Shown: piece by piece, positions 1 through 64,000 of the stretch
How positions within the stretch are numbered: the first letter of the stretch is position 1
Layout of the letters: every line of letters starts with the position of its first letter
Assembly: GCA_964592525.1 (NCBI GenBank)
Contig: CAZQFB010000001.1
Coordinates: 212,413-276,412, forward strand
Origin: an uncultured Candidatus Saccharibacteria bacterium
GTDB taxonomy: Bacteria; Patescibacteriota; WWE3; CAZQFB01
Direction of reading: 5' to 3'
DNA length: 64,000 bases
Position numbers and translations under genes: made by a program
The notes under the pieces: generated by a model
Seen by the model: only the letters and a program-made list of their open reading frames with translations
The model's database searches: none
Told to the model about the DNA's origin: nothing

Positions 1-24
1 GCTTTAAATCTATAAACCTTTGGT

Positions 25-1740
25 TTACAGATTTACCTTGCTATCTTTAAGATCCACGTGTGCTTTTTCTTTATCCACGGCGGTTTTGGGGGTAAATAAA
101 TGAGTAAGTAACTTACCCCCCGCATTCTTCCAGAAAGCGAAGGATTTCATGTTGACCTTAGTTTGGTTGGGATCAAAATCCAACAGATGTCCCATTAATT
201 TCTTGGCGGCAATCAGTAGGAATTTCATATCTGCCAGGCTTCTAATGGCCATAAGTTCTCTGAAAATAAATTGGGGGGACATGAAAGAGCTGTAGAGCTC
301 CTGTTCCAATTCTAGTATTTTCTCATGGGCAAAAGGCATTTTCATTACCGGTTGACGCATATCAAAATCTTCATACTCCTCGGTTAACAACCAACCTTTT
401 TCTTTACACTCCTTGTAAAGTGGAGTGCCGGGGTAGGGGATGACCAGCGTGGCTTGCATAGTTTTGTAATAACCTTTTTTAAAAGCATACTTGGCAATAG
501 CGATAGTCCTTTTGGCATCTTCATAGCTTTCCCAGGGATAACCTAGCATGATCGTGACATGGGGGTGCAGACCGGCTTTAGTGGCCATTTTAGGACCGTT
601 AATGGCGTCGGCTTCCAAAGTGCCTTTATCAAGTTTATCCAAAGTTTTCTGGTTGCCAGATTCCATACCGTAGAGAATAAACCTAAACCCAGCCTTGCCC
701 ATCAGATCATAGTATTCTTGAGTGAGGGCATTAAAGCGCATATTAATGCCGTACTTAATCTTTTTGTGATAACCACTCTCAATCATAAGCTCGCAGAACT
801 TTTTGAGCCTTGGACCAATCATAAAAGTGCCGGCGTCATCAAATACTTCTTTCACACCATAGTTATCCACCACATGCTTAACTTCGGCAAAAAGACGCTC
901 GGGTGACATGGAGCGATAGGATCCTTTCGGGTAGAGAGTGTTGTCCCACACGCAAAAGGTGCACCTATTCCACCAGCAATCACGGCCAGAGTACATATAG
1001 GTACCGGGGAAGTATTTATAGTTGCCATTTTCGTAGGCATATAATTTCCATTTAGTGAGCTCTCTATCCACAAAAGGCAGGTCATCCAGATTGTGTTTAA
1101 GCGAAGCTGGGCCGCTATTGCAGATTTTCTCTCCGGATATTAAGGTGTCGGTGCCCAAGGGTGTGGCTTTGATCAAGGTGTCTTCTGCCCGCCAAAATAC
1201 TCCACCCTCCAGTGCCTCTCCTTGGTGGATATGGTTAAGAAGATTCACAATTACAAAATCGTAATCACCTCCGGTAATGGCGTAATCAACGGGTGAGTGT
1301 TCGAATATTTCCAGAGGAAGATAAGTGATATGATCTCCTACCCAGATAAGCTTGAGTTGCGGGAAGCGCTTTTTAAGATCCTTTATTTGCTCCCAGTGCT
1401 TTTTGACGATAGGGGATTTGGTTTCCACCATTAGGTAATCGGGGTTTAGGGAAGCAAGCTCGTTGGCCCACTGTTCATAATTCTTCCTCTCCGCAATCCC
1501 GTCTAGCCAGTAGACTTTGTAGCCATGTTCCTTTAGCAAGGAAGCGGCGTAAGCGGGAACCATGGGATAGATGTAGGTGGGGGCATTGAAGTACTGAAAC
1601 TGTCTGTTTTGAGATAGAAGTGCCGTACCTTTGTGGCTTTCAATGGGTGGATATCCTACTACAACCTTAATATCAGATAGTGGTTGCTGATCCCTCGCCT
1701 CGGTAGATAAATTGTTGCTGGTTAAATCTTTAGCGCTCAC
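25..1740 (-). CDS. B12-binding domain / radical SAM enzyme (class B rSAM, possible methyltransferase)
   Basis: The N-terminal ~150 aa are Rossmann-like (VVVGYPP...ITGGDYD), typical of a cobalamin-binding domain. A Cys cluster RDCWWNRCTFC (Cx4Cx2C) follows at the position where radical-SAM CxxxCxxC normally sits. A TIM-barrel-like region lies downstream (GMESGNQ, VIPYPGTPLY). Confidence 0.55.
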   Translation of the reverse strand: MSAKDLTSNNLSTEARDQQPLSDIKVVVGYPPIESHKGTALLSQNRQFQYFNAPTYIYPMVPAYAASLLKEHGYKVYWLDGIAERKNYEQWANELASLNPDYLMVETKSPIVKKHWEQIKDLKKRFPQLKLIWVGDHITYLPLEIFEHSPVDYAITGGDYDFVIVNLLNHIHQGEALEGGVFWRAEDTLIKATPLGTDTLISGEKICNSGPASLKHNLDDLPFVDRELTKWKLYAYENGNYKYFPGTYMYSGRDCWWNRCTFCVWDNTLYPKGSYRSMSPERLFAEVKHVVDNYGVKEVFDDAGTFMIGPRLKKFCELMIESGYHKKIKYGINMRFNALTQEYYDLMGKAGFRFILYGMESGNQKTLDKLDKGTLEADAINGPKMATKAGLHPHVTIMLGYPWESYEDAKRTIAIAKYAFKKGYYKTMQATLVIPYPGTPLYKECKEKGWLLTEEYEDFDMRQPVMKMPFAHEKILELEQELYSSFMSPQFIFRELMAIRSLADMKFLLIAAKKLMGHLLDFDPNQTKVNMKSFAFWKNAGGKLLTHLFTPKTAVDKEKAHVDLKDSKVNL

Positions 1741-1781
1741 AGAGTTTGATTTTAAGGGATTAACTAGGGAGGAGCAAATAA

Positions 1782-2069
1782 TTAGTGTTGGGGGTAGATT
1801 TTCTCTCCGTTTTGGTAGACCTCAATCGCAAAAACAGGACAGCTCTGCGCCCCAGCTATTATCTTTTCTAGTTTATCCCACTCGCCTTTTTTGATAATGG
1901 CTATACCCTCCTCATCAAGGTCAAAGGTGTTCGGTGAATACACGGTGCAGGTAGCCGCACTAATACATTTATCCCGCAGAATGTGGATCTCAAGATCACC
2001 TTTTTTTACTATTTCTATGTTAGTTGGATAAGGATTGCTCATTATTACCGTTAAAATATCATCTACCAC
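1782..2069 (-). CDS. small ferredoxin (single-cluster Fe-S protein)
   Basis: A 95 aa protein with CISAATC...SCPVFAIEV, i.e. Cxx(A)xxC...CP spacing typical of small ferredoxins. It is co-directional with and immediately downstream of the radical SAM gene. Confidence 0.5.
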   Translation of the reverse strand: MVDDILTVIMSNPYPTNIEIVKKGDLEIHILRDKCISAATCTVYSPNTFDLDEEGIAIIKKGEWDKLEKIIAGAQSCPVFAIEVYQNGEKIYPQH

Positions 2070-2090
2070 TAAAGGTGTTCAAGCTAGTTT

Positions 2091-3737
2091 TTAGTGGTTG
2101 TTTTGTGCCAACAGAAAAAGCCCGTATTTTTGATCAATTAGTTGCCAATCTCCCGTGGAGATTAGCTGCTGTAAATCGGCAGGTAGCGGAATGGTACCCA
2201 CAAAATTAGAGACTTCTTCAGTATCGTGTACTCCATTGACAGTATCTACTAATATATACTCTGCTTCTTTGTTTACGATAAAGGGATCAGCGGGTGAATA
2301 ATAAATCCATATCTTTTGTCTGGAGGAGAGAGCTCCTGTGAATTTATGATTAGTTGCAGTTGGTGCGTTTTTTGGAATTGAGGCGATCATTTGCCAAGCA
2401 ATTGTATCCCGGGGACTTAACTGGTAGCGAAAGCTGTCACTCTCGGTGAATAAGGCTTTGTATATTGGCGAGTACATATAAAAACCCCATAAGGTAGTTA
2501 TAAGAATTAGAAAAGGAATATAGCGAGCCTTTCTGAAGTATCTAGAAAGATTTGCATTTGCCTGGATAGCTCCAGTTATTAGGAAGGGAATAACGGCAGC
2601 AAAATAATATATCAATACGGGTAAGCGGAAATCCCGGGTTGATACATTGAGTAGAAAATTTCTTCCTATTGTCGGAAGTAGACCGATTAAGTATGTTGGG
2701 CTAAGAATGGGAATATACATAAATGGCTTAAGAAGTAAATTTTTCAAAAACTCTGTTTTTCTCACCTCAAAGAAGAAATCAATAAACGTATACCTGGTAT
2801 GTTCCCGCATATAGGCAATAATTTCATGAGCGTTACTTCCGAAATGACTGTAGTTATCCAAGGGACCATACCTGGGTATTTGCACCTGACTGTATTCAAG
2901 TAAATGTGCAGACCAGCGAGCTGAAATAATAAACCACAATAACCCAACAACTATTGGTACTAAACACCATTTGAATAAGTAGGTAAGCTGAATTTTAATT
3001 GTTTCTTTGTGGCTCGCAGTGAGGATTTTTTTCTTACTACTCTGCTTCCAAGTCAGCACAGTTTTCAAAATGAAGCTCCATTTATTGCCTCTCTTTAACA
3101 TCGGTAATAAGGTCTCAATTTTGTGACTTATTATCTGGAATATTCTGGCAATCAAGGTTAATAACCCAAAACTAGCAATCACTGGGGCGTTTGTTTCGTT
3201 ACACGAGAGAGCTAATACCATAGCTAACAGAAAAAGTTTGTATCTGCTCTGGATATAAAAGTAAATCATTAACAACAGGAAAAAGATTACATAAGTTTCA
3301 AATCTAAGATCAGAAAGCACAATCCAGTGTAATAAGGGGTTTAGCAGATATATTAGTGAAAACAGTACGGCTTGGTTTTTGTTTTTAAGAACTTTTTGCG
3401 CCATTAGAAATATCGGAATTGCTCCCAAGGAGAGAAAGAGAGTTTGTAAAAGTAGAAGCATAGTCACATCTGGCTTGAAGATATAAAAGGGCAGAATAAG
3501 AAACATAATTAGATCTACATGTTGACTAAAAAAGGGTAATCTTTCGTTGTTATATACTGTTTGGAAAAGAGGGTCTTTGCCATAACTTAGGTTATACATC
3601 GTCTGGTTTCTTTGACCAATGTCCATAGCCCACCAGGTTGAAAAAGACCTGTATTGATCGTTCGCCAGAGAGAAACCAATTAGTGTAAATATGGTTATCA
3701 CAGTGCCAAGTAATATCAAATAGTATCTTGATTTCAT
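2091..3737 (-). CDS. polytopic integral membrane protein, DUF2079-like (putative glycan-processing membrane protein)
   Basis: A 548 aa protein with more than 10 predicted TM segments, an N-terminal D-I-G-x-R-N-Q motif and a His-containing loop (SQHVDLIMFL). It sits at the edge of the glycosyltransferase island. Confidence 0.4.
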   Translation of the reverse strand: MKSRYYLILLGTVITIFTLIGFSLANDQYRSFSTWWAMDIGQRNQTMYNLSYGKDPLFQTVYNNERLPFFSQHVDLIMFLILPFYIFKPDVTMLLLLQTLFLSLGAIPIFLMAQKVLKNKNQAVLFSLIYLLNPLLHWIVLSDLRFETYVIFFLLLMIYFYIQSRYKLFLLAMVLALSCNETNAPVIASFGLLTLIARIFQIISHKIETLLPMLKRGNKWSFILKTVLTWKQSSKKKILTASHKETIKIQLTYLFKWCLVPIVVGLLWFIISARWSAHLLEYSQVQIPRYGPLDNYSHFGSNAHEIIAYMREHTRYTFIDFFFEVRKTEFLKNLLLKPFMYIPILSPTYLIGLLPTIGRNFLLNVSTRDFRLPVLIYYFAAVIPFLITGAIQANANLSRYFRKARYIPFLILITTLWGFYMYSPIYKALFTESDSFRYQLSPRDTIAWQMIASIPKNAPTATNHKFTGALSSRQKIWIYYSPADPFIVNKEAEYILVDTVNGVHDTEEVSNFVGTIPLPADLQQLISTGDWQLIDQKYGLFLLAQNNH

Positions 3738-3783
3738 TTTTTAGGGTAACATCTTTGATTATTATATCTGTTTATTGTAATTC

Positions 3784-4533
3784 ATGGTCAATAATAAAAC
3801 CATATCTGTAGTAATACCCTGTCACAATGAGGAGGAAAGTATTCTCCACACACTCTCCATGGTGCCAAAAGAGGTTGATGAGGTAATAGTAGTAGATAAT
3901 CTCTCAAGTGACAGGACTGCTTCTAATGCGCGTGAGGCTGGAGCTACTGTGGTTTTGGAAGAAAATAAGGGCTATGGTTATGCTATCAAGGCAGGTATCA
4001 GAAGCGCTTCCGGAGATGTGGTGATAGTCGCGGACGGTGATGGAACTTATCCTTTTGAGCTTGCGACTACTTTGGCTTCTCATCTTGTAACTAGTAACTT
4101 AGAGTTTATTTCCTGCTCAAGATTTCCTCTTACCACTAAAGAAAGTATGTCGCCGGTAAATGTGCTTGGAACAAAAATATTAAACCTCGTTGCCTTTATG
4201 TTGTATGGTGTTTGGTTTAGGGATATTCTCTCTGGAATGTGGGTTTTTAAAAGAGAGGCAGTAACGCAATTAGATTTGGTGAGTAATGATTGGAATCTTT
4301 CAGAAGAGATAAAGATAGAGGCGGCAAGGAAAACTAAATTTAAAGAGGTTCATATTAACCATAATGTTAGATTAGGTGAAACAAAATTGATGAAATGGTA
4401 CGTGGGTTTGGAAAATTTAGTTTTTCTTTTTTGGAAAAGGTTTTTCCCAACTCGCGCTTTACCAACCTGTTTTAGAATCACACAATATCAGAATAAGTTT
4501 GAACCTACACCAAATATAAAAAATGAAAAGTAA
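3784..4533 (+). CDS. GT2 family glycosyltransferase (polyprenol-phosphate sugar synthase-like)
   Basis: The N-terminal ISVVIPCHNEE...VIVVDNLSSDRT...GYGYAIKAGI...VVIVADGDGTYP is a classical GT-A/DPM-synthase DxD architecture. Confidence 0.75.
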   Translation: MVNNKTISVVIPCHNEEESILHTLSMVPKEVDEVIVVDNLSSDRTASNAREAGATVVLEENKGYGYAIKAGIRSASGDVVIVADGDGTYPFELATTLASHLVTSNLEFISCSRFPLTTKESMSPVNVLGTKILNLVAFMLYGVWFRDILSGMWVFKREAVTQLDLVSNDWNLSEEIKIEAARKTKFKEVHINHNVRLGETKLMKWYVGLENLVFLFWKRFFPTRALPTCFRITQYQNKFEPTPNIKNEK

Positions 4534-5971
4534 CCACACAAAAAATAGGCGAGTTGTTGTTATTGGTGCTGGTCCTACAGGACTCTCGGCGGCTTATTAT
4601 TTAGTCAATGGTGGTGGCGATGCAATTGTGCTTGAAAAGCAATCTGCTGTAGGTGGGATGGCTAAAACAATTAAGTACAAAGACATAAAGGTAGATTTTG
4701 GACCGCATCGTTTCACGCCCCACACTCAACAGGTTAAGGATCTGGTGTTTGACTTGATGGGTAGCAGTATTCTTATAAAACCACAGGTCTCAAAAATATA
4801 TCTTTGGGGAAACTACTTAAGTTACCCCTTAAAAATGACTTCTATACTTAGGTCTGTTAATCCCTTGATTCTTCTTAAGATCGGTTTTTCCTATCTACTC
4901 AAGCTTGTTAAGTCTGGTTTAAGGGGGGGTGCAATCAGAAATTATCGGGAGTATATGGAATATAATTTCGGACCATATTTAGCGCGAGAAGTATTTTGTC
5001 CAATAATTGAGAAGACTTGGAAGTTAGACCCTTCTGAAATTTCGCTTGATCTAGCGAAACAACGCGTAGCAATGGAGAGTTTGTTGAAGACATTTCTTAA
5101 TATTATTCTTAAAAGAAAACCAGCTGTATACGCTACGCAATTAATGCCAGCAGATCACTTCTATTACCCTCAAGGAGGTTTTGGGACTATTTCGGAGAAA
5201 CTAAAAGAAGAGATTCTAAAACAAGGAGGTCACCTTGAGTTGAAGGCAGAGTTAACCGGGATTATTTGTAAAAAGGGAAAGGCTACTGCTGTTACTTATA
5301 AACAAGAGGGTTTGACCAAAACAGTGCTCTGTGACTCGGTAATAGCTACTTGCCCCCTTACGGAAATAGTATCTAAGTTATCAGGTTGTGATATTCCAGC
5401 AGGGATAAAGCAGGCAAGTGAGCATCTTAAGTTTCGTCATCTGCGCATCCTTTTCTTAGTGCTTAATAGAAACAGGCTTAGTGAGGATATTTCTATATTT
5501 TATCCTGATTTGTCCTTGCCTTTTGGGCGATTGTTTGAGCAGAAGAATTACGATGAGCATATGGTGCCAGAGGGTAAAACTGTTCTGGGAGTGGAGTTGA
5601 CTTGTGCGGACGAAGACTATTACTGGTCTGTTTCGGATGAGGGATTAGGCAAGGAAATAATAAATTCGCTAGTAAAGGTGGGTCTTATTACTGCTGAAGA
5701 AGTGTTGGATTATTTCAGCCAGCGCAATTCTTTTTCGTATCCTGTTTATGATCTTGAGTATAAAGATAATTTAGAAAAATTAACCTTGTTTACCGATCAG
5801 ATAACTAATTTAATCATTGTAGGGCGAGCTGCCTCATTTTTATATAACAACACACACCACTCTCTGGAGATGGGTTATTTGGCTGCTAAGCAGGTGCTTT
5901 CAGGGGATGATACTATTAAAGAGTGGGCAAAAGACAGAGAACTTTTTCATTCGTATACGATAGTGGAGTAG
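4523..5971 (+). CDS. FAD/NAD(P)-binding oxidoreductase (amine-oxidase/CrtI/UGM-like fold)
   Basis: The N-terminal dinucleotide-binding motif is VVVIGAGPTGLSAAYYL...LEKQSAVGGMAKT (GxGxxG...E...GG). The protein is 482 aa. Its start overlaps the upstream GT2 stop by 11 nt, which suggests translational coupling. Confidence 0.65.
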   Translation: MKSNHTKNRRVVVIGAGPTGLSAAYYLVNGGGDAIVLEKQSAVGGMAKTIKYKDIKVDFGPHRFTPHTQQVKDLVFDLMGSSILIKPQVSKIYLWGNYLSYPLKMTSILRSVNPLILLKIGFSYLLKLVKSGLRGGAIRNYREYMEYNFGPYLAREVFCPIIEKTWKLDPSEISLDLAKQRVAMESLLKTFLNIILKRKPAVYATQLMPADHFYYPQGGFGTISEKLKEEILKQGGHLELKAELTGIICKKGKATAVTYKQEGLTKTVLCDSVIATCPLTEIVSKLSGCDIPAGIKQASEHLKFRHLRILFLVLNRNRLSEDISIFYPDLSLPFGRLFEQKNYDEHMVPEGKTVLGVELTCADEDYYWSVSDEGLGKEIINSLVKVGLITAEEVLDYFSQRNSFSYPVYDLEYKDNLEKLTLFTDQITNLIIVGRAASFLYNNTHHSLEMGYLAAKQVLSGDDTIKEWAKDRELFHSYTIVE

Positions 5972-5975
5972 ATCA

Positions 5976-6338
5976 ATGAACTCATCTTTCATCTTAATCC
6001 TTATTAACATTCTCCTAGCGGTGTCGGGGCAAACTTTTATTAAACAAGGTGTAGCTAAAGTTGGTGATTATTCGACAATGCCGGTAGTGTTGTTTTTCCA
6101 ACAGGCGCTCCTTTCTCCTTTTGTGATTTTAGGTGTGCTCTTATATATTTTATCTTCTTTTGTGTGGTTTCTTGTTCTTTCCAAATTAGATCTTAGTATA
6201 GCTTATCCAGCGTTAAGCTTAGGTTATATCCTGGTTTTGGCGATTGGTGTTTTTTATCTTAACGAACCACTGACATTTTACAAATTACTTGGTGTTATAT
6301 TTATTTGTTTGGGTACTTTTCTCGTTTTCCATAAATAA
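5976..6338 (+). CDS. small 4-TM SMR/EamA-like membrane protein (candidate lipid-linked sugar flippase subunit, ArnE/ArnF-like)
   Basis: A 120 aa protein with four hydrophobic segments. Its size and topology resemble SMR-type ArnE/F or GtrA-like flippases, and it lies immediately downstream of the GT2 and FAD-enzyme genes. Confidence 0.45.
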   Translation: MNSSFILILINILLAVSGQTFIKQGVAKVGDYSTMPVVLFFQQALLSPFVILGVLLYILSSFVWFLVLSKLDLSIAYPALSLGYILVLAIGVFYLNEPLTFYKLLGVIFICLGTFLVFHK

Positions 6339-6462
6339 TTCAATTTAACACCCAAGTTATTTTGAATGGTAAAAAGCTGAACGTATTTGACTGTTGCTAG
6401 AATACTGTTTATTACCTTGTGAATAAAAGGAGCTGAAGGCGCTTGCCTGAAACAGGTACAGG

Positions 6463-7500
6463 TTAGATTTTTCTTTGCGAATAGCCACTCTTGCCGGTAA
6501 AAAAGCCCTTGAGAAAGGCTACTCCGTAAGTAAGGTGCATTAGAAATAATACCACTGCGGATCTGAAAGCAGTAGTTATTTCTCCGCTTTTAAAAATAAT
6601 TTGGTAGATAAGATCAGATATTAGAATCAGGTAAAGCAATAAAGGCACGGAAAATATCGCCAAATAGTAGGAGGAGATCTTTGTCACCCCCAGATAGGTG
6701 CTACTTATCATTAGGAGTAAGGTGGCAAGGTAGACCACAAAAAGTGAGGGTACTAAATACCACCACCTTAGCGAGTTGGTGTCTCCCTGGGCAAAAAAAG
6801 CTCCTCGATGCTCTCCGTATTGAGCGTGCTGGTGCAAAAACTTGCGCAAGCTGTTTCTGCGGAAGTGATAAACCTGGATGGAAGGGTGATAGTAAATGCT
6901 ACCCCCTAGTATTTTGATTAGATCATTGCATAACTTGCTATCTTCACCCGGCCAGTATTTAACATCAAACCCATTGAGTTTGTTGAAAGCAGATTTCAAA
7001 ATAAAAAAATTCATGGTGGGAAAATCATCCACAAATCTGGGTTTTTCTTTTTGGAACCTGTAGCTCAACCCGCCACTCCCTAGCCAGGTACAAAGTAACG
7101 CGTCAAAGGCTTTTTCCCAAGGTTTGGCTTCTTTGGGCAACATGCCGGGTCCACAGATGGACATTACCTTTTGCTTTTTCAGATGATAACGAGCGGCTTC
7201 TAGCCAATCCGGTTCTGGATAGGCATCATCATCTATAAAGACTAGATATTTGCCTCTGGCTTGGCTGACACCAAGATTCCTTTTTTGTGAAGGGTGAGAA
7301 ATGTTTGGCGTCTCAATAATTTTGAGAAAGGGGTATTTTTTCTGAAGCCTTTTATCCCATTTAGTTGCTTTGTTTGGTAGCACGATGACCTCAAAAGAAT
7401 CTATCGTTTGCTTGGCTAAAGCAGGCAGGTTATATTTTTTAATAAAGGCATTTACCTTGAGGACAGGAATGATTATGGAGAAGGTTGGTTTCTTTTTCAT
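6463..7500 (-). CDS. GT2 family glycosyltransferase with C-terminal TM anchor
   Basis: FSIIIPV...EVIVLPN...YLVFIDDDAYPEPDWL is a GT-A fold with a DDD motif. The C-terminal ~80 aa are hydrophobic. Confidence 0.7.
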   Translation of the reverse strand: MKKKPTFSIIIPVLKVNAFIKKYNLPALAKQTIDSFEVIVLPNKATKWDKRLQKKYPFLKIIETPNISHPSQKRNLGVSQARGKYLVFIDDDAYPEPDWLEAARYHLKKQKVMSICGPGMLPKEAKPWEKAFDALLCTWLGSGGLSYRFQKEKPRFVDDFPTMNFFILKSAFNKLNGFDVKYWPGEDSKLCNDLIKILGGSIYYHPSIQVYHFRRNSLRKFLHQHAQYGEHRGAFFAQGDTNSLRWWYLVPSLFVVYLATLLLMISSTYLGVTKISSYYLAIFSVPLLLYLILISDLIYQIIFKSGEITTAFRSAVVLFLMHLTYGVAFLKGFFTGKSGYSQRKI

Positions 7501-7574
7501 AGTAATTACTATTGTGCGTCTTATATTACCTAATCATCGCCTAGTGTGCAAAAAATGCTATAGTATTTGCTGTT

Positions 7575-8441
7575 ATGGTAAAAGATGTTTCTATTGTCGT
7601 GCCGGTGTATAACGAAGAAAAAGGTATTTCTGCGGTTGTTACCGAAATTAGTCACAAAATCAAAGAGCTAGCACTTAACGCTGAAATTATCATTGTGAAT
7701 GATGGTTCTACGGATAACACGGCTTCCCTTCTGAACAAGTTAGTTAAAGAGCACCAAAATTTGCGGGTGTTAACTCATAAGGGCAATCGTGGTTACGGTG
7801 CGGCTTTAAAAACCGGTATTTTGCAGGCTAATCAGGAAACAATCGCGGTGATTGATGCTGATTGCACCTATCCTCTGGATCATTTTCAAGATCTGCTAGC
7901 GGGAATGGACGAAGCCGATATGGTCGTGGGAGCACGAACAGGAGACACGGTAGAAGTGGAAACTCTGCGCCGACCGGCTAAATGGTTCCTACGCAAATTG
8001 GCTGGCTATTTGGCTGAACGGGATATTCCCGATGTGAACTCGGGTTTTAGAGTGTTTAACCGTGAAATTGCGCTTAGCTATTTTCATATTCTCCCTAATA
8101 AGTTTTCTTTTACTACTACCATTACCTTAGCCATGTTTGCCGATGACTATACGGTGGCTTACGTGCCCATAAATTATTATGGTCGCAAAGGTGATTCCAA
8201 AATTAGACCCTTTGATGCCTGGAATTTTTTGGTGCTAATTCTGAAAACTATTTTTTACTTTAATCCGTTGAAGATAGTGTTACCGTTAGCCCTGATTACC
8301 GGTTTAGCGGGCTTAAGTAAATTGGGTTATGATGTTTTGGTCTTAGATAACCTAACCGATACTACTGTCTTGCTGATTCTCTTCTCCATCCAAATCCTAG
8401 GATTTGGTTTACTGGCCGACTTGATCGTGAGGCGAACGTGA
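7575..8441 (+). CDS. GT2 polyprenol-phosphate glycosyltransferase (DPM synthase / GtrB-like) with C-terminal TM helices
   Basis: VSIVVPVYNEE...IIIVNDGSTDNT...GNRGYGAALKTG...AVIDADCTYP, with two C-terminal TM segments. Confidence 0.75.
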   Translation: MVKDVSIVVPVYNEEKGISAVVTEISHKIKELALNAEIIIVNDGSTDNTASLLNKLVKEHQNLRVLTHKGNRGYGAALKTGILQANQETIAVIDADCTYPLDHFQDLLAGMDEADMVVGARTGDTVEVETLRRPAKWFLRKLAGYLAERDIPDVNSGFRVFNREIALSYFHILPNKFSFTTTITLAMFADDYTVAYVPINYYGRKGDSKIRPFDAWNFLVLILKTIFYFNPLKIVLPLALITGLAGLSKLGYDVLVLDNLTDTTVLLILFSIQILGFGLLADLIVRRT

Positions 8442-9421
8442 ACCCTACTTTAAAGAAATACCTGCTCCCCGCCATTCTGTCATTCGTATTTCTCTTCTTT
8501 CTTTTTAAATTGATTGGTGATCCAAAAGCCTTTATTGAAAACATCTTTAATCTCAACCCTTATTATTTGGGGTTGGCTTTTATCTTTTATACGATAGTCG
8601 CTATCGCTCGTTCCTTAAGAATCCAAGCAGTATACCCGGAGGAAAAGTATCCTTTGGGGAAACTGGTGGCAGTATCTAACCTACACACCTTTATCAGTAA
8701 TGTTTTCCCTTCCCGTTTGGGGGAGTTTTCTTTTATTTACCTGATGCGCAAAGTATTTGGTCAACATGCCGGCCGTAACACCATTGCTCTAATCTTTGTG
8801 CGCATTATGGATACTTTTACCGTCGCCTCTTTTTTCATTGTGTCCGCCGGTATTGTGGGGTTTACTCATGCTGGCATAGATCACCTGTGGGTTTTCTTTA
8901 TGCTAGTGGTCCTGCTCGGGTTAGCCTCTTTCTACCTTGATATTTTGGTTAATATTGGGGTGTCATTAGTAAAAGCTATCATCTCCCTAGTTAAGCTTGA
9001 AGGTGTTAGCCCTGTTCGCAAGCTATTGGATTTTTTAGATGCTTTGCTAGGTTTTAAGATGCTTCGTTCAAAGGGAGTTTATGGGCGAACCATGTTTCTT
9101 TCCTTTGTGGTGTGGACCTTTTTAATGCTGGCGAATAAAGCGATGACCATGGCCATGGGTCTGGATCTTACCTTTCCGGTGCTCTTTTTTGCATCCACTG
9201 GAGCGGTGCTCACCAGTTTAATACCGGTGACGACCTTTGCGGCGGTGGGTACCTATGAGTTGGGGTGGATTGGCGCCTTTGCTCTGATTGGGATGGGTAG
9301 GGAAGAGGCTATTATTACCGGTTTAACTATTCACACGATCAACTTTGTCTTCTCGGCAATTTTGGGTGGATTGGGGTTTTTGGTGATAAATAAAAGTACC
9401 CGACAACAAGAAACCCCATAG
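8438..9421 (+). CDS. UPF0104 / lysyl-PG-synthase-TM-like flippase-like membrane protein
   Basis: A 327 aa polytopic protein. The N-terminal KKYLLPAILSFVFLFFLFK...LNPYYLGLAFIFY...ARSLRIQ is typical of the flippase-like domain family that is often paired with GT2 enzymes. Its start overlaps the upstream GT2 stop. Confidence 0.55.
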   Translation: MNPTLKKYLLPAILSFVFLFFLFKLIGDPKAFIENIFNLNPYYLGLAFIFYTIVAIARSLRIQAVYPEEKYPLGKLVAVSNLHTFISNVFPSRLGEFSFIYLMRKVFGQHAGRNTIALIFVRIMDTFTVASFFIVSAGIVGFTHAGIDHLWVFFMLVVLLGLASFYLDILVNIGVSLVKAIISLVKLEGVSPVRKLLDFLDALLGFKMLRSKGVYGRTMFLSFVVWTFLMLANKAMTMAMGLDLTFPVLFFASTGAVLTSLIPVTTFAAVGTYELGWIGAFALIGMGREEAIITGLTIHTINFVFSAILGGLGFLVINKSTRQQETP

Positions 9422-10372
9422 TTGATTAAGTGTTTCCTCTTTTATATAATTCCTTGGCACTCGGAGTTCGCCGAAGTGTCTATCGCCTCGCTCCAAGGGA
9501 GTGAAGGTGCAGGAGGGATCGTTGTGAGCGACCCAACACTAGCCCAATTGAAGCAGTTTTTTGATCTGCTCGATGGGGTTCTGGATGCCAAGAGAACACT
9601 CCAAGGCATCATTGAGAAGTGGGGAGTAGTAAGATTGGTAGGCAATACTCCTCACACGCAGAAAGAGCTTCTTCAGCTTCTGCAGGACTACCTTGAGGGT
9701 AGGATTGTGCTTGATCGCTTTGCTCTCTTTAGTGAGCTTCTGCTGAGCCCGGCTGATCAGCTGGAGCGTCTCCGAGCATATGACGAGAAATACTGGGGAG
9801 GTGCAATCTGCGAGGAGCTAAAGGGTTTTCAGTTACCCGATGTAGGTCTTCACCCGCAAAGGGTGAAGGATTTGCGGGTTCTTCATGTGGAATTTGGCTC
9901 TCCGGGAGAGACCCTGGAGAGGTGGTGGCAGGTGATCTCAGCTACCCAGCCCGGGTCTTGGCGATCGGGAGATCTCCAGAGTGATTCTGCTCATCTGGGT
10001 CTCCACAGCCAGGCACGCCACTACCCTCCAGGAATCCATGTGGTTCGCCTAGACCTGGCGGCCCATTGGGAGCCGGAAGCGGGGAGAACCCTGGTGGATG
10101 TATACGCTAGGGTTAGGGAAGCTGGGGAGAAGCTTGCCCATGGTGAGATTCTCTCGGCCTGTGGGCTCCATCCTGATCTGGTAAGGGAGATGGATGGAGA
10201 GAATCTGCCTTTCGTGGATCTGGCAGGGTATCAGGTATTAATGCCTGGTTTACCGACCTGTCGGGCTGTTCCGTGTCTTTACTGGGATAGCCTCAGAGGC
10301 AAGGTCGCCCTCGACGTCGACTCCATTGACTATTTCCTTCCCTCTTGGGCGGCTCCGGTGCTCAGGGAGTAA
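9422..10372 (+). CDS. hypothetical protein encoded in an atypically GC-rich segment (possible horizontally acquired gene)
   Basis: The ORF is 316 aa with a TTG-initiated track start, and the true start is uncertain. The DNA is visibly GC-rich (~55%) against ~40% flanks. The codon pattern is coherent (gag/ctg/ggg rich), and no family was recognised. Confidence 0.35.
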   Translation: MIKCFLFYIIPWHSEFAEVSIASLQGSEGAGGIVVSDPTLAQLKQFFDLLDGVLDAKRTLQGIIEKWGVVRLVGNTPHTQKELLQLLQDYLEGRIVLDRFALFSELLLSPADQLERLRAYDEKYWGGAICEELKGFQLPDVGLHPQRVKDLRVLHVEFGSPGETLERWWQVISATQPGSWRSGDLQSDSAHLGLHSQARHYPPGIHVVRLDLAAHWEPEAGRTLVDVYARVREAGEKLAHGEILSACGLHPDLVREMDGENLPFVDLAGYQVLMPGLPTCRAVPCLYWDSLRGKVALDVDSIDYFLPSWAAPVLRE

Positions 10373-10439
10373 GTACTCCTACTTAGGGTCTTAGGGCTTT
10401 TGGTGATAAGTCCTTGGACCTTTGTTTGAGAGAAAGAGA

Positions 10440-10495
10440 AGGGGTGTCTTCTGAAATCTGCTTGCAGATTATGGAGGCACCCCTCTTTGTTTTAT
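10440..10495 (+). terminator. compound hairpin followed by T-tract (intrinsic terminator after GC-rich ORF)
   Basis: aggggtg (10440-10446) pairs with cacccct (10478-10484) around an inner AATCTGC-TT-GCAGATT hairpin, followed by ctttgtttt. Confidence 0.4.
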
Positions 10496-10646
10496 CCATA
10501 AGTAAGGGTATCAAAGGAATTGATTCTGATAATAAGGCGTTAGTGGAAAAGGTGTAGAATTTGGTTCCCCAGTAATCCTTTTACCTTGAGGTTACGTCTA
10601 AACCCATATGTTTACTGCCTGAACCAGGCCTGGCCTAGTTCAGCCT

Positions 10647-11372
10647 TTATTCTATTGGTTTTAGATAGAAGGGTTCGAGGATACCTATATAATTGGTATA
10701 GCCTTCGGGTTGTTGTAGCGTAGTGGCTGACAGGAACTTAAACTCCCTGCTCTCCCCACCAGTGGGGTCGTGAATGATAAGTGAATCAGCAGTACCTGTT
10801 TCGGCGTTATAGCCTTTGATCCCGGTAACTACCATACCATGACCCACCCACCCCATGTAGTTTTGCACGTTAATTATTACGGGGTAACCCTCTGTTAATG
10901 TTTGATAAATTGCCGAGGCATTACGTTCAATCTTAACTGCTTCAAAGTTGTAGATCTTAGCCCCCGAGTACAGATCGTAAAACATTACTCCCTTTACATA
11001 AACACTACTGGGTAGCTTATCAATTACGGTAATAAGATCAGTGTCCACGCCATGATATTGAAAGGACATCGTTAAAGCCGTAGGCCCACAAGCAGACCAC
11101 ATGATCTCACCTTGCCTAGCTTCGGGTAAATCGTAATATTGGTGAACATAAGGCACGTTAAGCTCAAGGTGATCGGTCTCATTGACCTTAAATTGCCCAG
11201 CATTCTCCACCCTTTCTGCAAGGATAAGCTCTGGGGCATTTGGTTGTAGTTGAGGCTCTTGTGGCGCGGTAATTAAAGATAATAGCGCGATTGAGCCAGT
11301 GATTAAGGCGTTCATAATGTACTCCTTAAAAAATAAGCGCCCCGGTTGGGACGCGACGCGGATTATACTCAA
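10647..11372 (-). CDS. secreted C39-like (papain-fold) cysteine peptidase domain protein
   Basis: There is a putative Cys-His-Asp arrangement: WSACGPTALTMS...GHGMVVTGI...IHDP. An internal Met (MNALITGSIALLSLITA) followed by a hydrophobic segment suggests the true start is near 11315 with a signal peptide. Confidence 0.45.
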   Translation of the reverse strand: MSIIRVASQPGRLFFKEYIMNALITGSIALLSLITAPQEPQLQPNAPELILAERVENAGQFKVNETDHLELNVPYVHQYYDLPEARQGEIMWSACGPTALTMSFQYHGVDTDLITVIDKLPSSVYVKGVMFYDLYSGAKIYNFEAVKIERNASAIYQTLTEGYPVIINVQNYMGWVGHGMVVTGIKGYNAETGTADSLIIHDPTGGESREFKFLSATTLQQPEGYTNYIGILEPFYLKPIE

Positions 11373-11408
11373 CTATAGGTTTGTTGTCAAATCACCTCTG
11401 GGTAGTTT

Positions 11409-12755
11409 ATGCTGTTAGTAATGCTCAAGAAAAAACTGTTAATTACGTTATCCCTAGCTGCGGTGGGTTGCTCAATGGTGCTTTTATACATAAGTCAGCA
11501 AACACCACAAGTTGGCGAAGTGGTTATTGGTAATCAATTGTCTCAAGGTACTCGGTTGGGGGAGGTTGATCTCTCTTATTTGACGGTACCAGAAGCGGTC
11601 AGCAAGTTACAGGAGTATGCTCATAAAACTACTCTCGTTGCTTTTCCTCATCGGGCACAAAGATTTAGCTATGCTGATTTAGGGGTGGGTTTTAATTATC
11701 AAGTGCTGGAGGATTATCGCCAGCAATGTACTAAAACCTGGTTTGGTTGTGAAGAACAAGCTTACCCCGTGCCTTTGGCTAACAGGATTATTTCTATTAA
11801 CGAGACTGAATTTAAAGAGTTTGTGAGTTTAATGAACACACAAGTTACTTCTCTTTTGTCAGCTAACGATGTTTCTTTTGAGGATTTAACTTTTCGGGCA
11901 CATGACCCTAATGGTCAAATTGTTGTGGATGAGGTTAAGCTACGGCAGCAATTAAATAGTCAGAAAATATTTAGCCAAAAGATCATTGCGGTGGAAACTA
12001 TGCTAAATCAGGTAAGAGATTTGTCGGCGCAAGAAGAAGCGACTGTTAGCTTAGTAGCGGCGGTAACGACCACTCCGTTATTGATTAAATATGGTCGGCA
12101 ACCAGTTAGCCTTGCTAGTGAAACGCTAACCACTTTTATTGATTTAGTCCCTCGGTCTGGTTTTACCACCGCACAAATTAACACGCTAGCCATCAAAGAT
12201 TATTTAGCCACCTTAGCAAAGCGATACCCTTTAGCGATTGAGTTGGAAGAAAAACAAGCGGTGTTAAGTATTGCTCGTGCGCTACTTTATCGTGCGGGAG
12301 GAGAAAGTCCCGCGACTGTCGTCATATTACCGCTTAAGGGTGAACCGACGACGGATGGTAGTTATGCCCCTAAATATTTGGAACTTATTAAAAGCCAACA
12401 ACGAATGTATGCCTTTGAAAACGGTGCGTTGGTAGATACCTATATTGTGGGCACAGGGTTGACTTGGGAAACCCCGTCGGGGAACTTCCAGATCATGCGC
12501 AAACCGGGGATGTCTATTTCCTATACTGGCGGGTGGTTTATGCCTTACTATATGCCGATTGGCACAATTAATGGTTATTTTTTTGGGTTGCATGAAATTC
12601 CCTACCGCCTGAATGCCTATGGCAATATTACCTCCAGGGACGTGAATACCATGGGATCTCCGGCTACTGGTGGTTGTATCCAGCTATACAGAGAAGATGC
12701 TATTCACTTGTTTGAGTGGGCAGATGTGGGTATGCCAGTACTGATTAGGGAGTGA
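11409..12755 (+). CDS. L,D-transpeptidase (YkuD domain) family protein
   Basis: The C-terminal catalytic domain has GLHEIPY...SPATGGCIQL (His...GGC, the Ldt active-site signature). There is an N-terminal TM/signal segment. Confidence 0.7.
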   Translation: MLLVMLKKKLLITLSLAAVGCSMVLLYISQQTPQVGEVVIGNQLSQGTRLGEVDLSYLTVPEAVSKLQEYAHKTTLVAFPHRAQRFSYADLGVGFNYQVLEDYRQQCTKTWFGCEEQAYPVPLANRIISINETEFKEFVSLMNTQVTSLLSANDVSFEDLTFRAHDPNGQIVVDEVKLRQQLNSQKIFSQKIIAVETMLNQVRDLSAQEEATVSLVAAVTTTPLLIKYGRQPVSLASETLTTFIDLVPRSGFTTAQINTLAIKDYLATLAKRYPLAIELEEKQAVLSIARALLYRAGGESPATVVILPLKGEPTTDGSYAPKYLELIKSQQRMYAFENGALVDTYIVGTGLTWETPSGNFQIMRKPGMSISYTGGWFMPYYMPIGTINGYFFGLHEIPYRLNAYGNITSRDVNTMGSPATGGCIQLYREDAIHLFEWADVGMPVLIRE

Positions 12756-12874
12756 TAAGTCAACCTTCAACTATCACCCGCCAACAACCGACTCAACAGG
12801 GATTTTGGTAAAGGTCCGTCCTTTGGGGAGCGGGGTTACACCAAAGAGCTTAGGTTAATGTATATTGTAAAGAT

Positions 12875-14038
12875 ATGGACAAACCAAAAATAGCCCACAT
12901 CAGCTCAACCTACCTTAGAGCTTCAGAGACATTTGCCTATGCTTATACCCAGAACCTAAAAAAGTATGAGCCGATTGTTTTGTGTGAAGCTACCGAAAAC
13001 TTAAACCGCTTTCCTGGACCAAAGGTTTATCAGATCCGGGAGCTTTCTTTACTAGATAGGGCGATTAATAGATTAGGTAGAGAACTGTTTACCCGGCCCC
13101 TCGTCACCGAAAAAGAATACTCCCAGATCATCAACAGGGAAAAGCCAGCTATCCTGCATGCCCATTTTGCTACCCAAGGGGTTTATACCATCCCTCTAAA
13201 AAATAAACACCAGCTACCCTTGGTGACTTCCGTTTATGGTTTTGATTTTTCTTATAAACGAATTACACAGGTGTTGACGGATTCGTTCGGAGGTGAGGGC
13301 TATTGGCAGAAGGCTTATCAGAAGCTGTTTCAGGAAGGCGATTTATTTCTTACTTACTATGAAAAAGGTAAACGGACCCTAGTGAGTATGGGATGTCCGG
13401 CAGAGAAAATCACCGTTTTTCCAAATGGGATCAATTTAGAAAAATTTCAATTTAAACCATCGGGGTGGGGGAGAGAGATCCAGATACTGATGGTTAATAG
13501 ATTAACGGAGAAAAAGGGAGTGGCATATGCTGTAAGAGCCTTGGCACTCCTCGTGGCTAAATATCCCAAGGTGACCCTCAAAATTTTAGGCGATGGTGAG
13601 CTGGAAAAAGACATCAAAGCATTAGTAAGAGAATTGCATCTTGAGGAAAAAGTTATTATGCCAGGCTTTGTCGGTGAAGAGGAAGTGTTGGCCGAATACG
13701 CAAAATCACACCTTTTCTTGGCACCTGGATTTACAGCTGTAGATGGAGATGACAATGGTGGTGGTAACGTGACTGTTCTGGAAGCAATGGCCACGGGTGT
13801 AGTGGTAATTGGTACCCAGGAGAGCAGTGAACAGTTTGTGGAGGATGGTGTAAACGGTCTTATCTGCAGGCAGAAAGATCCAGAAGACCTGGCGGTTAAA
13901 ATCACGAGTATTCTAGACAACCCAGCTCAAGTAGCGGGAATGGTTGAGAAATCAAGGAAGATGGTGGAAGAAAAGTATGATGCTCATAAACAGGCTAGGA
14001 AGCTGGAGGAGTATTACGATAGTTTGCTGGAGAGGTAA
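12875..14038 (+). CDS. GT4 family glycosyltransferase
   Basis: The C-terminal GT-B motif is VLEAMATGVVVIGTQESSEQFVEDGVNG (E-x7-E-like). Confidence 0.75.
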   Translation: MDKPKIAHISSTYLRASETFAYAYTQNLKKYEPIVLCEATENLNRFPGPKVYQIRELSLLDRAINRLGRELFTRPLVTEKEYSQIINREKPAILHAHFATQGVYTIPLKNKHQLPLVTSVYGFDFSYKRITQVLTDSFGGEGYWQKAYQKLFQEGDLFLTYYEKGKRTLVSMGCPAEKITVFPNGINLEKFQFKPSGWGREIQILMVNRLTEKKGVAYAVRALALLVAKYPKVTLKILGDGELEKDIKALVRELHLEEKVIMPGFVGEEEVLAEYAKSHLFLAPGFTAVDGDDNGGGNVTVLEAMATGVVVIGTQESSEQFVEDGVNGLICRQKDPEDLAVKITSILDNPAQVAGMVEKSRKMVEEKYDAHKQARKLEEYYDSLLER

Positions 14039-14044
14039 CTTTTT

Positions 14045-15265
14045 ATGTTAAGTTCATCTAAACATATTGTTATTTTTGTGCGTTCTTTGCCGCTACATGC
14101 AAGCTTTGGGGGTATGGAAACCCAAGCCCACCTATTAGCCGAAGGTTTGCTAGAAGAAGGTCACAAGGTTGATGTAATTACCAATCCTGCTTTCAAATCG
14201 GTACCAAGCACAAAGTATAAGATTCATTTCACAAGTAAGGGGGATCACACCAAATACACAAAGGAATATTTTTCACAAAGCGCCAATATTTTAAAAGAGA
14301 TTCATGAGCGGGATCCAGTAGATATGGTGATTAGTGAGAGTGCGGCTGGTTTTGGCTATAGCTTAAAACGTAAGGTAGAGTTGGGTATCCCCGTCATTCT
14401 TATTCAACACGGCTCTTTGTGGGGCGAAGTTCAAACCACTCAAGCCAAAGCAACTTCCTTCAAGGATTACCTAAGACTTATTCTGAAAATCTACCCCTAC
14501 GCTTTCAAGACCTACTTTATGCTTGATCTTAAACATATGAAAAAGGTGGATCAGATTATCGCGGTGAGCCAGAGTGTGAAAGAAGCTGTGGTTAAGGAGT
14601 ATCGGGTTGATGCCAGTAAGGTTAGCGTTGTTTATAACGGTATTGAGGTTAATAAATTTCAAGTTGCTAGTGAAGAGGAAAAGATGAACTTGCGTAATAA
14701 CTTAGGCATAGCGCCAAAAGACTTGGTGCTTTTATATGTGGGGAGAGTAATTGCAGAGAAAGGCTTGCAAGATGTAGTGCAAGTGCTCCCTCAACTGCCC
14801 ACAAGCGTCAAATTTATGGTGGTGGGGGCAGGGGATTTCCTCTCCACTCTTAAAGCCAAGATCTCAAAGCAGGGTCTTGAAGAAAGAGTAAGCTTCATGG
14901 GCCGGGTGGGTTATGAAGAGGTGGCTAAATATTACAAAGTAGCTGATGTTTTTGTGTTTCCTACCCATCGGGAGGAAGGTTTCCCCATGACTCTAATTGA
15001 AGCACAAGCTAGCGGGTTACCCGTGATAGTGGCGGATAAGGGTGGGGCTAAAGAGGCTATTGAGGAAGAAGTAACTGGTTGGAGTTACCCTGCGGGAGAT
15101 TTGAAGCAATTGACCCTGACTTTACAGCAAGCTGTTAATAACGCTGATCTTAAAACCATGTCGAGGGAGGCTGAGAGCAGGGCAGTCAAGCTTTTTAGCC
15201 AACGTAAAATGGTAATGGATACCTTAGCGGTGATGGCTAAAGTGCTAGAGAAACCCACTACCTAG
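14045..15265 (+). CDS. GT4 family glycosyltransferase
   Basis: FVFPTHREEGFPMTLIEAQASGLPVIVADKGGAKEAIEEEVTGW is the classical GT4 EX7E region. Confidence 0.75.
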   Translation: MLSSSKHIVIFVRSLPLHASFGGMETQAHLLAEGLLEEGHKVDVITNPAFKSVPSTKYKIHFTSKGDHTKYTKEYFSQSANILKEIHERDPVDMVISESAAGFGYSLKRKVELGIPVILIQHGSLWGEVQTTQAKATSFKDYLRLILKIYPYAFKTYFMLDLKHMKKVDQIIAVSQSVKEAVVKEYRVDASKVSVVYNGIEVNKFQVASEEEKMNLRNNLGIAPKDLVLLYVGRVIAEKGLQDVVQVLPQLPTSVKFMVVGAGDFLSTLKAKISKQGLEERVSFMGRVGYEEVAKYYKVADVFVFPTHREEGFPMTLIEAQASGLPVIVADKGGAKEAIEEEVTGWSYPAGDLKQLTLTLQQAVNNADLKTMSREAESRAVKLFSQRKMVMDTLAVMAKVLEKPTT

Positions 15266-15349
15266 GTTAGTGGGAGAGGCTCCAATTATCTAAAACCACA
15301 ACCCTATAGTTAGCTCTAATACCTATAAACAGTGGTGTAAAAAAGATAC

Positions 15350-15378
15350 TTGACAACCTGTAGTAAGCGGTGTACAAT
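15350..15378 (+). promoter_or_regulatory. sigma70-like promoter TTGACA-17-TACAAT
   Basis: TTGACA at 15350-15355, a 17 nt spacer, then TACAAT at 15373-15378. It lies in a 329 nt intergenic gap upstream of a GC-rich structured region. Confidence 0.5.
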
Positions 15379-15384
15379 TCGCAC

Positions 15385-15570
15385 CGTCCTTAGGGGATGT
15401 TCCCCTTATGAAGGAGGACTACGGGGGAAAGTGCCTGGCGAAAATTCCCCGACACAACTTCAAAGCCAGGAAAGGGGGAGCACAGGGTGACGGACCCTGT
15501 AAGCTTCTGATCTTTTGTGGTACCCGGGTGGGGGTAAACGTCCCCCACCCGGGGTTTGTCCCTCTTTTGC
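15385..15570 (+). ncRNA. GC-rich structured RNA element (candidate small RNA or riboswitch-like leader) ending in an intrinsic terminator
   Basis: The region downstream of the promoter is much more GC-rich than its surroundings and contains multiple perfect hairpins (AGGGGA/TCCCCT, CAGGGT-GACGG-ACCCTG, CCUGGC...GCCAGG). It ends with the 12 bp stem cccgggtggggg-taaacg-cccccacccggg (15523-15553) plus a U-tract. The overlapping 82 aa ORF (15408-15656) is probably spurious. Confidence 0.35.
15523..15570 (+). terminator. rho-independent terminator / attenuator hairpin
   Basis: A 12 bp perfect GC stem (15523-15534 / 15542-15553) with loop TAAACG, followed by gtttgtccctcttttgctt, about 25 nt upstream of the ATG at 15595. 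Confidence 0.55.
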
Positions 15571-15594
15571 TTATTTCCCTGATATACTCATTAC

Positions 15595-17079
15595 ATGCAA
15601 AAAAAGCGCACTTCTTTTGTTGTCTTTTTCATTTTTCTGTTTTCATTAAGTTTTAGGTTATGGGGTATAACCACCATGGGTGAGTATTGGGATGAGGCGC
15701 AAATTGCTGAAACTGGCAGTGAATACCTACGCAATGTTTCTCAATTAGATTTTTCTTCTCAAGCTTGGTCTGTTAATAAAGAACACCCTCCCGTGGCCAA
15801 GTATCTCTACGGTGCTTCCAAACTGGTACCAAAGTATATAACCGCGGTGGCTCGAATTGATAGCGAGTATGCGGTGGGTAAACAGTTAACCTTTGGGCGT
15901 TTGGTGAGTGCCGTGCTTGGTTCGTTGACGGTAGTCTTTTTGTTTCTGGTGGGTAAGACATTATACAACCCAAGAGTGGGTTTGGTGGGGGCTCTCTTTT
16001 TAAGTCTGCTCCCTCATGCTATCGGTCATAATCGGGTGGTGGGTTTGGAAACTCCCCTTTCTTTCTTTATTCTCCTTTCCCTATATTTATTTTTGGTGAA
16101 GAGAACACTATTAGCGAGTGCGGCTTTTGGCTTAGCTTTGGCGACTCGTTTTAACGCCATTTTAATGCTCCCCTTCTTTTTACTTGTACCCCTAGTCCAA
16201 GGAGATCCTGTCAAAAAGGCGGCAAAACAATTATTTTTCCTGGTTCTTGTTTCATTTATCTTGCTCCTTGTTACCTGGCCCTGGCTTTGGAGTAACCCTC
16301 TGGGCAATCTTATTGAGAGTCTGTCCATGTCCACCACCCACACAGACGCGGAGTACTTTTTAGGAAGACTTGGTAATTTGCCCTGGTTTTATTACTTGCT
16401 ATATACCTTAGCGACTCTTCCCTCTATTCTGCTCATTTTTTTGACTGCTTCTGCTGTGAAGTTGGTAAAAGACAGGGGAAAAGAGGATGTAATTCTTTTT
16501 AGTTACCTGCTTCTTCCTTTCGTGGCTTCGTTTTTGCCTCTCAAGCAAGATGGTTTGCGCTACATTTTTCAGGTTTTGCCCGCGCTGGCGCTCGTTTGCG
16601 CAGTGGGGTTTGATTACCTTGTTAAAGGTATTATTCGTCTAAGTCATTTGCCGAGCAAAATTTATTCCCTAAGTTTGGGTTTGGTGATGGTGTTATTACT
16701 AACGAGCTTTTTGCGGTTTAACCCTTATCAAATAGATTTTTACAATTATATGGTTGGGGGAACGAAGTATGTTTATGAGTATAGACTGTTTGAGGTTGGG
16801 TGGTGGGGGGAGGGTATCTATGAGGCTATGCAGTGGGTTAATGATAATGCCAAAGAGGGGGCTAGTATTAATATTGCCTACTCCCCCCAACATGTTGCAC
16901 CGGAACCTCGGAAGGATCTGCAAATTTTTGCTGGTGATTTTGGGCAAGATTATATTCTCTTGAACACCTATTCGCAGTGGTACAAAGAGGTTGGCTTGAG
17001 TCCTGATGATTATGAGTTGGTATATTCGGTAGAGGTGGCAGGGGCTCATTTAGCCGAGGTTTACAGAAGAAGTTATTAA
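15595..17079 (+). CDS. GT-C membrane glycosyltransferase, PMT/ArnT (GT39/GT83-like) family
   Basis: A 494 aa polytopic protein. The first extracytoplasmic loop carries WDE (the DE motif) and EHPPVAKYL (the HPPLxK-type PMT motif). Confidence 0.65.
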   Translation: MQKKRTSFVVFFIFLFSLSFRLWGITTMGEYWDEAQIAETGSEYLRNVSQLDFSSQAWSVNKEHPPVAKYLYGASKLVPKYITAVARIDSEYAVGKQLTFGRLVSAVLGSLTVVFLFLVGKTLYNPRVGLVGALFLSLLPHAIGHNRVVGLETPLSFFILLSLYLFLVKRTLLASAAFGLALATRFNAILMLPFFLLVPLVQGDPVKKAAKQLFFLVLVSFILLLVTWPWLWSNPLGNLIESLSMSTTHTDAEYFLGRLGNLPWFYYLLYTLATLPSILLIFLTASAVKLVKDRGKEDVILFSYLLLPFVASFLPLKQDGLRYIFQVLPALALVCAVGFDYLVKGIIRLSHLPSKIYSLSLGLVMVLLLTSFLRFNPYQIDFYNYMVGGTKYVYEYRLFEVGWWGEGIYEAMQWVNDNAKEGASINIAYSPQHVAPEPRKDLQIFAGDFGQDYILLNTYSQWYKEVGLSPDDYELVYSVEVAGAHLAEVYRRSY

Positions 17080-17121
17080 TAAGTAGTGTAAAGCCTGCCT
17101 GCGGCAGGCAGGTGAAAAGTT

Positions 17122-18792
17122 ATGAACTCTTTGATTAGATCTAAATCCAACCCGCGAAATATTCTTTTGCTGGTTGCTTTAATTGCTACGTTGTTTTTCT
17201 ACTACCTAAACCAGACCCAAGCAATTTGGCAAAACCCTTTCCCCAAAGGTGATGAGGTGGCTTATCTGGCGACGGCGGTAGCTATTCGTGAAGAAGGTGG
17301 GCTGGTGTCTTTAATCCCGCGGATGATAACGGGTGATTACAAGGAAGCCAACAGACACCCGTTCTATGTGGGTCTGCTCTCAATTTTTGCCCATCCGTCT
17401 TTGGATTTTTTTGCCAATGCTAAAGCTTTTAACCTGGTGCTAGGGGGAATCTATCTGCTTTTACTGTTTTGCCTGATGCGCAAACTCCTAGGTTGTTCCT
17501 TAGCTTTCTTGATGGTACTACTGTATGCGGGGAACTATTTTTTTCTCAACCAAGTAGCCAAAGTATCCACCGAACCTCTGTTATTTATTTTCGTTTTATT
17601 GAGTTGGTACTTAATTACTGAATATGGTCAGAAAACAGATAAAAAAATCGTACCTTCGGCAATGGTAGCCTCCTTGAGCTACTTGGCTAAAGTGACAGGG
17701 ATTTTTGTAATCCTTTCTTATCTGGCTACCAACTTAATTGCGGTGCTAACAAAAAAAACAGCCTTGTTCTCCAAAATTAAGCTCACTGCTCCCACACGTA
17801 AGGAAGTTGTTCTGTTTATTGCCACAGTACTCGTGGTAGCCTCCCCCCTTTTGTGGCGAAATACGCTGGTGTACAACAACCCGTTCCATAATTACAACAG
17901 TAAATTACTGTTTATCGCTAGGGGTGAGGAGCGGAGAACGGTGGAGATTTACAAAGGAGAATCACAGGGGTTAGTGGGGTTTATTAAGGAGCAATCTATT
18001 GATGGGACTGTGGGACGGCTCTTGAGAGGTATGGTCAATGAGAGTGTGGTTTTTACCCAAATGGTGTTTTTTGATTATGGGCGGATTAGAGGTTCTTTAA
18101 TTCTGTTTGGTTTGTTCTTGATGTCTATGTTAAGGGACAGGAATAGGTGGCGCGCGTTGTATTCAGTCTTCCTTTTTTCTGCCTTTTTTATCTTCTTCTC
18201 TTGGTATTACCCTATCAGCGGTCACTTTCGCTATGTTCTCCCCGTACTCTTTATTGTTTACTTCTATCTTTTTCTTCTTCTAAAAGATTTTGTAAAGTAC
18301 CTTTCTATGAAGTGGCGTTGGTTAGCAAAGTTTACCTTAGTAACACCGTTACTTCTTATGCTGCTAGGGTTCTACCTAATATATGAAGAACTTGATGAAC
18401 ACGAATATATTACCCCGGCGCATGCCCATAAAGTGACGACAGCTTATTTAGATCTTGCTTCGTGGATTGAAGACAATATTACCCCCGAAACTTTATACTT
18501 AAATGGGCCTGGTCATGAGTTTCAAGTTGAATGGCTCACGGGTACCTCTGAACAATCAATTGAAATGCCAATTGTTACTAGTCTGTCAGAACTTAATCAG
18601 TTTATTTCTGATTATGGCATAAAATATGTCATCCTCTCTCAACCAACTATTACTGGTCGCGAGCTTATTTTGAAGGATTATTTTATACTTAAAGGAGATG
18701 GGTTGCAGGAAGTATCAAAACCCCAAGGATGGGCATTAATTGCCCATGAGCACCGAAGTGACCCTCGCTATTTAATCTATGAAATTCAATAA
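17122..18792 (+). CDS. GT-C membrane glycosyltransferase, PMT/ArnT-like
   Basis: PFPKGDEVAYLA...ANRHPFYVGL gives DE and HP loop motifs. The N-terminal half is polytopic and there is a C-terminal soluble domain. Confidence 0.6.
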   Translation: MNSLIRSKSNPRNILLLVALIATLFFYYLNQTQAIWQNPFPKGDEVAYLATAVAIREEGGLVSLIPRMITGDYKEANRHPFYVGLLSIFAHPSLDFFANAKAFNLVLGGIYLLLLFCLMRKLLGCSLAFLMVLLYAGNYFFLNQVAKVSTEPLLFIFVLLSWYLITEYGQKTDKKIVPSAMVASLSYLAKVTGIFVILSYLATNLIAVLTKKTALFSKIKLTAPTRKEVVLFIATVLVVASPLLWRNTLVYNNPFHNYNSKLLFIARGEERRTVEIYKGESQGLVGFIKEQSIDGTVGRLLRGMVNESVVFTQMVFFDYGRIRGSLILFGLFLMSMLRDRNRWRALYSVFLFSAFFIFFSWYYPISGHFRYVLPVLFIVYFYLFLLLKDFVKYLSMKWRWLAKFTLVTPLLLMLLGFYLIYEELDEHEYITPAHAHKVTTAYLDLASWIEDNITPETLYLNGPGHEFQVEWLTGTSEQSIEMPIVTSLSELNQFISDYGIKYVILSQPTITGRELILKDYFILKGDGLQEVSKPQGWALIAHEHRSDPRYLIYEIQ

Positions 18793-20350
18793 TAAACCGG
18801 TCTTGCTAGTATTACTGTTAGTTGTCCTGGTACGTTTACTCCTGCTCAATGTTAATTTGGCTGAAATCGGCGATTCTTATAATCTCCTTACGGCTGGAGA
18901 GGCTCTAAAATCCTTGCAGTACCCTCTGGAGGAGAAGAGGTTACCTCTGCTGCCACTGCTTCTTTCTCTGAATCGTGTTATTGAACCGCTTTTGTTTGGT
19001 CGTTTATTGATGTTAGTGCTTAGCACTTTAAGCATAATTATCACTTTGAAGCTTTATTATCACTTATCTGCTGGTAAAAATTACGGGTGGTTTCTAGTGC
19101 TTCTATTGGCTACCCAACCACTTTGGTCTTACTGGTCTTTACGGATTATGACTGACGTGTTGTTTGCATTGCTGTTTATGCTTTTTGTCTATCTGACCAT
19201 GAGTAAAACACCTAGTCCGCGCCTAGCCATTTATCTTGGAGTAGTTACTGGGCTAGCAGCGCAAACTAGGTTTGAAGGGTTTTTGTTACTAGCTGCTTAT
19301 CTACTATTTCTGTTTATAAAAAATAAGTATCGGTATTTGGTTTACTTTTTAACGCCAGCCTTGCTGATTGTTTTGCCTTTTTTTATTCGTAACTGGCTGC
19401 ACTTTGGTAGTCTGTTTTATTCGTCTTATGCCCAAGAAGCTTCACAGTATCTTCCCGATTTAAGGTTAATAGCGATTTTTATTACTTATTTAGTTTTTTT
19501 AATGGGTCCTTTAACCACTTGGTTTGTCCGCTTGGGGGTCTCTCAAGTGGCGCGTTTGAAAGTGACCCAAATTTTGCCAACAGTGATTTATCTGTTTTTA
19601 TTTATGCCCTTAATTGGTGTTTGGACAGCAGCGGTACCGAGACTTTTCTACTCTCTAGTACCTCTTTTTGCCTTGTTAGTGGTACTCGGTTTTGAGCAAG
19701 CTTCTGGTAGAGGAAAAGAGGAGCTAAAACCAAGCGCCGTCTTATTTGGATTGTTCTTGGTGTTAGCTTGGTTTTTAAGAGTGGATTTTATCACCGGCAG
19801 TTTTTCTGCCATGGTCTTGGTAAGCTTTTTAAGTTTGTTGGGTTTAATTTCCCTTGGGCTGACTGCTAATTACCGACCTTGGTTAATGACGGTGATGCTT
19901 CTTTCTAATTTAATAGTTGCCACCTCGGTTATTTCCCAAGCTAAAGACAGAGCGAGTACGACATGGCAAGCAGTGCAATACGCTTCTAAATTGCCTGGTT
20001 TGATTGGTTATGCTGACGAAACTGGTGTGAGTTCATGGTATTTGCGCAAGACTGGTCGCTACTGGCGTGATGACCCTGGGTTTACAGAAGCGCTTAATTG
20101 GCTGCGGGATAATCAAATTAAATATGTGCTGCTTACTAACGAACACTACGAGGAAGGGGCGCAATTTTTGGTTGTTTATGACAGGCATGATGCCCATATG
20201 TTTAAATTGCTAACCAGATTTGAGCGGGTTGGTGATCAAGATCTCTTCAATCAATTGTTTGCAAAATTGGGTTGGAAAGACGCCAAACAATTAATACCAA
20301 AATATGCTGAAGTCTATGAAGTTATTTCGTACCGATCACCAAGCGATTAA
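18779..20350 (+). CDS. polytopic membrane protein, GT-C-like (putative glycosyltransferase)
   Basis: A 523 aa protein with about 12 TM segments and a GT-C-like architecture. The motifs are weaker. The start overlaps the upstream gene. Confidence 0.45.
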   Translation: MKFNNKPVLLVLLLVVLVRLLLLNVNLAEIGDSYNLLTAGEALKSLQYPLEEKRLPLLPLLLSLNRVIEPLLFGRLLMLVLSTLSIIITLKLYYHLSAGKNYGWFLVLLLATQPLWSYWSLRIMTDVLFALLFMLFVYLTMSKTPSPRLAIYLGVVTGLAAQTRFEGFLLLAAYLLFLFIKNKYRYLVYFLTPALLIVLPFFIRNWLHFGSLFYSSYAQEASQYLPDLRLIAIFITYLVFLMGPLTTWFVRLGVSQVARLKVTQILPTVIYLFLFMPLIGVWTAAVPRLFYSLVPLFALLVVLGFEQASGRGKEELKPSAVLFGLFLVLAWFLRVDFITGSFSAMVLVSFLSLLGLISLGLTANYRPWLMTVMLLSNLIVATSVISQAKDRASTTWQAVQYASKLPGLIGYADETGVSSWYLRKTGRYWRDDPGFTEALNWLRDNQIKYVLLTNEHYEEGAQFLVVYDRHDAHMFKLLTRFERVGDQDLFNQLFAKLGWKDAKQLIPKYAEVYEVISYRSPSD

Positions 20351-21731
20351 ACTTTTTTGGTTGGTCTTTTTTGTTTATACCCTTAGTTGGTTGTGTTTTT
20401 ATTTTAGCGGTATCAATCGGACGTTGCTTCCCAGTGAAGATGCTTTACCAGCCACTTATCTGCCAGTATCTTTGGTTAGCGAAGGTAATTTGGATTTGAA
20501 CGAATACTATGATTATTTAGTTAGTCACTATCCCAACCCAGACGATAAAGACGCCTTGCCCTTTTATGTGCGGTATATTAATGACAGGTATGTTTCCGGG
20601 TTTCCCGTGGTTAATGTACTAATGGTGGCCCCGATATATGCCTTTTTTATATGGGGTGCTTCACTCTTTTCAGGGCTCATGCCTTCTCTAGCCGACCTAA
20701 CCTCAAGTGTTGTTTTTATTCTCGCTTTAGGAAAAATAGCTTCGGCGATTATAGCGGCTTTTTCGGTGTTGGTTGTTTATTTGATAGGTAAGGAAATGTC
20801 AACTAGCAAGGTTGCGCTTGTGGTGAGTTTGATTTATGGATTAGCCACTTCTACTTTTAGTGTTTCTAGTCAGGGGATGTGGCAACATGGTTCAGTTGAG
20901 TTGTTTTTAAGTTTAGCTCTTCTTTTTCTGGTTAGAGGTGGCTCAAAAGCATACCTTTCTGCTCTCTTTTTATCTCTGGCTACTTTAACCAGACCGACTA
21001 TGGGTTTGGTGGCAATAATTTTTGCGGTGTATTTTATCTGGCAACACCAAGAGCAACTGCACAGATTTATCTTGCTCGCTCTGCTCCCTCTTGTGCCTTG
21101 GTTTATCTATAACCGCATTTATTTCGGTGCTTTTTTGTCTCATGCCTATAATACCGGGGTAGGCACTCAAGGTAACTGGACCGGTAGCTTTCCAGAAGGG
21201 TTCTTAGGTTTGTTGCTCTCGCCAAGCAAGGGCTTATTTATCTATTCACCCGTTCTGCTATTTGTATGGTGGGGGATAGGGTTGTTATTTAAACAAAGAA
21301 TTCAACCCAAACGCTTACTTAACTTCTATTATTTTGCCCTTTTTGCAGTGGTAGCTTATATCTTACTGATGGGAAGGTGGTATCACTGGTTTGGTGGTTG
21401 GTCTTTTAGTTACCGCATGATTGTGGATATTTTACCTTTAATAGTGCTGTTTTTAGTTCCGGTGATGGCGCACCAGCTCCTCTTTTGGTGGCGGTTTCTC
21501 TTTAGCCTATTATTTATTTATTCTTTTGGTATTCAGCTTCTTGGAGTCGCTTTTTTTGATGGCGAGTGGCATGCGCGCTATGATGATGGGCCTTATGATA
21601 CGAGGTGGTTATGGTCAATTGAGAATTCAGAGCTGTTGTACTACTCCAGAAAAATTAAATGCAAGCTAGGGACTAGTAGTGTGTCGGAATATCTTGAGTG
21701 TCAGGGTTTTAGAAAAGAGAGTGCAAACTAA
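20304..21731 (+). CDS. polytopic membrane protein, GT-C-like (putative glycosyltransferase)
   Basis: A 475 aa protein with an N-terminal loop (LPSEDALPATYLP...NEYYDYL) followed by multiple TM segments. The likely true start is an internal Met near 20316. Confidence 0.4.
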   Translation: MLKSMKLFRTDHQAIKLFWLVFFVYTLSWLCFYFSGINRTLLPSEDALPATYLPVSLVSEGNLDLNEYYDYLVSHYPNPDDKDALPFYVRYINDRYVSGFPVVNVLMVAPIYAFFIWGASLFSGLMPSLADLTSSVVFILALGKIASAIIAAFSVLVVYLIGKEMSTSKVALVVSLIYGLATSTFSVSSQGMWQHGSVELFLSLALLFLVRGGSKAYLSALFLSLATLTRPTMGLVAIIFAVYFIWQHQEQLHRFILLALLPLVPWFIYNRIYFGAFLSHAYNTGVGTQGNWTGSFPEGFLGLLLSPSKGLFIYSPVLLFVWWGIGLLFKQRIQPKRLLNFYYFALFAVVAYILLMGRWYHWFGGWSFSYRMIVDILPLIVLFLVPVMAHQLLFWWRFLFSLLFIYSFGIQLLGVAFFDGEWHARYDDGPYDTRWLWSIENSELLYYSRKIKCKLGTSSVSEYLECQGFRKESAN

Positions 21732-21755
21732 ATTGTCACTTGTTATTGTAGTTTT

Positions 21756-22460
21756 ATGTTTTTATCAGTAGTAATTCCTGTTTATAACGAAAGAAATACG
21801 ATTAGAGAGATTGTGGCTAAAGTGTATAACCTCAATATCAATAAAGAGATTATTTTGGTTGATGACGGCAGTACTGATGGTACTATCCAGGAACTTAAAA
21901 ATATTGAGCGTGAGTTTGACGAGGTGAGGGTGATCTTCCACAGCCGAAATCAGGGCAAAGGAGCGGCTTTGCGAACTGGTTTTGGCCAGGTGAAAGGTGA
22001 TTATGTTATTGTCCAAGATGCCGATTTGGAATATGATCCCGCAGATTTCCACAAACTTTTGGAAGTGGTAGAAAGTGGTGAGGCTGAAGTGGTTTATGGT
22101 TCCCGCTTTGTAGGCAAAACTAAGCGAGATATTTACCGCAAAGGCAACATGCATTGGCTGCATTTGATAGGTAATAAATTCCTGACCAAAGCGACCAACC
22201 TTTTATATGGAGTAAAGCTTACGGATATGGAAACATGTTACAAGTTAATACCCGCCAATTTGATTCGTCAGATTAAGATCAGGTCCGATCGGTTTAACTT
22301 TGAACCGGAAATTACCGCTAAAATTTTAAAAAGAGGCTACAAAATAAAAGAGGTGCCTATCCACTATTCTGGTAGGGAAATGAGTGAAGGTAAAAATATC
22401 TCTTGGCGAGATGGTCCTGCGGCGCTTTGGGCTCTGATCAAGTTTAGGTTTATGGAATAG
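21756..22460 (+). CDS. GT2 polyprenol-phosphate glycosyltransferase (DPM synthase-like, soluble form)
   Basis: LSVVIPVYNE...IILVDDGSTDGT...NQGKGAALRTG...VIVQDADLEYDP. Confidence 0.75.
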   Translation: MFLSVVIPVYNERNTIREIVAKVYNLNINKEIILVDDGSTDGTIQELKNIEREFDEVRVIFHSRNQGKGAALRTGFGQVKGDYVIVQDADLEYDPADFHKLLEVVESGEAEVVYGSRFVGKTKRDIYRKGNMHWLHLIGNKFLTKATNLLYGVKLTDMETCYKLIPANLIRQIKIRSDRFNFEPEITAKILKRGYKIKEVPIHYSGREMSEGKNISWRDGPAALWALIKFRFME

Positions 22461-22462
22461 CT

Positions 22463-24028
22463 ATGTCCGTTAATTCGCGTATTGCTGTAGATTCTATAAA
22501 AACAGCTATAGCCACTTTTGGTATGCAGGCTGTGGCTTTTGCGGTTTCTATTCTGGTAGCTCAATTTTACGGAGCTACTAAGGTTATGGATGCCTACTTT
22601 TTTGCTTTAGCAGTTCCGGCTCTTTTTACGGCGGCCTTGTTTGGTGCTCTGAAAGCTGTTTTTATTCCGGTTTACACTGATTATGTTAGTAAACATCCCA
22701 AACAGAAGCAAGCGGTTTTGGGGGCAGCTTATAGTAGTGTAACACTGCTGTCGGTGACGGCCGCGCTGCTGCTTTATTATCTCGCTCCCTTGCTCATGCC
22801 CTTAGTGGCTTCTGGACTAGAAGGGGAAGAAGCCAAGTTGTTGGTGGTCACACTCGCTCGGGAATTAATGCCTTTGGTAGTGCTCTCCTCAATCATTGGC
22901 TTGATGAATTCTATTTACCAAGCCGAGCAGCGATTTGTCATGCCCATTCTGACTCCTTTTGCTCGTAGTTTGGTGTTATTTATTTTTGTTGTTTTTTTCC
23001 GAGATCAATTGGGCATACACGCTTTAACCTATGGTTCGGTTTTGGGTGAGCTGTTAAACCTGTTGCTCATGTTTGGGGCGCTGAAAGTTCGCGGTATTTA
23101 CTTTGGCTTTAGATCCATGTTTCACCCAGTTATTAAAAGAATGGCTAGGTTGTCCATAGCTCCATTGGTAGGTAACCTGGTTCTCGAGTTTAATCCTTTG
23201 GTGGATAAGATTATGATCGCTTCTACGGCGGTTGGTTCGGTAACTGCTTTAAACATAGCTTATAAATGGAACGATATCCCTCTCATGCTTCTAAGCTCGG
23301 GTGGATTTATGTCGGTTATTCTTTCTCATTGGTCCAAACTCAAAGCTGAAGAAGATATGGATAAAGTGGTCCAAAGTTTGCATCAGTCTCTAACCATGGT
23401 GGTCTTTATCTTAATGCCTTTTCTAACTGCCTTTTTTGTTTTACGTTCAGAGATTATCACCTTTTTTTACCTTAGAAAGGAATTTAGTGTGGAAGCGGCA
23501 GATAATGTGGCTTTATTATGGGGTGTTTTGCTTTGGGGTGTTCTGCCCGTTCTCACCGGTCGTATTTTGGTGCGGGTGTATCATGTGATGCAAGATACCT
23601 CCACTCCATTTTGGATAGGTATCTCCCGTACCATTCTCAATATAGTCTTAAATTTCATTTTCAAGGCTATGTTTGGGTTGGTGGGGATAGCTATTTCAAG
23701 TATTGTGACCCAATACATCCTCACCACTATTAATTTTTACCTATTAAAGAAAAAACTTTTTCAGCTTGAGTTGAGATTTTTAACTCTTTCCTGGCTTAAG
23801 ATATTTTTATGTGCTCTGCCCATGGCTTTGGTGATGAGGTTTAGCTATCATCCTTTGCTCAATCTTGCTCAAATTATCATTAATCAAGAACTGCTTTATC
23901 CTGTGCTGGCCATAGGTGCCACTTCTTTTCTTGGGTTACTGATCTATTTATTAGTCTCAAGAGTAATTAAACTGGCTGAATTTGAGCTGCTCTTTTCCAA
24001 TATGAGTAAATTGCTGCGCAAATCTTAA
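22463..24028 (+). CDS. MurJ/MviN-family (MOP superfamily) lipid-linked glycan flippase
   Basis: The N-terminus SRIAVDSIKTAIATFGMQAVAFAVSILVAQFYGATKVMDAYFFALAVP matches the MurJ signature region. The protein is 521 aa with about 14 TM segments. Confidence 0.65.
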   Translation: MSVNSRIAVDSIKTAIATFGMQAVAFAVSILVAQFYGATKVMDAYFFALAVPALFTAALFGALKAVFIPVYTDYVSKHPKQKQAVLGAAYSSVTLLSVTAALLLYYLAPLLMPLVASGLEGEEAKLLVVTLARELMPLVVLSSIIGLMNSIYQAEQRFVMPILTPFARSLVLFIFVVFFRDQLGIHALTYGSVLGELLNLLLMFGALKVRGIYFGFRSMFHPVIKRMARLSIAPLVGNLVLEFNPLVDKIMIASTAVGSVTALNIAYKWNDIPLMLLSSGGFMSVILSHWSKLKAEEDMDKVVQSLHQSLTMVVFILMPFLTAFFVLRSEIITFFYLRKEFSVEAADNVALLWGVLLWGVLPVLTGRILVRVYHVMQDTSTPFWIGISRTILNIVLNFIFKAMFGLVGIAISSIVTQYILTTINFYLLKKKLFQLELRFLTLSWLKIFLCALPMALVMRFSYHPLLNLAQIIINQELLYPVLAIGATSFLGLLIYLLVSRVIKLAEFELLFSNMSKLLRKS

Positions 24029-24041
24029 TCTGGAGACCCCG

Positions 24042-24100
24042 CTCGGGGCACTCCTGCTGGGAATGCCCCGAGGCGAGGTTTAAGGAGTTCCCTCCTTTTG
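24042..24100. terminator. bidirectional terminator hairpins between convergent genes
   Basis: ctcggggca (24042-24050) pairs with tgccccgag (24064-24072) as a 9 bp stem. A second small hairpin ggag-ttcc-ctcc follows, then ttttg. The element lies between the MurJ (+) stop and the stop of the 109 aa (-) ORF. Confidence 0.45.
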
Positions 24101-24122
24101 CTGGAAAACCCAACCAACTAGA

Positions 24123-24452
24123 TTAAGATGAGTTATCATCCCACCACGTAAAAAAGCCGAAGTAACCTAATACTTCAACAGCTATTTGGATGGGGATGAA
24201 GATACCCGCCAAGCTACTTGGTAGTATTTCCATCGGAACCTCAACGATACTACCTTTCTCGTTACGCGCTTTGAGGTGCTCCTCCTGAACATTGCCCACG
24301 CAATAAGCGCAAACCTGGGTGATCTCTAGGGGGCTCCTTCCCACGGTCTTTTGCAGAGTTGCTACCAAATTGGAGAGGCGGACGAAGAAGCTAGGGCTGG
24401 GGAGTCCGGGATGCTTTGAGTACTCCCAGACACCAGGGTACTTCATTTTCAC
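24123..24452 (-). CDS. small hypothetical protein with C-terminal hydrophobic segment
   Basis: A 109 aa protein. No family was recognised. GGAGG lies 13 nt upstream of the ATG, and the local GC is slightly raised. Confidence 0.3.
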   Translation of the reverse strand: MKMKYPGVWEYSKHPGLPSPSFFVRLSNLVATLQKTVGRSPLEITQVCAYCVGNVQEEHLKARNEKGSIVEVPMEILPSSLAGIFIPIQIAVEVLGYFGFFTWWDDNSS

Positions 24453-24534
24453 GTTGGTACCTCCTCACTTGCACGGTTGTACCGAATAGGTACGGGAATT
24501 ATAGCAGAATATTAAGGTTATTTTGTTCAAACTG

Positions 24535-26130
24535 CTACTTGGGTTTTTTTACCACCCAAGCATAGGTAAAATCATTAAGCTTACTTTCAAAGATAATATT
24601 GTCTTCCTTAAAGTATTTATCGATCATGATGTTTTCTTTTTCCCTTTGCAGTTGGTTAACATAAAAGACGAGATAGGTAACGTCTTCTTCTTCGTATCTA
24701 AAGGTTGGTCTAACCTCGCATAAACAACCAGGGGCTACCGTAGCTTCGTACCAAGAAGATACTCTAATGTTTTCGGGGTCTTCCAGGGAGTTAAGATACT
24801 TGGTGACCTCTTTCATACCTTCTCCCCAGCCAACCCTAATAAACCGAACCGCGCTTTGTTGACCCCCAAGCAGAGGGTTGTAGTAGCCCAGGTATTGATT
24901 CTCCAAACCATTGGTGGACAAAATGAAAATAGTGATCACCGCTAAACCCAAGAAAGGTATTAACCAATTCTTTATTCGTGGCCACTTTTCCTCAAATTTA
25001 GTAAATAGCCAATAAAAAGAAACAGAGGCCACTAAATCAAGGAAAACAAGTGTTTCCAGGCTGTAGCGGTCTTCTTTTTTACTAGGTATGGCCAGGATCA
25101 CGATCCAATAGATGGCAAAAAGTAGGAAAATTAAGATTAGTCTTTTGATGTTTGTGTCCTTGATCTTTTTGGTGAGAAGAAGGATCAAGGTTAAAGGTAA
25201 CCCTATAAAGGTGAGTACGCTTTGTCTAAAAAGAATAGCCAAAAGGTAAAAGAGGCGTGGTTCTCCATTATCGTATAACCGTCCAAAGAAAAACTCATTA
25301 CCTTCAAACGCTCCTTTTAAGCCTTCCTCAAAGATTGATTTTCTGAAGGCCTCAATGGTGCCGGAGAAGTTGGTAACCCAAGAGGGTAAGAGCAGAATAG
25401 AAACGAGTAGGAAGGTCACTGTTAGTAACACACTATCTTTGATTATGGTTTGTGGTATTTTTTTGCTCCTCATCATTTCCCCCACGCTGTCCCAGGAGAG
25501 GATTAGCCAAACCAGGGGTAAAATACTTAGCCCGTATATTTTGGTCATGCCGTTTAGGGCTAATAGGACTCCCGTAGTAATTAACCAAATTCTCGTTTTT
25601 TGCCTTTGATACAGCAGGGCAGATAAAACAGAGCCTATGATAAAAGAAGTCTGGATAGCGTCCATTTGCACTACTCGAGAATGCGCTAGAAAGTAAACAT
25701 TGCTTAGGACCAAGAACGTTGCAATAGAAGCGAATTTGCTGTTGGTTAATTTTTGTAAGCTGTAAAAGATAAAGGCGATGAGTAAAGAGGTGATTAGAAT
25801 AATCGGAAGCTGATAAGCAAAGTGGACTCTGTTGAAAGTATGGGAGAGATAGGGATAATCTTGGTAATCAAAAGTAGGATCAAATTGGCGATAAATCAGC
25901 CTTAAAGTTCTTAAGGAAATAACTGATTGCCATGTAATGGTAGCTCCAGGGTGACCGGCTACCATGGCATCTTCCCATCTACCCTCTTTGACGACATGAT
26001 AAAAATCATTAGTTCTCTCATGCCAATGGTATTCATCTGGGTTAATGGCTTCAGCATTAATCTGCCAAAGTCTAAGCCCCAGCGCCAGTAGAAATATTGC
26101 TACAGTAAATAGAAAGGTTCTACGGTTCAT
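24535..26130 (-). CDS. GT-C membrane glycosyltransferase, PMT/ArnT-like
   Basis: NPDEYHWHERTND...AGHPGATITW gives a DE motif and an HP motif in the first loop. The protein is 531 aa and polytopic. Confidence 0.6.
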   Translation of the reverse strand: MNRRTFLFTVAIFLLALGLRLWQINAEAINPDEYHWHERTNDFYHVVKEGRWEDAMVAGHPGATITWQSVISLRTLRLIYRQFDPTFDYQDYPYLSHTFNRVHFAYQLPIILITSLLIAFIFYSLQKLTNSKFASIATFLVLSNVYFLAHSRVVQMDAIQTSFIIGSVLSALLYQRQKTRIWLITTGVLLALNGMTKIYGLSILPLVWLILSWDSVGEMMRSKKIPQTIIKDSVLLTVTFLLVSILLLPSWVTNFSGTIEAFRKSIFEEGLKGAFEGNEFFFGRLYDNGEPRLFYLLAILFRQSVLTFIGLPLTLILLLTKKIKDTNIKRLILIFLLFAIYWIVILAIPSKKEDRYSLETLVFLDLVASVSFYWLFTKFEEKWPRIKNWLIPFLGLAVITIFILSTNGLENQYLGYYNPLLGGQQSAVRFIRVGWGEGMKEVTKYLNSLEDPENIRVSSWYEATVAPGCLCEVRPTFRYEEEDVTYLVFYVNQLQREKENIMIDKYFKEDNIIFESKLNDFTYAWVVKKPK

Positions 26131-26241
26131 TAGTTCAGTATAGACTACGAGGAAATGTGTATAAAGTCTAAAATCTCTATAAAGGAGACTCCTTGCAAGG
26201 AGTCTCCTTAATTTATTTACGAGGTGAGGTAGAATAAGGTT

Positions 26242-27903
26242 GTGGCAAAGTACCTAAAGAGAAGTAATTCTATATTGATCGTAATTCTGATCGTTTCTTT
26301 TTTGTTGCGGGTATGGGGAATTAATTTTGGCTTTCCTTTCTTTTTGCATCCGGATGAAACTAAGATTGTGGAAAAAGCTATTACCATGGCCTTCGGTTTT
26401 AAAGAGGCTATCTTTGCCGGCGACCTTAAATTTTTTGATCCTAATTTTTATTTTTACCCCAGCTTCTTAACCTATTTGCTTATGTTTAATATTTTAGGCC
26501 TTAAGGTTATATTTCTAATTCTTAAATTCTTGACTCTGGGGAAAGTTACTTTTGCTCTGGTTTCCAAACCTCTTTTTTACTTCCTAGCTCGTTTGATTTC
26601 GGTTCTTTTTGGTACAGCTACTATTTACTTAACCTATCTATTGGGGAAAAGAATCTCTGGTAACACGGTGGGACTTATCGCGGCCTTGATTTTGGGTACC
26701 AACTTTTTCCACGCCCTTAACTCCCATTACTATACTGGTGATGTGGGGGCTACCTTTTTCACAGTCCTGTCGTTTCTATTTATTTTTATGTATTTGGATC
26801 GGGTAAAAATTATGAGAGCAGGATGGCGGAATGAATACTGGGTTTATTTAGCAGCTCTATCTATTGGTTTTGGTGCCGCTACAAAGTACTACCCAGTACT
26901 AATGCTTGCTATTTTGGTCATTAGTGTTTTTCTGGTAGAACCAGATTTTGCTGCACGCGTAAGAAAGGTAATTACTTCGGTACTAATATCTTTGGCAACC
27001 TTTATGCTGATAGTGCCTTTTAGCGTGTTTAATTTCTCGGCTTTTATTGATGAGCTGAAGGAGTCTAGTGCGCGGTCGGCTACGGGAGTGTTTGGTTTCA
27101 CTAGCGATAATTTTTTCCATTACCTGACCTCCACCGAGCCAACGTTTATTGAACCAATAGCACAAAATTCACTATTGCATGGTTTGGGCTTGGTTTTCAT
27201 GTTGCTTTTCCTTGCTTCTTTAGGGCTATTGCCGGCTAAAAAGAATAAGAAGGTTCTGCTACTGATAATTTATGTGTTGGGACACTATCTTTTCTTTGCG
27301 CACAACCTCACCAAAATTTTAAGGTGGCTCTTGCCGCTTGCTCCTCTTGGGTCTGTTTTGGTTGCTATTCTCATTGTCGAGCTGGGTAATAAGCTGGTTA
27401 GAATAAAGCTGTGGTTAGTGGGTGGTGTTTTACTCGCCATTATCATTCCTAACCTCTACAGAACTATTCTTGTTGATGATGCTTTTACCAAAGAAGATAC
27501 GAGAGTTCAGCTTTACCATTGGGTGGAGAATCATATTCCCGAAAACAGTCGAATCGTGTTTGAGTATTTCAACATCGCCCAGTTTACCAGAAGAGATCTT
27601 TATTATTTTGAATTTGATCATCCCCGCTATAACATTAATGGAGAGATAGCAGCTAGCCGACCACCTGATTACCTGTGGCTTAAAAATGTTTACCAGCCAG
27701 AGTATATTGTTATCAATGGGAGTTTGAGAGATCGCTATAAACAAAAGAGTATGCAAAAATTATTTCCGGAAACCTGCTCAGCCTGGCTTGAAATCTATGA
27801 TAATATTCACAAAGATTATCAGGTAGCCGTTAGGTTTAGGCCATCGTTTCCCGACAGAATCATGTCGGGGCCAGAGATGATTGTTTATGTGCCTAGAAAG
27901 TAA
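26242..27903 (+). CDS. GT-C membrane glycosyltransferase, PMT/ArnT-like (paralog set A)
   Basis: GFPFFLHPDETKIV. It shares the N-terminal RxWGI...GFPF(L)YHPDEP motif with the genes at 33355 and 34946. Confidence 0.6.
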   Translation: MAKYLKRSNSILIVILIVSFLLRVWGINFGFPFFLHPDETKIVEKAITMAFGFKEAIFAGDLKFFDPNFYFYPSFLTYLLMFNILGLKVIFLILKFLTLGKVTFALVSKPLFYFLARLISVLFGTATIYLTYLLGKRISGNTVGLIAALILGTNFFHALNSHYYTGDVGATFFTVLSFLFIFMYLDRVKIMRAGWRNEYWVYLAALSIGFGAATKYYPVLMLAILVISVFLVEPDFAARVRKVITSVLISLATFMLIVPFSVFNFSAFIDELKESSARSATGVFGFTSDNFFHYLTSTEPTFIEPIAQNSLLHGLGLVFMLLFLASLGLLPAKKNKKVLLLIIYVLGHYLFFAHNLTKILRWLLPLAPLGSVLVAILIVELGNKLVRIKLWLVGGVLLAIIIPNLYRTILVDDAFTKEDTRVQLYHWVENHIPENSRIVFEYFNIAQFTRRDLYYFEFDHPRYNINGEIAASRPPDYLWLKNVYQPEYIVINGSLRDRYKQKSMQKLFPETCSAWLEIYDNIHKDYQVAVRFRPSFPDRIMSGPEMIVYVPRK

Positions 27904-27926
27904 AAAGTGGAAAGCGAAAAATAAAT

Positions 27927-28913
27927 ATGATTGAGGATAGCCAACCAAGGGATAGTAGTAAGATTGATCTTTCTATTGTCATACCGCTTTACAACGAGGA
28001 GGAAAGTATTCCTTATCTCTATGAGGAAATTAAGGCGGTGATAGATAGTCAAAATTATAATGTTGAAGTGATAATTGTGGATGACGGGTCTTCGGATAAT
28101 TCTTTTGAAAAGCTAAGGAAAATTCATGACAAAGACAACAGGTTCAAAGTGATTTCTTTTAGAAGGAACTTTGGTCAAACTGCCGCCTTGCAAGCGGGTT
28201 TTGACAAAGCTAAAGGTGAGGTGATTGTTACCCTTGATGCTGATTTGGAGAATGATCCTAAAAACATACCAGATTTATTGGCTAAGTTAGATGAAGGTTA
28301 TGATATTGTTTCTGGCTTAAGAGCCGAACGATGGTCAGGTGGGTTGATGAGTTTAATCAAGAGGAAACTGCCTTCGGCTGCAGCAAACTATTTAATTTCT
28401 CGGACCTCACAAGTTCGTCTTCATGATACGGGTTGTACGCTGAAAGCTTATCGACGTGAGGTATTAAGTCAGATCAGGTTATATGGTGATTCTCACCGAT
28501 TTATCCCAGCAATGGCTAGTCAATATGGGGCTAGGGTTAGTGAGGTGGAAGTCAACTTCCGCCCCAGACGTTTTGGTACTTCCAAGTATGGGTTTTCTCG
28601 CACCATCAAAGTATTCTTAGACGTTATTCTGTTAAGGTTTATGTTAGAGTTTTCCACCCGACCGATGCAGTTTTTTGGGTTTTGGGGTTTACTCGCTGGT
28701 GGTTTGGGGTTTGTTTTTGGTTTGTATTTAACCCTTCTTAAGATCTTAGGTCATCAAAATATTGGTAGTCGACCACTTCTGCTCTTATCTGTACTCCTTC
28801 TTTTTCTGGGCGTTCAGTTGGTGATGATGGGACTTCTGGGTGAACTGCTCTCCCGCACCTACTTTGAATCACAAGGTAAAAAAACATACAGTATCAAAGA
28901 AGCCTTGCTTTAA
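27927..28913 (+). CDS. GT2 polyprenol-phosphate glycosyltransferase (ArnC/GtrB-like) with C-terminal double TM
   Basis: LSIVIPLYNEEESI...VIIVDDGSSDNS...RNFGQTAALQAGF...VTLDADLENDP, plus two C-terminal TM helices. This is a very typical ArnC/GtrB architecture. Confidence 0.8.
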   Translation: MIEDSQPRDSSKIDLSIVIPLYNEEESIPYLYEEIKAVIDSQNYNVEVIIVDDGSSDNSFEKLRKIHDKDNRFKVISFRRNFGQTAALQAGFDKAKGEVIVTLDADLENDPKNIPDLLAKLDEGYDIVSGLRAERWSGGLMSLIKRKLPSAAANYLISRTSQVRLHDTGCTLKAYRREVLSQIRLYGDSHRFIPAMASQYGARVSEVEVNFRPRRFGTSKYGFSRTIKVFLDVILLRFMLEFSTRPMQFFGFWGLLAGGLGFVFGLYLTLLKILGHQNIGSRPLLLLSVLLLFLGVQLVMMGLLGELLSRTYFESQGKKTYSIKEALL

Positions 28914-28918
28914 TTTGT

Positions 28919-30493
28919 ATGAAATTGATTTCCTTTGCTAAAAAAATAAGTGGCCAAGATTTTCGTTTGTTAATGGCTGTGTTTTTAATTGCTTTTCTAC
29001 CTCTTATTTATCAAATGGGTAATACGCATATTCAACCGACTGCTGATTTGTGGGTGCAAAGAAGTGTCAGTTTCATGACCGAGTTTAGACGGTTCAATTT
29101 TGCCGGTACTTTCCAGCAATACCACCCCGGGGTGATGGTGATGTGGCCGGTGGCGGTGGGTTCCTGGTTTTTTTACCACATTGTGCATGCTTCAAGCCCC
29201 GTAGTGCCTGATATCTTTAGCCCTCAATATTTCTCGGAATATGTTGTGTATGCCAAGATACCGCTGATGTTGCTGCAAGCGATCTTCATGGTCTTAATCT
29301 TTTTAATTCTTAGAAAAATTTCGGGAGTTAAAATAGCTTTGCTATCTACACTGCTTTTGGCACTAGAGCCTTTTTATCTGGCTAATGCTCGTACTATCCA
29401 TTTGGATACCATGCTGACTTTGACCATGTTTGCGGCTATATTAAGTATGTACCGGAGTTTGGGTACTAAGCTTAGTGCTATTAAAGCGTGGGATGTGCTC
29501 ACGGGGGCTTTATTTGGATTCAGTTGGCTCTCCAAGATTGTCACTGCCTATCTTATTCCCTTCAGTGCTTTGGCTTTATTGATCACTCCAGGTTCTATTA
29601 GGGATAAGTTCAAAAAGTTTGCTTTATACCTCTTAATTGGGTTGGGGATCTTTGTTATTTTTTATCCGGCGATGTGGGTAGCTCCTTATGAAACGTTGGT
29701 GGGCAAGATTATTCACGGTGGGGTTTTGGAGGTGGGTTTGGAAGATGTCAGTCGGGGTCTTTTGATTGGGAGTAACTCTGGTTTGTTCTATCATTTGTTT
29801 GGTTACCCTCTGACTATTATCTACAGGCTTTCTCCCCTTATTTCTCTTGGTTTAGCTGCCTTTATGGCGCAGTTATTATTTTTTAGAAAAAGTGATCCGG
29901 TCAATAAAAGATTTACTCTTTATCTTTTCCTTTTTGCCTTTTTTTATCTTGCCATGATGTCTTTTTCCACCAAGAAGATCTATCGGTATATGTTACCAGT
30001 CTTTCCGGTGTTGGCTGTTTATTCAGCTTATGGTTGGTTTTTTATCTCAACAGTCTTGAAGGAGAATTTGGCTTTCAATAAAGAAAGAGTTTTTACTTAC
30101 GTGGTTGCCTTTATTATGTTTGCTTATGCTGCTTGTTTTTTAAGGATAGCGCCCAATTTTTTTGCTTACTTTAATCCTCTTTTAGGCGGTATTACTGGCG
30201 CTAAGGAAATAGTTGATCTAAACCAGGATGCTACTGGGTATTATCTAGTGGCGGATTATTTAAACCAACTTGCTCCCGGGAAAGTGGTGGCTTGTTATGA
30301 TTGGAAAATATTAGGTTTGCTATATCAAGGTGAAACGCTCAGTATCCGCAGGGAGGAAAAGCCTATTACCGCTGATTTTATCTTGTTACCGCTCCAGCGA
30401 GGTTATGAGTGGTTAACGAATGAGTATAACCTGATCAAAACCTTTAAAGTTGCTGGTGTTGATTACTGGTATTTATATCAGCGAGCTAATTAA
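28919..30493 (+). CDS. polytopic membrane protein, GT-C-like (putative glycosyltransferase)
   Basis: A 524 aa protein. A YHPGV motif follows the first TM segment, and there are about 11 more TM segments. Confidence 0.45.
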   Translation: MKLISFAKKISGQDFRLLMAVFLIAFLPLIYQMGNTHIQPTADLWVQRSVSFMTEFRRFNFAGTFQQYHPGVMVMWPVAVGSWFFYHIVHASSPVVPDIFSPQYFSEYVVYAKIPLMLLQAIFMVLIFLILRKISGVKIALLSTLLLALEPFYLANARTIHLDTMLTLTMFAAILSMYRSLGTKLSAIKAWDVLTGALFGFSWLSKIVTAYLIPFSALALLITPGSIRDKFKKFALYLLIGLGIFVIFYPAMWVAPYETLVGKIIHGGVLEVGLEDVSRGLLIGSNSGLFYHLFGYPLTIIYRLSPLISLGLAAFMAQLLFFRKSDPVNKRFTLYLFLFAFFYLAMMSFSTKKIYRYMLPVFPVLAVYSAYGWFFISTVLKENLAFNKERVFTYVVAFIMFAYAACFLRIAPNFFAYFNPLLGGITGAKEIVDLNQDATGYYLVADYLNQLAPGKVVACYDWKILGLLYQGETLSIRREEKPITADFILLPLQRGYEWLTNEYNLIKTFKVAGVDYWYLYQRAN

Positions 30494-30540
30494 GACCTTC
30501 GCTGTTTCTTGTTTGATGCCTTAAGAGAGAGCTATTTTGC

Positions 30541-32175
30541 TTAGAGTTGGTAAAGATAAATGGTGTTGCCAATGATGGTGCTAGGTTTTTCTTTTCTTAG
30601 CCACGAGAAACAAGCTGCCTGTTCTTTGCTTAAACCCACCAAATGGTTGATGCTAATTCCAATAAATCCTGTCGTGGGGGTACAGGTTAACGGTTCACAA
30701 GTGATCTCTCGATACTCGCAGCGATCATAGCCAAAATAACTTAATTTGATGGCTTGTTGGTGATTTGTTTTCATGTAGTTGGCTAATTGTTTAAGGTCTT
30801 GCCCCCAATCTAGATTGGAATCAATTAAGATACGGTGTCCTTTGCTTGGTCCTCCGGCCAACTCATTAAAATAAGTCAAATAGTCCGGGTAAATACTCAA
30901 ATTAGCAAGGAGAAACCACAAAGGTAGACCAACTAGTAACGCTTTGGCAAGGTAATTTTGGCGTTTGAGCAAAATAAATTGACCTAAAAAGGTAAATAGA
31001 AATGGGTATATAGGAAGGATGTATCTTAAGCCAATATTAATGTGGGTGGTAAATGATAGGAGCACCGTAGCTAATATGGGAAGGAGAAGATAAACCTCTT
31101 TGTTGAAGAAGCTCTTCTTGCCCCTTTTCCTTGCACCCAGACCTACAATGATGAGCATGATGATTATGGCCAGAGGAGTTTTTACTAAAAAAGCAATTAA
31201 AAAATAGTACCACCAACCCTGCGTAGAGTGTTGACCTAGTAAATAACTGGGATGCCCATGTTGGTTATGGCTAAGTTGTATCAACAGTCCTTTAAAGAAG
31301 GTAGCTATTTCGGTAAAGTGATAAAGGGAAGCCAGAGCTAGCAAGGCAACGATCATTAAGCTTAAGCTGTATTTTTTTATCATTTTTTTGGCGTTTCTGA
31401 TTTCCGGTAGAGTGGGTCTTTCTTTTAAGAGGTAGTATTTTCTAAATTGGTGATTGAAGAGGAGAAAGTACGACACTAAGAAGAACAACAACCCGGAGTG
31501 TTTTGAGCCCACACACAGCCCCAGGCTTAGTCCGGCGAGCAGTAAATGTTTGTTTTTGCCCCCTTTTTCCAGGAACAGATATAAAAGAAAAATAGCCAGA
31601 TACGCAAAGATGGTTACCCCAAAATCAACCGAGACTAACTGGGTAAAAGAAAGTATTGTTGGTGAGAAAGTGTAAAGGAACAAAGAAAACAGTCCTGCTT
31701 TGGTGCCATACAGTGTAGAGCTAAAATGATAAATGATTAAACCTAGTAATAGACCAAGAAGGATCACCGGAACTCTACCAGCTAAAACGAGACGATCGGT
31801 ATTATTATTTTGGAAATACAACAGCTGGTGAGCAAAATTAATATCATCTGCCTCTAGCCAAGAAAGGTGATCAAGGGGTAGGTGGGGTTTGAGTAATAGT
31901 AAAGGTGCTCCGGCAATAAGTTTGATTAGCGGTGCGGTTTCGGGATTAAGTCGGTAATCTCCAGTAGTCAGATACGAGTAACCAGCGGGAATGTAGATTA
32001 TTTCATCCATGGTGACAGATTTTTGGCTAAGACTCGTTAGCGCTAAGATAAAAAAACATGTCAGCAGGATAAGAATTACGGAAAGGGTTAGCTTTTGTCC
32101 AGGGAACATAATCTTTGAGAGTGTGACTGATAATATCATATCAGGAAAGAGAGATCGTGCTAAAATGTGAAGCAA
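30541..32175 (-). CDS. GT-C membrane glycosyltransferase, PMT/ArnT-like
   Basis: VTMDEIIYIP...ETAPLIKLI gives a DE motif and a PPLxK-like motif. The protein is 544 aa. Confidence 0.6.
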   Translation of the reverse strand: MLHILARSLFPDMILSVTLSKIMFPGQKLTLSVILILLTCFFILALTSLSQKSVTMDEIIYIPAGYSYLTTGDYRLNPETAPLIKLIAGAPLLLLKPHLPLDHLSWLEADDINFAHQLLYFQNNNTDRLVLAGRVPVILLGLLLGLIIYHFSSTLYGTKAGLFSLFLYTFSPTILSFTQLVSVDFGVTIFAYLAIFLLYLFLEKGGKNKHLLLAGLSLGLCVGSKHSGLLFFLVSYFLLFNHQFRKYYLLKERPTLPEIRNAKKMIKKYSLSLMIVALLALASLYHFTEIATFFKGLLIQLSHNQHGHPSYLLGQHSTQGWWYYFLIAFLVKTPLAIIIMLIIVGLGARKRGKKSFFNKEVYLLLPILATVLLSFTTHINIGLRYILPIYPFLFTFLGQFILLKRQNYLAKALLVGLPLWFLLANLSIYPDYLTYFNELAGGPSKGHRILIDSNLDWGQDLKQLANYMKTNHQQAIKLSYFGYDRCEYREITCEPLTCTPTTGFIGISINHLVGLSKEQAACFSWLRKEKPSTIIGNTIYLYQL

Positions 32176-33368
32176 TGAAAATAGCCATTTTTTCCACGAC
32201 CTTTTTTCCTCAAACCGGTGGTGCGGAAAGGTTTATGCACGGTTTGGCGACAAGGTTGGTTAAGCAAGGTCATCAAGTGGTGGTTATTGCCCCGATTGCG
32301 AAAGAATTAAACACCCACTCTTTTAGTTATAAGGTTTTTCGTTTGAGATTGCTGGCTCTTTTTATCCCCAGCAGTGTTTTTTATAACCTGACGTTACTGC
32401 TTAATTTATTTGTCTGTTACTGGCGGCATCGTTTTGAGGTTTTACAGGTAGTGGGTTTATATCCAGCCGGTGAGGCAGCGCGCTGGTTGGTTCGCTTCTT
32501 GCCAAAGGTGACTTTGGTGGCTAGGGCAACTGGTTCTGATATCTTGATTTTTCCAACCATTAATTACGGCTTGCGACTTGATCCCAAGATGGATGCTCGG
32601 ATTAAAAATATTATTCATGCTGCAGATGCGCTGGTTGCCAACAGTAATTCTGTTAAAGAAGAGTACCTCAAAGTTACTCCCGAGTCAGATAAAATTGTGG
32701 TTATACCCAATGCTCTGGATCTGGATAAATTTGTTACCACTCAAGAAAGTAACAGAGTGGTACGGAGGAAATGGTGTGATAATGATAACGCTCGCATCGT
32801 TCTTTCTGTGGGTCGTAATGAAGAAAGAAAAAACTTTGCGCTTTTAATCCAAAGTATGGAAGAGATAATGGTTAAGGAAGAGTATGAAGATGTTTATTGT
32901 GTCATCGTGGGAGCGGAAACGAAAAAACTAAAATCTTTGGTGGAGGCTTCGGTGATTGAAAATAGGTTTATTTTTGCCGGTCCGTTGCCGGTAGAAGGCA
33001 CTATGGAATATGAGAATTATCCTCCCCCCGAACTGATCGAGTTGTATTTGGCAAGCTCTCTCTTTGCCTTACCTTCTACCATTGAAGGTCAACCCAATGT
33101 TCTTTTGGAGGCTATGGCTGCAGGTTTGCCCATGGTGGCTGGAAATGTGCCCGGTAGTAAAGATGTTATTGAACATGGCAAGACAGGTTTTCTAGTTGAT
33201 CTGGAGCATCCCGCCGAGTTTACCGCGGCTTTGGAAAGATTATTATTACAGCCCGAGCTTCATCAGCGAATGAGTTTAGAGGCAAAGAAAAAAGCACAGG
33301 ATTATAATTGGGATATAGTCGTTGATCAGTATTTAAGACTTTATCTAAGTTGTAATGAGCATAAGTAG
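32157..33368 (+). CDS. GT4 family glycosyltransferase
   Basis: VLLEAMAAGLPMVAGNVPGSKDVIEHGKTGFLV. Confidence 0.75.
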   Translation: MLKCEAMKIAIFSTTFFPQTGGAERFMHGLATRLVKQGHQVVVIAPIAKELNTHSFSYKVFRLRLLALFIPSSVFYNLTLLLNLFVCYWRHRFEVLQVVGLYPAGEAARWLVRFLPKVTLVARATGSDILIFPTINYGLRLDPKMDARIKNIIHAADALVANSNSVKEEYLKVTPESDKIVVIPNALDLDKFVTTQESNRVVRRKWCDNDNARIVLSVGRNEERKNFALLIQSMEEIMVKEEYEDVYCVIVGAETKKLKSLVEASVIENRFIFAGPLPVEGTMEYENYPPPELIELYLASSLFALPSTIEGQPNVLLEAMAAGLPMVAGNVPGSKDVIEHGKTGFLVDLEHPAEFTAALERLLLQPELHQRMSLEAKKKAQDYNWDIVVDQYLRLYLSCNEHK

Positions 33369-35013
33369 ACCACAAAAATTAAGCAGAGCTCTGGTGCTGA
33401 TATTATTGTTGTCCTTTATTTTAAGAATATGGGGCATTTGGCATGGTTTCCCGTTTCTTTATCACCCAGACGAACCAACAGTAGTGAATAGTGCCCTCAC
33501 TTTATGGGGTAAAGGTTTTAATCCCGGTCACTTTGATTGGCCGCATTTTCATTATTATCTAACCGCCTTGATTTATCTGCCCTTGGTTCTTTTATTGTGG
33601 TTTAAGAATGGAGGTATTGAGGGTTTACTTGCTAACCTGGTTCCTTTTTTTCTCCTAGCACGTTTACTTTCGGCGGGTATGGGTGTTGCTAGTGTATATT
33701 TAACCTATAAGATTGCCGAGAAGTTGTTTAATCACAAGACAGCTTATCTGGCGGCTCTTTTCCTGGCGATAAATACTACCCATGTTTTTAATTGCCAACA
33801 CGCTTTGATTGATGTCCCCATGACTTTTTGGCTTTTAGTGTCTTTTTACTTTTCTGTTCTTATCATTGCCCGCCCTACCCTAAGAACTTATGCCTTAGCG
33901 GGGTTTTTCCTTGGGTTGGCCACTTCCACAAAATACAACGCCGCTTTAGGACTCATGTTCATTTTAGGGGCTCATTGGTCTAGGCATCTTAATATTTTAG
34001 TACCTAGGAATTATCAGGAAGTGAGAAAGTTTGTTTTGAGTTTGGGTTCAATACTTCAGCCATTAAAACCTTTAGTTATTGGAGTTTTAGCCTCGCTATT
34101 GGGTTTCTTTCTAGGTACACCTTTTGCTCTTCTCGATTATAAAACCTTCCTGATGACAGATAACCCAGATGGAGCCCTATGGCAGTTTGTTCATGTTGGT
34201 AGTGGTGGGTTTAACACAGGTGTTCTGGAAAGGTTGCTTTCGGTGCTCTTTGGTGTTTTAGCTCAGGGAACGGGCATATTAATTATCCTGTTAGCTATAT
34301 ATGGATTATTTAAAATCCGAGCCTTCAAGAGGGAAGCAGCTTACCTTATTGTTCCTTTTGTTGTTTTTTATCTGATTTTTGTGGGGGCTTTTAGTTATTC
34401 TCCTGTTCATTTTTTTATCCCCCTAATTCCGTTCCTTTGTATTTTAGCTGGTATCGGTTTTGTATTAATCATCGATTTGATAAATTCTTTTTTTAACCTT
34501 AACAAGAGTAAACAGAAGGTAACCTTTTCAGCTATTTTAATATTGGTTTGTCTTTCTCCCCTGGCTAGATCTGCTTATTCTGACTTTGTGCTTACGCAAA
34601 AAGATACCAGAACCTTGGCTTATGAATGGGTGAGTGAAAATATTACCCCTGGCGCTGGTATTGTGATGGGTAACGATTACGAACCTTTGCTCGACGCGGC
34701 AAGGTATCAGCTTTATGACTTACACGAATTTTTGTTAGATGAAGATTTGTCCGAACCCATTTATCCCAAATTTGAGGACAAAGGAATTAAGTATGGGGTG
34801 TTAGGTAGTTATAATTTGCTGGATAATCTAACCCGGGCCAATTGGGATCCCCAAGAACCAGAGTTCACCGATTACCTACTAGATAATGCTAAGATAGTAG
34901 CAAGGTTTGAGCCCCAAGGTCATCCTGGTCCAGTAGTGATGATTTTTGAGATTGGTTATGACTATGAAGTTTTGCAAAAACACAAAATTTCTCCAGAAAC
35001 TGACAAGAGATAA
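33355..35013 (+). CDS. GT-C membrane glycosyltransferase, PMT/ArnT-like (paralog set A)
   Basis: GFPFLYHPDEPTVV, a paralog of the genes at 26242 and 34946. Confidence 0.6.
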   Translation: MSISRPQKLSRALVLILLLSFILRIWGIWHGFPFLYHPDEPTVVNSALTLWGKGFNPGHFDWPHFHYYLTALIYLPLVLLLWFKNGGIEGLLANLVPFFLLARLLSAGMGVASVYLTYKIAEKLFNHKTAYLAALFLAINTTHVFNCQHALIDVPMTFWLLVSFYFSVLIIARPTLRTYALAGFFLGLATSTKYNAALGLMFILGAHWSRHLNILVPRNYQEVRKFVLSLGSILQPLKPLVIGVLASLLGFFLGTPFALLDYKTFLMTDNPDGALWQFVHVGSGGFNTGVLERLLSVLFGVLAQGTGILIILLAIYGLFKIRAFKREAAYLIVPFVVFYLIFVGAFSYSPVHFFIPLIPFLCILAGIGFVLIIDLINSFFNLNKSKQKVTFSAILILVCLSPLARSAYSDFVLTQKDTRTLAYEWVSENITPGAGIVMGNDYEPLLDAARYQLYDLHEFLLDEDLSEPIYPKFEDKGIKYGVLGSYNLLDNLTRANWDPQEPEFTDYLLDNAKIVARFEPQGHPGPVVMIFEIGYDYEVLQKHKISPETDKR

Positions 35014-36598
35014 ACCATTTTTACTATTAGTATCAGTTTCATTTATTTTGAATCTATTTGGCGTTACTTGGGGGTTTCCCCATTTATACCATCCCGATGA
35101 ACCAGTCATTATCAGAGATGCTCTTGGTGTTTCCCAATATGAGGTCAAGTTAGAACATTTTGATTGGCCGCATCTGCAGACTTATCTTGATTCTTTCTCC
35201 TTTACTATTTTTATTAAGGGGAGGGGTTTTATTAGAGCCGTAGGACTAGAAGATTTTACCAGAACACAATTTCCATTGCTGTGGAATGACAATATTGTCT
35301 TTTATTTTTTGGGTAGACTTTGGACGGTGTTATACGGTGCTCTTACGGTTGGTCTTGTCTATCTAATAGGAAAGCATTTCTTTACCAAAAGAGCGGCTTT
35401 GTTCTCTGCCTTGCTTCTGCTACTTAACTCACTGTTTTTAACCAATACCCGACTTGCTACTATTGATATTCCCATGTTGTTCTGGCTTACCTTTTCTCTT
35501 TATTTCTGTTTTCGAGTAGTAACACTAGGATCATTAGCGAGTTATATGTTAGCTGGACTTTTAGCAGGCTTGGCTGCTTCTACCAAGTACAACGGTGGGT
35601 TTGCGGTGATCACCTTGTTGGTAGCCTTTATGTTATCCGTTTTGGTAAAGAAGAAAAATATCCTGGCGGAGTTTAGAAAACTTGTAATTTCGGGAGCAAC
35701 TAGTCTGTTTGGTTTCTTTCTCGGTACACCGAATGCTTTATTTGAATATCATACTTTTCTAAACACAGAAAACCCTTCTGGGGCAATGTGGCAGTTTACT
35801 AGACCCGGTAACTCGGGGGGGATAACTTACCTGGAAAAAATAAGAGGCAGGCTATTTGTATTGATGGACGCTATGGGGTTTTTGCCTCTAGTATCCGCTG
35901 TGGTGGGTGTGCTTAACGCTTTTATTAAGCGTCACTGGTCATTAATCCTCCTGTCGGTTTTCCCCACCGCATATTATTTATATGTGGGGGGGTTTGAGTA
36001 CTTTCAACCCCATTTTTTACTGCCAACCATGCCCTATCTTTCTTTGCTGGCGGGAGTAACCTTTTCTTCATTATTAGGTAAAGTTGAGCAGCATACTTCT
36101 TTGCGTACGGACAAAAGGAGGGTTATTAATGTCATTCTTTGTTTGTTGTTTTTTGTTGGCCCTCTTTATTTAGCTATGCTTAATAAACAAATTGTGCTGA
36201 AGAAAGATAGCAGAACCGTGGCTCTGGAGTGGATTAATGAGAACATCCCCGCTGGCTCAACAATTGCACAAGGTAGTGATTATGAGCCACCATTAGAAAG
36301 CCGAGAGGGACTAAAAGGTATTGATAACAGACCAGACAGATATTATCTAAAGTCGTTTTCTGAACTTGAACGTACGCATCATTTAGAGGCTTCTTTAGCA
36401 GAAAAGTTGAAGGCAGAGGGGGTTGAGTATCTTGTTTTCGGTACTTTTGGTATGGCTAAAGATTACGAAGAAGCGGTTTGGGATGAGGAGGTTCCTACTA
36501 GGTTGGGTTGGCTTAAGAAGTATGCGGAAATGATTTATCGCGTGGATGAAGAAGGTCGTTTAGGACCAACTATATTTGTGTTTAAAATAAAACCGTGA
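34946..36598 (+). CDS. GT-C membrane glycosyltransferase, PMT/ArnT-like (paralog set A)
   Basis: GFPHLYHPDEPVII. The probable start is at the internal Met (MKFCKN, about 34964), which leaves about 50 nt of overlap with the upstream paralog. Confidence 0.6.
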   Translation: MRLVMTMKFCKNTKFLQKLTRDKPFLLLVSVSFILNLFGVTWGFPHLYHPDEPVIIRDALGVSQYEVKLEHFDWPHLQTYLDSFSFTIFIKGRGFIRAVGLEDFTRTQFPLLWNDNIVFYFLGRLWTVLYGALTVGLVYLIGKHFFTKRAALFSALLLLLNSLFLTNTRLATIDIPMLFWLTFSLYFCFRVVTLGSLASYMLAGLLAGLAASTKYNGGFAVITLLVAFMLSVLVKKKNILAEFRKLVISGATSLFGFFLGTPNALFEYHTFLNTENPSGAMWQFTRPGNSGGITYLEKIRGRLFVLMDAMGFLPLVSAVVGVLNAFIKRHWSLILLSVFPTAYYLYVGGFEYFQPHFLLPTMPYLSLLAGVTFSSLLGKVEQHTSLRTDKRRVINVILCLLFFVGPLYLAMLNKQIVLKKDSRTVALEWINENIPAGSTIAQGSDYEPPLESREGLKGIDNRPDRYYLKSFSELERTHHLEASLAEKLKAEGVEYLVFGTFGMAKDYEEAVWDEEVPTRLGWLKKYAEMIYRVDEEGRLGPTIFVFKIKP

Positions 36599-38187
36599 CA
36601 GTTGTTAGTACTCTAATTAGAGTGGTTAAAACAGACAGAAGTTATCAGCTATTAATAGTGGTTCTGTTTTTGGCATCCTTTTTAAGGTTTTATCGAGTGG
36701 GTTCAGATATTTTTAATGATGACGCCCAGTTTTGGTTTGCGCGTTCAATTACTCATATTGAGGCTCTCAAGGAATTGGATTTTGAGGACACTTTTATCAA
36801 TACAAAACCGGGGGTGACTATTCAATGGTTAACCGGCTTGAGCTTGGATATTTTTCTCAATCTTTATAACAAGATTTTTCATTTCAAACCCCTTTTATAT
36901 ACAGCGGAAACTTTTAGGTGGGTTGATCTAGCGGCCAAATCTCCTCTTATTCTGCTTACAATATTATTTTTGCCCTTTTTATATGCGATTATCGAAAAAA
37001 ATCTGAATAGAGATATCGCTATTTTTACCACTATATTTTTAGCCTTTGAGCCTTTTTATATAGGTATAAGTAGGTGGTTGCACGTGGAGGGTATCTTGGC
37101 TGTTTTTATGCCTGTTTCAGTTTTTCTTTTTATTCAGTACTTATTTGATAAAAATAAAAAATGGTTGCTATTATCGGGCATAGCTTCTGGTTTGGCTCTG
37201 CTTACTAAATCCCCTGCTGTGTTTTTGTGGCTATTCATCCCTTTATCCTTTCTTGTCTATTCAACCATTTATAAAAGTACAAATATCTTTAAGCAAAAAA
37301 TCAAGTTTTTTGTCCGGGATTACCTTGCCTGGTTGTTAATTACTTTGGTTACCTTCATATTACTTTTTCCGGCTATGTGGGTTCAACCCGTTGAGGTTGT
37401 AGGAAGGATAATTGGGGATACGATCTATACCGGCTCGGTAGGTCGCAACAATATTGAGGGTCCCTTGTTTTATAGCTATGCCTTTTTTATGAGAACCTCT
37501 CCTTTGTTAATCTTATCTTTTTTGGGGGGGTTATTTGTACTTATCAAGAGGTATAAGAAGCTCCCTCAAAAGACAAGACTTGTGCTAGTGCTATCTGGTC
37601 TTTTTGTCTTTTTCTATTTCTTAATGATGAGTTTGGCGGCCCAAAAAATGGATCGTTATTTACTGACGATTTATCCTTTTATTGCCATAATCGCCTCTTT
37701 TGGGGTGGTTTCTTTATTAGCTAGTTTTGAGAGTAAACATGCTCTTGTGCTAGGGATGGTTATTATTTGCCAGTTTGCTTTCGCTTTATATTACACACCA
37801 TATTTCACTACTTACTACAACCCTCTGCTGGGGGGTAGAGAAACAGCCTCAAAATTATGGCGTGTAGAATCTACCGGTCAGCTTTACCCGGAAGTGGCTA
37901 AGTGGGTTAATTCCCATGATAATCCTTACGAGCTGAACACGGTGGTAAATTATACGGGGCATAGTTTAAGGCCTTACATTTTGGGTAAAGTTTTTAGTAA
38001 GAATGAAAACCTGCCCGAGGGTTTGGAGGCAGACTTTTTTATTGTGCCTTGGGACCAAACCTTGTCTTTGAGATGGCAACAATGTTTCCCAATGGATGAG
38101 ATTAGGTATCATGGTGATTTGTACTGGACTATTTATGGGTGTAATGAAAAGTGGAGGGGAGAGGTGAAGAGCGAGCAAACCTATTAG
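36595..38187 (+). CDS. polytopic membrane protein, GT-C-like (ArnT-like DD loop)
   Basis: A 530 aa protein. The first loop carries FNDDAQFW (an acidic pair), and there are about 12 TM segments. Confidence 0.45.
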   Translation: MTVVSTLIRVVKTDRSYQLLIVVLFLASFLRFYRVGSDIFNDDAQFWFARSITHIEALKELDFEDTFINTKPGVTIQWLTGLSLDIFLNLYNKIFHFKPLLYTAETFRWVDLAAKSPLILLTILFLPFLYAIIEKNLNRDIAIFTTIFLAFEPFYIGISRWLHVEGILAVFMPVSVFLFIQYLFDKNKKWLLLSGIASGLALLTKSPAVFLWLFIPLSFLVYSTIYKSTNIFKQKIKFFVRDYLAWLLITLVTFILLFPAMWVQPVEVVGRIIGDTIYTGSVGRNNIEGPLFYSYAFFMRTSPLLILSFLGGLFVLIKRYKKLPQKTRLVLVLSGLFVFFYFLMMSLAAQKMDRYLLTIYPFIAIIASFGVVSLLASFESKHALVLGMVIICQFAFALYYTPYFTTYYNPLLGGRETASKLWRVESTGQLYPEVAKWVNSHDNPYELNTVVNYTGHSLRPYILGKVFSKNENLPEGLEADFFIVPWDQTLSLRWQQCFPMDEIRYHGDLYWTIYGCNEKWRGEVKSEQTY

Positions 38188-38269
38188 TTCAGTACCGGTA
38201 GTTGCCAGCATATCATTAAACTAGCGTTTAGCTTCGCACTACCTACACTCTCGATCGGGGGGTAACAAA

Positions 38270-38797
38270 GTGATATTCTGTTTTTGGTTACACCTGATCT
38301 GCGAGAGTTACTTCACTAATGGTTTGCTCACTCTTAAGGAAAATAATTTAATGAAAGATTGTATTTTTTGCTCCATTGTTAAAGGTGACGTGCCTTGTCA
38401 TAAGGTGTGGGAGAGTAACACTCATCTGGCTTTTTTGGATATTTTCCCTAACACCGAGGGGGTAACAGTGGTGATAAGTAAAGACCACGAAGGAAGTGAT
38501 CCTTGTCAGGTGAATGAAAAAACATATGTGGCTTTAATGTTGGCGGCTTGGGAGGTTGGCAAGTTGCTGGTTGAAAAAATGGCTGATGTGGGGAGGGTGG
38601 GGATAATGATTGAAGGGACCGGGGTGGATCATTTACACGCTAAGCTATTTCCCATGCATGGTACGGTCGATGGTTCTTGGCAAGCAATGGAGGAGAAAAG
38701 ATTTTTTACCAAATATCCGGGGTTTATTTCCTCTAATACAGCAGAGCAAGCGACTGAAGATGAGTTAGCTTCCCTTGCACGTAAAATCCGCACCTAA
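38270..38797 (+). CDS. HIT (histidine triad)-like nucleotide hydrolase/transferase family protein
   Basis: CIFCSIVKGDVP...AFLDIFPNTEG has the HIT fold signature. The C-terminal GVDHLHAKLFPM is a partially degenerate HxHxH triad. The true start is probably the internal Met near 38351. Confidence 0.5.
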   Translation: MIFCFWLHLICESYFTNGLLTLKENNLMKDCIFCSIVKGDVPCHKVWESNTHLAFLDIFPNTEGVTVVISKDHEGSDPCQVNEKTYVALMLAAWEVGKLLVEKMADVGRVGIMIEGTGVDHLHAKLFPMHGTVDGSWQAMEEKRFFTKYPGFISSNTAEQATEDELASLARKIRT

Positions 38798-38873
38798 AAA
38801 GGTCGGACCTTTTTATCGCCTATAAATACTGGGGTTTAGCACGGCGGTGCTATACTACTGTTATAGGATATTG

Positions 38874-39998
38874 TCAAATGCGTTTGGAGAGGTTTTGCCA
38901 AGAGTAATAATTGGCAATGTACTCTCTATTTACAGGGGAGTTAATGTCTTCCTCTACAGCTAGCTTCAAGCTTAAAGGATCAACTTGCTTCAGAAGATGT
39001 AAACCCTCAAGATCTTGTTGGGGTTTGAAACCTGATGCCACTACAGGTACTCCACAAGCGAGAGCCTCCAGGACTACTTTGGGAAAACCCTCATACGAGG
39101 AGGGTAGGAGCAAAATATCCGCCGTGCGATAGTAGTCTGCCAAGGGGTATGGAACATAACCGGCAAAGCGTACTCTCTGCTCTAATCCTTTATCCTCCAC
39201 CAGGGTTTTGAGTTTCATTTCATAATCCTTGTTGCCACTACCCACGATGAGTAACTTGTAGTGGGGCTCAAGATCCGTGAGGGTTTCAAGTGCCACCTCC
39301 AGACCCTTTCTTTCGTTTAAAGTGCCCACATAAAGAAGGATGCGATCATTTTCCATATAACCCAGCTCTCGCTTTAAGTTTTTGCCCTGGGGGTTAAAGG
39401 TATGGGGATTGACACCATTTTCCAGCACGGTGATGTGCTCTTCCGTAACTTTGTAATAATTAATCGCTTCCTCTTTAATGTTTTCTCCGGTGACAAAGAT
39501 CTTATCTGCCACCTTGCAACCTAAACGGTCGGAAAGCTCGTGCAGAGGCCATTCAAACCACTTTTCCAGAAAAGAGACTCTATCTCCCTTGAGTTTGGCT
39601 TGTTCTTTTCTACCCCTAGCGGTGACGTGCAAAAAGAAATAGTAGGGGGTTTTCCTAAAAGGTCTAAATAGAAATCTAATTCGGTGGTAACAGGCAGGTA
39701 AATGGCCATGACCCTGGATTAGATCATAGTGACCAAAGAGCAGTTCTTTGATGATGATGATTAAAGCGAGGGGGGCGGTGGTGATGAGCATGGTATGAGG
39801 AATAATTTCCCTGGGGATTCTAATTAGTCTCAAGCCTTCAGGTAAAGGAGGAAGTTTGGGTTTGGCTTTTGGCCAGTGACCACAAATCACCGTGACCTGG
39901 TGCCCCTGCTCAACCTGGGCTAGTGAAAGCTCATATGGAAATGGCGCTAAACCATTCCAAGGAGGTGGGAAGTCATAAATTATTCTTAAAATCTTCAT
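38874..39998 (-). CDS. GT4 family glycosyltransferase
   Basis: LLLPSSYEGFPKVVLEALACGVPVVASGF. Confidence 0.7.
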   Translation of the reverse strand: MKILRIIYDFPPPWNGLAPFPYELSLAQVEQGHQVTVICGHWPKAKPKLPPLPEGLRLIRIPREIIPHTMLITTAPLALIIIIKELLFGHYDLIQGHGHLPACYHRIRFLFRPFRKTPYYFFLHVTARGRKEQAKLKGDRVSFLEKWFEWPLHELSDRLGCKVADKIFVTGENIKEEAINYYKVTEEHITVLENGVNPHTFNPQGKNLKRELGYMENDRILLYVGTLNERKGLEVALETLTDLEPHYKLLIVGSGNKDYEMKLKTLVEDKGLEQRVRFAGYVPYPLADYYRTADILLLPSSYEGFPKVVLEALACGVPVVASGFKPQQDLEGLHLLKQVDPLSLKLAVEEDINSPVNREYIANYYSWQNLSKRI

Positions 39999-40026
39999 CT
40001 ATTTGGCAGTATAGCATCCGCAAGGG

Positions 40027-41241
40027 ATGCTACAATATCTGTGTATGACTACGCACAACATAGTATGCCTTTCGACCCAGCTTTGGGATGATCCCATGTG
40101 GACCAACAAACAGCACGTCATGAGCCGTTTGGCCAAAAGGGGTCATAAAATTATGTATGTTGATCCTCTCATCAGGATTAGGATGCTAGCCAGTAACATG
40201 GTCTTCAAAAGGAGATATTCTCCTAAAAGGCTTTTCACCTTTAAAAAAGAAGTAGAGAATAATCTCACAGTTTTATCTCCCGTGAAGTTTCTCTTTTCAA
40301 AAGAGAGGGAAAGAAGATTTAATTTGAAATTGATTAATAGAACAATCAGTCAGTCTGCAATCAATAAACCCATTCTCTGGGTTTATGATCCCGATTTTGC
40401 TGATTATGTGGAGCAGATACCCCATCAACTACTTATATATGATTGTGTGGATGATTACTCAAACATGCCCCAGGAACGTTACCCCGATAACAAAAAAGCA
40501 GAGATCATTGAAAAGGAGAAGAAGCTTATTAAAAGAGCAGATTTGGTTTTTGCCACTTCGCCTTTTCTTTATAAATTAAGAAAAGAGCAAAACCCAAATA
40601 CTTACTACACTCCCAATGTGGCGGATTTTGAGCATAACAGCCAAGCTCTTAAAGAAACGTTAGCCGTACCTGAAGAAATCAAAGATTTAGCCAAACCAAT
40701 CATAGGTTTTCAAGGTAATCTTTCTGCCTATAAATTTGATTTTGATTTGCTTGAAGCCGTTATCGCTAGTCACCCAGAATGGTCCTTTGTGTTTATTGGG
40801 CCGGTGGAAACCAGTAAAACCCTGACCGATACCTCTCGTAACACTCAAGTAGCTAAGCTGGAAAAACATGAAAACACACACTTTTTAGGTGTCCAACCTT
40901 ATGAACGATTACCCGCCTTTTACAAAGCTTTTGATGTCGCTATCATGCCCAATAAACAAAATGATTATAACCGCAGTTCATTTCCGCTTAAATTTTTTGA
41001 GTTTCTAGGAGCTGGTTTACCGGTGGTAATGACAAAATTACCTGCTTTGGCAGAATTTTATAATACTTCTGGAGTCTATGTTTCCGTTAGTGTGCAAGAT
41101 TTTATTAGGAACTTAGAGGAAGCTGTAACTAAAGGTCGCGCTTTTAGTCAAGAGGATAGATTGGTGCTCGCTAAACAGTACTCCTGGGAAAGTAAGATAG
41201 ATACTATGATAGCTTTGATTGAGGAAAGACTTAATAAATGA
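40027..41241 (+). CDS. GT-B fold glycosyltransferase (GT4-like)
   Basis: The C-terminal FFEFLGAGLPVVMTKLPALAEFY has a GT-B architecture. Confidence 0.5.
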   Translation: MLQYLCMTTHNIVCLSTQLWDDPMWTNKQHVMSRLAKRGHKIMYVDPLIRIRMLASNMVFKRRYSPKRLFTFKKEVENNLTVLSPVKFLFSKERERRFNLKLINRTISQSAINKPILWVYDPDFADYVEQIPHQLLIYDCVDDYSNMPQERYPDNKKAEIIEKEKKLIKRADLVFATSPFLYKLRKEQNPNTYYTPNVADFEHNSQALKETLAVPEEIKDLAKPIIGFQGNLSAYKFDFDLLEAVIASHPEWSFVFIGPVETSKTLTDTSRNTQVAKLEKHENTHFLGVQPYERLPAFYKAFDVAIMPNKQNDYNRSSFPLKFFEFLGAGLPVVMTKLPALAEFYNTSGVYVSVSVQDFIRNLEEAVTKGRAFSQEDRLVLAKQYSWESKIDTMIALIEERLNK

Positions 41242-42470
41242 TTTCGGATAAAGTTCAAAAAATACTGGTCATACTGCTTCTTGTTATTATGGGCGTGTAC
41301 TTGTGTTGGATGATTTTGGCTGGCTTTTTAAACCAGGGGGTGTCGGACTTTGCCACTTATTATCATGCTACAACTTTCGCACTGGCAGAGGATTGGAGGA
41401 ATCCTTACAGCAATCTTGCTCCTTTTCCTCCTTACTATTACCCACCACCGTCAATTCTGCTCTTTGCACCACTTACTTGGATGGATCGGACCATAGCTAA
41501 AACCGTTTTCTCCTCATTATCTGTGGTGGTCATGTTTTTATCGGTGTGGTTGATCATTAAGTTGAGAGGCGAGTCTCTAAGTGATCTACAAAAAACTATC
41601 TGTTACGCGATACCTGTCTTTTTCTACCCCTTCTGGTTTACTGTGGACGATGGTCAAGTAAACGCCTATCTCCTGTTATTGATCACCCTAACCTACTATT
41701 TTTATGAAAAAAATCGGGGGGTACTATCCGGGATGTTCCTTTCCCTTGCTATTCTTTTCAAAATAACCCCAGCGCTGATGGCTGTTTATTTATTGTTTAA
41801 GAAAAAGTACAAGATCATTTTGGTGGGTGGCTTGGTGTTTATTGTGCTGACTGTTGCCTCCGAGATGAGGTTGAAACCAGGGATAAATTGGATGTATTGG
41901 CGGTACATTGTTAATGATGTTTCGGCGCAAGGCGGTCCTGGTTATCGAGATCAGTCTCTTAATTCTTTTATTATGGAAACTGGGATAGTTGAATATCTCT
42001 GGGAAAATAAATTAAGGTATTTGTCTTTGCCCTCAAAAGTTGATGAACACGTGGTGACCAACCTGGTTAATTATGCCATTGTGGGGGTACTTTCACTATT
42101 TATATTTTTCAAATCTATTAAAGAGAAGGTGACCGAAACTTCAACTATTATTTATGAGTATTCCTTGCTGACTATTATTGCTGTAGTTGGGTCTGGGTTA
42201 ACCTGGTATCACCAATATACCATGCTCCTATTTCCATTTTTAATAGCGGTGATTGCAGTGATGAGAATGATCCCGTCCAAGAGACGCGTGATTTTAACTT
42301 TTATTCTTGCCGTGGCTTATGTCTTAATGGCAGTTAGTTTAGAAAGGCAAATCAATGTTGCTGATAGGTTGGTTGATTTTCAAAGGGGTGTGATGTTTTA
42401 TGGGGCTGTTTTAACGGCTTTAGTTCTGGGGTACTTTAGATATAGCCCTAGTTTTAAGGAGAGAAAATGA
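41238..42470 (+). CDS. DUF2029 / GT87-like membrane glycosyltransferase
   Basis: The N-terminus VSDFATYYHATTFALAEDWRNPY...YPPPSILLFAPL matches the DUF2029 DF-x2-YY...NPY...YPP pattern. The protein is polytopic. Confidence 0.5.
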   Translation: MISDKVQKILVILLLVIMGVYLCWMILAGFLNQGVSDFATYYHATTFALAEDWRNPYSNLAPFPPYYYPPPSILLFAPLTWMDRTIAKTVFSSLSVVVMFLSVWLIIKLRGESLSDLQKTICYAIPVFFYPFWFTVDDGQVNAYLLLLITLTYYFYEKNRGVLSGMFLSLAILFKITPALMAVYLLFKKKYKIILVGGLVFIVLTVASEMRLKPGINWMYWRYIVNDVSAQGGPGYRDQSLNSFIMETGIVEYLWENKLRYLSLPSKVDEHVVTNLVNYAIVGVLSLFIFFKSIKEKVTETSTIIYEYSLLTIIAVVGSGLTWYHQYTMLLFPFLIAVIAVMRMIPSKRRVILTFILAVAYVLMAVSLERQINVADRLVDFQRGVMFYGAVLTALVLGYFRYSPSFKERK

Positions 42471-43615
42471 AAATTGCTTATGTCCTTAATTCCGGTAACG
42501 TAGGAGGTGCCGAGAAACATGTTTTGGATTTAGTTGAGGGATTTAGTCATGATAATGAGGTAGTGGTGGTATGTCCTGAAGGGGAGATGGTTAATAAATA
42601 TAAACTGGCTGGGGCGGATGTTATCATTGACAAACCCTCTTTTGACATTGATATCTTCTATATTTTCAGACTGAAGAGGTTACTTGTATCCAGGTCAATA
42701 GATATTGCTCATCTACATCAGCTCAAGACAGTAATAAATGGGTTGATCTCGGCTAGTCTAGCTCAAACTAAGGTTAAGATTGCACATATCCACTCTCCCC
42801 TTTCTAAGTGGCAAATCCCTTTATATAAAAAGATATTGGATCTATTGATGAACTTCCTGGTGGTAAATCTGCTGGCGGATGTTGTGATAGCCCTTACCGA
42901 GGAAACAAAGCAGGAAAGGATGCGGGGTGAACATATTCGCGAAGATTTGATCAGAGTCATTCCCAACGGAGTGACAATTGAAAAGATAAAGCCTCAAGCG
43001 CACGATATGGAAGAGGCAGGAGTGTGGTTGAGAAAGAAGTACCAGCTAAATAAAGAGTATTTAGTTGGTACCTTAAGTAGATTAACGGAAGAGAAAGGGA
43101 CGGATGTATTCATAAAGGCTATTTCAAGAATGCCTGCTTTGGATGAGAATCTGTATCGAAATTGTCATTTTTTTATTGCTGGGGAGGGTCATTTACGGGG
43201 TGAGTTGGAGAAGTTGGTCAAATCAACAAACCTTGAAAGTATGGTGACTTTTCTTGGCTTTCTTTCAGAGGATGACCATGCAAAGTATTTTAAGTCCTTG
43301 AATCTTTTTGTTTTTCCTACTCTCCATGAGGGTTTTGGGCTTGTTTTAGCCGAAGCGATGGCTTATGGGGTGGCTACCCTTTCCTCGGATCTCCCTGTCC
43401 TTAAGGAAATTACCAACGCTGGTCGATTTGGCAAACACTTTGCGCGGGGCAGTGAGGATGATTTGGCAGAAAAGATGATTTCACAGCTTAAGGGTGAAGA
43501 AGGCGATAGCGCTACGATCCTAGCGGCTCAACAATGGATCAAGCAAAACTACTCCAAAGAACTTTTTATAAGTAGGTATAGGAAGTTATATCAGGAGGCA
43601 TTGGGTAATAAATGA
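42467..43615 (+). CDS. GT4 family glycosyltransferase
   Basis: FVFPTLHEGFGLVLAEAMAYGVATLSSDLP. Confidence 0.75.
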   Translation: MKIAYVLNSGNVGGAEKHVLDLVEGFSHDNEVVVVCPEGEMVNKYKLAGADVIIDKPSFDIDIFYIFRLKRLLVSRSIDIAHLHQLKTVINGLISASLAQTKVKIAHIHSPLSKWQIPLYKKILDLLMNFLVVNLLADVVIALTEETKQERMRGEHIREDLIRVIPNGVTIEKIKPQAHDMEEAGVWLRKKYQLNKEYLVGTLSRLTEEKGTDVFIKAISRMPALDENLYRNCHFFIAGEGHLRGELEKLVKSTNLESMVTFLGFLSEDDHAKYFKSLNLFVFPTLHEGFGLVLAEAMAYGVATLSSDLPVLKEITNAGRFGKHFARGSEDDLAEKMISQLKGEEGDSATILAAQQWIKQNYSKELFISRYRKLYQEALGNK

Positions 43616-44754
43616 AGGTAGTTATTCCACTTAGAGTGGATGCTTATGATAAGCCAGGTGGTGATGTAGTTCACGCGGAAAAGATCATGGCTTCTTTAAC
43701 GAAACTAGGTGTTGAGGTGGCCATGACTACTGACTTAAAGCCAGATTTATCTGGGGTAGATCTGGTCCATCTTTTTAACATGGATTGGGTTAGAGATCCC
43801 TTAATGCAAGCTAGACATGCCTATCGGTACCAGGTGCCAATTGTGCTCACCCCAATCCACCACTCCTTTAGGGAGATAGATGGCTTTGAAAGACAGGAGA
43901 GATATGGTTTGAGAAGGCTGACTAATATTGTCCTAAGGTCTTATGAACAACGTGAAACAGCCAAAAACATTTACCGTGCCTTTGTTGAGTTGGATCGGCG
44001 CAAATGGTGGGGTACTCTTGGTCTACTTAAGCAGGGTCTAACAGCACAATATCAGGAGCTGTTATCTCTAGCTACGGTTGTCATGCCTAATACCTATTTG
44101 GAGGAGGCAGAGCTGGAGCGGGAATTTGGGGTGGAGATGGAGACAGTAGTAGTACCGGCAGGAGTTGATCCAAACTTTTTAAACGCTACGGCTGATTGGT
44201 TAAACCACAATTATCCCGAGGTACTTGCTCGCTTGGGTTCTGATTTTGTGGCGATGGTGGGACGGATTGAACCGCGTAAAAATCAATTAAGAGTGATTGA
44301 AGCCTTAGCGGTGGCAAAGATACCCTTGTTACTAGTAGGCGATTTCAACCCCCATCATTTTGAATATAGTTGGCGAGTTCAGCAGGCGTTGTTAAAAAAT
44401 AAGCAAACAGTACATTTGGAGAGTATTCCTCATCAGCATATCGGTTCGGTTTATGCCTCCTGCAAAGTCCATCTGTTAGCTAGTTGGTTTGAAACGACTG
44501 GTTTAGTTAATTTAGAAGCGGCTTTGGCTGGGGCAACGGTGGTGTCCACAAACAAAGGTTTTGGTAAAGAGTATCTGGCACAGCAAGCAATTTTAGTTGA
44601 TCCTGCTAGGTCTGAATCTATTTTGTGTGGGGTTGAAAAAGGGTTACGGGAGGGGCGTAATGACAAATTGCAGGCGCATATTTTGCAAAATTACACTTGG
44701 GATATTGTGGGCGAACAAACTTTAGCGGTGTACCAAAAAGTATTAAAGAAGTAG
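43612..44754 (+). CDS. GT-B fold glycosyltransferase (GT4-like)
   Basis: ETTGLVNLEAALAGATVVSTNKGFGKEYL. Confidence 0.6.
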   Translation: MKVVIPLRVDAYDKPGGDVVHAEKIMASLTKLGVEVAMTTDLKPDLSGVDLVHLFNMDWVRDPLMQARHAYRYQVPIVLTPIHHSFREIDGFERQERYGLRRLTNIVLRSYEQRETAKNIYRAFVELDRRKWWGTLGLLKQGLTAQYQELLSLATVVMPNTYLEEAELEREFGVEMETVVVPAGVDPNFLNATADWLNHNYPEVLARLGSDFVAMVGRIEPRKNQLRVIEALAVAKIPLLLVGDFNPHHFEYSWRVQQALLKNKQTVHLESIPHQHIGSVYASCKVHLLASWFETTGLVNLEAALAGATVVSTNKGFGKEYLAQQAILVDPARSESILCGVEKGLREGRNDKLQAHILQNYTWDIVGEQTLAVYQKVLKK

Positions 44755-44765
44755 TATAAAGAATA

Positions 44766-47555
44766 ATGGAACTAGCCTTTTTAACCTTACTTTTTTGTTG
44801 CCTAGCACTATACATTACCTCTCGTGATCTCAAGTGGGGGTTAGTGTTATTGGTGCTAACTCTCCCCTTAAATAATCGCTTGATGTTTGATTTATTTATT
44901 TCTCAACAACTATTACCGGTTAGGTTAGTTTTGGTAGCTGTGCTGATAGTGCTGCTTAAGAACACATGGCTTGCATACCACCCATTCTCTGTGAAAGAAA
45001 GGTGGTCTTCTCTACTTAAAATGGGGCGACAAGACCCATTTCTATTTTTACTGATAAGTTTGTTGGGGGTGCGGGTTTTGTCTTTAATCAATGTGATTAA
45101 CTTTAAATTTTCTTTAACCTTTATGGTTTTTTATCTGGCGATGATTGGCATGTATTTGGTGATGAAGTATGTTTATGCTCGTGAGGGGCGCGAATTTTTC
45201 TACCAACTTTTCCAACTTCATGCTGGGGTGGTGGTAGCTACGAGTTTGTTTAGTGTGGTGCAATTTTTCTTTTTTAAAGGTATTGGTAGAGTGTTGCCGG
45301 GAGTCTGGCCTTCCACCACCGAACCGACTAGGTTTGGGTCAACTTTTTGGGATATTAATCACTATGCTCCCTATGTAGGTAGTGTGATTCCTTATTTCTT
45401 GATAAGGCTGATTGCTGCTAAGACTAATAAGGAACGAGTATTATTTGGTTTTTGTTTTGGGCTGACTAATATCAGCTTGCTGATGACGTTGTCTCGAAGT
45501 GGTTGGTTAGGTTATGCTTTTGGGCTCGGTGTCTTTGGTTTGTTGCTGATAATCAGAAAGATGTGGCGTGGTTTTTCTTGGTATTTAGCTGCCATGATAT
45601 TGATTATGCTAGCCGCTTTAGCAGGGGATATGTACTTCAACCATCCGATCTCAAGAAGGATAAAATCCTTAGGTACTAATGTTTACAACGAATCTTTTAA
45701 TGCGCACCAAATTCTGAATAAAGGTCATTTTGAGTTGTTCTCTAGACATCCGGTGATTGGTTCTGGGTATGGTAACTTTAGTGACCAGTTTAGAACTACC
45801 CCACATGCGGCTAAATATTTTGAGATTGATCCGGTTGCAGAAGTGCGTTTGCCTTCTCATAGTGTCTGGTTAGAAATAATGTCTGAAACAGGGATGCTGG
45901 GATTAACCACATTTTTGGTCTTAGTGGCTTATGTTTTTAGACGGTTATTTTTAGCGATGAACACTAGTGAAGAGAAGTGGCGCTATCTAGGTGTAGCGCT
46001 GTTTGCCTCAATTGCTGGCATGTTATTTTCTTCTCTTTTTTACCACTATAACCTGGAGTATTTCTGGCTGATAATTTTCCTAGCGGTCTTTGTGGCGCGC
46101 AGTGTGTTGCCCACCGAACAGTATCAACCTCAAGATTACTTGGTCACCTTTTTACTGGTTGGTTTAGCCACTGCCATGATTTTTCCACAGCTGGGTAAGA
46201 ACGCTCTTATTGACTGGGATGAATCCATTTATGCACAAGTCGCCAAAAATATTGCTCGCTTTCGTGATCCGATCACCCTGCGTTGGCATTTAGAGAAATA
46301 TTGGTTTGAAAAGCCTCCGCTCTATTTTTGGTTCACAGCAGCGCTTTACTTGGTTCATGAGGTGTCTGAATTTTCAGCTCGCTTTTGGTCCGCACTGTCT
46401 GGTGTTTTGGGGGTAGTGCTCGTCTATTTTTTTGGTCGTGACTTAGCAGGTAGAGCTGTTGGGTTGGCTTCGGCACTGACCTTGCTCTCTACTGTTCATT
46501 GGTTGTTCCAGTCAAGAAATGGCACTTTAGATGTGATGGCAGCAACTTGTATAGTGGCCACACTTTGGTTGTTTTACCGAGCACGGACGCGGTTGAGGGA
46601 CTGGTGGTTGGTGGGAGTTGGTTTGGGTCTGACCTTGATGGTTAAAGGAGCCGTGGCAGCGGTTCCTTTATTGATTATGGTTATATTTGGGGGATATGAA
46701 TATTTTCTGCAGCAGAAAAAAAATTACTACCCCTGCCGACAGCTTTTTGTAAGAATACTGGTGCCTTTCAGTGTGCTTGTCTTACCCTGGCATATCGCTG
46801 TTATCTGGCTTCATGGTCGGCAATTTATTGATTCGTACTTTTTTTATCATGTTCTGCAACGATCAACCACTGGTATTGAGCAACATGGTCATTCTTTTTT
46901 CTGGTATTTGATTGTCATTAAAGTGTGGGCTAGACATAATTTTGTACTGCTGCTTGGCTCTTTAGCCTTACTGTTTACAAGTTGGCTGAAAAAAAGGCGC
47001 CGTGGTCTAAAAGCAAATACGCCAGAAGTGTTTTTGATTTTATATTTACTAGTAGCGTGGCTGATATTTTCCCTTTCGGCTTCAAAGATTCAGTGGTACA
47101 TTATGCCCTTGTATCCAGCGATGTCTTTAATTGTGGGTTATAGTTTGGTAATACTGTTTAGGTGGTTACCTTTGAAAAGGTTTATACCCATATTATTAAT
47201 GGTCTTGACTTTAAGTGTGCCTTTTTTTAAAGATCGTTATCAGTCACTATGGAATCTGGAAGATGCTTGGCGAGGCGTTGCCGAAGTTGTGCCTCATCTT
47301 AAGTATGAAGCGCGAAAAGTCTCCTCGCCGCGACTGTTAATAATTGATATGTCTCCAGGTCCGGCAATGTTTTACAGCCCCCATCCAACGGAAACAGGTA
47401 ACTTTTCAACGTTGGTTAAAGCGGCGGAAAGTGAGAACTCTTTCTTTGCCGTTGCTAGAGTAGGGCAAGCCGAAGATCTGATAAAGCTTTATCCGGAAAG
47501 GAAGGTTAAAATATATAAACAGTCTGAAGATTTTGCGCTGCTGGGTAGATGGTAA
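44766..47555 (+). CDS. fusion protein: N-terminal O-antigen ligase/polymerase-like (Wzy_C) domain + C-terminal PMT/ArnT-like GT-C domain
   Basis: The 929 aa protein has a first half containing LMTLSRSGWLGYAFGLGVFGLLL (Wzy_C/O-antigen ligase motif) and a long periplasmic loop. The second half contains IDWDESIYAQVAKNI...FEKPPLYFWF (DE motif plus KPPL, the ArnT/PMT signature). Confidence 0.55.
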   Translation: MELAFLTLLFCCLALYITSRDLKWGLVLLVLTLPLNNRLMFDLFISQQLLPVRLVLVAVLIVLLKNTWLAYHPFSVKERWSSLLKMGRQDPFLFLLISLLGVRVLSLINVINFKFSLTFMVFYLAMIGMYLVMKYVYAREGREFFYQLFQLHAGVVVATSLFSVVQFFFFKGIGRVLPGVWPSTTEPTRFGSTFWDINHYAPYVGSVIPYFLIRLIAAKTNKERVLFGFCFGLTNISLLMTLSRSGWLGYAFGLGVFGLLLIIRKMWRGFSWYLAAMILIMLAALAGDMYFNHPISRRIKSLGTNVYNESFNAHQILNKGHFELFSRHPVIGSGYGNFSDQFRTTPHAAKYFEIDPVAEVRLPSHSVWLEIMSETGMLGLTTFLVLVAYVFRRLFLAMNTSEEKWRYLGVALFASIAGMLFSSLFYHYNLEYFWLIIFLAVFVARSVLPTEQYQPQDYLVTFLLVGLATAMIFPQLGKNALIDWDESIYAQVAKNIARFRDPITLRWHLEKYWFEKPPLYFWFTAALYLVHEVSEFSARFWSALSGVLGVVLVYFFGRDLAGRAVGLASALTLLSTVHWLFQSRNGTLDVMAATCIVATLWLFYRARTRLRDWWLVGVGLGLTLMVKGAVAAVPLLIMVIFGGYEYFLQQKKNYYPCRQLFVRILVPFSVLVLPWHIAVIWLHGRQFIDSYFFYHVLQRSTTGIEQHGHSFFWYLIVIKVWARHNFVLLLGSLALLFTSWLKKRRRGLKANTPEVFLILYLLVAWLIFSLSASKIQWYIMPLYPAMSLIVGYSLVILFRWLPLKRFIPILLMVLTLSVPFFKDRYQSLWNLEDAWRGVAEVVPHLKYEARKVSSPRLLIIDMSPGPAMFYSPHPTETGNFSTLVKAAESENSFFAVARVGQAEDLIKLYPERKVKIYKQSEDFALLGRW

Positions 47556-47588
47556 GTTGGTTATAAGTTATTAGGTGTTAACTAGAGG

Positions 47589-48467
47589 ATGAAATTAAGT
47601 ATTATCACAGTTACCTACAACGTAGAAAGTGTGCTTGACGGTTATCTTAAATCGCTGGAGCAGAGTGAAGTCGGCTTAGGTCTATTGGCGGGGGAAGTGC
47701 TTGTAGTGGATAATGCCTCCGAGGATAATACGGTTGCACAGCTTAAAAAGTCTGCTGTACCGATAAAGATAATATGTTCAAAAGAAAATTTGGGTTTTTC
47801 CGCCGCTAATAATTTAGGGTTAAAAGAAGCTTGTGGCGAAAACCTCCTTTTCTTGAATCCAGATACGGAGTTTAAAGCAGGGGTGCTCACTACTCTCCTT
47901 GAGTACCTTGATGCTCACGAAGAGGTGGGTGCTGTTACACCACGAGTTTTGCTCCCCGATGGTCAAGATGACTTAAATACGCGTCGTAATTTTCCTACCC
48001 CCCTGTCAGCCCTTCAGCACTTTTTACATTTACCAGGCAGTGATTACTACATCACTAAAGAGCCAACACAAGAACAAGCGGTACCAGCTATTGGGGGTGC
48101 TTTTTTAATGGCTAAACAAGCGGTGGTGACAAAAGTTGGCTCCTGGGATGAGGATTTTTTCCTGTACGGAGAGGATTTGGATTATTGTTATCGTATCAAT
48201 GAAGCGGGTTATAAAATTATGTATGTACCTGCAGTGCAAATAACCCATTTGGGTGGGGTTAGTACGGGGATCAAAAAGAGTGGGGAGCGTTGGTCAAAAG
48301 CAAGCAAAAAACAAAAAAGAGCGATGGCTAAGTACTCTGTGGAGGCAATGGCGCTTTTTTACCAAAAACATCTAGCTAATAAACACAACTTGATCATCAA
48401 TGCTTTAGTGGCGTTTGGTTTTCGCGTTCTGTGTATGGTGCGTGTTCTTCAATTTTCTCTGAAGTGA
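47589..48467 (+). CDS. GT2 family glycosyltransferase (rhamnosyltransferase-like)
   Basis: LSIITVTYNVE...LVVDNASEDNT...FLNPDTEF...GGAFLMAK. Confidence 0.7.
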   Translation: MKLSIITVTYNVESVLDGYLKSLEQSEVGLGLLAGEVLVVDNASEDNTVAQLKKSAVPIKIICSKENLGFSAANNLGLKEACGENLLFLNPDTEFKAGVLTTLLEYLDAHEEVGAVTPRVLLPDGQDDLNTRRNFPTPLSALQHFLHLPGSDYYITKEPTQEQAVPAIGGAFLMAKQAVVTKVGSWDEDFFLYGEDLDYCYRINEAGYKIMYVPAVQITHLGGVSTGIKKSGERWSKASKKQKRAMAKYSVEAMALFYQKHLANKHNLIINALVAFGFRVLCMVRVLQFSLK

Positions 48468-48678
48468 ACCAGACAAAATTACTACTACTTGAGGAAAAGC
48501 ATCCTCTCTCTAGTGTCGCTTCTGTTAGCGCGTATGGGGATTTTGGTAAGGTTAGAGCTCGGGTGCGCAAGTAATATTTGCGTCGGGGTGTTTAGCTAGG
48601 CTGCTAAGCCAAGACAGCTCTTGTACGGTGAGGTTATGCAACTGCTTAAACAAATGTGTCATGTAAGTATGACAGCTA

Positions 48679-49821
48679 ATGTCTTATAATAACCCCATGA
48701 AGATTGCGATTGATGCTAGGTTCTGGGGACCTCGCCAGACCGGTTTGGGTCGTTATACGGAAAATCTGGTTCGGGCGCTTGCCAAACTGAAAAGCGACCA
48801 CCAATTTACTCTTTTTGTAGAACAGGACACCTTGGCTGAAATAACAGCTTTACCAGCTAACTTTCAGTTAGCCAAACTGACAGTTAAGCACCATACCGCT
48901 AGGGAGCAATTAAGTGTTTCGATGGCGATTAATCAGGGTCACTATGATCTAGTACACTTTCCTCATTATATTGTGCCTTTGCTTAACCTCCGCACTCCCT
49001 TTGTAATTACGATGCATGATCTAATTAAATTGAAATATCCCGGTTCAGCAGCTACCACCTTACCACCTTTAATGTACCACCTTAAAAATGTTTTTTATCG
49101 TTTGGATAACTGGTGGGCAGTCAACCATAGCCAGCATATCATTACTGATACCCAAGTAGTTAAAAATGATTTAATCTCTTTTTTCTCCATACCCCCCGAA
49201 AAAATCACCCCAATCCCCCTTGGCATTGATGATAGTATTAAATTATCTACTGCCAGGGAGGTTGTTTTGGCTAAATATGCTCTGCACGCGAAAAAGTATT
49301 TGTTATTTGTGGGTAATGCCTATCCTTATAAAAATGTGGAGACCTTGATTTTGGCTGTTAAAAACTGCCCCGCTGATTTAGAACTAGTGTTAGTGGGGGC
49401 GAGAGATAGTTTTCAAGAACGTTTGTCTGTTTTAGCTAAGGAAACTGGGGTAAGTCATAAGGTTAAACAGCTTGGTTTTGTTAGTGATGGGGAGCTGGCG
49501 GTTTTGTATTCAGCTGCTTATGCCTATGTCTCTTTAAGTTTGGAAGAAGGGTTTGGTCTACAACCTTTAGAAGCTATGCTTCATGGTTGTCCCGTAATTT
49601 TATCTGATATTCCGGTATACCGGGAAGTTTGTGGCGAGGCAGCACTTTATGCACCCCCACAAAACGCACGCGCTTTTTTAGTACAAGTGCAAATCTTAGC
49701 TGATCCCGCGGTCAGAAAAAAACTAATCACTAAAGGGGCTGAACAAGTGAAGCAGTACCGCTGGAGCAAAACCGCAGCGGCGACTTTAGCTGTTTATAAC
49801 GACATTCTGCAATGCGTATAG
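48679..49821 (+). CDS. GT4 family glycosyltransferase
   Basis: EEGFGLQPLEAMLHGCPVILSDIPVYREV. The probable true start is the ATG at 48697. Confidence 0.75.
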   Translation: MSYNNPMKIAIDARFWGPRQTGLGRYTENLVRALAKLKSDHQFTLFVEQDTLAEITALPANFQLAKLTVKHHTAREQLSVSMAINQGHYDLVHFPHYIVPLLNLRTPFVITMHDLIKLKYPGSAATTLPPLMYHLKNVFYRLDNWWAVNHSQHIITDTQVVKNDLISFFSIPPEKITPIPLGIDDSIKLSTAREVVLAKYALHAKKYLLFVGNAYPYKNVETLILAVKNCPADLELVLVGARDSFQERLSVLAKETGVSHKVKQLGFVSDGELAVLYSAAYAYVSLSLEEGFGLQPLEAMLHGCPVILSDIPVYREVCGEAALYAPPQNARAFLVQVQILADPAVRKKLITKGAEQVKQYRWSKTAAATLAVYNDILQCV

Positions 49822-50897
49822 CTATTGTCCATGATGATTTTGTGCAGTGGGGTGGTGCGGAGCGTTTAGTTAAAGCTTGGGCTGAAGTATGGCCCCAAGC
49901 CGATATCTATACCGTCCAGTATGCACCTTTAGTAGGTGAGCTTAGCTGGTTGCAGCAACGTCGGTTGGTAGCTAGTTTTGTTCAACGTATTCCAGGCCAC
50001 ATTAAGTTGTATAAAACTTTGTTTTGGCTATACCCTTTGGCGGTAGAAAGCTTTGATCTTCGTGGTTATGATGTGGTGCTATCTTCGTCAGCACGTTTTG
50101 CCCATGGCGTGATAACTGCACCAGAAACCTTACATATTGCCTATATCAATTCTCCTCCCCGCATGCTTTGGGAGGAGTACTCCTACTTTGCGCATTCCTG
50201 GTTAAGACTGGGGTTAGCCCCACTGTTACACCTACTTAGATTGTGGGATTTTGTGGCTGGGCAAAGACCAGACTGGTTAATTGCTAATTCTCATTATGTG
50301 GCAGCTAAAATTGAGAAGCGCTACCATCGCCAAGTTACTAAAGTTATTCATCCTTTTACAGAAATTGCTCAATTGTATGAGTCTACAGAGCCTTGTAGAG
50401 AGGAAGTTGGCTTTTTAGTGGTCTCCCGTTTATTAGCTTGGAAACAATTAGCTCTGGTGATAAAAGTCTTTAATGATTTAGGGCTACCGTTGACTATTAT
50501 TGGGCAAGGTCCCGATTATCATCGGTTGCATAAATTAGCTGGTCCCACCATAAATTTCAAACAAGGTTTGACAGACGAAGAAGTGGCTAGCTATTATCTT
50601 AAGAGTATCGCTTTGCTCCATCCGCAGGAGGAGGATTTTGGCTTGACGCCACTGGAGGCTATGGCTCTGGGTAAGGGCGTGATAGCGTACCAAGCCGGAG
50701 GCGCTTTGGAAACAGTGGTCGCTGGTGTTACGGGGGAGTTTTTTAAGCCTCAAACAGCAGCCGCCTTAAAGAAAGTGATACTGGCTTATCAACCGCAAAA
50801 ATATCACCCGGAGACTTGTCGGGCGGTGGCAAGAAAGTTTAGCAAGGATAAATTTATATTAGCATTTCAGGAGTTGCTTAAAGGAAAAAATACGTGA
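49812..50897 (+). CDS. GT-B fold glycosyltransferase (GT4-like)
   Basis: EEDFGLTPLEAMALGKGVIAYQAGGALETV. Confidence 0.65.
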   Translation: MRIAIVHDDFVQWGGAERLVKAWAEVWPQADIYTVQYAPLVGELSWLQQRRLVASFVQRIPGHIKLYKTLFWLYPLAVESFDLRGYDVVLSSSARFAHGVITAPETLHIAYINSPPRMLWEEYSYFAHSWLRLGLAPLLHLLRLWDFVAGQRPDWLIANSHYVAAKIEKRYHRQVTKVIHPFTEIAQLYESTEPCREEVGFLVVSRLLAWKQLALVIKVFNDLGLPLTIIGQGPDYHRLHKLAGPTINFKQGLTDEEVASYYLKSIALLHPQEEDFGLTPLEAMALGKGVIAYQAGGALETVVAGVTGEFFKPQTAAALKKVILAYQPQKYHPETCRAVARKFSKDKFILAFQELLKGKNT

Positions 50898-51523
50898 GTT
50901 ATCAAACACAAAAGCGAATTGTAGATTTAGTGGGCGGTTTTTTTGGTGTGCTTCTTTTTTCTCCCCTGCTGCTATTTTTAGCAGTTTACATATTTATGGT
51001 CTCTCCTGGTCCGGTATTAGCAGATACACCCAAAAGGGTAGGTAAAAACAACCGTCTTTTTCGGATGTACAAGTTTAGAACGATGATTCTGAATGCCCAT
51101 CAATATTTACTTGAACACCCTGATTTATATGAAGAATACAAAAATAATGATTACAAATTAGATAACGATCCACGCTGGATTCCGGGAGCACAGGTTATTA
51201 GAAAGTTCAGCCTTGATGAGTTCCCGCAGTTTTTTAATGTGCTAAAAGGAGAAATGAGTTTGGTGGGACCACGGGCTTACTACCCGTTTGAACTTAAGAG
51301 TCAGCAAGAAGTCTACCCGGAAGCAAGTCCTTATATTAAAAAACTGCTGCAAAGCAAACCAGGTTTAACTGGTCCGTGGCAAGTGGGTGGTAGGTCCGAA
51401 TTAAATTTTGTAGAGAGAGTGAAGCTAGATGCTACTTATGCTGATAATCAGTCTATCTGGTATGATCTGCAAATTATCTTTAAAACGCCTTTAGCAGTAA
51501 TCAGTGGAAAAGGAGCTTTGTGA
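50894..51523 (+). CDS. initiating sugar-phosphate transferase (bacterial sugar transferase family, PglC/WbaP C-terminal-domain type)
   Basis: One N-terminal TM segment, then MYKFRTM...DEFPQFFNVLKGEMSLVGPR, the classical Bac_transf motifs. Confidence 0.8.
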   Translation: MSYQTQKRIVDLVGGFFGVLLFSPLLLFLAVYIFMVSPGPVLADTPKRVGKNNRLFRMYKFRTMILNAHQYLLEHPDLYEEYKNNDYKLDNDPRWIPGAQVIRKFSLDEFPQFFNVLKGEMSLVGPRAYYPFELKSQQEVYPEASPYIKKLLQSKPGLTGPWQVGGRSELNFVERVKLDATYADNQSIWYDLQIIFKTPLAVISGKGAL

Positions 51524-53394
51524 AGAAAAGAAAGTATTATGCTCCTTCCCACATTGGTAAACTGGCTTGGCGGCGGAATTCGCGCCAGCCTAAATTTTCC
51601 CCCGCTAAATTTTTAACCCGGAAGAGAAAAACGATCATTGCTGTATTAACCCTAGTATTAGTGATTAGTTATTTTGCCTTGTTAAGACCTGTGGTGGTAG
51701 CTTACGCGACGGCGTCTAGTTTTAAAAAGAGTGCTCATAAGATAGCTGAAGAAATGAGGGAGCAAGATTTTGAAGCAATCTTGAAGGAGCTAGGCAAGAT
51801 GGAAAAAAAGATGGTTAAGCTTAATGATGTGGTGGGTCAATACCAGTATCTCTCTTTTATTCCCGGTACTGCAGTTTATTTTAAGGACTCGGAACATTTA
51901 ACGACAGCAGGGGTTCATGGCTTAAAGGCTTTAAGGATTGGCTTTGAAGCCTTAGAGCCGTATAAAGAAATTTTGGGGTTTAAGGATGATGTTGGTAGTA
52001 ATAAAGAACAGGACGTAAATAAATTAGTGGCAGCGGTAAACGTGTTACCGAAACTTGAGCCCCGCTATGACGAAATTGCGGTGGAAGTACATGCTGTTAG
52101 GTTGGCCTTAGATCAGGTAAAGCCAGCTGACTACCCCCAGCAACTAAAGGGTATTAAGGTCCAAGAGCAGCTATATTTTGCGCAAGAAATGTTACATCGT
52201 TTTGATGATGGTGCGCCCACAATTAAAGCATTCTTATCTAAACTACCTTCGGTTATGGGTGATCCGGCGTTTGGGGATAAGAAATATTTGATTTTAATGC
52301 AAAACGACAAAGAGCTTAGGGCTTCAGGAGGTTTTTTGACTTCTTATGCCATATTAACCTTGCGTGAGGGTAGTGTGGCTGATGTTGTGGCTGCCGATAC
52401 TTATGATTTAGATCAGCGGATCGGTTTGGTAACCGAACCCCACCCGGTGTTATCAAAATATCTGCAATTAGACCACTGGTTTGCCCGAGATGCTAACTTT
52501 TCCCCTGATTATGTGGAATCAGCCAAAACATTTTATGAGTTTTGGCAGATGGTGCCAAATGAAAATATTGACGGTATCTTTGCCATTGACACTGAAGTAC
52601 CGGCTGGGTTTTTGGAAGTGTTAGGCCCTGTCACTATTGAAGGCTATGAGGAGAAGTTTGATAGTGGAAATATTATTGAATTAATGAGTGACCAGGCTCG
52701 TGAATTGAGGGAGCATCGTGATCGTAAAGCCCTTATTGGGTTGTTGTTAGCTTCTTTGGAAAGCAAGGTTTTTGATGCTCCCCAAGAGCAATGGGCGCCT
52801 TTGTTTAAAAAGGTGCTGGAATTGCTATATGAAAAACATTTGTTACTCTATGCATTTGATCCGGAAGTGCAGAGTTTTTTTGAGGCCTTTAATTTTGCTG
52901 GTCGGGTAGTTGAATACCCCAACGATTATCTCTATGTTAATGACACAAATTTAGCTGGTGGTAAAGCCAACTTTTATATTGAGCAAACTATTACTAAAGA
53001 GGTGTACCCAGAGGGTGATAGCCTGGTATCAAGGGTTGCTGTAAAGTACCACAACCAGGGTGAGTATGAAGCGGAGATTAACCCGGGGTATCAGAGTTAC
53101 GTGCGGGTCCATGTGCCTCTGGGTTCAGAGTTGCTGGCTTCTTCAGGCTCCCTGGAGGCGGTCAAAACCGATACTGATTTAGGTAAAACTGTCTTTATCG
53201 CTCTTAATTTAACTCCGCCCAAGGAAGAGTCAGAATTAATATTCCGTTATAAATTACCTTCTCACCTCACTTTGGCTAATTATTCACTCTTGCTGCAAAA
53301 ACAGCCGGGTAAACCAAATGATCCTTATCGCGTGGTGGTTGGTGATTTTGTTGAGGAATTTGAGTTACGAACTGATAAGGAAATCAAGCTCTAG
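51520..53394 (+). CDS. large secreted/anchored protein, DUF4012-like
   Basis: The 624 aa protein has an N-terminal TM anchor and is hydrophilic thereafter. The DUF4012 assignment rests only on size, topology and location after the initiating transferase; no motif was matched. Confidence 0.3.
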   Translation: MKKRKYYAPSHIGKLAWRRNSRQPKFSPAKFLTRKRKTIIAVLTLVLVISYFALLRPVVVAYATASSFKKSAHKIAEEMREQDFEAILKELGKMEKKMVKLNDVVGQYQYLSFIPGTAVYFKDSEHLTTAGVHGLKALRIGFEALEPYKEILGFKDDVGSNKEQDVNKLVAAVNVLPKLEPRYDEIAVEVHAVRLALDQVKPADYPQQLKGIKVQEQLYFAQEMLHRFDDGAPTIKAFLSKLPSVMGDPAFGDKKYLILMQNDKELRASGGFLTSYAILTLREGSVADVVAADTYDLDQRIGLVTEPHPVLSKYLQLDHWFARDANFSPDYVESAKTFYEFWQMVPNENIDGIFAIDTEVPAGFLEVLGPVTIEGYEEKFDSGNIIELMSDQARELREHRDRKALIGLLLASLESKVFDAPQEQWAPLFKKVLELLYEKHLLLYAFDPEVQSFFEAFNFAGRVVEYPNDYLYVNDTNLAGGKANFYIEQTITKEVYPEGDSLVSRVAVKYHNQGEYEAEINPGYQSYVRVHVPLGSELLASSGSLEAVKTDTDLGKTVFIALNLTPPKEESELIFRYKLPSHLTLANYSLLLQKQPGKPNDPYRVVVGDFVEEFELRTDKEIKL

Positions 53395-54158
53395 TGTCCA
53401 CTATCAGAATTGAGGGGGTGGTGGTTAAAGTACGGAAATATGGAGAGAAAGATCGCCTGCTCACCATTTTTACCAGGGAACGGGGGAAAATTACAGCTTT
53501 AGCAAAAGGTTCTCGTTCTTTATGTAGCAAACGTTCACCTCATCTTGATTTGTTGTGCCACAATGAATTTATTTTAGCTACTGGATATGCTTGGGACATA
53601 GTGTTGGATACTTTTCCCATCCCCGGTAAGCGCCGAGATACGCCAACTCTTTCCCACATCGCGCAACTGTATTATTCAGGTGAGTTACTGGATTTATTTT
53701 TAGCGGATAAGCAAGCTAATGCTTTAATTTACGATGCTTTGGTAAACTTTCTCAATTCGCTAGTGAGATACCCAAGCCATGGGAATTTGTATACACAATT
53801 TCTCCTTCGTTATCAGTTGGCGGTACTAGAAGCGAGTGGTTTTAGTCCAGAGCTCCATAAATGTTTAGTATGCCAGCAACCCCTTTCTCCCACGACAGTC
53901 TATTTTAGCCCCCAAAAAGGTGGGGTGATATGTGCATCTTGTGCCGGTCAGGTACTAGATTCAGTTGTGATGAGTTTAGAGGCGCTTAAAGTAATGCGCT
54001 TTCTCAAAAAAGCGAGTGATGATGAAATAGCTTTATTGCTATTGCGACAGAAATTGCTGGCCGAGGTTCAAACGCAACTTAATCGGCATATTGAGTGGGT
54101 GGGCGAACGAAAAATGAGGACAACTTCACTATTTAATGAACTTAATAAGTTTAGCTAA
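53394..54158 (+). CDS. recO: DNA repair protein RecO
   Basis: The N-terminal OB fold is IEGVVVKVRKYGEKDRLLTIFTRERGKITALAKGSRS. A C-terminal Cys4 zinc finger is present (CLVCQQ...CASC). Confidence 0.75.
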   Translation: MSTIRIEGVVVKVRKYGEKDRLLTIFTRERGKITALAKGSRSLCSKRSPHLDLLCHNEFILATGYAWDIVLDTFPIPGKRRDTPTLSHIAQLYYSGELLDLFLADKQANALIYDALVNFLNSLVRYPSHGNLYTQFLLRYQLAVLEASGFSPELHKCLVCQQPLSPTTVYFSPQKGGVICASCAGQVLDSVVMSLEALKVMRFLKKASDDEIALLLLRQKLLAEVQTQLNRHIEWVGERKMRTTSLFNELNKFS

Positions 54159-54312
54159 CGTTAGGGATATGAGAAGTTGCGACCAACGGGAGCAATTTGG
54201 GTGGAGAAGTCTGCAAGACTTCGTAACCTCATATCCCTTGTTATATTCCCCGAAGGGCTGAAATTTAGTGCAACGTCCCGAAGGGAAATTTCAGAGTTGC
54301 TCGGCGGCGGCG
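54158..54312. repeat. repeat element A (imperfect palindrome GGGATATGAG...CTCATATCCC, a duplicated CCCGAAGGG motif and the IR arm ttgctcggcggc)
   Basis: The inverted-repeat arms lie at 54158-54167 and 54208-54217. A CTAACGTTAG palindrome overlaps the recO stop. ttgctcggcggc at 54297-54308 is the reverse complement of 55152-55163. Confidence 0.5.
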
Positions 54313-55125
54313 TTAAACTTTAATCTCCATTCCATCAAAGACAAAATCAAAATCCATATCAGAATATTGTTTTTTCATTTTTTGGAGATGCTTCTCTCCC
54401 CAAATATTGATTTCAACTTCTTCAATGTGGGTTATAAGGGTTCTTTTTGGTCTAATCTCTCTCAATCTTTGCATCAAGGCATCGAAAGAAATTTCAGAAG
54501 GAATATCGGAAAATAAACCGCATTCATTTATCAATAAATCTAAATCTCTGAAATTTTTGTAATTATCGAAACTAATAGTATCACAAGGAGCATATAAAAC
54601 TTTTTTGCCGTTACTTTCAATCAAGAAGGCATAAGTTTCGGATTCTTTTCCCTTATAACCCACAACAGTTATAGAAACATCTCCGATTTTGATTTTGTCT
54701 CCATCTTCGATAAGGTGCAATGCCCCTGTTTTCTGGACATTGATATAGTATTCAATAACAGGAAATCTTTGCTTAAGGGTCTCGAAAACTTTTTTTGCAA
54801 CATAAATATTAACAGTTCTATCTGCTTTGCCTGTTCTGAAATTATAATACGATTCAAGAAGATGTCTTAAACCGAATGTATGATCTGGATGCCAATGAGT
54901 AATAAATAGATTATCTACTTGTTTTATATTTCTTCGGTTTAAAGAATCCGCAATATCTTCACCGCAATCAATAACTGTATTTATCTCATTGATAAAGATA
55001 GAACTGCTGTTTCGTTTGAATGGTTCTCCAAGTTTTCGAGCTTTCTTGCAAATTGTACATTGGCAGTATGGTCTTGGTGTGGGCATTGCACCGCCAGAAC
55101 CTAAAATCGTAAGTTTCATACTCAT
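54313..55125 (-). CDS. MBL-fold metallo-hydrolase (PhnP/PqqB-like phosphodiesterase type)
   Basis: ILGSGGAMPTPRPYCQCTIC...ITHWHPDHTFGL has the HxHxDH motif plus the N-terminal Cys cluster typical of PhnP-like enzymes. It lies in an AT-rich segment. Confidence 0.65.
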   Translation of the reverse strand: MSMKLTILGSGGAMPTPRPYCQCTICKKARKLGEPFKRNSSSIFINEINTVIDCGEDIADSLNRRNIKQVDNLFITHWHPDHTFGLRHLLESYYNFRTGKADRTVNIYVAKKVFETLKQRFPVIEYYINVQKTGALHLIEDGDKIKIGDVSITVVGYKGKESETYAFLIESNGKKVLYAPCDTISFDNYKNFRDLDLLINECGLFSDIPSEISFDALMQRLREIRPKRTLITHIEEVEINIWGEKHLQKMKKQYSDMDFDFVFDGMEIKV

Positions 55126-55300
55126 ACTATTTTCCTTAAAGTTTATAATTGTTTTGATTTAGCCGCCGAGCAATTGAATATAACGTCTGCGTGTATGAGA
55201 AGTTTCGCCGACTTCTCTATTATCTATAAAATGGAGGCGAAATTTGGGTGAAAGAAAAAGTGCAACCCTTGAAAATCATTAACGCACTTTTTCTTGAATC
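55126..55300. repeat. repeat element B (degenerate copy of element A: GTGTATGAGA...TCTCATACAC palindrome, atgagaagtt / aatttgggtg / agtgcaac blocks)
   Basis: The inverted-repeat arms lie at 55181-55190 and 55290-55299. It shares ordered sequence blocks with element A, and gccgccgagcaa at 55152-55163 is inverted relative to A. Confidence 0.5.
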
Positions 55301-55326
55301 TCATACACACTGTTATCGGATGTAAT

Positions 55327-55809
55327 TTAATAATTTTTTGGTATAAGCGAGATAATCTCCTCTACTGTTTCTTCTGGCGTTTGGTCAGTGTTATCAATAA
55401 TTTTGCCAAAAGCAGGCTGCGATATTCCAATATCATAATGATGCTTAATGCGATCGCGTTCCCATTGTGTCAATACTCTATCATTTGTATCGCTTTGCGC
55501 CTTTTTGATATCCGGCGATAGCGTGAAGAAATGTAATTCACTCCCCGTAAGTGCTGTTTTTAAATACTCATAGTTTTTTTGAGATAAGGGATAAGTAATC
55601 ACAACGTTATATCCATGTTTGGCAAAATTATTGATAACTAACACAGCATTTTCTAGGTTAATCGGAATCGCTTTATCTATTTCCAGCCAATGGATAAATT
55701 CGCGAAAACTATCAATCTCCACATTTGCTGTGTTTGGTATTTTACTGGTAAGTATTTTGGCTACCGTAGATTTTCCAGCGTTTATTGAGCCATTAATAAA
55801 GATGATCAT
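55327..55809 (-). CDS. P-loop kinase, chloramphenicol-phosphotransferase (CPT)-like / zeta-toxin-like small NTP-binding protein
   Basis: A Walker A motif sits at the extreme N-terminus (MIIFINGSINAGKST). The protein is 160 aa and lies in an AT-rich segment. Confidence 0.5.
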   Translation of the reverse strand: MIIFINGSINAGKSTVAKILTSKIPNTANVEIDSFREFIHWLEIDKAIPINLENAVLVINNFAKHGYNVVITYPLSQKNYEYLKTALTGSELHFFTLSPDIKKAQSDTNDRVLTQWERDRIKHHYDIGISQPAFGKIIDNTDQTPEETVEEIISLIPKNY

Positions 55810-55884
55810 TTAAAAAAAATTATTAAATTATTTCCGATAACTGGTAATTATGCAATTATTATAATATAACATATACCATATTAT

Positions 55885-56733
55885 GTGTATTATGCATACT
55901 TATGTTATTTTGTTAATATGCAAAACATATTAAATAATACCGATAGAGCTTTGCGCTTGCGAAACTATTCCCCAAGAACAAAAAGCGCATATTTGCTTTA
56001 TATTAAGGACTATATCACCTTCTCAAAGCGTGCTGAATTCAAGAACAAACAACAAGCTGTTGAAGACTTTTTGCTTGATAAGCACAAACAAGGAAAATCC
56101 CCGCAAACAATTAATCTCGCCCTCAATGCTATAAAATTCTTGTACCATGAGGTAATAAAAGATCCGCAGAAAATTGATGTGAGGTATGCAAAAAGAAGTA
56201 AGAAACTGCCCATTGTATTGTCCCGAGCAGAAATTAATAAAATTATTGAGGCTACAGAAAACCCTAAATACAGACTGATGATTTCACTTAGCTATGGCTG
56301 TGGTATGAGAGTGAGTGAAGTTGTTAATCTAAAAGTTGCTGATTTGGATATTGACGATCTTGTGGTGCATATCAAAGGAGCAAAAGGCAGAAAAGATAGA
56401 ATTAGCGTGTTGCCCGAAAAGTTGCAGAACGACTTGCGAAACAGCATTGCTGGCAAATATATGAGCGAGTTTGTCTTTGCTTCCAATCGCGGGGGTAACC
56501 TAACAACCACATCATTGCAAAAAATGTTCCGCCAAAGTCTGACCAAGGCAAAGGTGCATAAACCCGCTACTTTTCACTCACTCCGACATTCTTTCGCAAC
56601 ACATCTACTTGAAAACGGTGTTGATGTTCGCTATGTGCAGGAGCTTCTTGGTCATCAAAATATTCGGACTACGCAAATATACACGCAAGTTACAAACCCA
56701 AGCCTTAAAAATATCAGCAGCCCCCTTTGTTAA
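55885..56733 (+). CDS. tyrosine-type site-specific recombinase (XerC/XerD-IntI superfamily integrase)
   Basis: The C-terminal catalytic region is HSLRHSFATHLLENGVDVRYVQELLGHQNIRTTQIYTQV (R-H-R-Y). An upstream box I is present (GMRVSEVVNLKVADLD). It is divergent from the two AT-rich cassette-like genes. Confidence 0.8.
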   Translation: MYYAYLCYFVNMQNILNNTDRALRLRNYSPRTKSAYLLYIKDYITFSKRAEFKNKQQAVEDFLLDKHKQGKSPQTINLALNAIKFLYHEVIKDPQKIDVRYAKRSKKLPIVLSRAEINKIIEATENPKYRLMISLSYGCGMRVSEVVNLKVADLDIDDLVVHIKGAKGRKDRISVLPEKLQNDLRNSIAGKYMSEFVFASNRGGNLTTTSLQKMFRQSLTKAKVHKPATFHSLRHSFATHLLENGVDVRYVQELLGHQNIRTTQIYTQVTNPSLKNISSPLC

Positions 56734-56785
56734 AGCTTGTTCTACTGAATGATAGATTGTATTGTAATTTTGCTATACTCAGACT

Positions 56786-58141
56786 ATGGCGACTTTGGAG
56801 CAGATAGTTTCTTTATGCAAAAGACGTGGGTTTGTTTTTCAATCTTCTGAAATCTATGGCGGTTTCTCCGCTGTATATGACTATGGCCCCTATGGTGTGG
56901 AGCTGGCTAGAAACATTACCCACCATTGGTGGAAAGCCATGGTTCAGGATCATGAGAATATCGTGGGTTTAGATGCGGCTATTTTTATGCATCCCAAGGT
57001 GTGGGAAGCCTCTGGTCATATGAGTGGGTTCTCCGACCCTTTGGTGGAATGCAAGAGTACGGGTGAAAGATTGCGGGTAGATCTTCTTTTGGAGGAGGTT
57101 GGGGTAAGGGCCGATGAAAAAATGAGCCTTTCCGAAATCCAACAACTCTTTGATGAAAACTTTGAGCAACTCAACCTGCCTTCCCAAGACAGAGCAGACT
57201 ACTCACCAGTTCGCGCCTTCAATCTACTCGTAAAATCAAATCTTGGTGACTTCACTCAAGAAGGAGACGAGGTTTCTTATTTAAGAGGAGAAACCGCACA
57301 AGGAATCTATGTCAATTTTAAAAATGTGGTGGATTCCACTAGGCAAAAAGTACCTTTTGGCATCGCTCAAGTGGGTAAAGCTTTTAGAAACGAAGTAACC
57401 GCTCGTCAGTTTATCTTTCGCACCCGTGAGTTTGAGCAAATGGAGATGCAATATTTTGTGCACCCTGATTTGGAGATGAAAGAATATGAGGGTTGGAAAG
57501 AAAGAAGAATGCAGTACTACCAAGATTTAGGCATTGCCGAGAATAAACTACGTTGGGCTAAGCATGAAAACTTGGTTTTTTATGCTAAAGAGGCTTTTGA
57601 TATTGAATATGAATTTCCCTTTGGGTTTAAAGAAGTTGAGGGGTTACATGCCAGGGGTGATTATGACCTTTCCCAGCATAGTAAATATTCCGGGGTGGAT
57701 TTGACTTACTTTGACCCCCACACCGAGGAGAAATATATACCTCATGTGGTGGAAACTTCCACGGGAGTGGCTCGCAATCTGCTGATGCATTTGTGTAATG
57801 CGTACGCGGAAGAAGAAGAACGGGTTGTGCTTAAGCTTCCCTATCAATTGGCTCCCGTTAAAGTGGCTGTTTTTCCTCTGCTTAGGAACAAGCCAGAGCT
57901 GGTGACTCGTGCCAGGGAAATATTTAACAACTTAAAAGTCAGTTATATGTGCGAGTTTGATGATAACGGCAACATCGGTAAGCGTTACCGTCGTCAAGAT
58001 GAGATCGGCACTCCCTTTTGTGTCACTGTAGATTTTGATTCCCTTCAGCAAGGTGATGTGACAGTCAGAGAAAGAGACTCAATGAAGCAGGAGCGGTTGA
58101 GTGCTGACGCACTGCTTGCATATTTATCACCAAAACTTTAG
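56786..58141 (+). CDS. glyQS: glycine--tRNA ligase (dimeric class II GlyQS type)
   Basis: The N-terminus LCKRRGFVFQSSEIYGGFSAVYDYGPYG is very characteristic. The FRNE motif and a C-terminal anticodon-binding domain are present. Confidence 0.85.
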   Translation: MATLEQIVSLCKRRGFVFQSSEIYGGFSAVYDYGPYGVELARNITHHWWKAMVQDHENIVGLDAAIFMHPKVWEASGHMSGFSDPLVECKSTGERLRVDLLLEEVGVRADEKMSLSEIQQLFDENFEQLNLPSQDRADYSPVRAFNLLVKSNLGDFTQEGDEVSYLRGETAQGIYVNFKNVVDSTRQKVPFGIAQVGKAFRNEVTARQFIFRTREFEQMEMQYFVHPDLEMKEYEGWKERRMQYYQDLGIAENKLRWAKHENLVFYAKEAFDIEYEFPFGFKEVEGLHARGDYDLSQHSKYSGVDLTYFDPHTEEKYIPHVVETSTGVARNLLMHLCNAYAEEEERVVLKLPYQLAPVKVAVFPLLRNKPELVTRAREIFNNLKVSYMCEFDDNGNIGKRYRRQDEIGTPFCVTVDFDSLQQGDVTVRERDSMKQERLSADALLAYLSPKL

Positions 58142-58329
58142 TAATCACCCCAAAAACAAATATAAAACACGGTATTTTAACCACTTACTCTTGCTCCTTC
58201 TACTTTGCATCTGCAAACTAAAGTATTGAGTAAATCCAACCTTATTTTGAGTCACTTACCCTTTGTTTATCCTGCGCTAAATCTTGGTAGAGCAGGTACT
58301 GCGGAGGCTAATTAACTTGCATTACTATA

Positions 58330-58359
58330 TTGACACCACCATATAGTTAAAGGTAGTAT
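58330..58359 (+). promoter_or_regulatory. sigma70-like promoter of the mraZ/dcw operon (TTGACA-18-TAGTAT)
   Basis: TTGACA at 58330-58335 and TAGTAT at 58354-58359, upstream of mraZ. Confidence 0.5.
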
Positions 58360-58384
58360 GGTGATTAGTGGTGAATTATGGTGA
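58359..58384 (+). promoter_or_regulatory. three direct TGGTGA repeats at 10 bp periodicity (candidate MraZ operator)
   Basis: TGGTGA occurs at 58359-58364, 58369-58374 and 58379-58384, immediately downstream of the -10 element. Confidence 0.45.
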
Positions 58385-58917
58385 TTTACCACCCTGTCCT
58401 GCCCAACCTTTTTATTTGGACAGGAGTATGCACTTTAATAACCTGTCCGCCAAAACACCATCCTATGCTTATTGGGGAATATACTAGTCAAATTACCTCT
58501 GGAAACAGAACTGCCCTGCCCAAAAAGCTAAGAAGTGAACTTGGTAACTCAATTCTGCTTACGCGTGGCTATGAAAAATCTTTGCTGATTCTTTCTACGC
58601 TGGCTTGGCGGGAGCTAATCAGTAGTACGGCACGTGGTCCCTTTACCTCGCAAGCAGTTCGTGATACCGCTCGGTTTTTACTAGGTGGGGCGCATGAGGT
58701 CAGTCTTGATGGGCAAGGGCGCTTTGTCGTACCACCAGCCTTAGTTGAGTATGCTCAATTGCACAATGAAGTAATCTTTTTGGGTTTGGAGCGTTGGGTA
58801 GAATTATGGGATAAACAGCAGTGGCGCGAACGAGAAAAATATCTGGTTAAACATAGTGCGGTGATTGGGGAAGTGCTAACTAAGCTACAAGGAGATAATG
58901 AACAACCCGAATTTTAA
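58378..58917 (+). CDS. mraZ: transcriptional regulator MraZ
   Basis: The tandem MraZ halves are GEYTSQITSGNRTALPKKLRSEL and LDGQGRFVVPPALVEYAQL. The true start is probably the internal Met near 58465, since the ORF's 5' end overlaps the operator repeats. Confidence 0.7.
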   Translation: MVIYHPVLPNLFIWTGVCTLITCPPKHHPMLIGEYTSQITSGNRTALPKKLRSELGNSILLTRGYEKSLLILSTLAWRELISSTARGPFTSQAVRDTARFLLGGAHEVSLDGQGRFVVPPALVEYAQLHNEVIFLGLERWVELWDKQQWREREKYLVKHSAVIGEVLTKLQGDNEQPEF

Positions 58918-59767
58918 ACACACGAGTGTTATGGCTCAAGAAGCAATAGAGTATCTAAATGTTCAGCCAGGTTGTTGGTATGTTGATGCTACTTTAGGAG
59001 GGGGAGGTCATGCCCAGAAGATTCTTGCCTTGGGAGGAAAAGTGCTCGGTTTGGATCAAGACCCCAATGCTTGTGCGTATGTGGCTTCATTAACTTTAAA
59101 AAATCTTAGCGTGAAGCAAGCTAATTTTAGGGAGCTGGAGAGAGTGGTTGCGGAGGAAGGGCTTGATCAGGTGATGGGAGTGCTTTTTGACTTGGGTATG
59201 AGTAGCTATCAATTGGAGCAATCGGGTTTGGGTTTTTCCTTTCAAAAAGATGAACCTTTAGATATGCGTATGGCTCCTACCATGGGAGTTACCGCTGCCG
59301 ATTTAGTTAATGGTTTAACGAAAAAAGAACTTAGTGAATTATTTAGTAAATATGGGGAAGAAAAGTTGGCTCGTTTGTATAGCGCGGCTATTGTTGAAGC
59401 CCGTTTAAAAAAACCGATAATGACTACTGCCGAATTAGTCACGATTTTAAAGAGTGTTTCAAGGTTTAGATTTTCGGGCTCTAAACATCCGGCGACTAGG
59501 GTTTTTCAAGCCTTACGCATAGCCGTCAATGATGAAATTAATGCCCTTAACCAAGGCTTAGCTGCGACCTTTCAGGTTTTGGCTGTGGGGGGTAGGTTAG
59601 TGGTGATTTCGTTTCATTCACTGGAGGATCGGGTGGTTAAAAACCTGCGCCAGGACAATCGCTGGCAGGAGCTTTCCGGGGTGATAACACCGACGGTTGA
59701 GGAAAGTAAAGCTAATCGTCGCTCGTCAAGTGCAAAATTAAGAGCTTATGAAAAAAGAAGTAACTAA
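58898..59767 (+). CDS. rsmH: 16S rRNA (cytosine1402-N4)-methyltransferase RsmH (MraW)
   Basis: HTSVMAQEAIEYL...YVDATLGGGGHAQKIL...FDLGMSSYQLE matches the RsmH signature. Confidence 0.85.
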   Translation: MNNPNFKHTSVMAQEAIEYLNVQPGCWYVDATLGGGGHAQKILALGGKVLGLDQDPNACAYVASLTLKNLSVKQANFRELERVVAEEGLDQVMGVLFDLGMSSYQLEQSGLGFSFQKDEPLDMRMAPTMGVTAADLVNGLTKKELSELFSKYGEEKLARLYSAAIVEARLKKPIMTTAELVTILKSVSRFRFSGSKHPATRVFQALRIAVNDEINALNQGLAATFQVLAVGGRLVVISFHSLEDRVVKNLRQDNRWQELSGVITPTVEESKANRRSSSAKLRAYEKRSN

Positions 59768-60107
59768 TCATAATTTTAGGGGAAACCCGCAGGCTGATAA
59801 TAGGTTAACTAAGCTATCAAAATACCGTCGTCTTTTGGTATTAATGGTGATGTTTATTGGGGTATTGGGTTCTTTCTTTATCCAATTGGTATTTGCCAAT
59901 GGTTTAGCGACTAGAAGTGGGGAAATTAATAGTTTAGAGCGGGAAAAGAGTGCTTTGCATAAGGAGCTTGCCTTGCTTAATGAGGAGCGAAATCAGTTGT
60001 GTGCTGTGGACAGAATCATCAAACTGGCGACGGAAGAGCTGGGTCTTTCTTACCAGACCTCTCAATTTGAGTATCTCACTAATAAAGAATACGCTTATGA
60101 AGAATGA
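59748..60107 (+). CDS. ftsL: FtsL-like cell division protein (small bitopic, coiled coil)
   Basis: A 119 aa protein with a single TM segment (LVLMVMFIGVLGSFFIQLVF) followed by a coiled-coil (LEREKSALHKELALLNEERNQL). It sits between rsmH and ftsI. Confidence 0.45.
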   Translation: MKKEVTNHNFRGNPQADNRLTKLSKYRRLLVLMVMFIGVLGSFFIQLVFANGLATRSGEINSLEREKSALHKELALLNEERNQLCAVDRIIKLATEELGLSYQTSQFEYLTNKEYAYEE

Positions 60108-61930
60108 AGCATTTCTTAGTTGGTACTGATCGAATTAGTGTCCTGCTCTTTTTTGCTCTTATCTACTCGTCTTTGCTAATTTTAGGTTTATTTAATATTC
60201 AAGTTGTACAGGGAGAAAAATATGCCGTTGCTGCCGATAGACAGCATTGGGCTGGCTCAACAGTGTTGGCGAAGCGGGGAGAAATTTACTCCCGAGATGG
60301 TTACGTGTTAGCGACTAATAAAATATCTTATGAATTATATGCCGAACCGCTAAAAATTGTTTCTCCAATTGAAACAGCTGAAAAGATAATTAGTATTTTA
60401 GGTTTGGAGAAAACAGCCGAAACAGTTAATTTTGATGAGCACCAGTCAGAGAGGACTCCTTCCGAAAAGGAAGCTGTGGTTTTGGGTCACTTGACGGAGG
60501 TGTTGTCAACCAAACTGGATTGGGTTTCTTTATATCACCGAATTACTGAAGAACAACAGCTAACTTTTAAGCAGCAGCAAATTGATGGTTTGGGTTTTAG
60601 AGAAGAGACACATCGGTATTACCCCGAGGGATCATTAGCTGCGCATGTTTTGGGTTTTGTGGGTTCTGATTATCGGGGTGGGACGCAAGGTTATTATGGG
60701 ATTGAAGGTTATTACGATGGTGATTTAAGGGGTGCAGATGGCGAAATTTATCAGGAACAAACTGCTCGCGGCGAGCCTCTTTTAGTTGGTGGCTATCGCA
60801 GAGTGCCTGCTGTGGATGGGCGGGAATTACATCTTACGCTAGACAGGACGATCCAAGCTATCATTGAAAAGCATCTGCAAGCCGGTGTCGAACATTACGA
60901 TGCTTTGTCTGGTTCGGTGGTGGTGTTGGATCCCCAAACAGGGGCGCTTTTAGCCTTAGCTAATTACCCAGCCTTTGATCCTAACAATCCCTTTTTGGAA
61001 GAGAAAAAGCAGTTGGTATCTCCTCAAGAGGAGGATGTTGCGGTTTTGACCATTGAACCTAAAAGACCTAGCCAAGAAAGACGTAATCTGGCCATCGCCG
61101 CTACTTACGAGCCTGGTTCTATTATTAAGCCTTTCACTGTGGCAGCGGCTTTAGCGCTGCAAAAAGTGACACCCACGACTACAGTTTATGATAATGGTAA
61201 GATTTTTACCGCTGGGTACGAAATAGATAACTGGGATGGGGTTCATCACGGCGAAATCAGTGTGGTAGATATCTTAATCCTTTCTGATAATGTCGGTTCC
61301 GCCCAGATAGGCAAAATGGTTGGGGCAGTGTCATTATATGACTATTTTAGTAACTTTGGCTTAGGTACGATTACGGGTGTTGATCTTGAAGGTGAAGATA
61401 CCGGTTTGTTAAAAGACCCTTCGGTGTGGCGTGAACTTGATCTTATGACGGCGGCATTTGGTCAGGGTTTTTCGGCTACGCCCTTACAGCTGACTACTGC
61501 CTTTGGTGTATTTGCCAATCGTGGTGTATTAATGAAACCGTATGTAGTGGAGTCGGTGGTGGAGAGTGGTCTGGCGACGGAGTTTCCACCAGAAGAAATT
61601 ACGCGAGTACTCCCCGAAGAAATTGCGTTAACAGTGCAGGATATGTTGGTAAAAGCGGCCGAGGCGGGGGAGGCTAAGTTTTATAACATTCGTAATTACA
61701 CGATTGCGGGTAAAACCGGTACAGCGCAAATAGCCGAGGCTGGTAAATACCTTAAAGATAAAACTAATGCTTCTTTTGTCGGTTACTTGCCTAAGGAGCC
61801 GAAGTTTGTGCTTTTGGTTAAATTAGAAAAACCAACAGCTAGTGTTTATGCTGCTGAAACAGCAGTACCTTTGTGGATGGATATTACTAAGGATTTAATT
61901 ATTTATTTTGGCATTAGACCCGATAAATAA
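60104..61930 (+). CDS. ftsI: penicillin-binding protein 2 / FtsI-type class B transpeptidase
   Basis: The SxxK (SIIKPF), SxN (SDNVGS) and KTG (KTGTA) motifs are present, with an N-terminal TM segment. Confidence 0.8.
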   Translation: MKHFLVGTDRISVLLFFALIYSSLLILGLFNIQVVQGEKYAVAADRQHWAGSTVLAKRGEIYSRDGYVLATNKISYELYAEPLKIVSPIETAEKIISILGLEKTAETVNFDEHQSERTPSEKEAVVLGHLTEVLSTKLDWVSLYHRITEEQQLTFKQQQIDGLGFREETHRYYPEGSLAAHVLGFVGSDYRGGTQGYYGIEGYYDGDLRGADGEIYQEQTARGEPLLVGGYRRVPAVDGRELHLTLDRTIQAIIEKHLQAGVEHYDALSGSVVVLDPQTGALLALANYPAFDPNNPFLEEKKQLVSPQEEDVAVLTIEPKRPSQERRNLAIAATYEPGSIIKPFTVAAALALQKVTPTTTVYDNGKIFTAGYEIDNWDGVHHGEISVVDILILSDNVGSAQIGKMVGAVSLYDYFSNFGLGTITGVDLEGEDTGLLKDPSVWRELDLMTAAFGQGFSATPLQLTTAFGVFANRGVLMKPYVVESVVESGLATEFPPEEITRVLPEEIALTVQDMLVKAAEAGEAKFYNIRNYTIAGKTGTAQIAEAGKYLKDKTNASFVGYLPKEPKFVLLVKLEKPTASVYAAETAVPLWMDITKDLIIYFGIRPDK

Positions 61931-61995
61931 ATTTAGTGGCGTGATAATATCTTTTTATGAAGAAGTATTTCCAGCATATTGTCAATTGAGCTATC

Positions 61996-63237
61996 TTGGC
62001 CATGTCACAAATATTTAAGCGTATTTATCATAGGTTCATAGCGGTTTTGGCGACGGTCCGCTTTGGTTTTCCCGCGCGAAAATTAAAGTTGATTGGCGTT
62101 ACTGGTACTGATGGTAAAACTACTACTGCCCATTTAATTTATTTATTACTTTCTGCTGCGGGTAAAAAGGTGGGTCTTGTGACTACGGTTGATGCTCGTA
62201 TTGGTGGTCAGATCTATGATACTGGTTTTCATACTACCTCACCAGATGCTTGGCACTTACAGAAGTATCTGCACCAAATGGTAGAGGCGGGTGAAGAATA
62301 TGCTGTGTTGGAAACGACTTCTCATGGTCTAGCTCAAGATCGCTTTTGGGGGTTATCTTTTGCTGTGGGAGTGGTTACTAATTTGACCCACGAGCATTTA
62401 GATTACCACGGTTCGATAGCTAATTATCGAAAAGCGAAAGCTATTTTGTTTAGAAACTCAAAAGTGGCAGTCTTAAATGCTGATGATGAGTCGGTTGATT
62501 ATTTTAAAAGCGTGACTAAGGGTAAAGTGTTAACTTATGCGCTAAAAAACATAGCCGAGATTACTCCTCAAGCAGTCACTTATGATCAGGCAGGGCAAGA
62601 GCTTAAGATCGGCGATCAGTTATGGCGGGTACCTTTATATGGTGTATACAACACTTATAATTTATTAGCTGCTTGGGGAGTGGCGAATCTAGTAGGGGTT
62701 ACTAGTCAGGTTGCTCAAGAAGCTTTAAATAATTACCAGCCTTTGCCGGGTAGGTTTGAGCTAATTGATGAGGGGCAGGATTATCAAGTAGTGGTTGATT
62801 TTGCGCATACGCCAAATGCCTTAGAAAAATTATTATCATTAGCGCGTTCTCTGGTTAAGGATAAAAGAATTGTTGTTGTTTTTGGGTGTGCGGGTTTGAG
62901 AGATACCGAAAAACGTCCTCTGATGGGGCGAATAGCGGTTACCTTAGCTGATTTAAGTGTTTTTACCTCGGAGGACCCACGTACCGAAGATGAAGATACT
63001 ATTATCAGCGAAATAGTCAGTGGAGCTGTTGCGGTTGGTGGTGTGGAGGGGGTCCATTTTTTTCGCAAACCGGATAGAGGAGAGGCGATTGCCTTTGCCA
63101 TTCAGGAGTTAATGATGACTGGTGATATGCTTATAGTAACCGGTAAAGGTCATGAACACACTATGTGTTATGGTTCTCAAGAGGTGCCTTGGAGCGACCA
63201 AGAGTTTATTAGGCAAACTTTACGTAGCGCCCAATGA
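61996..63237 (+). CDS. murE: Mur ligase, probably UDP-MurNAc-L-Ala-D-Glu:2,6-diaminopimelate (or L-Lys) ligase MurE, short form
   Basis: GVTGTDGKTTT (P-loop), ETTSHGL and NLTHEHLDYHGS motifs are present. It occupies the murE position after ftsI. The 413 aa length means it lacks most of the usual N-terminal domain. Confidence 0.7.
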   Translation: MAMSQIFKRIYHRFIAVLATVRFGFPARKLKLIGVTGTDGKTTTAHLIYLLLSAAGKKVGLVTTVDARIGGQIYDTGFHTTSPDAWHLQKYLHQMVEAGEEYAVLETTSHGLAQDRFWGLSFAVGVVTNLTHEHLDYHGSIANYRKAKAILFRNSKVAVLNADDESVDYFKSVTKGKVLTYALKNIAEITPQAVTYDQAGQELKIGDQLWRVPLYGVYNTYNLLAAWGVANLVGVTSQVAQEALNNYQPLPGRFELIDEGQDYQVVVDFAHTPNALEKLLSLARSLVKDKRIVVVFGCAGLRDTEKRPLMGRIAVTLADLSVFTSEDPRTEDEDTIISEIVSGAVAVGGVEGVHFFRKPDRGEAIAFAIQELMMTGDMLIVTGKGHEHTMCYGSQEVPWSDQEFIRQTLRSAQ

Positions 63238-64000
63238 AGAAAAAAGCATATATCATTGGTATTGCCGGTAAAGCGACTGCTTCTCTAGCGGAGATGTTTA
63301 TTAAAATGGGTTGGGAAGTAGAAGGTTCAGATCAAGGTTGTTACCCCCCCGCCAGCACCTTTTTGGATACTTTGGGAGTTAAGTACCACATCCCATACTC
63401 CGCCGATAATTTGAAAGCAGAGCCCGATTTGGTTGTGGTTGGTGGTAATGCTTTAATTGTTGATAAAAACAACCCAGAATTCTTTAAAGCCAAAGAGCTG
63501 GGTCTTAAGGTGGTAGGTTTCCCAGAGGTTCTGCGGGAGTTTGTAGTAAAAAAGAACTCTATTGTGTCTGTCGGCAACTACGGAAAAACCAGTACTGTTG
63601 GGATTCTTTCTTGGGTTCTTTACCAGAACGGGTTTGATCCCAGCTTCATGATCGGGGCTATTCCCTTAAACTTCAACTCGGGTATTCGTATCTCTGCTGG
63701 TAACTGGAGTGTGCTTGAAGGAGATGAACATCCTACTATTGGGTATAGTCCCAAACCAAAATTTTATTGGTACGACCCCACCATTCTCCTTTTTACCTCG
63801 GCGCAATGGGATCATATCAATGTTTATCCGACCGAAGAAGCTTATGTTCAAGTCTATAAAGAGCAAGTGAAAACGATGCCGAAAGATGGGGTTATTGTTG
63901 CTTGTCTTGATGGACAGCATGTTTCAGAGGTTATTAAAGAAGCCAGTTGTGAGGTGGTTACTTATTCGGTTCATGATACCAGCGCGGACTATTATGTAGA
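63234..64000 (+). CDS. Mur ligase family protein, partial (MurC/Mpl-like N-terminus), runs off window end
   Basis: The ATG at 63234 overlaps the murE stop (ATGA). The N-terminal domain is KKAYIIGIAGKATASLAEMF...EGSD, followed by the central P-loop SVGNYGKTST. The frame remains open to position 64000. Confidence 0.5.
   Translation, partial: MKKKAYIIGIAGKATASLAEMFIKMGWEVEGSDQGCYPPASTFLDTLGVKYHIPYSADNLKAEPDLVVVGGNALIVDKNNPEFFKAKELGLKVVGFPEVLREFVVKKNSIVSVGNYGKTSTVGILSWVLYQNGFDPSFMIGAIPLNFNSGIRISAGNWSVLEGDEHPTIGYSPKPKFYWYDPTILLFTSAQWDHINVYPTEEAYVQVYKEQVKTMPKDGVIVACLDGQHVSEVIKEASCEVVTYSVHDTSADYYV

Follow-up and report, generated by a model that had tools for sequence, protein, structure and literature searches.

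A GT2 enzyme, a UDP-galactopyranose mutase-like flavoprotein and a small SMR-fold membrane protein as a possible furanose-donor module in a Saccharibacteria glycosylation island

The window, that is the whole stretch of 64,000 nucleotides analysed here, contains near its start three genes on the same strand that encode a GT2 enzyme, a flavoprotein and a small membrane protein (Table 1). Re-calling genes in the window returned these three ORFs where an earlier note on this DNA had placed them, packed in an operon-like manner, and bore out its suggestion that the first two are translationally coupled, the flavoprotein ORF opening with an ATG inside the GT2 gene, such that the two share 11 nt. 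Between the flavoprotein stop codon and the small ORF there are 4 nt, and a GGAG is located 8 nt upstream of the small ORF's ATG. Judged from the sequence, the GT2, flavoprotein and small membrane protein genes are predicted to form an operon, and since the next gene is convergent this three-gene unit would end at 6338. On the other side the gene for a DUF2079 protein is divergent from the GT2 gene, and the 46 bp between them are presumed to hold the promoters of both operons; a scan for consensus promoters and terminators gave nothing significant and no better than shuffled sequence.

Table 1. Genes and intergenic features at the locus, numbered from the first nucleotide of the window.
Feature	Position	Strand	Size	Remarks
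B12-binding radical SAM protein	25-1740	-		Radical_SAM + B12-binding; co-oriented with and downstream of DUF2079
Ferredoxin	1782-2069	-		Fer4_13/15; co-oriented with and downstream of DUF2079
DUF2079 polytopic membrane protein	2091-3737	-		PF09852, 124 bits; candidate cognate GT-C-type transferase
Divergent intergenic region	3738-3783	.	46 bp	AT-rich; read from sequence
GT2 gene	3784-4533	+	249 aa
Flavoprotein gene	4523-5971	+	482 aa
Small membrane protein gene	5976-6338	+	120 aa
Convergent next gene	6463-7500	-

The GT2 is predicted to be a polyprenyl/dolichyl-phosphate sugar synthase of the DPMS/GtrB/AglJ-like type. It matches Pfam PF00535 with 70 bits, its best NCBIfam matches are AglJ (118 bits), dolichyl-phosphate hexose transferase (103 bits) and PpgS (56 bits), all below the equivalog cut-offs, and its best solved relative is the dolichol-monophosphate mannose synthase of P. 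furiosus (5mlz; 1.5e-9, residues 6-203). A DGD motif at residues 84-86 supplies the DXD required of GtrB-like GT2s, and VRLGETK (R-x-G-E-T-K) aligns to RGESK of the P. furiosus enzyme, such that family, curated matches, solved relative and motifs agree on the polyprenol-phosphate-sugar-synthase-like character first proposed for this protein. The enzyme has one hydrophobic interface segment (127-145) and no C-terminal TM domain.

The flavoprotein is predicted to be a pyranose/furanose mutase resembling UDP-galactopyranose mutase (UGM) rather than a generic amine oxidase, CrtI or protoporphyrinogen oxidase (PPO), and it is assigned to the UGM family on the combined strength of sequence profile, predicted fold and active-site residues. 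It carries a GxGxxG motif (GAGPTG at 15-20) of the FAD-binding Rossmann type and matches the Pfam families Amino_oxidase (67 bits), NAD_binding_8 and, weakly, GLF (27.4 against a cut-off of 26.3, covering only profile positions 98-171 of 203). When a profile of 79 homologs was compared with the PDB, eukaryotic-type UGMs of A. fumigatus or T. cruzi were matched at 7.6e-62 (212 bits) as against 2.3e-25 (92 bits) for PPO. Likewise, Foldseek ranks 34 UGM chains of A. fumigatus or T. cruzi (E 5e-31, TM 0.78-0.82) ahead of all other PDB matches of the AlphaFold model (pLDDT 94.5), with PPO at 1.5e-25. The curated UGM model TIGR00031 was not passed (35 bits, cut-off 304). The closest curated family is PRK07208 (NF005548, 'hypothetical protein'), the best NCBIfam match with 295 bits over the full length, below the cut-off of 389; it has no assigned function, and a literature search found no paper mentioning it. 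The family is large, with about 1,000 clusters (50% identity) at E ≤ 1e-30. Homologs are labelled protoporphyrinogen oxidase (JGI auto-annotation) or hypothetical protein.

The earlier note had described an FAD-binding protein of the amine-oxidase/CrtI/UGM fold that could be a nucleotide-sugar mutase or an oxidoreductase acting on the sugar or on the polyprenol. The UGM part of this description is supported by profile and Foldseek, and the mutase is the only one of the three functions that fits profile, fold and active-site residues. Matches to proteins of the CrtI/CrtD/HpnE/FAD_binding_3 type are confined to about residues 10-100 and these candidates were rejected; the likeness to CrtI, geranylgeranyl reductase and amine oxidase is that of the N-terminal dinucleotide-binding motif only, leaving sugar oxidation and polyprenol saturation unsupported. 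PPO (HemY), an identity that the note had named as grounds against its own reading, was also rejected, with 44 bits against the TIGR00562 cut-off of 98 and UGM ahead in both the profile and Foldseek comparisons. In favour of a true oxidoreductase, carrying out DprE1-like oxidation or epimerisation of a lipid-linked sugar or saturation/desaturation of the polyprenol chain, are the amine-oxidase/PPO/CrtI superfamily fold of the flavoprotein, a ferredoxin gene nearby and the precedent of DprE1/DprE2, where a flavoenzyme acts on a lipid-linked sugar. Such a function is improbable, however, as the matches to CrtI, HpnE, geranylgeranyl-type reductase and amine oxidase reach no further than the first 60-100 residues, what is invariant in the family coincides exactly with the catalytic set of UGM, an enzyme without net redox chemistry, and no conserved partner reductase adjoins the flavoprotein in related loci.

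Active-site residues were compared in the numbering of the A. fumigatus enzyme (AfUGM), taking the nine residues common to all UGMs from Table 2 of PMC3322874, and the window flavoprotein keeps eight of the nine. Positions kept (AfUGM/window) are H63/H62, W167/W166, R182/R181, R327/R336, E373/E358, Y419/Y406, R447/R435, Y453/Y441 and N457/N443. Among the 79 homologs H63, W167, R182, R327, E373, Y419 and R447 are each kept in at least 75 and Y453 in 63, with the uracil-stacking Tyr104 present as Tyr in 71 and as Phe in 8. Replaced in the window protein are Y162 (I161), N163 (I162), W315 (S324), Y317 (F326) and Q107 (K104). Throughout the clade of GT2-linked flavoproteins Tyr162 is changed to Ile/Leu, Asn/Thr163 to Ala/Val/Ile and Trp315 to a small residue, with Gln107 variable and Tyr317 changed to Phe in the CPR subclade, while the remaining family retains Tyr at 162 and Thr at 163. 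In UGM Tyr162 and Tyr317 contact the diphosphate, Asn/Thr163 the ribose and Gln107 the uracil; with these nucleotide-holding contacts lost, the GT2-linked clade is a poor fit to a nucleotide-sugar substrate.

The small membrane protein is a candidate flippase or carrier for the lipid-linked sugar, with a predicted SMR fold of the ArnE/ArnF-like kind. Hydropathy and an AlphaFold model (pLDDT 91) give four TM helices, and the model best matches EmrE/Gdx-Clo (TM 0.62-0.70) at a Foldseek E-value of only about 0.05. In Pfam the protein reaches EamA at threshold (28.3), and its NCBIfam scores for ArnF (57 bits, cut-off 99) and ArnE (33 bits, cut-off 92) both fall short; taken with the model, these matches are consistent with the four-TM SMR/EamA-like protein of 120 aa described previously. 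It is of this type rather than of the GtrA family (PF04138), and phmmer against the PDB gave no match. In published work, SMR/GtrA-type proteins have for the most part not been proven to act as flippases. A drug-efflux SMR, the second identity that would have spoken against a functional link, is not indicated: drug-pump models score low (EbrB 23 and Smr 16.5 bits, with cut-offs of 160-200), residues 1-30 contain no Asp or Glu, such that the Glu14 hallmark of drug-efflux SMRs is absent, and TM1 is free of acidic residues in all 15 homologs. One of the homologs is auto-annotated 'EmrE-like'. That the locus merely brings together unrelated housekeeping genes, with a protoporphyrinogen/amine oxidase beside a drug-efflux pump, is barely credible, since the database labels that suggest it, both for this homolog and for those of the flavoprotein, are opposed by the PPO scores in the TIGR00562 and profile comparisons, by the missing TM1 glutamate and by the pump-model scores. 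Orthologs of the small protein lie 3′ of the flavoprotein in L010 and L019 and ahead of it in L030.

Related loci were sought with a 10-sequence flavoprotein alignment, the 79-sequence alignment being too diverse. The nearest genome match was a Saccharibacteria MAG with 47% identity. Of 18 informative related loci, which come from several phyla, 17 have a DPMS-type GT2 no more than 2.5 kb from the flavoprotein ortholog, the GT2/flavoprotein junctions usually being overlaps or gaps of 1-2 nt, and this arrangement is not due to chance. Orthologs of the window GT2 stand next to the flavoprotein in L005, L011, L013, L015, L016, L019, L020, L022, L023, L025 and L026; their E-values are 1e-42 to 1e-64, compared with about 1e-16 for the other GT2 type. 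The GT2-linked clade occurs in Chloroflexota, Elusimicrobiota, Bacillota and CPR contigs beside a GT2, a GT-C and a small membrane protein of the GtrA, SMR or LPG-synthase-TM type, with GtrA or LPG_synthase_TM proteins replacing the SMR-like protein in other phyla and PMT_2 GT-C proteins holding the position of DUF2079 in other loci. The order PMT_2 GT-C, GtrA, GT2, flavoprotein is found in L005, L013, L020, L022, L023 and L026 (true GtrA, PF04138, fills the small-protein role in L005, L013, L022, L023 and L026), GT2, PMT_2, flavoprotein in three Elusimicrobiota loci, and GT2, flavoprotein, SMR in L019, while in L011 flavoprotein, GT2 and LPG_synthase_TM are followed by an epimerase, a nucleotidyltransferase and a GHMP sugar kinase. 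This GT-C/GtrA synteny in other phyla backs the original proposal that the GT2 and the small flippase-like protein would make and export a lipid-linked monosaccharide for GT-C enzymes. It also bears on whether the flavoprotein could be an ordinary nucleotide-sugar mutase serving the cytoplasmic GT4 and GT2 enzymes of the island, its adjacency to the GT2 having no special meaning. Possible users of an NDP-furanose are present in the window, in the form of about 10 GT4 genes and further GT2s, and distant family members (31-33% identity) occur in unrelated gene contexts, without a link to glycosylation. This is nevertheless very improbable, as it is one specific GT2 subfamily that adjoins the flavoprotein, in loci from at least four phyla that have no other surrounding genes in common and with start and stop codons that overlap, and as a GT-C and a flippase-like protein regularly co-occur.

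Further genes of the window may belong to the same system. The DUF2079 protein has at least nine hydrophobic segments, and DUF2079 is a family that we take to belong to the GT-C clan. In L030 and L031 an SMR-like/flavoprotein pair has a homolog of the DUF2079 protein (BLASTP 1e-11) about 1.5 kb upstream, and we infer that the DUF2079 protein may be the enzyme that uses this sugar donor. Literature searching found no paper that mentions DUF2079, and phmmer against the PDB gave no match for the protein. At least 11 PMT_2 genes lie within 35 kb, with DUF2079 as the divergent neighbour. No nucleotide-sugar biosynthesis genes were found in the window, which counts against the furanose-donor reading given below, as do the unrelated gene contexts of the distant family members. 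The ferredoxin and the B12-radical SAM protein are possible accessories whose membership is uncertain; the best NCBIfam match of the latter is HpnJ at 143 bits, far below the cut-off, and the flavoprotein has homologs of it nearby in L009 and L016. As a speculation, the ferredoxin might keep the flavin of the mutase reduced.

The locus is best read as an extracytoplasmic glycosylation system of the Gtr-like kind that includes its own pyranose-to-furanose mutase, which would supply polyprenyl-phosphate furanose. That the three genes are such a furanose-donor module, in which a lipid-carried furanose is made and exported to cell-surface glycosyltransferases, is given about an even chance (roughly 0.5), a furanose being proposed because the flavoprotein resembles a ring-contracting sugar mutase and not an oxidoreductase. 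In a first step the flavoprotein would convert a nucleotide-activated pyranose to the furanose with reduced FAD as the nucleophile and no net redox change, the furanose form being thermodynamically disfavoured. The coupled DPMS-like GT2 would then move the furanose at once onto polyprenyl phosphate at the inner membrane face, such that this unfavourable equilibrium is pulled forward, and the SMR-fold protein, probably as a dimer, would carry or flip the polyprenyl-phosphate furanose to the outer face. Finally a GT-C enzyme, for which the DUF2079 neighbour is the first candidate and the PMT_2 paralogs of the same 50-kb island are alternatives, would place the furanose on a cell-surface glycan or protein. 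To our knowledge all UGM-family enzymes characterised so far have nucleotide sugars as substrates, and UDP-Galf is accepted by GT2 enzymes such as GlfT1/2. In favour of this reading, too, one member of the flavoprotein family is a fusion with an RmlD-like nucleotide-sugar reductase. The lipid-linked furanose donors known are only pentofuranoses made from PRPP (PMC11127046), and the module would thus fill a plausible gap. A literature search found no precedent for lipid-linked galactofuranose donors or for UGM combined with GtrA. Of the earlier reading of the module, the lipid-linked sugar unit and the mutase option are retained and the oxidoreductase and polyprenol-saturation options are dropped.

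The steps could also run in the opposite order, with the GT2 making a polyprenyl-phosphate pyranose on which the flavoprotein then acts as a mutase at the membrane, polyprenyl phosphate taking the place of UDP as leaving and returning group and the SMR-fold protein presenting or exporting the product. Within the flavoprotein family there are fusions to GtrA (GtrA_DPMS_TM), LPG_synthase_TM and EamA modules and members with C-terminal TM anchors, which hint at a membrane-bound substrate and count against the main reading; the contig with the GtrA fusion is too short to show its gene neighbourhood. In addition, the GT2-linked clade has lost the contacts of UGM to the alpha-phosphate, ribose and nucleotide (Y162, N/T163, W315 and partly Y317) and kept those to the sugar and beta-phosphate (R182, R327, Y419, Y453, N457, E373 and H63), and the gene order GT2, flavoprotein, small membrane protein fits. 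A hydrophobic amphipathic helix at 112-133, where AfUGM has a charged helix, is a weak hint only, as hydrophobic-moment analysis of the helical domain for membrane association was inconsistent across homologs. Against the opposite order, the membrane-module fusions fall in a subgroup still with the full nucleotide-binding set, Tyr104 is conserved, and we know of no UGM-type enzyme with a non-nucleotide substrate. Moreover, DPMS-type GT2s are inverting enzymes whose sugar phosphate product is hence beta-linked, whereas alpha-linked substrates are those of the UGM site. On balance this order is rather unlikely, and it is only tentatively that the GT2-linked clade might be regarded as the first UGM-type mutase on a lipid-linked sugar, working in complex with a GtrA- or SMR-type carrier; if so, it would define a previously unknown class of hexofuranose donor for GT-C enzymes that spans Chloroflexota, Elusimicrobiota, CPR bacteria and archaea.

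Animals lack furanose sugars, which in microbes are important as surface antigens and drug targets. The sole route for extracytoplasmic furanose addition in bacteria that we know of starts from PRPP and serves pentofuranoses only, and a lipid-linked furanose donor route is so far undescribed for six-carbon sugars. If the furanose-donor reading holds, hexofuranoses or other NDP-derived furanoses would have their missing route in the GT2-mutase-flippase module, a large and mislabelled orphan family would gain a function, and there would be an initial way into the GT-C-based envelope glycosylation of CPR bacteria, which is unusually rich.

Among known systems, the eukaryotic-type UGMs (A. fumigatus 3UKH/3UTE, T. 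cruzi 4DSG) share with the flavoprotein the size of about 480 aa and the three-domain fold (TM 0.8), the histidine loop (G-P-H in the window protein, G-G-H in UGM), both catalytic arginines and Glu373, Tyr419, Arg447, Tyr453, Asn457 and Trp167, with the eukaryote-specific W-x-Y-F-P motif kept in the wider flavoprotein family. Identity is only 18-22%, however, and the uridine, ribose and alpha-phosphate contacts Gln107, Tyr162, Asn163, Tyr317, Trp315 and Asn207 are replaced in the GT2-linked clade. Unlike UGM, the flavoprotein shares its operon with a polyprenyl-phosphate GT2 and the small membrane protein, and some of its relatives are fused to membrane modules. With the Gtr-type systems (GtrA/GtrB/GtrC; CsbB/GtcA/YfhO; GacI/J/K/L) the module would have in common a DPMS-like GT2 that makes a polyprenyl-phosphate monosaccharide, a small membrane protein as the proposed flippase and a GT-C as the final transferase. 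The window has an SMR-fold protein where the Chloroflexota module loci have a genuine GtrA, its GT2 is without the C-terminal TM helices of GtrB, and the module includes a fourth component, which is flavin-dependent; known Gtr-type systems deliver pyranoses (Glc, Gal, GlcNAc) and the product proposed here is a furanose.

The layout also resembles ArnC/ArnE/ArnF/ArnT, in which a GT2 loads undecaprenyl phosphate, small SMR-fold proteins serve as exporters and the lipid-linked product is used by a GT-C of the PMT_2 family. ArnF and ArnE are the best curated matches of the small protein, but all scores are far below the equivalog cut-offs, the window has one small gene in place of two, ArnA/B/D homologs are lacking in the module and the flavoprotein has no Arn counterpart. 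The proposed purpose is shared by the three-component pentofuranose systems and the mycobacterial decaprenyl-phosphate arabinofuranose pathway, which likewise provide an exported lipid-linked furanose for GT-C enzymes, the latter including the flavoenzyme DprE1 and the small membrane protein Rv3789 (PMC11127046). These routes start from PRPP via a phosphoribosyltransferase and need no mutase to arrive at the furanose, and DprE1 is a true oxidase of the VAO fold; the window module instead has a GT2 as entry enzyme and a UGM-like flavoenzyme, implying a hexose or other NDP-sugar origin.

Direct reading of the open reading frames in the window confirmed the three genes claimed by the earlier note, encoding a GT2, a 482 aa flavoprotein and a 120 aa membrane protein, in their places (see table). 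With a divergent DUF2079 gene on one side and a convergent GT2 gene on the other, the three genes behave as a self-contained operon; scanning the module for consensus promoters and terminators contributed nothing.

Features of the window in and around the three-gene module
Feature	Position (nt)	Strand	Remarks
B12-binding radical SAM protein and small 4Fe-4S ferredoxin	25-2069	-	co-oriented with DUF2079
DUF2079	2091-3737	-	46-bp gap to module GT2
Module GT2	3784-4533	+	
Flavoprotein	4523-5971	+	ATG 11 nt inside GT2 gene end
120 aa membrane protein	5976-6338	+	starts 4 nt past flavoprotein stop codon; GGAG upstream
GT2	6463-7500	-	convergent
DPMS-like GT2	7575-8441		overlaps next gene
LPG_synthase_TM	8438-9421		
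ORF, 316 aa	9422-10372		no Pfam or NCBIfam match
PMT/PMT_2 paralogs	15595-38187, 41238-42470, 44766-47555		ranges cover near-tandem array, GT87 and Wzy_C-PMT_2 fusion
ORF, 475 aa	20304-21731		no Pfam or NCBIfam match
DPMS-like GT2	21756-22460		3 nt before next gene
MurJ/MATE-like gene			pair with preceding GT2 spans 21756-24028
Low-GC patch	54000-56800		GC 0.347 (~0.42 elsewhere)
Tyrosine recombinase	55885-56733		within low-GC patch

A single-sequence PDB search with the flavoprotein already placed eukaryotic-type UDP-galactopyranose mutases (UGMs) at the top over the full length. A profile of 79 homologs matched the Aspergillus fumigatus (AfUGM) and T. cruzi enzymes at 7.6e-62 to 1e-58 (~210 bits), with bacterial UGM at 3.5e-26 for the N-terminal part only and protoporphyrinogen oxidase (PPO) at 2.3e-25. 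For CrtI, amine oxidases and LSD1, matches to this profile were confined to the dinucleotide-binding motif. In keeping with the profile, each of the best 34 Foldseek matches of the AlphaFold model (pLDDT 94.5) was a UGM chain (lowest E 5e-31, TM ~0.8), PPO following at 1.5e-25. The family comprises 1,037 clusters at 50% identity (E ≤ 1e-30), labelled PRK07208 'hypothetical protein' in NCBIfam and 'protoporphyrinogen oxidase' by JGI, and no literature on it was found; the closest genomic relative of the flavoprotein, at 47% identity, is in a Saccharibacteria MAG. The public-pipeline PPO label on homologs P0005, P0007, P0012 and others is misleading, since profile and fold comparisons lead to UGM.

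Nine active-site residues are common to all UGMs (van Straaten et al., PMC3322874). With AfUGM numbering first and the window residue second, H63/H62, R327/R336 and Y419/Y406 are kept in 79/79 homologs, W167/W166, R182/R181 and R447/R435 in 78/79, E373/E358 in 75/79 and Y453/Y441 in 63/79; Y162 is replaced by I161 in the window, being tyrosine in 57/79 homologs. As the invariant residues of this orphan family are the UGM catalytic set, they argue strongly for a predicted UGM-type ring contraction rather than ordinary oxidoreductase chemistry. A true redox role is improbable, and of the options raised previously for the flavoenzyme a mutase holds while polyprenol saturation does not.

The module GT2 falls among polyprenyl/dolichyl-phosphate sugar synthases in Pfam and NCBIfam (AglJ, dolichyl-phosphate hexose transferase, PpgS, ArnC), passing the equivalog cut-off for none of its NCBIfam matches. 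Its closest solved relative is Pyrococcus dolichol-monophosphate mannose synthase (DPMS), aligned over residues 6-203, a stretch that takes in both the R-x-G-E-T-K motif and the DXD motif (DGD 84-86). With no TM domain at its C-terminus and a single hydrophobic interface segment, it is reminiscent of a 'split' DPMS.

The 120 aa protein has four helices by hydropathy and AlphaFold modelling, the model best matching EmrE and Gdx-Clo (TM 0.62-0.70), and among curated models ArnF (57 bits) and ArnE (33 bits) outscored drug pumps (16-23 bits). An acidic residue in TM1 was absent from it and from 14/14 homologs, such that Glu14, the defining residue of SMR proton/drug antiport, is missing. That a housekeeping PPO is here paired with a drug pump is barely credible.

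In 17/18 informative loci the flavoprotein homolog has a DPMS-type GT2 no more than 2.5 kb away, which makes incidental adjacency of the three genes very improbable. In 11 orthologous loci (L005, L011, L013, L015, L016, L019, L020, L022, L023, L025, L026) the adjacent GT2 matched the module GT2 at 1e-42 to 1e-64, as against ~1e-16 for the other GT2 type of the window, and it usually overlapped the flavoprotein gene or was separated from it by 1-2 nt. The order PMT_2(+DUF7846) GT-C, GtrA, GT2, flavoprotein occurs in Chloroflexota/Dehalococcoidia and related metagenome contigs (L005, L013/L024, L020, L022, L023, L026), PMT_2, GT2, flavoprotein in L003, GT2, PMT_2, flavoprotein in three Elusimicrobiota loci, flavoprotein, GT2 in L016 (Bacillota), and the window's own order with an SMR-fold protein in two CPR contigs (L010, L019). 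In L011 flavoprotein, GT2 and LPG_synthase_TM are directly followed at 5492-8090 by an SDR epimerase/dehydratase, a sugar-1-phosphate nucleotidyltransferase (HddC/MurU/ManC-like) and a GHMP sugar kinase (HddA/fucokinase-like), a trio that makes up a salvage route to an NDP-sugar, possibly the one used by the module. That the small membrane partner may be GtrA, an SMR-fold protein or LPG_synthase_TM suggests non-orthologous displacement, in line with a generic role as lipid-linked-sugar carrier or flippase. Other members of the family are fused to GtrA_DPMS_TM, LPG_synthase_TM (archaeal contig), a 10-TM EamA domain or an RmlD-like nucleotide-sugar reductase, and ~600 aa members carry C-terminal TM helices; such Rosetta-stone fusion and TM-anchored members include P0274, P0165 (L035 7001-9514), P0273, P0269 and P0047/P0066/P0087. 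L030 and L031 couple a member of the other subgroup with an SMR-like gene, amid DUF2079, Wzy_C and GT-C-like genes, so that the divergent DUF2079 of the window can reasonably be proposed as the cognate transferase. The B12-binding radical SAM protein of the window (best match HpnJ, far under cut-off) and its ferredoxin may serve in sugar modification or electron supply; B12-rSAM homologs also occur at most 4 kb from the flavoprotein in L009 (8356-9828, Micrarchaeota) and L016 (3498-4997).

The module lies in an envelope-glycan island occupying the first 52 kb of the window. At least 11 PMT/PMT_2 paralogs, with a 929 aa fusion of Wzy_C (O-antigen ligase/polymerase-like) and PMT_2 and a GT87 near their array, make this single locus unusually rich in transferases that depend on lipid donors. 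The island also has ~10 GT4 genes, a Bac_transf initiating transferase and three more DPMS-like GT2 genes, of which two are each coupled to a flippase-like gene of another kind (LPG_synthase_TM, MurJ-like). Several lipid-linked sugar donor modules seem to be encoded here in parallel; no nucleotide-sugar synthesis genes were found in the window. Beyond the island lie recO, a recombinase and the dcw cluster, the low-GC patch before the latter (MBL-fold hydrolase, zeta-toxin/CPT-like kinase, tyrosine recombinase) possibly being a small mobile insertion.

The earlier reading of a lipid-donor module is upheld, and with a probability of about 0.75 we regard it as a Gtr/Arn-like system that contains its own pyranose-to-furanose mutase and supplies polyprenyl-phosphate furanose to GT-C enzymes. 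At even odds, the flavoprotein would convert a nucleotide sugar from pyranose to the minor furanose form, which the coupled GT2 would trap on the lipid as polyprenyl-phosphate furanose for delivery to GT-C enzymes. To our knowledge NDP-sugars are the substrates of all known UGM-family enzymes; this, the retention of the uracil-stacking Tyr104 together with both diphosphate arginines, and the RmlD fusion favour this order. DPMS-type GT2s invert the anomeric centre, and a product so inverted would not suit the UGM site, which also counts for action on the nucleotide sugar.

In the clade formed by the window flavoprotein and its 12 nearest cluster representatives, F66 is replaced by T, Y162 by I or L, N/T163 by A, V or I, W315 by a small residue and, in the CPR subclade only, Y317 by F, substitutions not seen elsewhere in the family, which retains the UGM residues. 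In AfUGM the contacts to the diphosphate come from Tyr162 and Tyr317 (the latter at the alpha-phosphate), that to the ribose from Asn163 and that to uracil from Gln107 (PMC3322874), indicating that the nucleotide end of the pocket is remodelled with the sugar/beta-phosphate end conserved. That these contacts are lost in exactly the clade linked to GT2 and other glycosylation genes, together with the membrane-module fusions, would suit a mutase acting on the lipid-linked sugar, which we consider the less likely of the two orders. The evidence for the module is consistent and purely computational, and its reading as a mutase-containing donor system allows a sharp, inexpensive experimental test.

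Measured against curated UGM, ArnE/F, SMR pump, PPO and CrtI families, the module proteins fail thresholds or defining residues. In its proposed mode of working the module is like the Gtr, Arn and CsbB/GtcA/YfhO systems. Its purpose would be similar to that of pentofuranose three-component systems, described recently, and of the arabinofuranose pathway of mycobacteria (PMC11127046), in which the furanose comes from PRPP chemistry, whereas in the module it would come from a UGM-like flavoenzyme with its GT2.

Follow-up and report, generated by a model that had tools for sequence, protein, structure and literature searches.

Between an LPG_synthase_TM gene and a convergent Peptidase_C39_2 gene, the 64-kb stretch of DNA analyzed here (hereafter, the window) carries a single long open reading frame (ORF) on the + strand. 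It corresponds to P0001 in a public protein collection (Table 1). Called mechanically, this ORF opens at TTG 9422, and the reverse strand of the same region contains only a 67-aa ORF. A preliminary description of this DNA had named the same surroundings (a "flippase-like" gene upstream and a convergent peptidase gene downstream), one long coding ORF inside a GC-rich island, and a compound terminator hairpin after it. Each of these elements is present, the hairpin with its T-run included.

The ORF stands out from the remainder of the window in base composition. Its GC content (9422-10372) is 54.2%, versus 41.5% for the whole window, and is the highest in the 64 kb when compared with all 950-bp windows (z = 4.3). 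The sole sustained run of 300-bp windows above 52% GC spans 9651-10450, with a peak of 60.3% at 9901; one lone window of this kind occurs elsewhere (52.3% at 24201). A two-boundary likelihood fit over 8000-12000 (log-likelihood gain 24.6) places the island at 9455-10369, with 55.4% GC inside and 42.3% outside, in agreement with the abrupt steps at about 9440 and 10380 described previously. The tetranucleotide distance of the island from the window average is 0.586 (mean 0.313, sd 0.044), the largest in the window. GC content at the three codon positions (GC1/GC2/GC3) is 0.686/0.411/0.555 in the ORF versus 0.489/0.349/0.400 in 47 host ORFs (z = 4.4, 2.8, and 3.7), and each value is above the maximum of these host ORFs. 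Windowed GC, tetranucleotide composition, and GC3, which the preliminary description had proposed as checks on the island, therefore all deviate clearly. The island has the atypical composition by which horizontally acquired genomic islets are recognized.

Table 1 Features of the GC-rich gene and its flanks, in window coordinates
Feature	Position	Strand	Remarks
Direct repeat, upstream copy, TTGGGGTTTTTGGTGATAA, 19 nt	9371..9389	+	In the 3' end of the LPG_synthase_TM-like gene
Promoter-like site, TTGATT-17 nt-TATAAT	9422..9450	+	10/12 consensus matches; directly after the upstream stop codon
Coding sequence P0001	9476..10372	+	298 aa, GTG start, as in the public protein collection
N-terminal helical region	9533..9826	+	P0001 residues ~20-117; variable or absent in the family; residues 1-~75 replaced in P0002
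C-terminal alpha/beta domain	9848..10369	+	P0001 residues ~125-298; divergent C-type-lectin/FGE-like fold (model)
VR-homologous segment	10240..10369	+	Last ~43 codons; in register with the TRs of related cassettes
GC-rich VR 3' end, IMH-like element, TGGGCGGCTCCGGTGCTCAGGGA	10346..10368	+	22/23 to the L002 TR end, 20/23 to that of L004
Hairpin H1, short, over the stop codon	10365..10380	+	Similar place (at or just past the stop codon) in most homologues
Hairpin H2, interrupted	10385..10422	+	Homologue, by position and sequence, of the family's conserved inverted repeat 3' of the VR
Compound hairpin and T-run, preceded by an A-rich run	10433..10496	+	z = -4.0 for 10340-10500

The true start codon is probably downstream of TTG 9422, since promoter-like -35 and -10 elements occupy 9422-9450. 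The preliminary description had likewise looked for the start further in, which is reasonable given that the promoter-like site overlaps the TTG. Judged by its consensus matches, this site may function as a promoter. Among the candidate starts, GTG 9524 has the best Shine-Dalgarno sequence (AGGAGGG at 9511-9517, with a 6-nt spacer) and is probably a better start than GTG 9476. Initiation at this codon would yield a 282-aa product whose N terminus lines up with the family described below, and would remove residues 1-17 of P0001, which are disordered in the structural model (low pLDDT). At the other end of the gene, the compound hairpin is probably a bidirectional intrinsic terminator that serves both this gene and the convergent peptidase gene.

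The earlier statement that the product has no recognizable motif is borne out in Pfam, NCBIfam, PHROGs, and PADLOC and among PDB sequences. The window protein matches no Pfam family at E ≤ 1, and 71 members of its family match none at E ≤ 0.01, FGE-sulfatase (PF03781) and CLec families included. Nothing significant emerged from NCBIfam, PHROGs, or PADLOC (the sole NCBIfam hit scored 12.8 bits versus a cutoff of 40), PDB sequence and profile searches returned noise only (best, a 69-aa chain matching the N-terminal region at E = 0.011), and no relative was found in a viral contigs collection. A word-indexed search recovered three proteins: P0001, P0002, and P0003, the last of which comes from a Logan contig and is 40% identical to the window protein. 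A profile search over 1.84 billion representatives, in turn, identified 288 clusters at E < 1e-3, 39 of them at E < 1e-30. Outside the window, the family is seen almost exclusively in Candidatus Saccharibacteria/Saccharimonadia metagenome bins (MAGs). Most family members are 210-290 aa long and have conserved motifs in common, with a median pairwise identity of ~41%. None of the domain and family libraries searched contains this family.

The genomic context of the homologues links the family to the diversity-generating retroelements (DGRs) of ultra-small CPR (Patescibacteria) bacteria. In 14 related loci (~11 non-redundant), the homologue is followed directly by a template repeat (TR), then by an Avd gene on the reverse strand and a reverse transcriptase (RT) of CPR type, in the order target - TR - avd - RT, with the last two genes assigned to bAvd (PF22296) and RVT_1. 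These DGR-linked homologues are 31-48% identical to the window protein. A second copy of the last ~125 nt of the homologue (the variable repeat, VR) lies between the gene and avd as the TR. The two repeats differ in 13 of the 14 loci, and nearly all of the differences fall at template adenines (21/21 mismatches in L002; 17/17 and 15/18 for the two tandem targets of L003; 15/16 in L004; 11/11 in L006; 18/20 in L011; 14/15 in L012; 20/20 in L017; 19/19 in L018; 17/17 in L029; 16/17 in L032; and 17/17 in L037). In the remaining locus, L022, the VR is identical to the TR. Confinement of TR/VR differences to adenines is the defining signature of DGRs, and the family to which the window gene belongs is thus a family of DGR targets, a link that the preliminary description could not have seen. 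Relatives of the cassette RTs, among the best 120 of 7998 RT matches, carry names of Saccharimonadales, Uhrbacteria, or the Patescibacteria group. Two of the homologous cassettes abut prophage-like blocks. Targets often occur in multiple copies, as tandem genes in L003 and L006 and as extra VRs in L004 and L007. Gene order and the reverse-strand avd, taken by themselves, suggest that the cassettes have architecture B3, which accounts for 90% of CPR DGRs (PMC5758913).

In such a cassette, RNA from the TR would be reverse-transcribed with errors at adenines only, and the cDNA would then replace the VR of the target gene. The codons rewritten in this way, about a dozen, would lie on the C-terminal face of a domain with C-type-lectin fold and create a hypervariable binding surface.

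The predicted structure of the window protein agrees with this role. An AlphaFold (AF2) model based on a 31-sequence alignment has a pLDDT of 85.8, with values above 90 for residues 80-298; an earlier model from 3 sequences was unusable (pLDDT 35). Structural relatives of the model include PorK, the C-terminal domains of EgtB/OvoA, SUMF2, PvdO, invasin, intimin, and many animal C-type lectin domains. Foldseek searches against PDB and BFVD returned nothing significant, although the top two hits were C-type lectin domains. In the model, the VR-homologous segment lies within the predicted C-type lectin fold. This is consistent with PMC8144416, where VRs are C-terminal in near-universal C-Lec folds with modular N-termini and novel C-Lec variants are predicted in CPR. 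No signal peptide or transmembrane (TM) segment was detected in the window protein (maximum 19-aa hydropathy 0.95). The protein may bind a ligand, by way of a putative CLec-type surface at residues ~256-298.

The window copy has kept the full anatomy of a DGR target: a helical N-terminal region, a CLec-like domain, a VR-homologous end, an IMH-like end, conserved downstream hairpins, and a promoter-like site and terminator of its own. When the VR-homologous segment is compared with eight foreign TRs, it is identical at 57/85 (67%) of the template non-A positions and at 11/30 (37%) of the template-A positions (Fisher p = 0.005), the pattern expected if a template like these had once been used to write this end of the gene. 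At the DNA level, foreign TRs match the window nowhere but at the GC-rich 3' end of this segment, and the near-identity of this end to the L002 TR end exists despite the proteins being only ~45% identical. The cis elements of DGRs include an IMH and a GC-rich inverted repeat downstream (PMC5758913), and the window copy has counterparts of both. The 3' flank of the window gene aligns with that of family members, and an RNAalifold consensus of H2 across 11 loci contains 10 pairs, 6 of which have compensatory double changes.

The components that would write the VR are absent from the window. None of the proteins used as tblastn queries against the 64 kb (three cassette RTs and one Avd) had a match below E = 0.2, and a sensitive blastn search with three TRs recovered no TR and nothing beyond the gene's own 3' end. 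With TR, Avd, and RT all missing from the 64 kb, the gene is a stand-alone copy. Further, none of the best 120 of 7998 matches in an RT profile search lies on the 344-kb contig described next. On balance, we consider the window gene to belong, as a stand-alone copy, to a family of variable proteins of CPR-type DGRs that has a divergent C-type-lectin fold, with a probability of about 0.82.

A paralogue, P0002, is located on the same 344,256-bp contig as P0001, outside the window. Ten other window proteins map to this contig, nine of them as singleton clusters, and P0001 and P0002 therefore belong to the window's own replicon. The C-terminal 222 aa of the two proteins are 100% identical at the protein level, VR included, and their first ~75 residues have diverged. 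This mosaic, another instance of the multi-copy state of the targets, fits the modular recombination of N-terminal domains and C-Lec domains proposed in PMC8144416.

For the window copy, two situations come into question: a DGR elsewhere in the 344-kb contig or genome uses it as a non-adjacent target, or it has been retired. Targets of the non-adjacent and remote kind have been described, seven non-adjacent ones for the Treponema denticola DGR alone (PMC5758913), and one related MAG has a copy with an RT (L018) and a copy without (L007) on separate contigs. An active gene would be diversified in trans by an RT, Avd, and TR outside the window, perhaps beside P0002. The retained IMH-like end and hairpins H1 and H2 would be expected in that case, as would the intact ORF with its own promoter-like site, and we regard current activity as a distinct possibility, if the less favored one. 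However, the identical VR of P0002 argues against diversification of either copy since their duplication or conversion, and the 81-nt stretch of H1 and H2 folds with -9.7 kcal/mol in the window versus about -20 kcal/mol for the equivalents in several cassette-linked copies, making H2 much weaker here. Because the same-contig paralogue shares the C-terminal 222 aa and because the GC3 of the window copy is among the lowest of the family (see below), we lean toward a quiescent or retired target.

The preliminary description had interpreted the island as a gene acquired horizontally from a higher-GC donor. The first part of that interpretation stands, in that the island looks like an insertion of mobile-element-associated DNA. 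The second is not supported, since the family is GC-rich even beside low-GC RTs. In all 14 cassettes (~11 non-redundant), the target has a higher GC3 than its own RT (difference, 13-61 points; mean, 33; Wilcoxon p = 1.2e-4), and this excess holds even in hosts with 36-41% GC. Target genes typically have GC3 values of 0.6-0.94 over their whole ~0.8-kb length, versus 0.30-0.58 in the avd and RT genes next to them and in the host genome. For example, the L037 target has a GC3 of 0.914 and its RT 0.303 in a 41% GC context, and a stand-alone copy, L024, has a GC3 of 0.923 versus 41% GC flanks. In L037 and L022, GC content changes sharply at either end of the gene, and the TR shows a smaller rise. 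Inside the cassette, the GC step falls between the TR and avd. GC1 (~0.63-0.70) and GC2 (~0.38-0.45) are constant in the family and are set by amino acid composition. Since members are ~41% identical to each other, synonymous sites would have reached equilibrium, and the GC3 bias must therefore be maintained. High GC content is intrinsic to this protein family and is maintained in it; it is not a readout of the donor genome. The window copy is near the low end of the family together with L012, L023, and L039, and exceeds only L014 and L038, which is compatible with a long residence in its host or with loss of the force that raises GC3.

Plain horizontal transfer, in which the island records the base composition of a high-GC donor and has no link to DGRs, would account for the island being the strongest outlier of the window in both GC content and tetranucleotide composition. 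In PMC5758913, transfer of DGRs is argued from atypical GC content, and a few family members (L005, L015, L020, and L021) do reside in contigs of 57-66% GC. A 19-nt direct repeat could be read in the same way, as it brackets a 1020-nt unit: 9371-9389 and 10391-10409 are identical at 17/19 positions with a spacing of 1020 nt, and their 12-mer core occurs three times in the 64 kb (0.02 expected). As an insertion junction, this repeat is possible but ambiguous. A simple target-site duplication was rejected, since hairpin H2, which derives from the family, contains the downstream copy and other stand-alone copies of the gene have no consistent flanking repeats. There is no integrase or transposase among the neighboring genes, and a prophage location was rejected because the neighbors are envelope glycosylation and cell-wall genes. 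A donor composition does not explain targets that are far richer in GC3 than their own RTs in every cassette, a GC step within the cassette, synonymous sites that at this level of identity would be long equilibrated, or a GC1 that is fixed by amino acid composition throughout the family. Transfer of this plain kind is therefore improbable. We judge it even less likely, to the point of being very hard to credit, that the contig is an assembly chimera containing a piece of DNA from a higher-GC organism. Sharp compositional boundaries and a metagenome-type assembly with singleton proteins would suit such an artifact, but the same single-gene GC island recurs in independent NCBI, ENA, JGI, and Logan assemblies. 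The promoter-like site, the terminator, and the family-specific 3' flank also follow in the expected order, and the intermediate GC3 of 0.555 is what would be expected of a resident gene and not of a fresh foreign fragment.

GC-rich DNA can yield long false ORFs, such as a 197-aa antisense ORF in L001, and the segment might in principle encode a structured RNA or no product at all. Conservation of the protein with its motifs over 288 clusters, the confident AF2 model, the codon-position pattern, and the short ORF on the opposite strand all argue for a coding sequence. Rfam was empty both at the gathering threshold and at E ≤ 1, and tRNA scans found nothing. This explanation has a negligible probability.

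The cause of the GC3 bias is a separate matter. The GC3 island may reflect a target-gene-specific force tied to DGR biology, a proposal that we hold tentatively and with more doubt than belief. If so, the leading guess is GC-biased gene conversion or repair resulting from frequent recombination among multi-copy targets, with selection on the DNA or RNA structure of the target as an alternative. A footprint of adenine-to-guanine retro-mutagenesis over the whole gene was rejected, as the coding strands of the Saccharibacteria homologues are symmetric in composition, with A fractions of 0.175-0.20 versus T fractions of 0.167-0.185 and G approximately equal to C. Term searches of two large DGR surveys, PMC8144416 and PMC5758913, turned up no mention of a GC contrast between targets and RTs.

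These observations replace an anonymous hypothetical protein in a GC island with a specific annotation: a member of a family of DGR variable proteins, encoded by a stand-alone gene of an uncultivated, probably CPR-like bacterium. About half of the family loci with enough flanking sequence have no adjacent RT, and target repertoires may therefore be underestimated; PMC8144416 states explicitly that DGR surveys based on RT adjacency miss non-adjacent targets. GC3 islands of target genes beside their own low-GC RTs also undermine the shortcut by which atypical GC content is equated with recent transfer from a GC-rich donor. If a target-specific force were indeed responsible, the GC3 island would allow DGR targets, orphans included, to be spotted in low-GC genomes from sequence alone. 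The family-wide GC3 island may matter more than the annotation of the window gene itself and merits a systematic test.

Compared with known systems, the window gene is not new in kind, as DGRs and non-adjacent targets are already known. The CLec-like domains of FGE-sulfatase, the EgtB-OvoA C-terminal region, PvdO, and PorK resemble the window protein in scaffold only, without a sequence-profile match or a catalytic context. Likewise, the DGR target proteins Mtd of Bordetella phage BPP-1 (1yu0) and TvpA of Treponema denticola (2y3c) have no detectable sequence similarity to the window protein and match its fold only moderately; the window protein differs further in having no tail-fiber or lipoprotein context, signal peptide, or TM segment. 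Published remote DGR targets (PMC5758913) were matched to a known TR by A-to-N differences, whereas the window copy is known without its TR. It is like them in being far from any RT while retaining the VR end and the downstream repeat. CPR-type DGR cassettes (B3 in PMC5758913; clade 2 in PMC8144416) differ from the window in that the window holds the target gene alone, with no TR, Avd, or RT in 64 kb. Their likeness to it is direct, since these cassettes have homologues of the window protein as their targets, and it extends in the related loci to adenine-specific TR/VR differences, a GC-rich VR end, and a downstream inverted repeat.

In every complete cassette, that is, those with a target gene, template repeat (TR), reverse-strand avd and reverse transcriptase (RT) gene (L002, L003, L004, L006, L011, L012, L017, L018, L022, L023, L029, L032, L037, and L039, all loci with homologues of the window gene in other contigs), the target gene forms a sharp GC3 island (0.58 to 0.94) of symmetric strand composition. 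The neighboring avd and RT genes are both low in GC (RT GC3 of 0.30 to 0.58), and the TR shows a GC bump smaller than that of the target.

The GC island of the window sits inside a 1020-nt unit flanked by the two copies of a 19-nt direct repeat, whose 12-mer core (TTTTGGTGATAA) occurs three times in the 64 kb, compared with 0.02 expected. If the reading frame of the upstream LPG_synthase_TM-like gene is kept, the downstream copy would run on as ...GLLVISPWTFV* to a stop codon (10427-10429) a few nucleotides ahead of the compound terminator hairpin. The repeat pair could represent an insertion junction; however, its downstream copy also falls within the hairpin typical of the family.

Features and their positions (window or homologous loci)
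Feature	Location	Positions	Note
Target GC3 island, example	L037	1-2400	
19-nt direct repeat	window	9371-9389 and 10391-10409	two copies, 17/19 identical
12-mer core, third copy	window	58124-58135	minus strand
Paralogue P0002	same 344,256-bp contig as window, outside window		
Two target copies or extra VR	L003	10001-11951	
Two target copies or extra VR	L006	6001-7883	
Two target copies or extra VR	L004	32-158	
Two target copies or extra VR	L007	8690-8822	
TR identical to VR	L022	6859-6987	
DGR cassette and prophage-like block	L002	1-7300	
DGR cassette and prophage-like block	L003	2300-9800	
Envelope-glycosylation region	window	15595-38187 and 44766-47555	
Second tetranucleotide outlier	window	54341-56240	
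ORFs under this outlier	window	54313-55125 and 55327-55809	minus strand

Elsewhere in the window, an unusually dense envelope-glycosylation region contains a long series of ORFs of ~470 to 560 aa each. Four sampled ORFs of this size and a 929-aa ORF, a Wzy_C-PMT fusion, match PMT/PMT_2-type membrane glycosyltransferases. The window also encodes MurJ, GT4 and GT2 enzymes, a DUF4012 protein, and a PBP2-type transpeptidase. A further segment ranks second as a tetranucleotide outlier (distance 0.47 to 0.48, mean 0.31).

The C-terminal 222 aa of P0002, a paralogue, are identical to those of the window protein, while its N-terminal ~75 aa look unrelated, a mosaic pattern that points to recent conversion or shuffling of domains. 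In several genomes one TR serves two target copies, as tandem targets or extra copies of the VR (the 3' end of the target gene). The VR of L022 is 100% identical to its TR, so this target is currently undiversified.

Prophage-like blocks encoding a terminase large subunit, a ParB-N6/N4 methylase, an S24 peptidase and HTH repressor pair, and DUF4352 adjoin two homologous DGR cassettes, and the block of L003 includes a serine recombinase. A search of the viral contig collection turned up no relative. L012 (CAYGBE010000054.1) and L023 carry a CPR-type DGR cassette with the target family of the window gene on a contig of 36% GC. Binning assigns the contig of L012 to an 'uncultured archaeon', reflecting either a mis-binned contig or spread of the cassette across domains.

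Follow-up and report, generated by a model that had tools for sequence, protein, structure and literature searches.

The 329-nt gap (15266-15594) between a GT4 glycosyltransferase gene (14045-15265) and a PMT-like GT-C gene (15595-17079) in the 64-kb window, the whole stretch of DNA analysed here, contains what we regard, with roughly even confidence, as a candidate for a stand-alone, lineage-specific small RNA gene. The predicted transcript, both ends of which we infer, is approximately 175-185 nt long and was placed at 15384-15568 on the forward strand. An independent small RNA was one of two possibilities raised in an earlier, sequence-only reading of this DNA; it fits everything found and is the best fit, but the searches made gave no homologue besides one identical copy.

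The promoter predicted to drive the RNA is of the sigma-70 type, with TTGACA (15350-15355) and TACAAT (15373-15378) on the forward strand separated by a 17-nt spacer, and agrees with the consensus in 11 of 12 positions, which bears out the near-consensus promoter described earlier for this 329-nt gap. Three sites with at least 11/12 matching positions were found on both strands of the 64-kb window, at 15350 (+), 50568 (+) and 11390 (−), and since chance alone would give about 1.1 sites as good as the 15350 promoter per 64 kb, both strands counted, the match taken alone is within chance expectation and not significant. Unlike the match alone, its placement relative to the structured segment is significant, a position in the gap, 6-14 nt before that segment and on the matching strand, corresponding to approximately 0.003 by simple proportion. 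Directly upstream of the promoter, at −46 to −38 on the same strand (15339-15347), the A-tract AAAAAAGAT resembles the proximal subsite of an UP element, for which we take the E. coli consensus to be AAAAAARNR. The only perfect 12/12 promoter of the window, TTGACA-17-TATAAT, is found elsewhere on the reverse strand (11390-11314), where a GC hairpin of 7 bp comes immediately after it, then UUAUUUUUU, AAGGAG and the start codon ATG of a gene for a C39-like peptidase; this leader, about 45 nt long, looks like a terminator and may act as a small attenuator or as a hairpin that stabilises the 5′ end.

The segment 15384-15570 folds with a minimum free energy of −90.5 kcal/mol (z = −4.25), none of 200 shuffles being as stable, and the RNA without its terminal hairpin still has a z of −3.29. 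In sliding folds of both strands the RNA region gave the most stable 150-nt fold of the entire 64 kb, and the forward strand was favoured with −68 kcal/mol versus −56 kcal/mol for the reverse strand. G-U pairs, which are impossible on the opposite strand, make up 9 of the 61 predicted pairs of the RNA. The GC content of the RNA body is 57%, compared to 37% and 29% in the two flanks of the gap and 41.5% in the window. The GC-rich segment with several hairpins, previously described as an RNA of about 190 nt, was in this way confirmed in the sequence, with a predicted RNA length of about 175-185 nt.

In the predicted fold, read on the forward strand, the small 5′ hairpin H1 (AGGGGA-UGU-UCCCCU, 15392-15406) is followed by a Shine-Dalgarno-like GAAGGAGGAC (15410-15419), by hairpin H2 (15422-15451, −11.2 kcal/mol), by the 13-nt C/A-rich single-stranded linker ACACAACUUCAAA (15452-15464) and by the long irregular hairpin H3 (15465-15521, −29.1 kcal/mol), which alone has a z of −5.77 with 0 of 200 shuffles as stable. 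The linker has unpaired probabilities of 0.7-0.9 and is the longest predicted unpaired stretch of the RNA, and from this model it is a candidate interaction site. The Shine-Dalgarno-like GAAGGAGGAC is paired with 15558-15568 (GUCCCUCUUUU) in the full-length fold, and pairs instead with 15386-15391 in the 3′-truncated fold; no start codon is found close enough to it to be usable. A leader peptide or small protein was considered, and both an MFPL mini-ORF and a 19-aa GTG ORF were rejected, neither having a usable ribosome-binding geometry. The region is non-coding, since a search of 1.84 billion representative proteins gave no match to the overlapping 82-aa ORF, which also lacks a Pfam match, and since no gene was called over the RNA in the identical copy, locus L001.

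The RNA would end in the hairpin CCCGGGTGGGGG/CCCCCACCCGGG (15523-15553, forward strand), which has 12 perfect base pairs, a 7-nt loop and a folding energy of −26.7 kcal/mol, and which forms with pair probabilities of 0.98-1.0 in the fold of the full transcript. It is followed on the same strand by the imperfect U-tract GUUUGUCCCUCUUUUGC (15554-15570), in which three U residues begin one base past the stem, and the T-rich tail ends approximately 25 nt upstream of the ATG at 15595, as had been noted before. The same hairpin had been called a perfect terminator; this holds for the 12-bp GC stem, but the tail GTTTGTCCCTCTTTTGC is imperfect and the terminator scan made no call at the 15523-15553 hairpin and its tail. 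Canonical U-tails after genes are rare within this window. The strongest gene-end hairpins in it are those at 24040-24078, part of a very strong two-way hairpin (24037-24080, −24 and −34 kcal/mol) that separates convergent genes ending at 24028 (+) and 24123 (−); that neither strand of this hairpin has a U-tract suggests that the terminators of this organism are mostly hairpin-only. Given the strong stem followed by UUU, and the rarity of U-tails after genes in the window, the 15523-15553 hairpin is plausible as a predicted terminator for this organism. Read-through from the RNA into the 15595 gene could nevertheless be substantial, because the U-tract is imperfect.

In an alternative that we consider unlikely, the whole segment is a non-sensing 5′ UTR of 210 nt, the 15350 promoter serving the PMT-like operon as a second promoter further upstream, and the hairpin an element that pauses or partly terminates transcription and may stabilise the upstream fragment. 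The RNA is indeed co-oriented with the gene and ends 25 nt before its ATG, no terminator was called at the imperfect U-tract, canonical terminators are rare in the window, and the segment between hairpin and ATG is AT-rich and unstructured. That same segment, however, contains a promoter motif belonging to the gene itself. Downstream of the terminal hairpin of the RNA, the extended −10 TGaTATACT (15580-15588) is separated by the 6 nt cattac from the ATG at 15595 (15580-15597 in all, forward strand), and there is no Shine-Dalgarno sequence before this ATG, which fits leaderless translation and not a long leader. The usual distance from a −10 box to the transcription start is 7 nt, so that transcription would start at the A of the ATG, and the motif predicts a leaderless mRNA for the 15595 gene, made from a promoter downstream of the hairpin. 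The motif TGcTATACT-N6-ATG is also found at the PMT-like orthologues of loci L084 (1667) and L085 (2329), which have upstream gaps of 67-69 nt. Relatives need no such leader. At locus L003 (5001) the orthologous PMT-like gene is preceded by TACACT-N6-ATG.

The same arrangement recurs in the window. Many first-in-operon genes have no Shine-Dalgarno sequence and instead a −10-like hexamer just before the start, as seen in the 30 nt before each predicted start. TANNNT exactly 6 nt before the start was found for 7 of 50 window genes (12875, 15595, 21756, 24535, 26242, 36595 and 56786) versus 1.8% of all window ATGs (P = 3e-5), and the GlyRS gene at 56786 has TGcTATACT-cagact-ATG. A −10 box, often TGnTATACT, 6 nt before so many first-in-operon starts implies that leaderless mRNAs would be widespread in this Patescibacteria-like genome. 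Operon-internal genes in the window do use AGGAG-type sites. For the PMT-like gene, the Logan gene call P0001 starts at 15676, 27 codons later (467 aa versus 494 aa). Homologues conserve the N-terminal sequence read from 15595, and their alignment together with the predicted leaderless promoter favours 15595 over 15676 as the start. Misplacement of leaderless starts by gene callers may be systematic here.

The second possibility raised in the sequence-only reading, a riboswitch or attenuator leader that controls the GT-C operon, is contradicted because there is no competing fold, because the gene appears to have its own promoter and because no alignable RNA is found at five non-identical relatives. 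An aptamer in H1-H3 would here sense a ligand or protein and set termination, and we consider this highly improbable. The order of promoter, structured RNA, hairpin and gene does match that of terminating riboswitches, and an alternative pairing is present between CCUGGC and GCCAGG (15434-15439 and 15465-15470). The pairing had been proposed as one of two mutually exclusive ones and is a true 6-bp complement, but its pair probability is about 1e-4, it costs 5.8 kcal/mol and it leaves the terminator hairpin untouched. The other proposed pairing, of GGGGGAGCAC against the terminator arm UCCCCCACCC, comes down to just 6 contiguous pairs, GGGGGA (15474-15479) with UCCCCC (15541-15546), and forcing these raised the energy to −67.8 kcal/mol, a cost of 22.7 kcal/mol. 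The best fold without pairs between the two terminator arms has −74.1 versus −90.5 kcal/mol and is thus 16.4 kcal/mol worse, while the terminator itself has a probability of about 1; no helix joins the terminator arms to upstream sequence in that fold. Mutually exclusive terminator and antiterminator folds of comparable stability were not found for this RNA, nor did any Rfam riboswitch score even at E ≤ 10. This RNA differs from terminating riboswitches in having no competing antiterminator and no match to any Rfam riboswitch, and in not being conserved upstream of the orthologous genes. A riboswitch also sits in the 5′ UTR of the gene that it regulates, whereas here a separate promoter motif, with a putative start, lies between the hairpin and the ATG of the downstream gene.

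Much of the window is occupied by one very large glycosylation region (15595-21731, 26242-38187 and 44766-47555). Eight ORFs either have PMT/PMT_2-type GT-C Pfam matches or, in the case of 20304-21731, which has no Pfam match, lie in the same tandem array; two ORFs at 33355-36598 resemble PMT-type GT-C proteins by eye, and one of these proteins carries a fused O-antigen-ligase domain. Also present in the region are GT2 and GT4 genes, a MurJ-like flippase and a DUF4012 protein.

Among candidates scored from 5.8 billion protein clusters, 14 homologues of the PMT-like protein were found at E ≤ 1e-10, the closest non-identical one being 48% identical, and this protein gave access to the syntenic and related loci; a scan of genome contigs gave relatives at ≤35% identity only. 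At locus L001 the PMT-like protein is 100% identical and the identical RNA sequence lies upstream. The syntenic locus L002 (48%) has a gene for a 101-aa small membrane protein upstream (2712-3017) and no structured RNA, and L003 (46%) has a gene for a 122-aa small membrane protein (4334-4702) followed by a different RNA. No RNA was found at L084 and L085 (both 42%), which have the 67-69-nt upstream gaps, or at L086 (39%), where the upstream gap is 18 nt. An RNA alignable to that of the window was present at the equivalent position in none of these 5 non-identical relatives. The small membrane proteins of L002 and L003 are homologous to each other (E = 1.4e-6) and are encoded between the GT4 and PMT-like genes; the window has no such gene, its RNA occupying that position. 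A derivation of the RNA region from the small membrane-protein gene of L002 and L003 was rejected, as there is no similarity.

The syntenic cluster of L002, which lacks the RNA, also speaks against another alternative, a processive antitermination element that would modify RNA polymerase to read through the glycosylation cluster. EAR RNA acts by processive antitermination in the eps operon of Bacillus subtilis and has a comparable placement in eps operons, and the window RNA does lie within a long run of glycosylation genes that share one direction, with GT4 genes before it and about six genes, reaching to 24028, after it. Such a function is nonetheless scarcely probable given that the RNA has no Rfam match of any kind, the EAR/epsC model included, and that a promoter of its own precedes it while that of the gene follows it.

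The RNA at L003 (4699-4855, on a contig of ENA ERZ25072999) is a GC-rich folded RNA of about 120 nt with −57.9 kcal/mol and a z of −2.8, preceded by a TTGACA-17-TAAAAT promoter (11/12, the best of that locus) and followed by a canonical terminator. It has in common with the window RNA the position upstream of a PMT-like gene, an 11/12 promoter, a GC-rich fold, a terminator hairpin and the −10-N6-ATG arrangement, and differs in length (about 120 versus about 180 nt) and in having a canonical and not an imperfect U-tract. Homology between the two found no significant support, with a local alignment score of 31 versus 25.9 ± 4.6 for shuffles; the covariance model of the window RNA did not match the L003 RNA, and the L003 RNA gave noise only against Rfam. 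Of 34 loci examined, L003 alone has a structured, GC-rich element ahead of the gene, so a structured leader is not a property of the PMT-like gene family.

Searches for homologues of the RNA itself returned nothing beyond the RNA and its identical L001 copy. With Rfam 15 (4227 models, riboswitches, 6S, SRP, glmS and EAR/epsC included) no match was found at gathering thresholds in the whole window, and E-value searches with 501 nt and 197 nt gave noise only (E 0.4-10), mostly on the terminal hairpin, in agreement with the earlier reading, which could match the sequence by eye to neither SRP, 6S nor another known RNA. ARAGORN found no tRNA or tmRNA in the window. When the region was compared by blastn with the window and 86 loci, the region itself and the identical L001 were the only matches, as they were for a single-sequence covariance model, R1, of H1-H3 against the window and 87 loci; phage and plasmid collections yielded no meaningful blastn match, and two pattern scans of a metagenome collection and two of a viral one gave no matches. 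The window proteins themselves occur in one NCBI contig of 344 kb and one Logan sample, and SRA run SRR11845625 contains DNA of the organism. All five complete window proteins looked up, GlyRS among them, fall in single-member clusters at 90% identity, and the closest GlyRS shares 73% identity, with hundreds more at 66-70%. Of those with a source name, the majority are labelled Patescibacteria, Parcubacteria, Berkelbacteria or Nealsonbacteria, and one candidate division WS2. As far as the sequences indicate, the host is a deep-branching, poorly sampled Patescibacteria lineage. No report of small RNAs in Patescibacteria was found in the literature searched.

The absence of the element from all relatives, the identical L001 copy aside, is also what would be expected of a functionless GC-rich patch, for instance a foreign remnant or simply the terminator that ends the GT4 operon upstream, with a promoter-like site preceding it by chance. 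About 1.1 such promoter matches are expected per window, another GC-rich, foreign-looking insert is found at 9390-10409, and L002 and L003 have a small membrane-protein gene at this position. This explanation is in our judgement improbable, with promoter, A-tract, correct strand, the best fold of 64 kb and a terminal hairpin all found within about 230 nt, and with H3 alone reaching a z of −5.77; moreover the region has no similarity to the small-protein gene of the relatives and no flanking repeats that would hint at an insertion. A mobile-element signature around the gap was looked for and rejected in the absence of convincing terminal or direct repeats.

The GC-rich insert elsewhere in the window is a 1,020-bp segment (9371-10409) with 55-62% GC versus 41.5% for the window, flanked by a 19-nt direct repeat whose copies (9371-9389 and 10391-10409) are 89% identical. 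It holds an orphan 316-aa ORF (9422-10372) with no Pfam or NCBIfam match, starts at TTGATT-17-TATAAT and folds much more stably on the forward strand, and from its sequence it looks like an inserted foreign cassette.

As a stand-alone small RNA gene, the region would be expressed by the sigma-70-type promoter with its A-tract starting transcription near 15384. The nascent RNA would fold into H1, H2 and H3, with the 13-nt C/A-rich linker joining the hairpins, and most transcripts would be released near 15556-15568, at the GC hairpin of 12 bp and the UUU-G-U that follows it. This would yield a compact RNA, about 175-185 nt long and with hairpins close to either end, and the PMT-like gene would be transcribed separately, from its own extended −10, into a leaderless mRNA. 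Firing of the promoter and termination at the hairpin are what we infer from these elements, as is an action of the RNA in trans, whether its linker or loops form base pairs with a target or the RNA binds a protein. Duplex energies of the RNA against the 50 gene starts of the 64-kb window were at background, and so were complements of the linker ACACAACUUCAAA in the same 64 kb.

Among known systems, bacterial trans-encoded small RNAs have their own sigma-70 promoter and a Rho-independent terminator, as is predicted for the window RNA. They are likewise 100-200 nt long, with several hairpins and an intergenic, non-coding location, and the single-stranded linker and the terminal GC hairpin with a U-containing tail are further points of likeness. 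The window RNA differs from them in having no Rfam family, an imperfect U-tail and no non-identical homologue, and in its Patescibacteria-like host. The 6S and SRP (4.5S) RNAs are of a similar size range and, like the window RNA, have a strong promoter, and neither gave a match in the Rfam search of the RNA even at E ≤ 10. Whereas 6S is a rod with a central bubble and paired 5′ and 3′ ends, and SRP (4.5S) a single hairpin with a GNRA loop, the window RNA is multi-branched in both its minimum free energy and centroid folds and has a self-contained 3′ hairpin.

There is finally a small chance that the RNA is the first example of a regulatory RNA that is specific to Patescibacteria and linked to glycosylation of the cell surface, one that might sense a glycosylation intermediate, for instance a nucleotide sugar or a polyprenyl-phosphate-linked sugar, or that might act on RNA polymerase or on the leaderless mRNAs of the GT-C array. 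The L003 RNA would then be a diverged or analogous counterpart. As an orphan RNA of a single genome with no assignable target, the small RNA candidate is of modest immediate value; should its transcription follow the prediction, it would represent a small RNA gene with clear boundaries in a member of the Patescibacteria (CPR). The −10 box found 6 nt before gene starts bears on gene-start calling and on the reading of intergenic RNAs in such genomes, and this leaderless-start observation may be of wider use than the small RNA itself.

Follow-up and report, generated by a model that had tools for sequence, protein, structure and literature searches.

What would a bacterium of the WWE3 lineage do with a long run of GT-C membrane glycosyltransferases, and does such a run set it apart from its relatives? 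The first-pass annotation of the window (the whole stretch of 64,000 nucleotides analyzed here) had described positions 15595 to 47555 as an exceptionally dense array, a candidate lipid-carrier-dependent surface glycosylation system. According to our analysis, the glycan cluster occupies about 2091-53394 of the window, some 51 kb consisting almost wholly of surface-sugar genes. It contains 14 GT-C membrane enzymes (including a putative DUF2079 member, with a peak density of 10 per 21.4 kb), four GT2 enzymes of the ArnC/GtrB/DPM type, two ordinary GT2 and nine GT4 enzymes. Also encoded are a small initiating transferase of the PglC type, a flippase of the MurJ family, a flippase-like UPF0104 protein, and proteins of ArnE/F-like and DUF4012 type. 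The features are listed below; genes are named by their first coordinate.

25-1740, minus strand: B12-binding radical SAM protein, HpnJ-like (Pfam Radical_SAM and B12-binding)
2091-3737, minus: DUF2079 polytopic membrane protein, putative GT-C (Pfam DUF2079, 124 bits)
3784-4533, plus: GT2 of the AglJ/dolichyl-phosphate-hexose-synthase type, candidate polyprenyl-phosphate-sugar synthase (profile matches)
4523-5971, plus: FAD enzyme resembling UDP-galactopyranose mutase, UGM (Pfam Amino_oxidase/GLF; PDB 4dsg, UGM, E 1e-11, full length)
5976-6338, plus: small ArnF/ArnE-like protein with 4 predicted TM segments, candidate polyprenyl-phosphate-sugar flippase (Pfam EamA; NCBIfam ArnF 57 bits, cut-off 99)
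6463-7500, minus: ordinary GT2, MftF/EpsD-like, with C-terminal TM helices
7575-8441, plus: GT2 of the AglJ/PgfS/ArnC type with C-terminal TM helices, candidate donor synthase
8438-9421, plus: UPF0104/LPG_synthase_TM flippase-like protein (Pfam 92 bits; NCBIfam TIGR00374 over cut-off)
12875-14038 and 14045-15265, plus: GT4 pair
15595-17079, plus: GT-C (PMT/PMT_2), loop-1 WDE, HPPVAK motif
17122-18792, plus: GT-C of a divergent family, loop-1 GDE (PMT_2)
18779-20350, plus: GT-C of a divergent family
20304-21731, plus: GT-C without a Pfam match, closest fold ALG12 (structure model)
21756-22460, plus: short GT2 of the AglJ/DPM type, candidate donor synthase
22463-24028, plus: MurJ-family (MOP) flippase, within the cluster (Pfam MurJ 170 bits; NCBIfam MurJ 190 bits, cut-off 235)
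24535-26130, minus: GT-C (PMT/PMT_2), family B (ortholog in relative L024 at 49% identity)
26242-27903, plus: GT-C of the PMT-like HPDE family
27927-28913, plus: full-length ArnC/GtrB-type GT2 polyprenyl-phosphate glycosyltransferase
28919-30493, plus: GT-C, family B, directly 3' of the ArnC-like GT2 27927
30541-32175, minus: GT-C (PMT_2)
32157-33368, plus: GT4
33355-35013, 34946-36598 and 36595-38187, plus: tandem trio of overlapping GT-C genes (families B, HPDE, B)
38270-38797, plus: HIT-family protein, window-specific
38874-39998 (minus) and 40027-41241 (plus): GT4 pair
41238-42470, plus: GT87 (PimE-type) GT-C (Pfam GT87, 106 bits)
42467-43615 and 43612-44754, plus: GT4 pair
44766-47555, plus: fusion, N-terminal Wzy_C/WaaL-like, C-terminal ArnT-like GT-C (Pfam Wzy_C 54 bits, PMT_2 70 bits)
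47589-48467, plus: ordinary GT2, rhamnosyltransferase/MftF-like
48679-49821 and 49812-50897, plus: GT4 pair
50894-51523, plus: small PglC-type polyprenyl-phosphate glycosylphosphotransferase, initiating enzyme (Pfam Bac_transf 185 bits; NCBIfam EPS_sugtrans/WbaP, C-terminal domain match only)
51520-53394, plus: DUF4012 protein with one N-terminal TM segment, also ending the cluster in relatives

All 12 polytopic ORFs (475-929 aa) that had been placed in about 32 kb are present, each with many predicted TM segments, as are the MurJ/MOP flippase and the GT87-like member claimed for the same range. The DUF2079, UPF0104, 4-TM and PglC-type proteins also exist, outside 15595-47555. The first-pass totals of ten GT4 and five donor-type GT2 enzymes require correction: five of the nine GT4 lie in that range, and so do only two of the six GT2, four of which are of the polyprenyl-phosphate-sugar-synthase type. 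The cluster is broken up by a C39-like peptidase, a YkuD protein and a 316-aa unknown protein, whose glycan role is not evident; genes of this kind lie in 9422-12755, and three genes inside the cluster lie on the minus strand. The radical SAM protein at its border (143 bits against NCBIfam HpnJ, under the cut-off) is 61-62% identical to copies in L017 and L021, is cluster-adjacent in relatives too, and may act in sugar modification.

The membrane proteins fall into GT-C families, not transporter families. Scores over the Pfam PMT/PMT_2 gathering score were obtained for 15595, 17122, 24535, 26242, 28919, 30541, 33355, 34946, 36595 and 44766; 17122 passes narrowly (26.4 against 26.1 bits for PMT_2), and 18779 stays slightly under the cut-off (25.6 bits). 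In hhalign comparisons with the 34946 family, 17122, whose family has 478 cluster representatives at E <= 0.001, reaches 99.4% over 413 columns and the 18779 family profile 98.5%, while the DUF2079 protein reaches only 57-66% probability against the GT-C families and stays a putative member. The loop-1 acidic motif, previously given as DE/DD, is DE in eight proteins and DD in one, but ED in another, and 18779, 28919, 41238 and 2091 have only one D there. The reported HP(P)xxK-like motif exists, but its sequence varies (HPPVAK for 15595, FEKPPL for 44766, (H/K)PG for the 24535/28919/36595 family), and within each family a TK/R motif is conserved, as is the loop-1 Asp. Structure models display the GT-C fold; the model of 20304 lacks a sizeable soluble C-terminal domain and is closest to ALG12, which extends lipid-linked oligosaccharide. 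Arabinose_trans/Emb-type Pfam matches are absent from the set, Emb and Aft appearing only as distant fold matches. Judged by profiles and models, the 12 PMT-type proteins and the GT87 protein are GT-C enzymes. That many of these paralogs are non-catalytic relics or misread transporters, as the weak or absent Pfam matches of several and the single Asp in place of a DE pair in 18779 and 28919 might suggest, is highly improbable. This reading is largely refuted by a loop-1 Asp that shows little or no variation across the alignments built for the families, with dozens of homologs, by fold matches exclusively to GT-C, and by orthologs retained in relatives at 30-50% identity, which implies purifying selection.

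The comparison with relatives tempers the claim of exceptional density. Thirty related metagenomic loci of about 21 kb carry three to five GT-C genes apiece (five in 23 of them), and one relative collinear with the window has seven in 12.6 kb, so that the expectation of one to a few GT-C enzymes per genome fails for this lineage. The GT-C load of the window is about twice the lineage norm and not a unique outlier; "exceptionally dense" overstates it, since relatives carry a smaller version. Glycosyltransferase abundance in WWE3 genomes was noted as early as 2013 (PMC3812714). L072 and L091, in which the MurJ homolog is syntenic, retain the backbone (30-56% identity) in the order GT2, GT-C, GT-C, MurJ, GT4, GT2, ..., GT-C, GT-C, GT4s, fusion, GT2, GT4, PglC, DUF4012. 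L024 keeps the dense segment 24535-38187, including the 27927-28919 synthase/GT-C pair; a counterpart of 30541 is absent from these three syntenic relatives, and nearly all relatives keep a three-gene GT-C run of the families seen in 33355/34946/36595 (B, HPDE, B). Adjacency of donor synthase and GT-C is recurrent, an 18779-like GT-C adjoining a 21756-like GT2 in 21 related loci. The paralogs of the window are old, sharing 21-33% identity or none detectable, and the window has no repeated DNA, so recent duplication is not their origin. Given the smaller versions in relatives, the cluster is an enlarged form of a lineage-typical kit rather than a novel type of system.

We consider that the locus (about 2091-53394) is probably a chromosomal envelope-glycan supercluster with two layers, assembling its product at the outer face with polyprenyl-phosphate sugars. 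Family and fold membership, the retention of residues for catalysis and phosphate binding, and the synteny and conservation seen among relatives were computed here; the donors, order of steps, acceptor and flippase roles we infer. In the cytoplasmic layer, as family membership suggests, the PglC-type phosphoglycosyltransferase would prime polyprenyl phosphate, the nine GT4 and two ordinary GT2 would lengthen the lipid-linked oligosaccharide, and the MurJ-family MOP flippase would export it, although this homolog may instead serve as the housekeeping flippase of lipid II. In the outer-face layer, the four ArnC/GtrB/DPM-synthase-type GT2 would put single sugars on polyprenyl phosphate; candidate flippases for these donors are the 4-TM ArnE/F-like and UPF0104 proteins. 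The 14 GT-C, each of an old distinct subfamily, would then attach single sugars to the exported glycan through different linkages, the acceptor most likely being a branched polymer or oligosaccharide of the cell surface. The earlier lipid-carrier interpretation is supported: neither of the outcomes named as refuting it, assignment to transporter families or models lacking a GT-C fold, was observed, and matching donor synthases, flippase candidates, a PglC-type transferase and a Wzy_C domain are all present. DUF4012 proteins are CPR-enriched and tied to CPS/EPS clusters (PMC6744442); neither an LCP ligase nor a chain-length regulator was found within the window.

Whether this is one pathway is a fair question, because the interrupting genes without an evident glycan role and the three minus-strand genes mean that the cluster may be several. 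Several independent co-located systems, each with its own target, are conceivable, though we lean against them. One might be a module of DUF2079, GT2, UGM-like and ArnEF-like proteins, another a polysaccharide module of the Wzx/Wzy type, and GtrB-GtrC-like pairs might serve decoration separately. Modules do occur in differing orders and combinations among relatives, the genes of 9422-12755 fit no evident glycan role, and synthase/GT-C pairs recur as separate units; yet the modules share one neighbourhood across many distant relatives, the many same-strand overlaps of a few to several dozen bases suggest long co-transcribed runs, and the chemistry is compatible with the single supercluster.

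The 929-aa fusion 44766, conserved in Patescibacteria, bears on both the final step and the Arn-like features. Its C-terminal half aligns with ArnT 5ezm (profile E 1e-40), and the ArnT residues D55/E56, E84/K85, D158, K203 and R270, whose roles are described in PMC7801869, all have counterparts there that do not vary among 16 homologs. Foldseek matched the fusion to ArnT 5f15 (E 3.6e-12, TM 0.67) and WaaL 7tpg (E 4.8e-5, TM 0.64); a sequence search of the WaaL-like half against solved structures gave no detectable match. The WaaL-like domain would polymerize the lipid-PP-linked unit or ligate it to the final acceptor, and its ArnT-like partner, working within one complex with it, would transfer a sugar from a lipid-P donor. 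The GT2 27927 aligns over its full length with ArnC 9bhc (E 2.7e-58) and GtrB 5ekp (E 1e-39). With ArnC-, ArnE/F- and ArnT-like proteins all there, the cluster might instead modify the charge or resistance of membrane lipids or teichoic-acid-like polymers, decorating with single sugars a polymer made elsewhere, in an ArnT/ArnC/ArnEF-like or CsbB/YfhO-like manner. This is unlikely: all three proteins score far under the NCBIfam equivalog cut-offs (44766, 72 bits against 567 for ArnT; 27927, 220 against 529 for ArnC), the Ara4N synthesis genes ArnA/B/D are absent from the window, lipid A genes are missing from WWE3 and related genomes (PMC3812714), and 14 GT-C and nine GT4 would be left unexplained.

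A further point counts against the supercluster reading: the 34946/33355/26242 family, with its invariant HPDE loop-1, is nearest in sequence to protein O-mannosyltransferases (closest PDB entries of the 34946 family Pmt1 and Pmt4; best match Pmt1, E 3e-19) and would fit protein acceptors too; 34946, the only HPDE-family member scanned, matched no NCBIfam family. Most of the GT-C enzymes, working like actinobacterial Pmt or the streptococcal PgfM/GtrC type, could pass sugars straight from polyprenyl-phosphate donors to Ser/Thr of various surface proteins such as pilins, S-layer proteins or sortase substrates, with the Wzy_C domain as a PglL/WsaB-type O-oligosaccharyltransferase, an activity that Wzy_C domains include. 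Most of the GT-C proteins also have about 120-140 residues beyond the last predicted TM segment, leaving room for an extracytoplasmic domain, and for WWE3, Kantor et al. (PMC3812714) suggested that there are glycoproteins or an S-layer that is glycosylated. We nevertheless regard protein O-glycosylation as doubtful: no MIR domain was found, the window encodes no Ser/Thr-rich candidate acceptor, nine GT4 with a PglC-type transferase and a flippase indicate a sizeable lipid-linked glycan, and 20304 resembles glycan-extending ALG-type enzymes.

Among known systems, the GT39 protein O-mannosyltransferases (yeast Pmt1/2/4, actinobacterial Pmt) share the HPDE and the Pmt1 match with the 34946/33355/26242 family, but that match spans only about 150 residues of the TM core. 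ArnT (GT83), the lipid A aminoarabinose transferase, shares fold and key residues with the C-terminal half of 44766, which differs in its fusion to a WaaL-like domain, in a window without Ara4N synthesis genes and a lineage without lipid A. The WaaL O-antigen ligase/Wzy_C group (including PglL- and WsaB-type enzymes) is matched by the N-terminal half of 44766, which lies beside GT4 genes and a transferase of the PglC type, an arrangement also seen in Wzy-dependent clusters; here the domain is fused to a GT-C_A enzyme and is a candidate ligase, polymerase or O-oligosaccharyltransferase. The Gtr, CsbB-GtcA-YfhO and streptococcal Pgf systems combine a GT2 synthase, a small flippase and a GT-C, and the window likewise has the GtrB/ArnC homolog 27927 followed by a GT-C, a small 4-TM flippase candidate and synthase/GT-C pairs that recur in relatives; however, it lacks a GtrA-family flippase (the candidate being ArnE/F-like) and YfhO matches, and has 14 GT-C for four synthases, not one or two, set in a Wzx/Wzy-type cluster. 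In mycobacterial and corynebacterial arabinogalactan and LAM assembly (EmbA/B/C, AftA-D, PimE, MptA-C; decaprenyl-phosphate sugars), many distinct GT-C likewise make one outer-face linkage each, a glycan whose synthesis begins on a cytoplasmic-side polyprenyl carrier is extended outside, a GT87 (PimE-type) member is present and the enzyme set is partly tandem (embCAB). The window differs in lacking Emb-type Pfam matches and a DprE1/UbiA-type donor pathway, its enzymes being PMT_2/ArnT-like, and in being far denser (14 in about 51 kb) in a genome that is likely very small, so the resemblance is one of mode of working, not of family membership.

The glycan cluster occupies approximately 2091-53394 and is therefore larger than the range of 15595-47555 first proposed for it. 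It holds about 35 glycan genes in about 51 kb, including 14 GT-C-type genes, a very large outlay in a lineage whose genomes are small (PMC3812714). Besides the GT-C genes, which are named here by their start coordinates with (-) for the minus strand, the cluster contains the following:

27927: GT2 of the ArnC/GtrB type, with end-to-end matches to the structures of ArnC (E 2.7e-58) and GtrB (5ekp, E 1e-39)
3784, 7575 and 21756: GT2 enzymes resembling AglJ/dolichyl-phosphate-hexose synthases, making with 27927 four of the polyprenyl-phosphate-sugar-synthase type
6463 and 47589: two ordinary GT2 enzymes
nine GT4 enzymes
a PglC-type phosphoglycosyltransferase of 209 aa (Pfam, 185 bits)
a MurJ-family flippase, scoring under the MurJ equivalog cut-off
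an ArnF/ArnE-like 4-TM protein, together with a flippase-like protein of the UPF0104 family
a UDP-galactopyranose-mutase-like flavoenzyme, aligned over its full length with eukaryote-type UDP-galactopyranose mutases (4dsg, E 1e-11)
a HIT protein and a DUF4012 protein

The flanking genes are chromosomal ones (recO, one for an aminoacyl-tRNA synthetase, and mraZ-mraW-ftsL-PBP-mur), and the tRNA and Rfam scans of the window gave no match. Promoter and terminator counts were under the shuffle expectation; the only strong promoter site (TTGACA-17-TACAAT, 15350-15378) lies upstream of 15595. At 9422-12755 the cluster is broken by three genes for which no glycan role is evident:

9422-10372: soluble ORF of 316 aa, with no Pfam or NCBIfam family
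10647-11372(-): membrane-anchored C39-like cysteine peptidase
11409-12755: YkuD L,D-transpeptidase of 448 aa

The largest non-coding stretch of the array is a 506-bp gap (24029-24534), with no convincing ORF and no Rfam match, which separates the convergent MurJ-family gene and the GT-C gene 24535(-).

The first-pass annotation had described at least 12 genes for large membrane proteins (475-930 aa) as PMT/ArnT-type GT-C glycosyltransferases. The 12 ORFs (475-929 aa) are all present on the ORF map, each with many TM segments in a simple hydropathy scan, and ten of them exceed the Pfam gathering score for PMT and/or PMT_2: 15595, 17122, 24535(-), 26242, 28919, 30541(-), 33355, 34946, 36595 and 44766. 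Of the other two, 18779 falls marginally under the cut-off (25.6 versus 26.1 bits) and 20304 has no Pfam PMT or PMT_2 match; profile comparisons and predicted folds recover both as GT-C enzymes. When 18779 is aligned with 11 homologs found in related loci, the resulting profile has an hhalign probability of 98.5% against the 34946 family. For 17122, 478 cluster representatives were found at E <= 0.001, and its family (a 41-sequence alignment that includes a loop-1 Asp, which is invariant, and a TK lysine) aligns with that same 34946 family at 99.4% across 413 columns. Structure models of 20304 and 44766 likewise predict the GT-C three-dimensional fold. The acidic motif of the first extracytoplasmic loop can be read directly in all of these proteins, and the acidic residue is invariant or nearly so within the family alignments A1, A2, A3, A4 and A6 and within family B. 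Since the Pfam and hhalign matches agree with a loop-1 motif that is present throughout and conserved within each family, we consider the observation confirmed. A transporter or permease identity for the polytopic proteins is ruled out by the Pfam, hhalign and fold searches, all of which lead to GT-C families or folds.

Two further membrane proteins are counted with this set. The protein at 41238 is a GT87 member (106 bits in Pfam, where the cut-off is 25); against the NCBIfam mannosyltransferase PRK13375 it scores 48 bits, short of the cut-off of 413. The DUF2079 protein had been reported as part of the array; it exists, but at 2091-3737, outside the range given for it. It is a putative GT-C, with hhalign probabilities of 66%, 57% and 6.5% against three GT-C families, and DUF2079 is, we presume, a member of the Pfam GT-C clan. 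None of the scanned GT-C_A, GT87 and DUF2079 proteins reached an NCBIfam equivalog cut-off. The co-located GT2 genes of the ArnC/GtrB/DPM type indirectly suggest that the GT-C enzymes may use polyprenyl-phosphate-linked sugar donors.

The ORF at 44766 encodes a fusion of 929 aa, whose structure model has a pLDDT of 81 and a pTM of 0.84. Its N-terminal half (residues ~1-450) is assigned to Pfam Wzy_C and, with no sequence match to any solved structure, resembles the WaaL ligase 7tpg in the model (TM 0.64); its invariant residues include R244, H314 and H365. Its C-terminal half (residues ~460-929) matches ArnT by profile (E 1e-40) and by Foldseek (E 3.6e-12, TM 0.67); the score against the ArnT equivalog is 71.7 bits and does not reach the cut-off of 567. 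In the alignment to 5ezm, D485/E486, E515/K516, D589, K627 and R699 correspond to ArnT D55/E56, E84/K85, D158, K203 and R270, several of which are active-site, metal-binding, acceptor-binding or carrier-phosphate-binding residues (PMC7801869). These positions are invariant in 16 full-length homologs with 29-53% identity, all of which share the fusion architecture and some of which are named as Patescibacteria or WWE3.

The number of GT-C genes had been presented as exceptional. Searching metagenomes with the 34946 family as seed yielded 80 loci, in which GT-C ORFs were counted using the window proteins and six family HMMs. Among 30 loci of ~21 kb, chosen for holding one GT-C family and each cut at +/-10 kb, 23 have five GT-C genes, five have four and two have three; the window reaches maxima of 6 per 12.6 kb, 10 per 21.4 kb and 13 per 32 kb. 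The usual core in the relatives comprises an 18779-like GT-C, a 21756-like GT2, DUF2079, a Wzx-type flippase, UPF0104, three tandem GT-C genes, a second Wzx, a double GT2, a ferredoxin and a B12 radical SAM protein. Two loci (L072 and L091), with 5 GT-C genes in ~21 kb, are collinear with the window from 20304 to 53394 (30-56% identity), a stretch that takes in the fusion, the PglC-type transferase and DUF4012, and a third (L024) is collinear with 24535-38187 at 33-69% identity. From the locus counts and this collinearity it follows that the dense array is a conserved, selected feature of a sub-clade at about twice the lineage norm. The claim of an exceptional copy number thus holds in degree but not as uniqueness, given the three to five GT-C genes per ~21-kb locus in relatives and the 7 GT-C ORFs in 12.6 kb of L024: the array is lineage-typical in kind, enlarged in degree, and not a unique anomaly.

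A HIT-family gene (38270-38797) is located within the GT-C/GT4 run. This gene, 30541(-), 38874(-) and the GT87 gene 41238 are all missing from the syntenic L072 and L091, and appear to be additions particular to the window. Another related locus, L056, has three tandem 21756-like GT2 genes before a weakly 20304-like ORF (L056:1-1919) and an 831-aa GT-C of the 33355 type with an additional C-terminal extension (L056:10001-12496).

Recent tandem duplication as the source of the array is ruled out, because the paralogs are only 21-33% identical to their best match or, in five cases, match no other by BLASTP, and no DNA repeat in the window is longer than ~40 nt. The genes fall instead into old subfamilies:

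26242, 33355 and 34946: PMT-like HPDE subfamily
24535(-), 28919 and 36595: family B, with 15595 and 30541(-) as looser relatives
44766: ArnT-like domain
17122, 18779 and 20304: singletons
41238 and 2091-3737(-): GT87 and DUF2079

No invertible or phase-variable cassettes were found near the minus-strand GT-C genes. A 31-nt inverted match (24855/37813) falls within the coding sequences of 24535(-) and 36595(+) and is read as a shared coding motif, since both are family-B paralogs. A mobile island is unlikely, in view of the even GC content over the cluster (0.38-0.45) and the synteny in distant relatives. The named homologs of the window proteins belong to candidate division WWE3 or to the "Patescibacteria group", and the taxonomic assignment of the window rests on these names.

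Several features at the edges of the cluster were also observed. A compact module at 2091-6338 contains DUF2079(-), an AglJ/DPM-type GT2, the UDP-galactopyranose-mutase-like flavoenzyme and the ArnF/E-like 4-TM protein, which hints at a furanose sugar carried on polyprenyl-phosphate. Beside it, a B12-binding radical SAM protein (25-1740, minus strand) has HpnJ as its best NCBIfam match (143 bits, below the cut-off); HpnJ is associated with hopanoids and has a lipid-linked sugar as its substrate. No other protein of the neighbourhood is as conserved as the radical SAM protein, which shares 61-62% identity with its copies beside the same glycan cluster in the WWE3-like loci L017 and L021; its possible substrate is a sugar or a lipid-linked intermediate. 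On the other side, 28-nt inverted repeats (55312-55339/55814-55841, 93% complementary) flank a gene for a 160-aa P-loop kinase-like protein (55327-55809, minus strand), within which lies a perfect 21-nt inverted pair (55390/55618). The region 55312-55841 lies in the lowest-GC patch of the window (0.347), with a tyrosine recombinase gene (55885-56733) immediately downstream, and is possibly a small cassette that was inserted or can invert. The Mur ligase at 61996-63237 has only 413 aa and appears to be without the usual N-terminal domain, since Mur_ligase_M starts at residue 35.

A scheme of two layers fits the genes present; its donors, flippases, order of steps and acceptor are those suggested by family membership. 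In the first layer, the PglC-type enzyme would start a lipid-PP-linked oligosaccharide, the GT4 and GT2 enzymes would lengthen it, and the MOP protein would flip it. In the second, the four ArnC/GtrB/DPM-type GT2 enzymes would produce polyprenyl-phosphate sugars, with which the GT-C enzymes would lengthen or branch the oligosaccharide on the outer face, and polymerisation or ligation of the unit would fall to the WaaL-like domain. The array may alternatively perform protein O-glycosylation, as suggested by the Pmt1-like core of the HPDE family and by the ~120-140 residues that most members have beyond the last predicted TM segment. The HPDE family has the DE motif, with its Pmt1 match confined to ~150 residues; the Pfam search found no MIR domain among the array proteins, and no Ser/Thr-rich candidate acceptor proteins are encoded in the window. 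A glycan acceptor is favoured for at least some of the enzymes, because the adjacency of synthase and GT-C genes recurs, because overlapping genes run on one strand, and because 20304 is ALG12-like, with a model that lacks any sizeable soluble domain at its C-terminus.

The Patescibacteria (CPR) envelope has hardly been characterised, and the cluster points to an elaborate surface coat of glycan or glycoprotein, of possible importance for phage resistance and host attachment. The abundance of glycosyltransferases in WWE3 was noted by Kantor et al. 2013, who suggested polysaccharides, glycoproteins or a glycosylated S-layer (PMC3812714), and Meheust et al. 2019 found DUF4012 to be CPR-enriched and tied to CPS/EPS clusters (PMC6744442); a 2024 perspective on Patescibacteria biology nowhere mentions glycans. 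Our literature search found no paper connecting CPR bacteria with GT-C, GT39 or GT83 enzymes, nor any on GT-C arrays or the WaaL-ArnT fusion in these bacteria. The interpretation first made of this locus is correct at the level of chemistry and the finding is real; it sharpens the known picture rather than overturning it, because the enzymology belongs to known families and the arrangement is lineage-typical. Heterologous expression has concrete, clonable targets in the conserved WaaL-like/ArnT-like fusion and in the recurring synthase/GT-C pairs. A wider reading, which we consider rather doubtful, is that the Patescibacteria of this clade build their coat mostly on the outer membrane face, with at least a dozen GT-C enzymes that draw on several polyprenyl-phosphate sugars and with the conserved WaaL-ArnT fusion physically coupling en-bloc ligation or polymerisation to single-sugar addition, the resulting glycan varying among lineages through gain and loss of GT-C genes and mediating host attachment or phage evasion in ultrasmall episymbionts.

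Compared with known systems, the cluster is not the Arn pathway proper, which is ruled out by the lack of Ara4N genes (ArnA/B/D) in the window and of lipid A genes in WWE3 genomes (PMC3812714). Of the parts expected for a Wzx/Wzy-dependent pathway, the window encodes an initiating phosphoglycosyltransferase (185 bits), a flippase of the MurJ family and a Wzy_C domain; no Wzz/PCP or LCP ligase was found within it. Of the parts of a Gtr-type system, it encodes a GtrB-homologous GT2 (5ekp, E 1e-39) and GT-C proteins; there is no match to a GtrA-family flippase, and an ArnE/F-like 4-TM protein is present. By membership, its proteins are GT-C_A (PMT_2/ArnT-like), GT87 and DUF2079. In function, the closest systems are the mycobacterial GT-C assembly line of Emb/Aft/Mpt and the three-component decoration by Gtr/Pgf/YfhO; if the wider reading is true, the outer-face GT-C assembly line would be a bacterial parallel of the extension of mycobacterial arabinogalactan/LAM or of N-glycans in the ER lumen.
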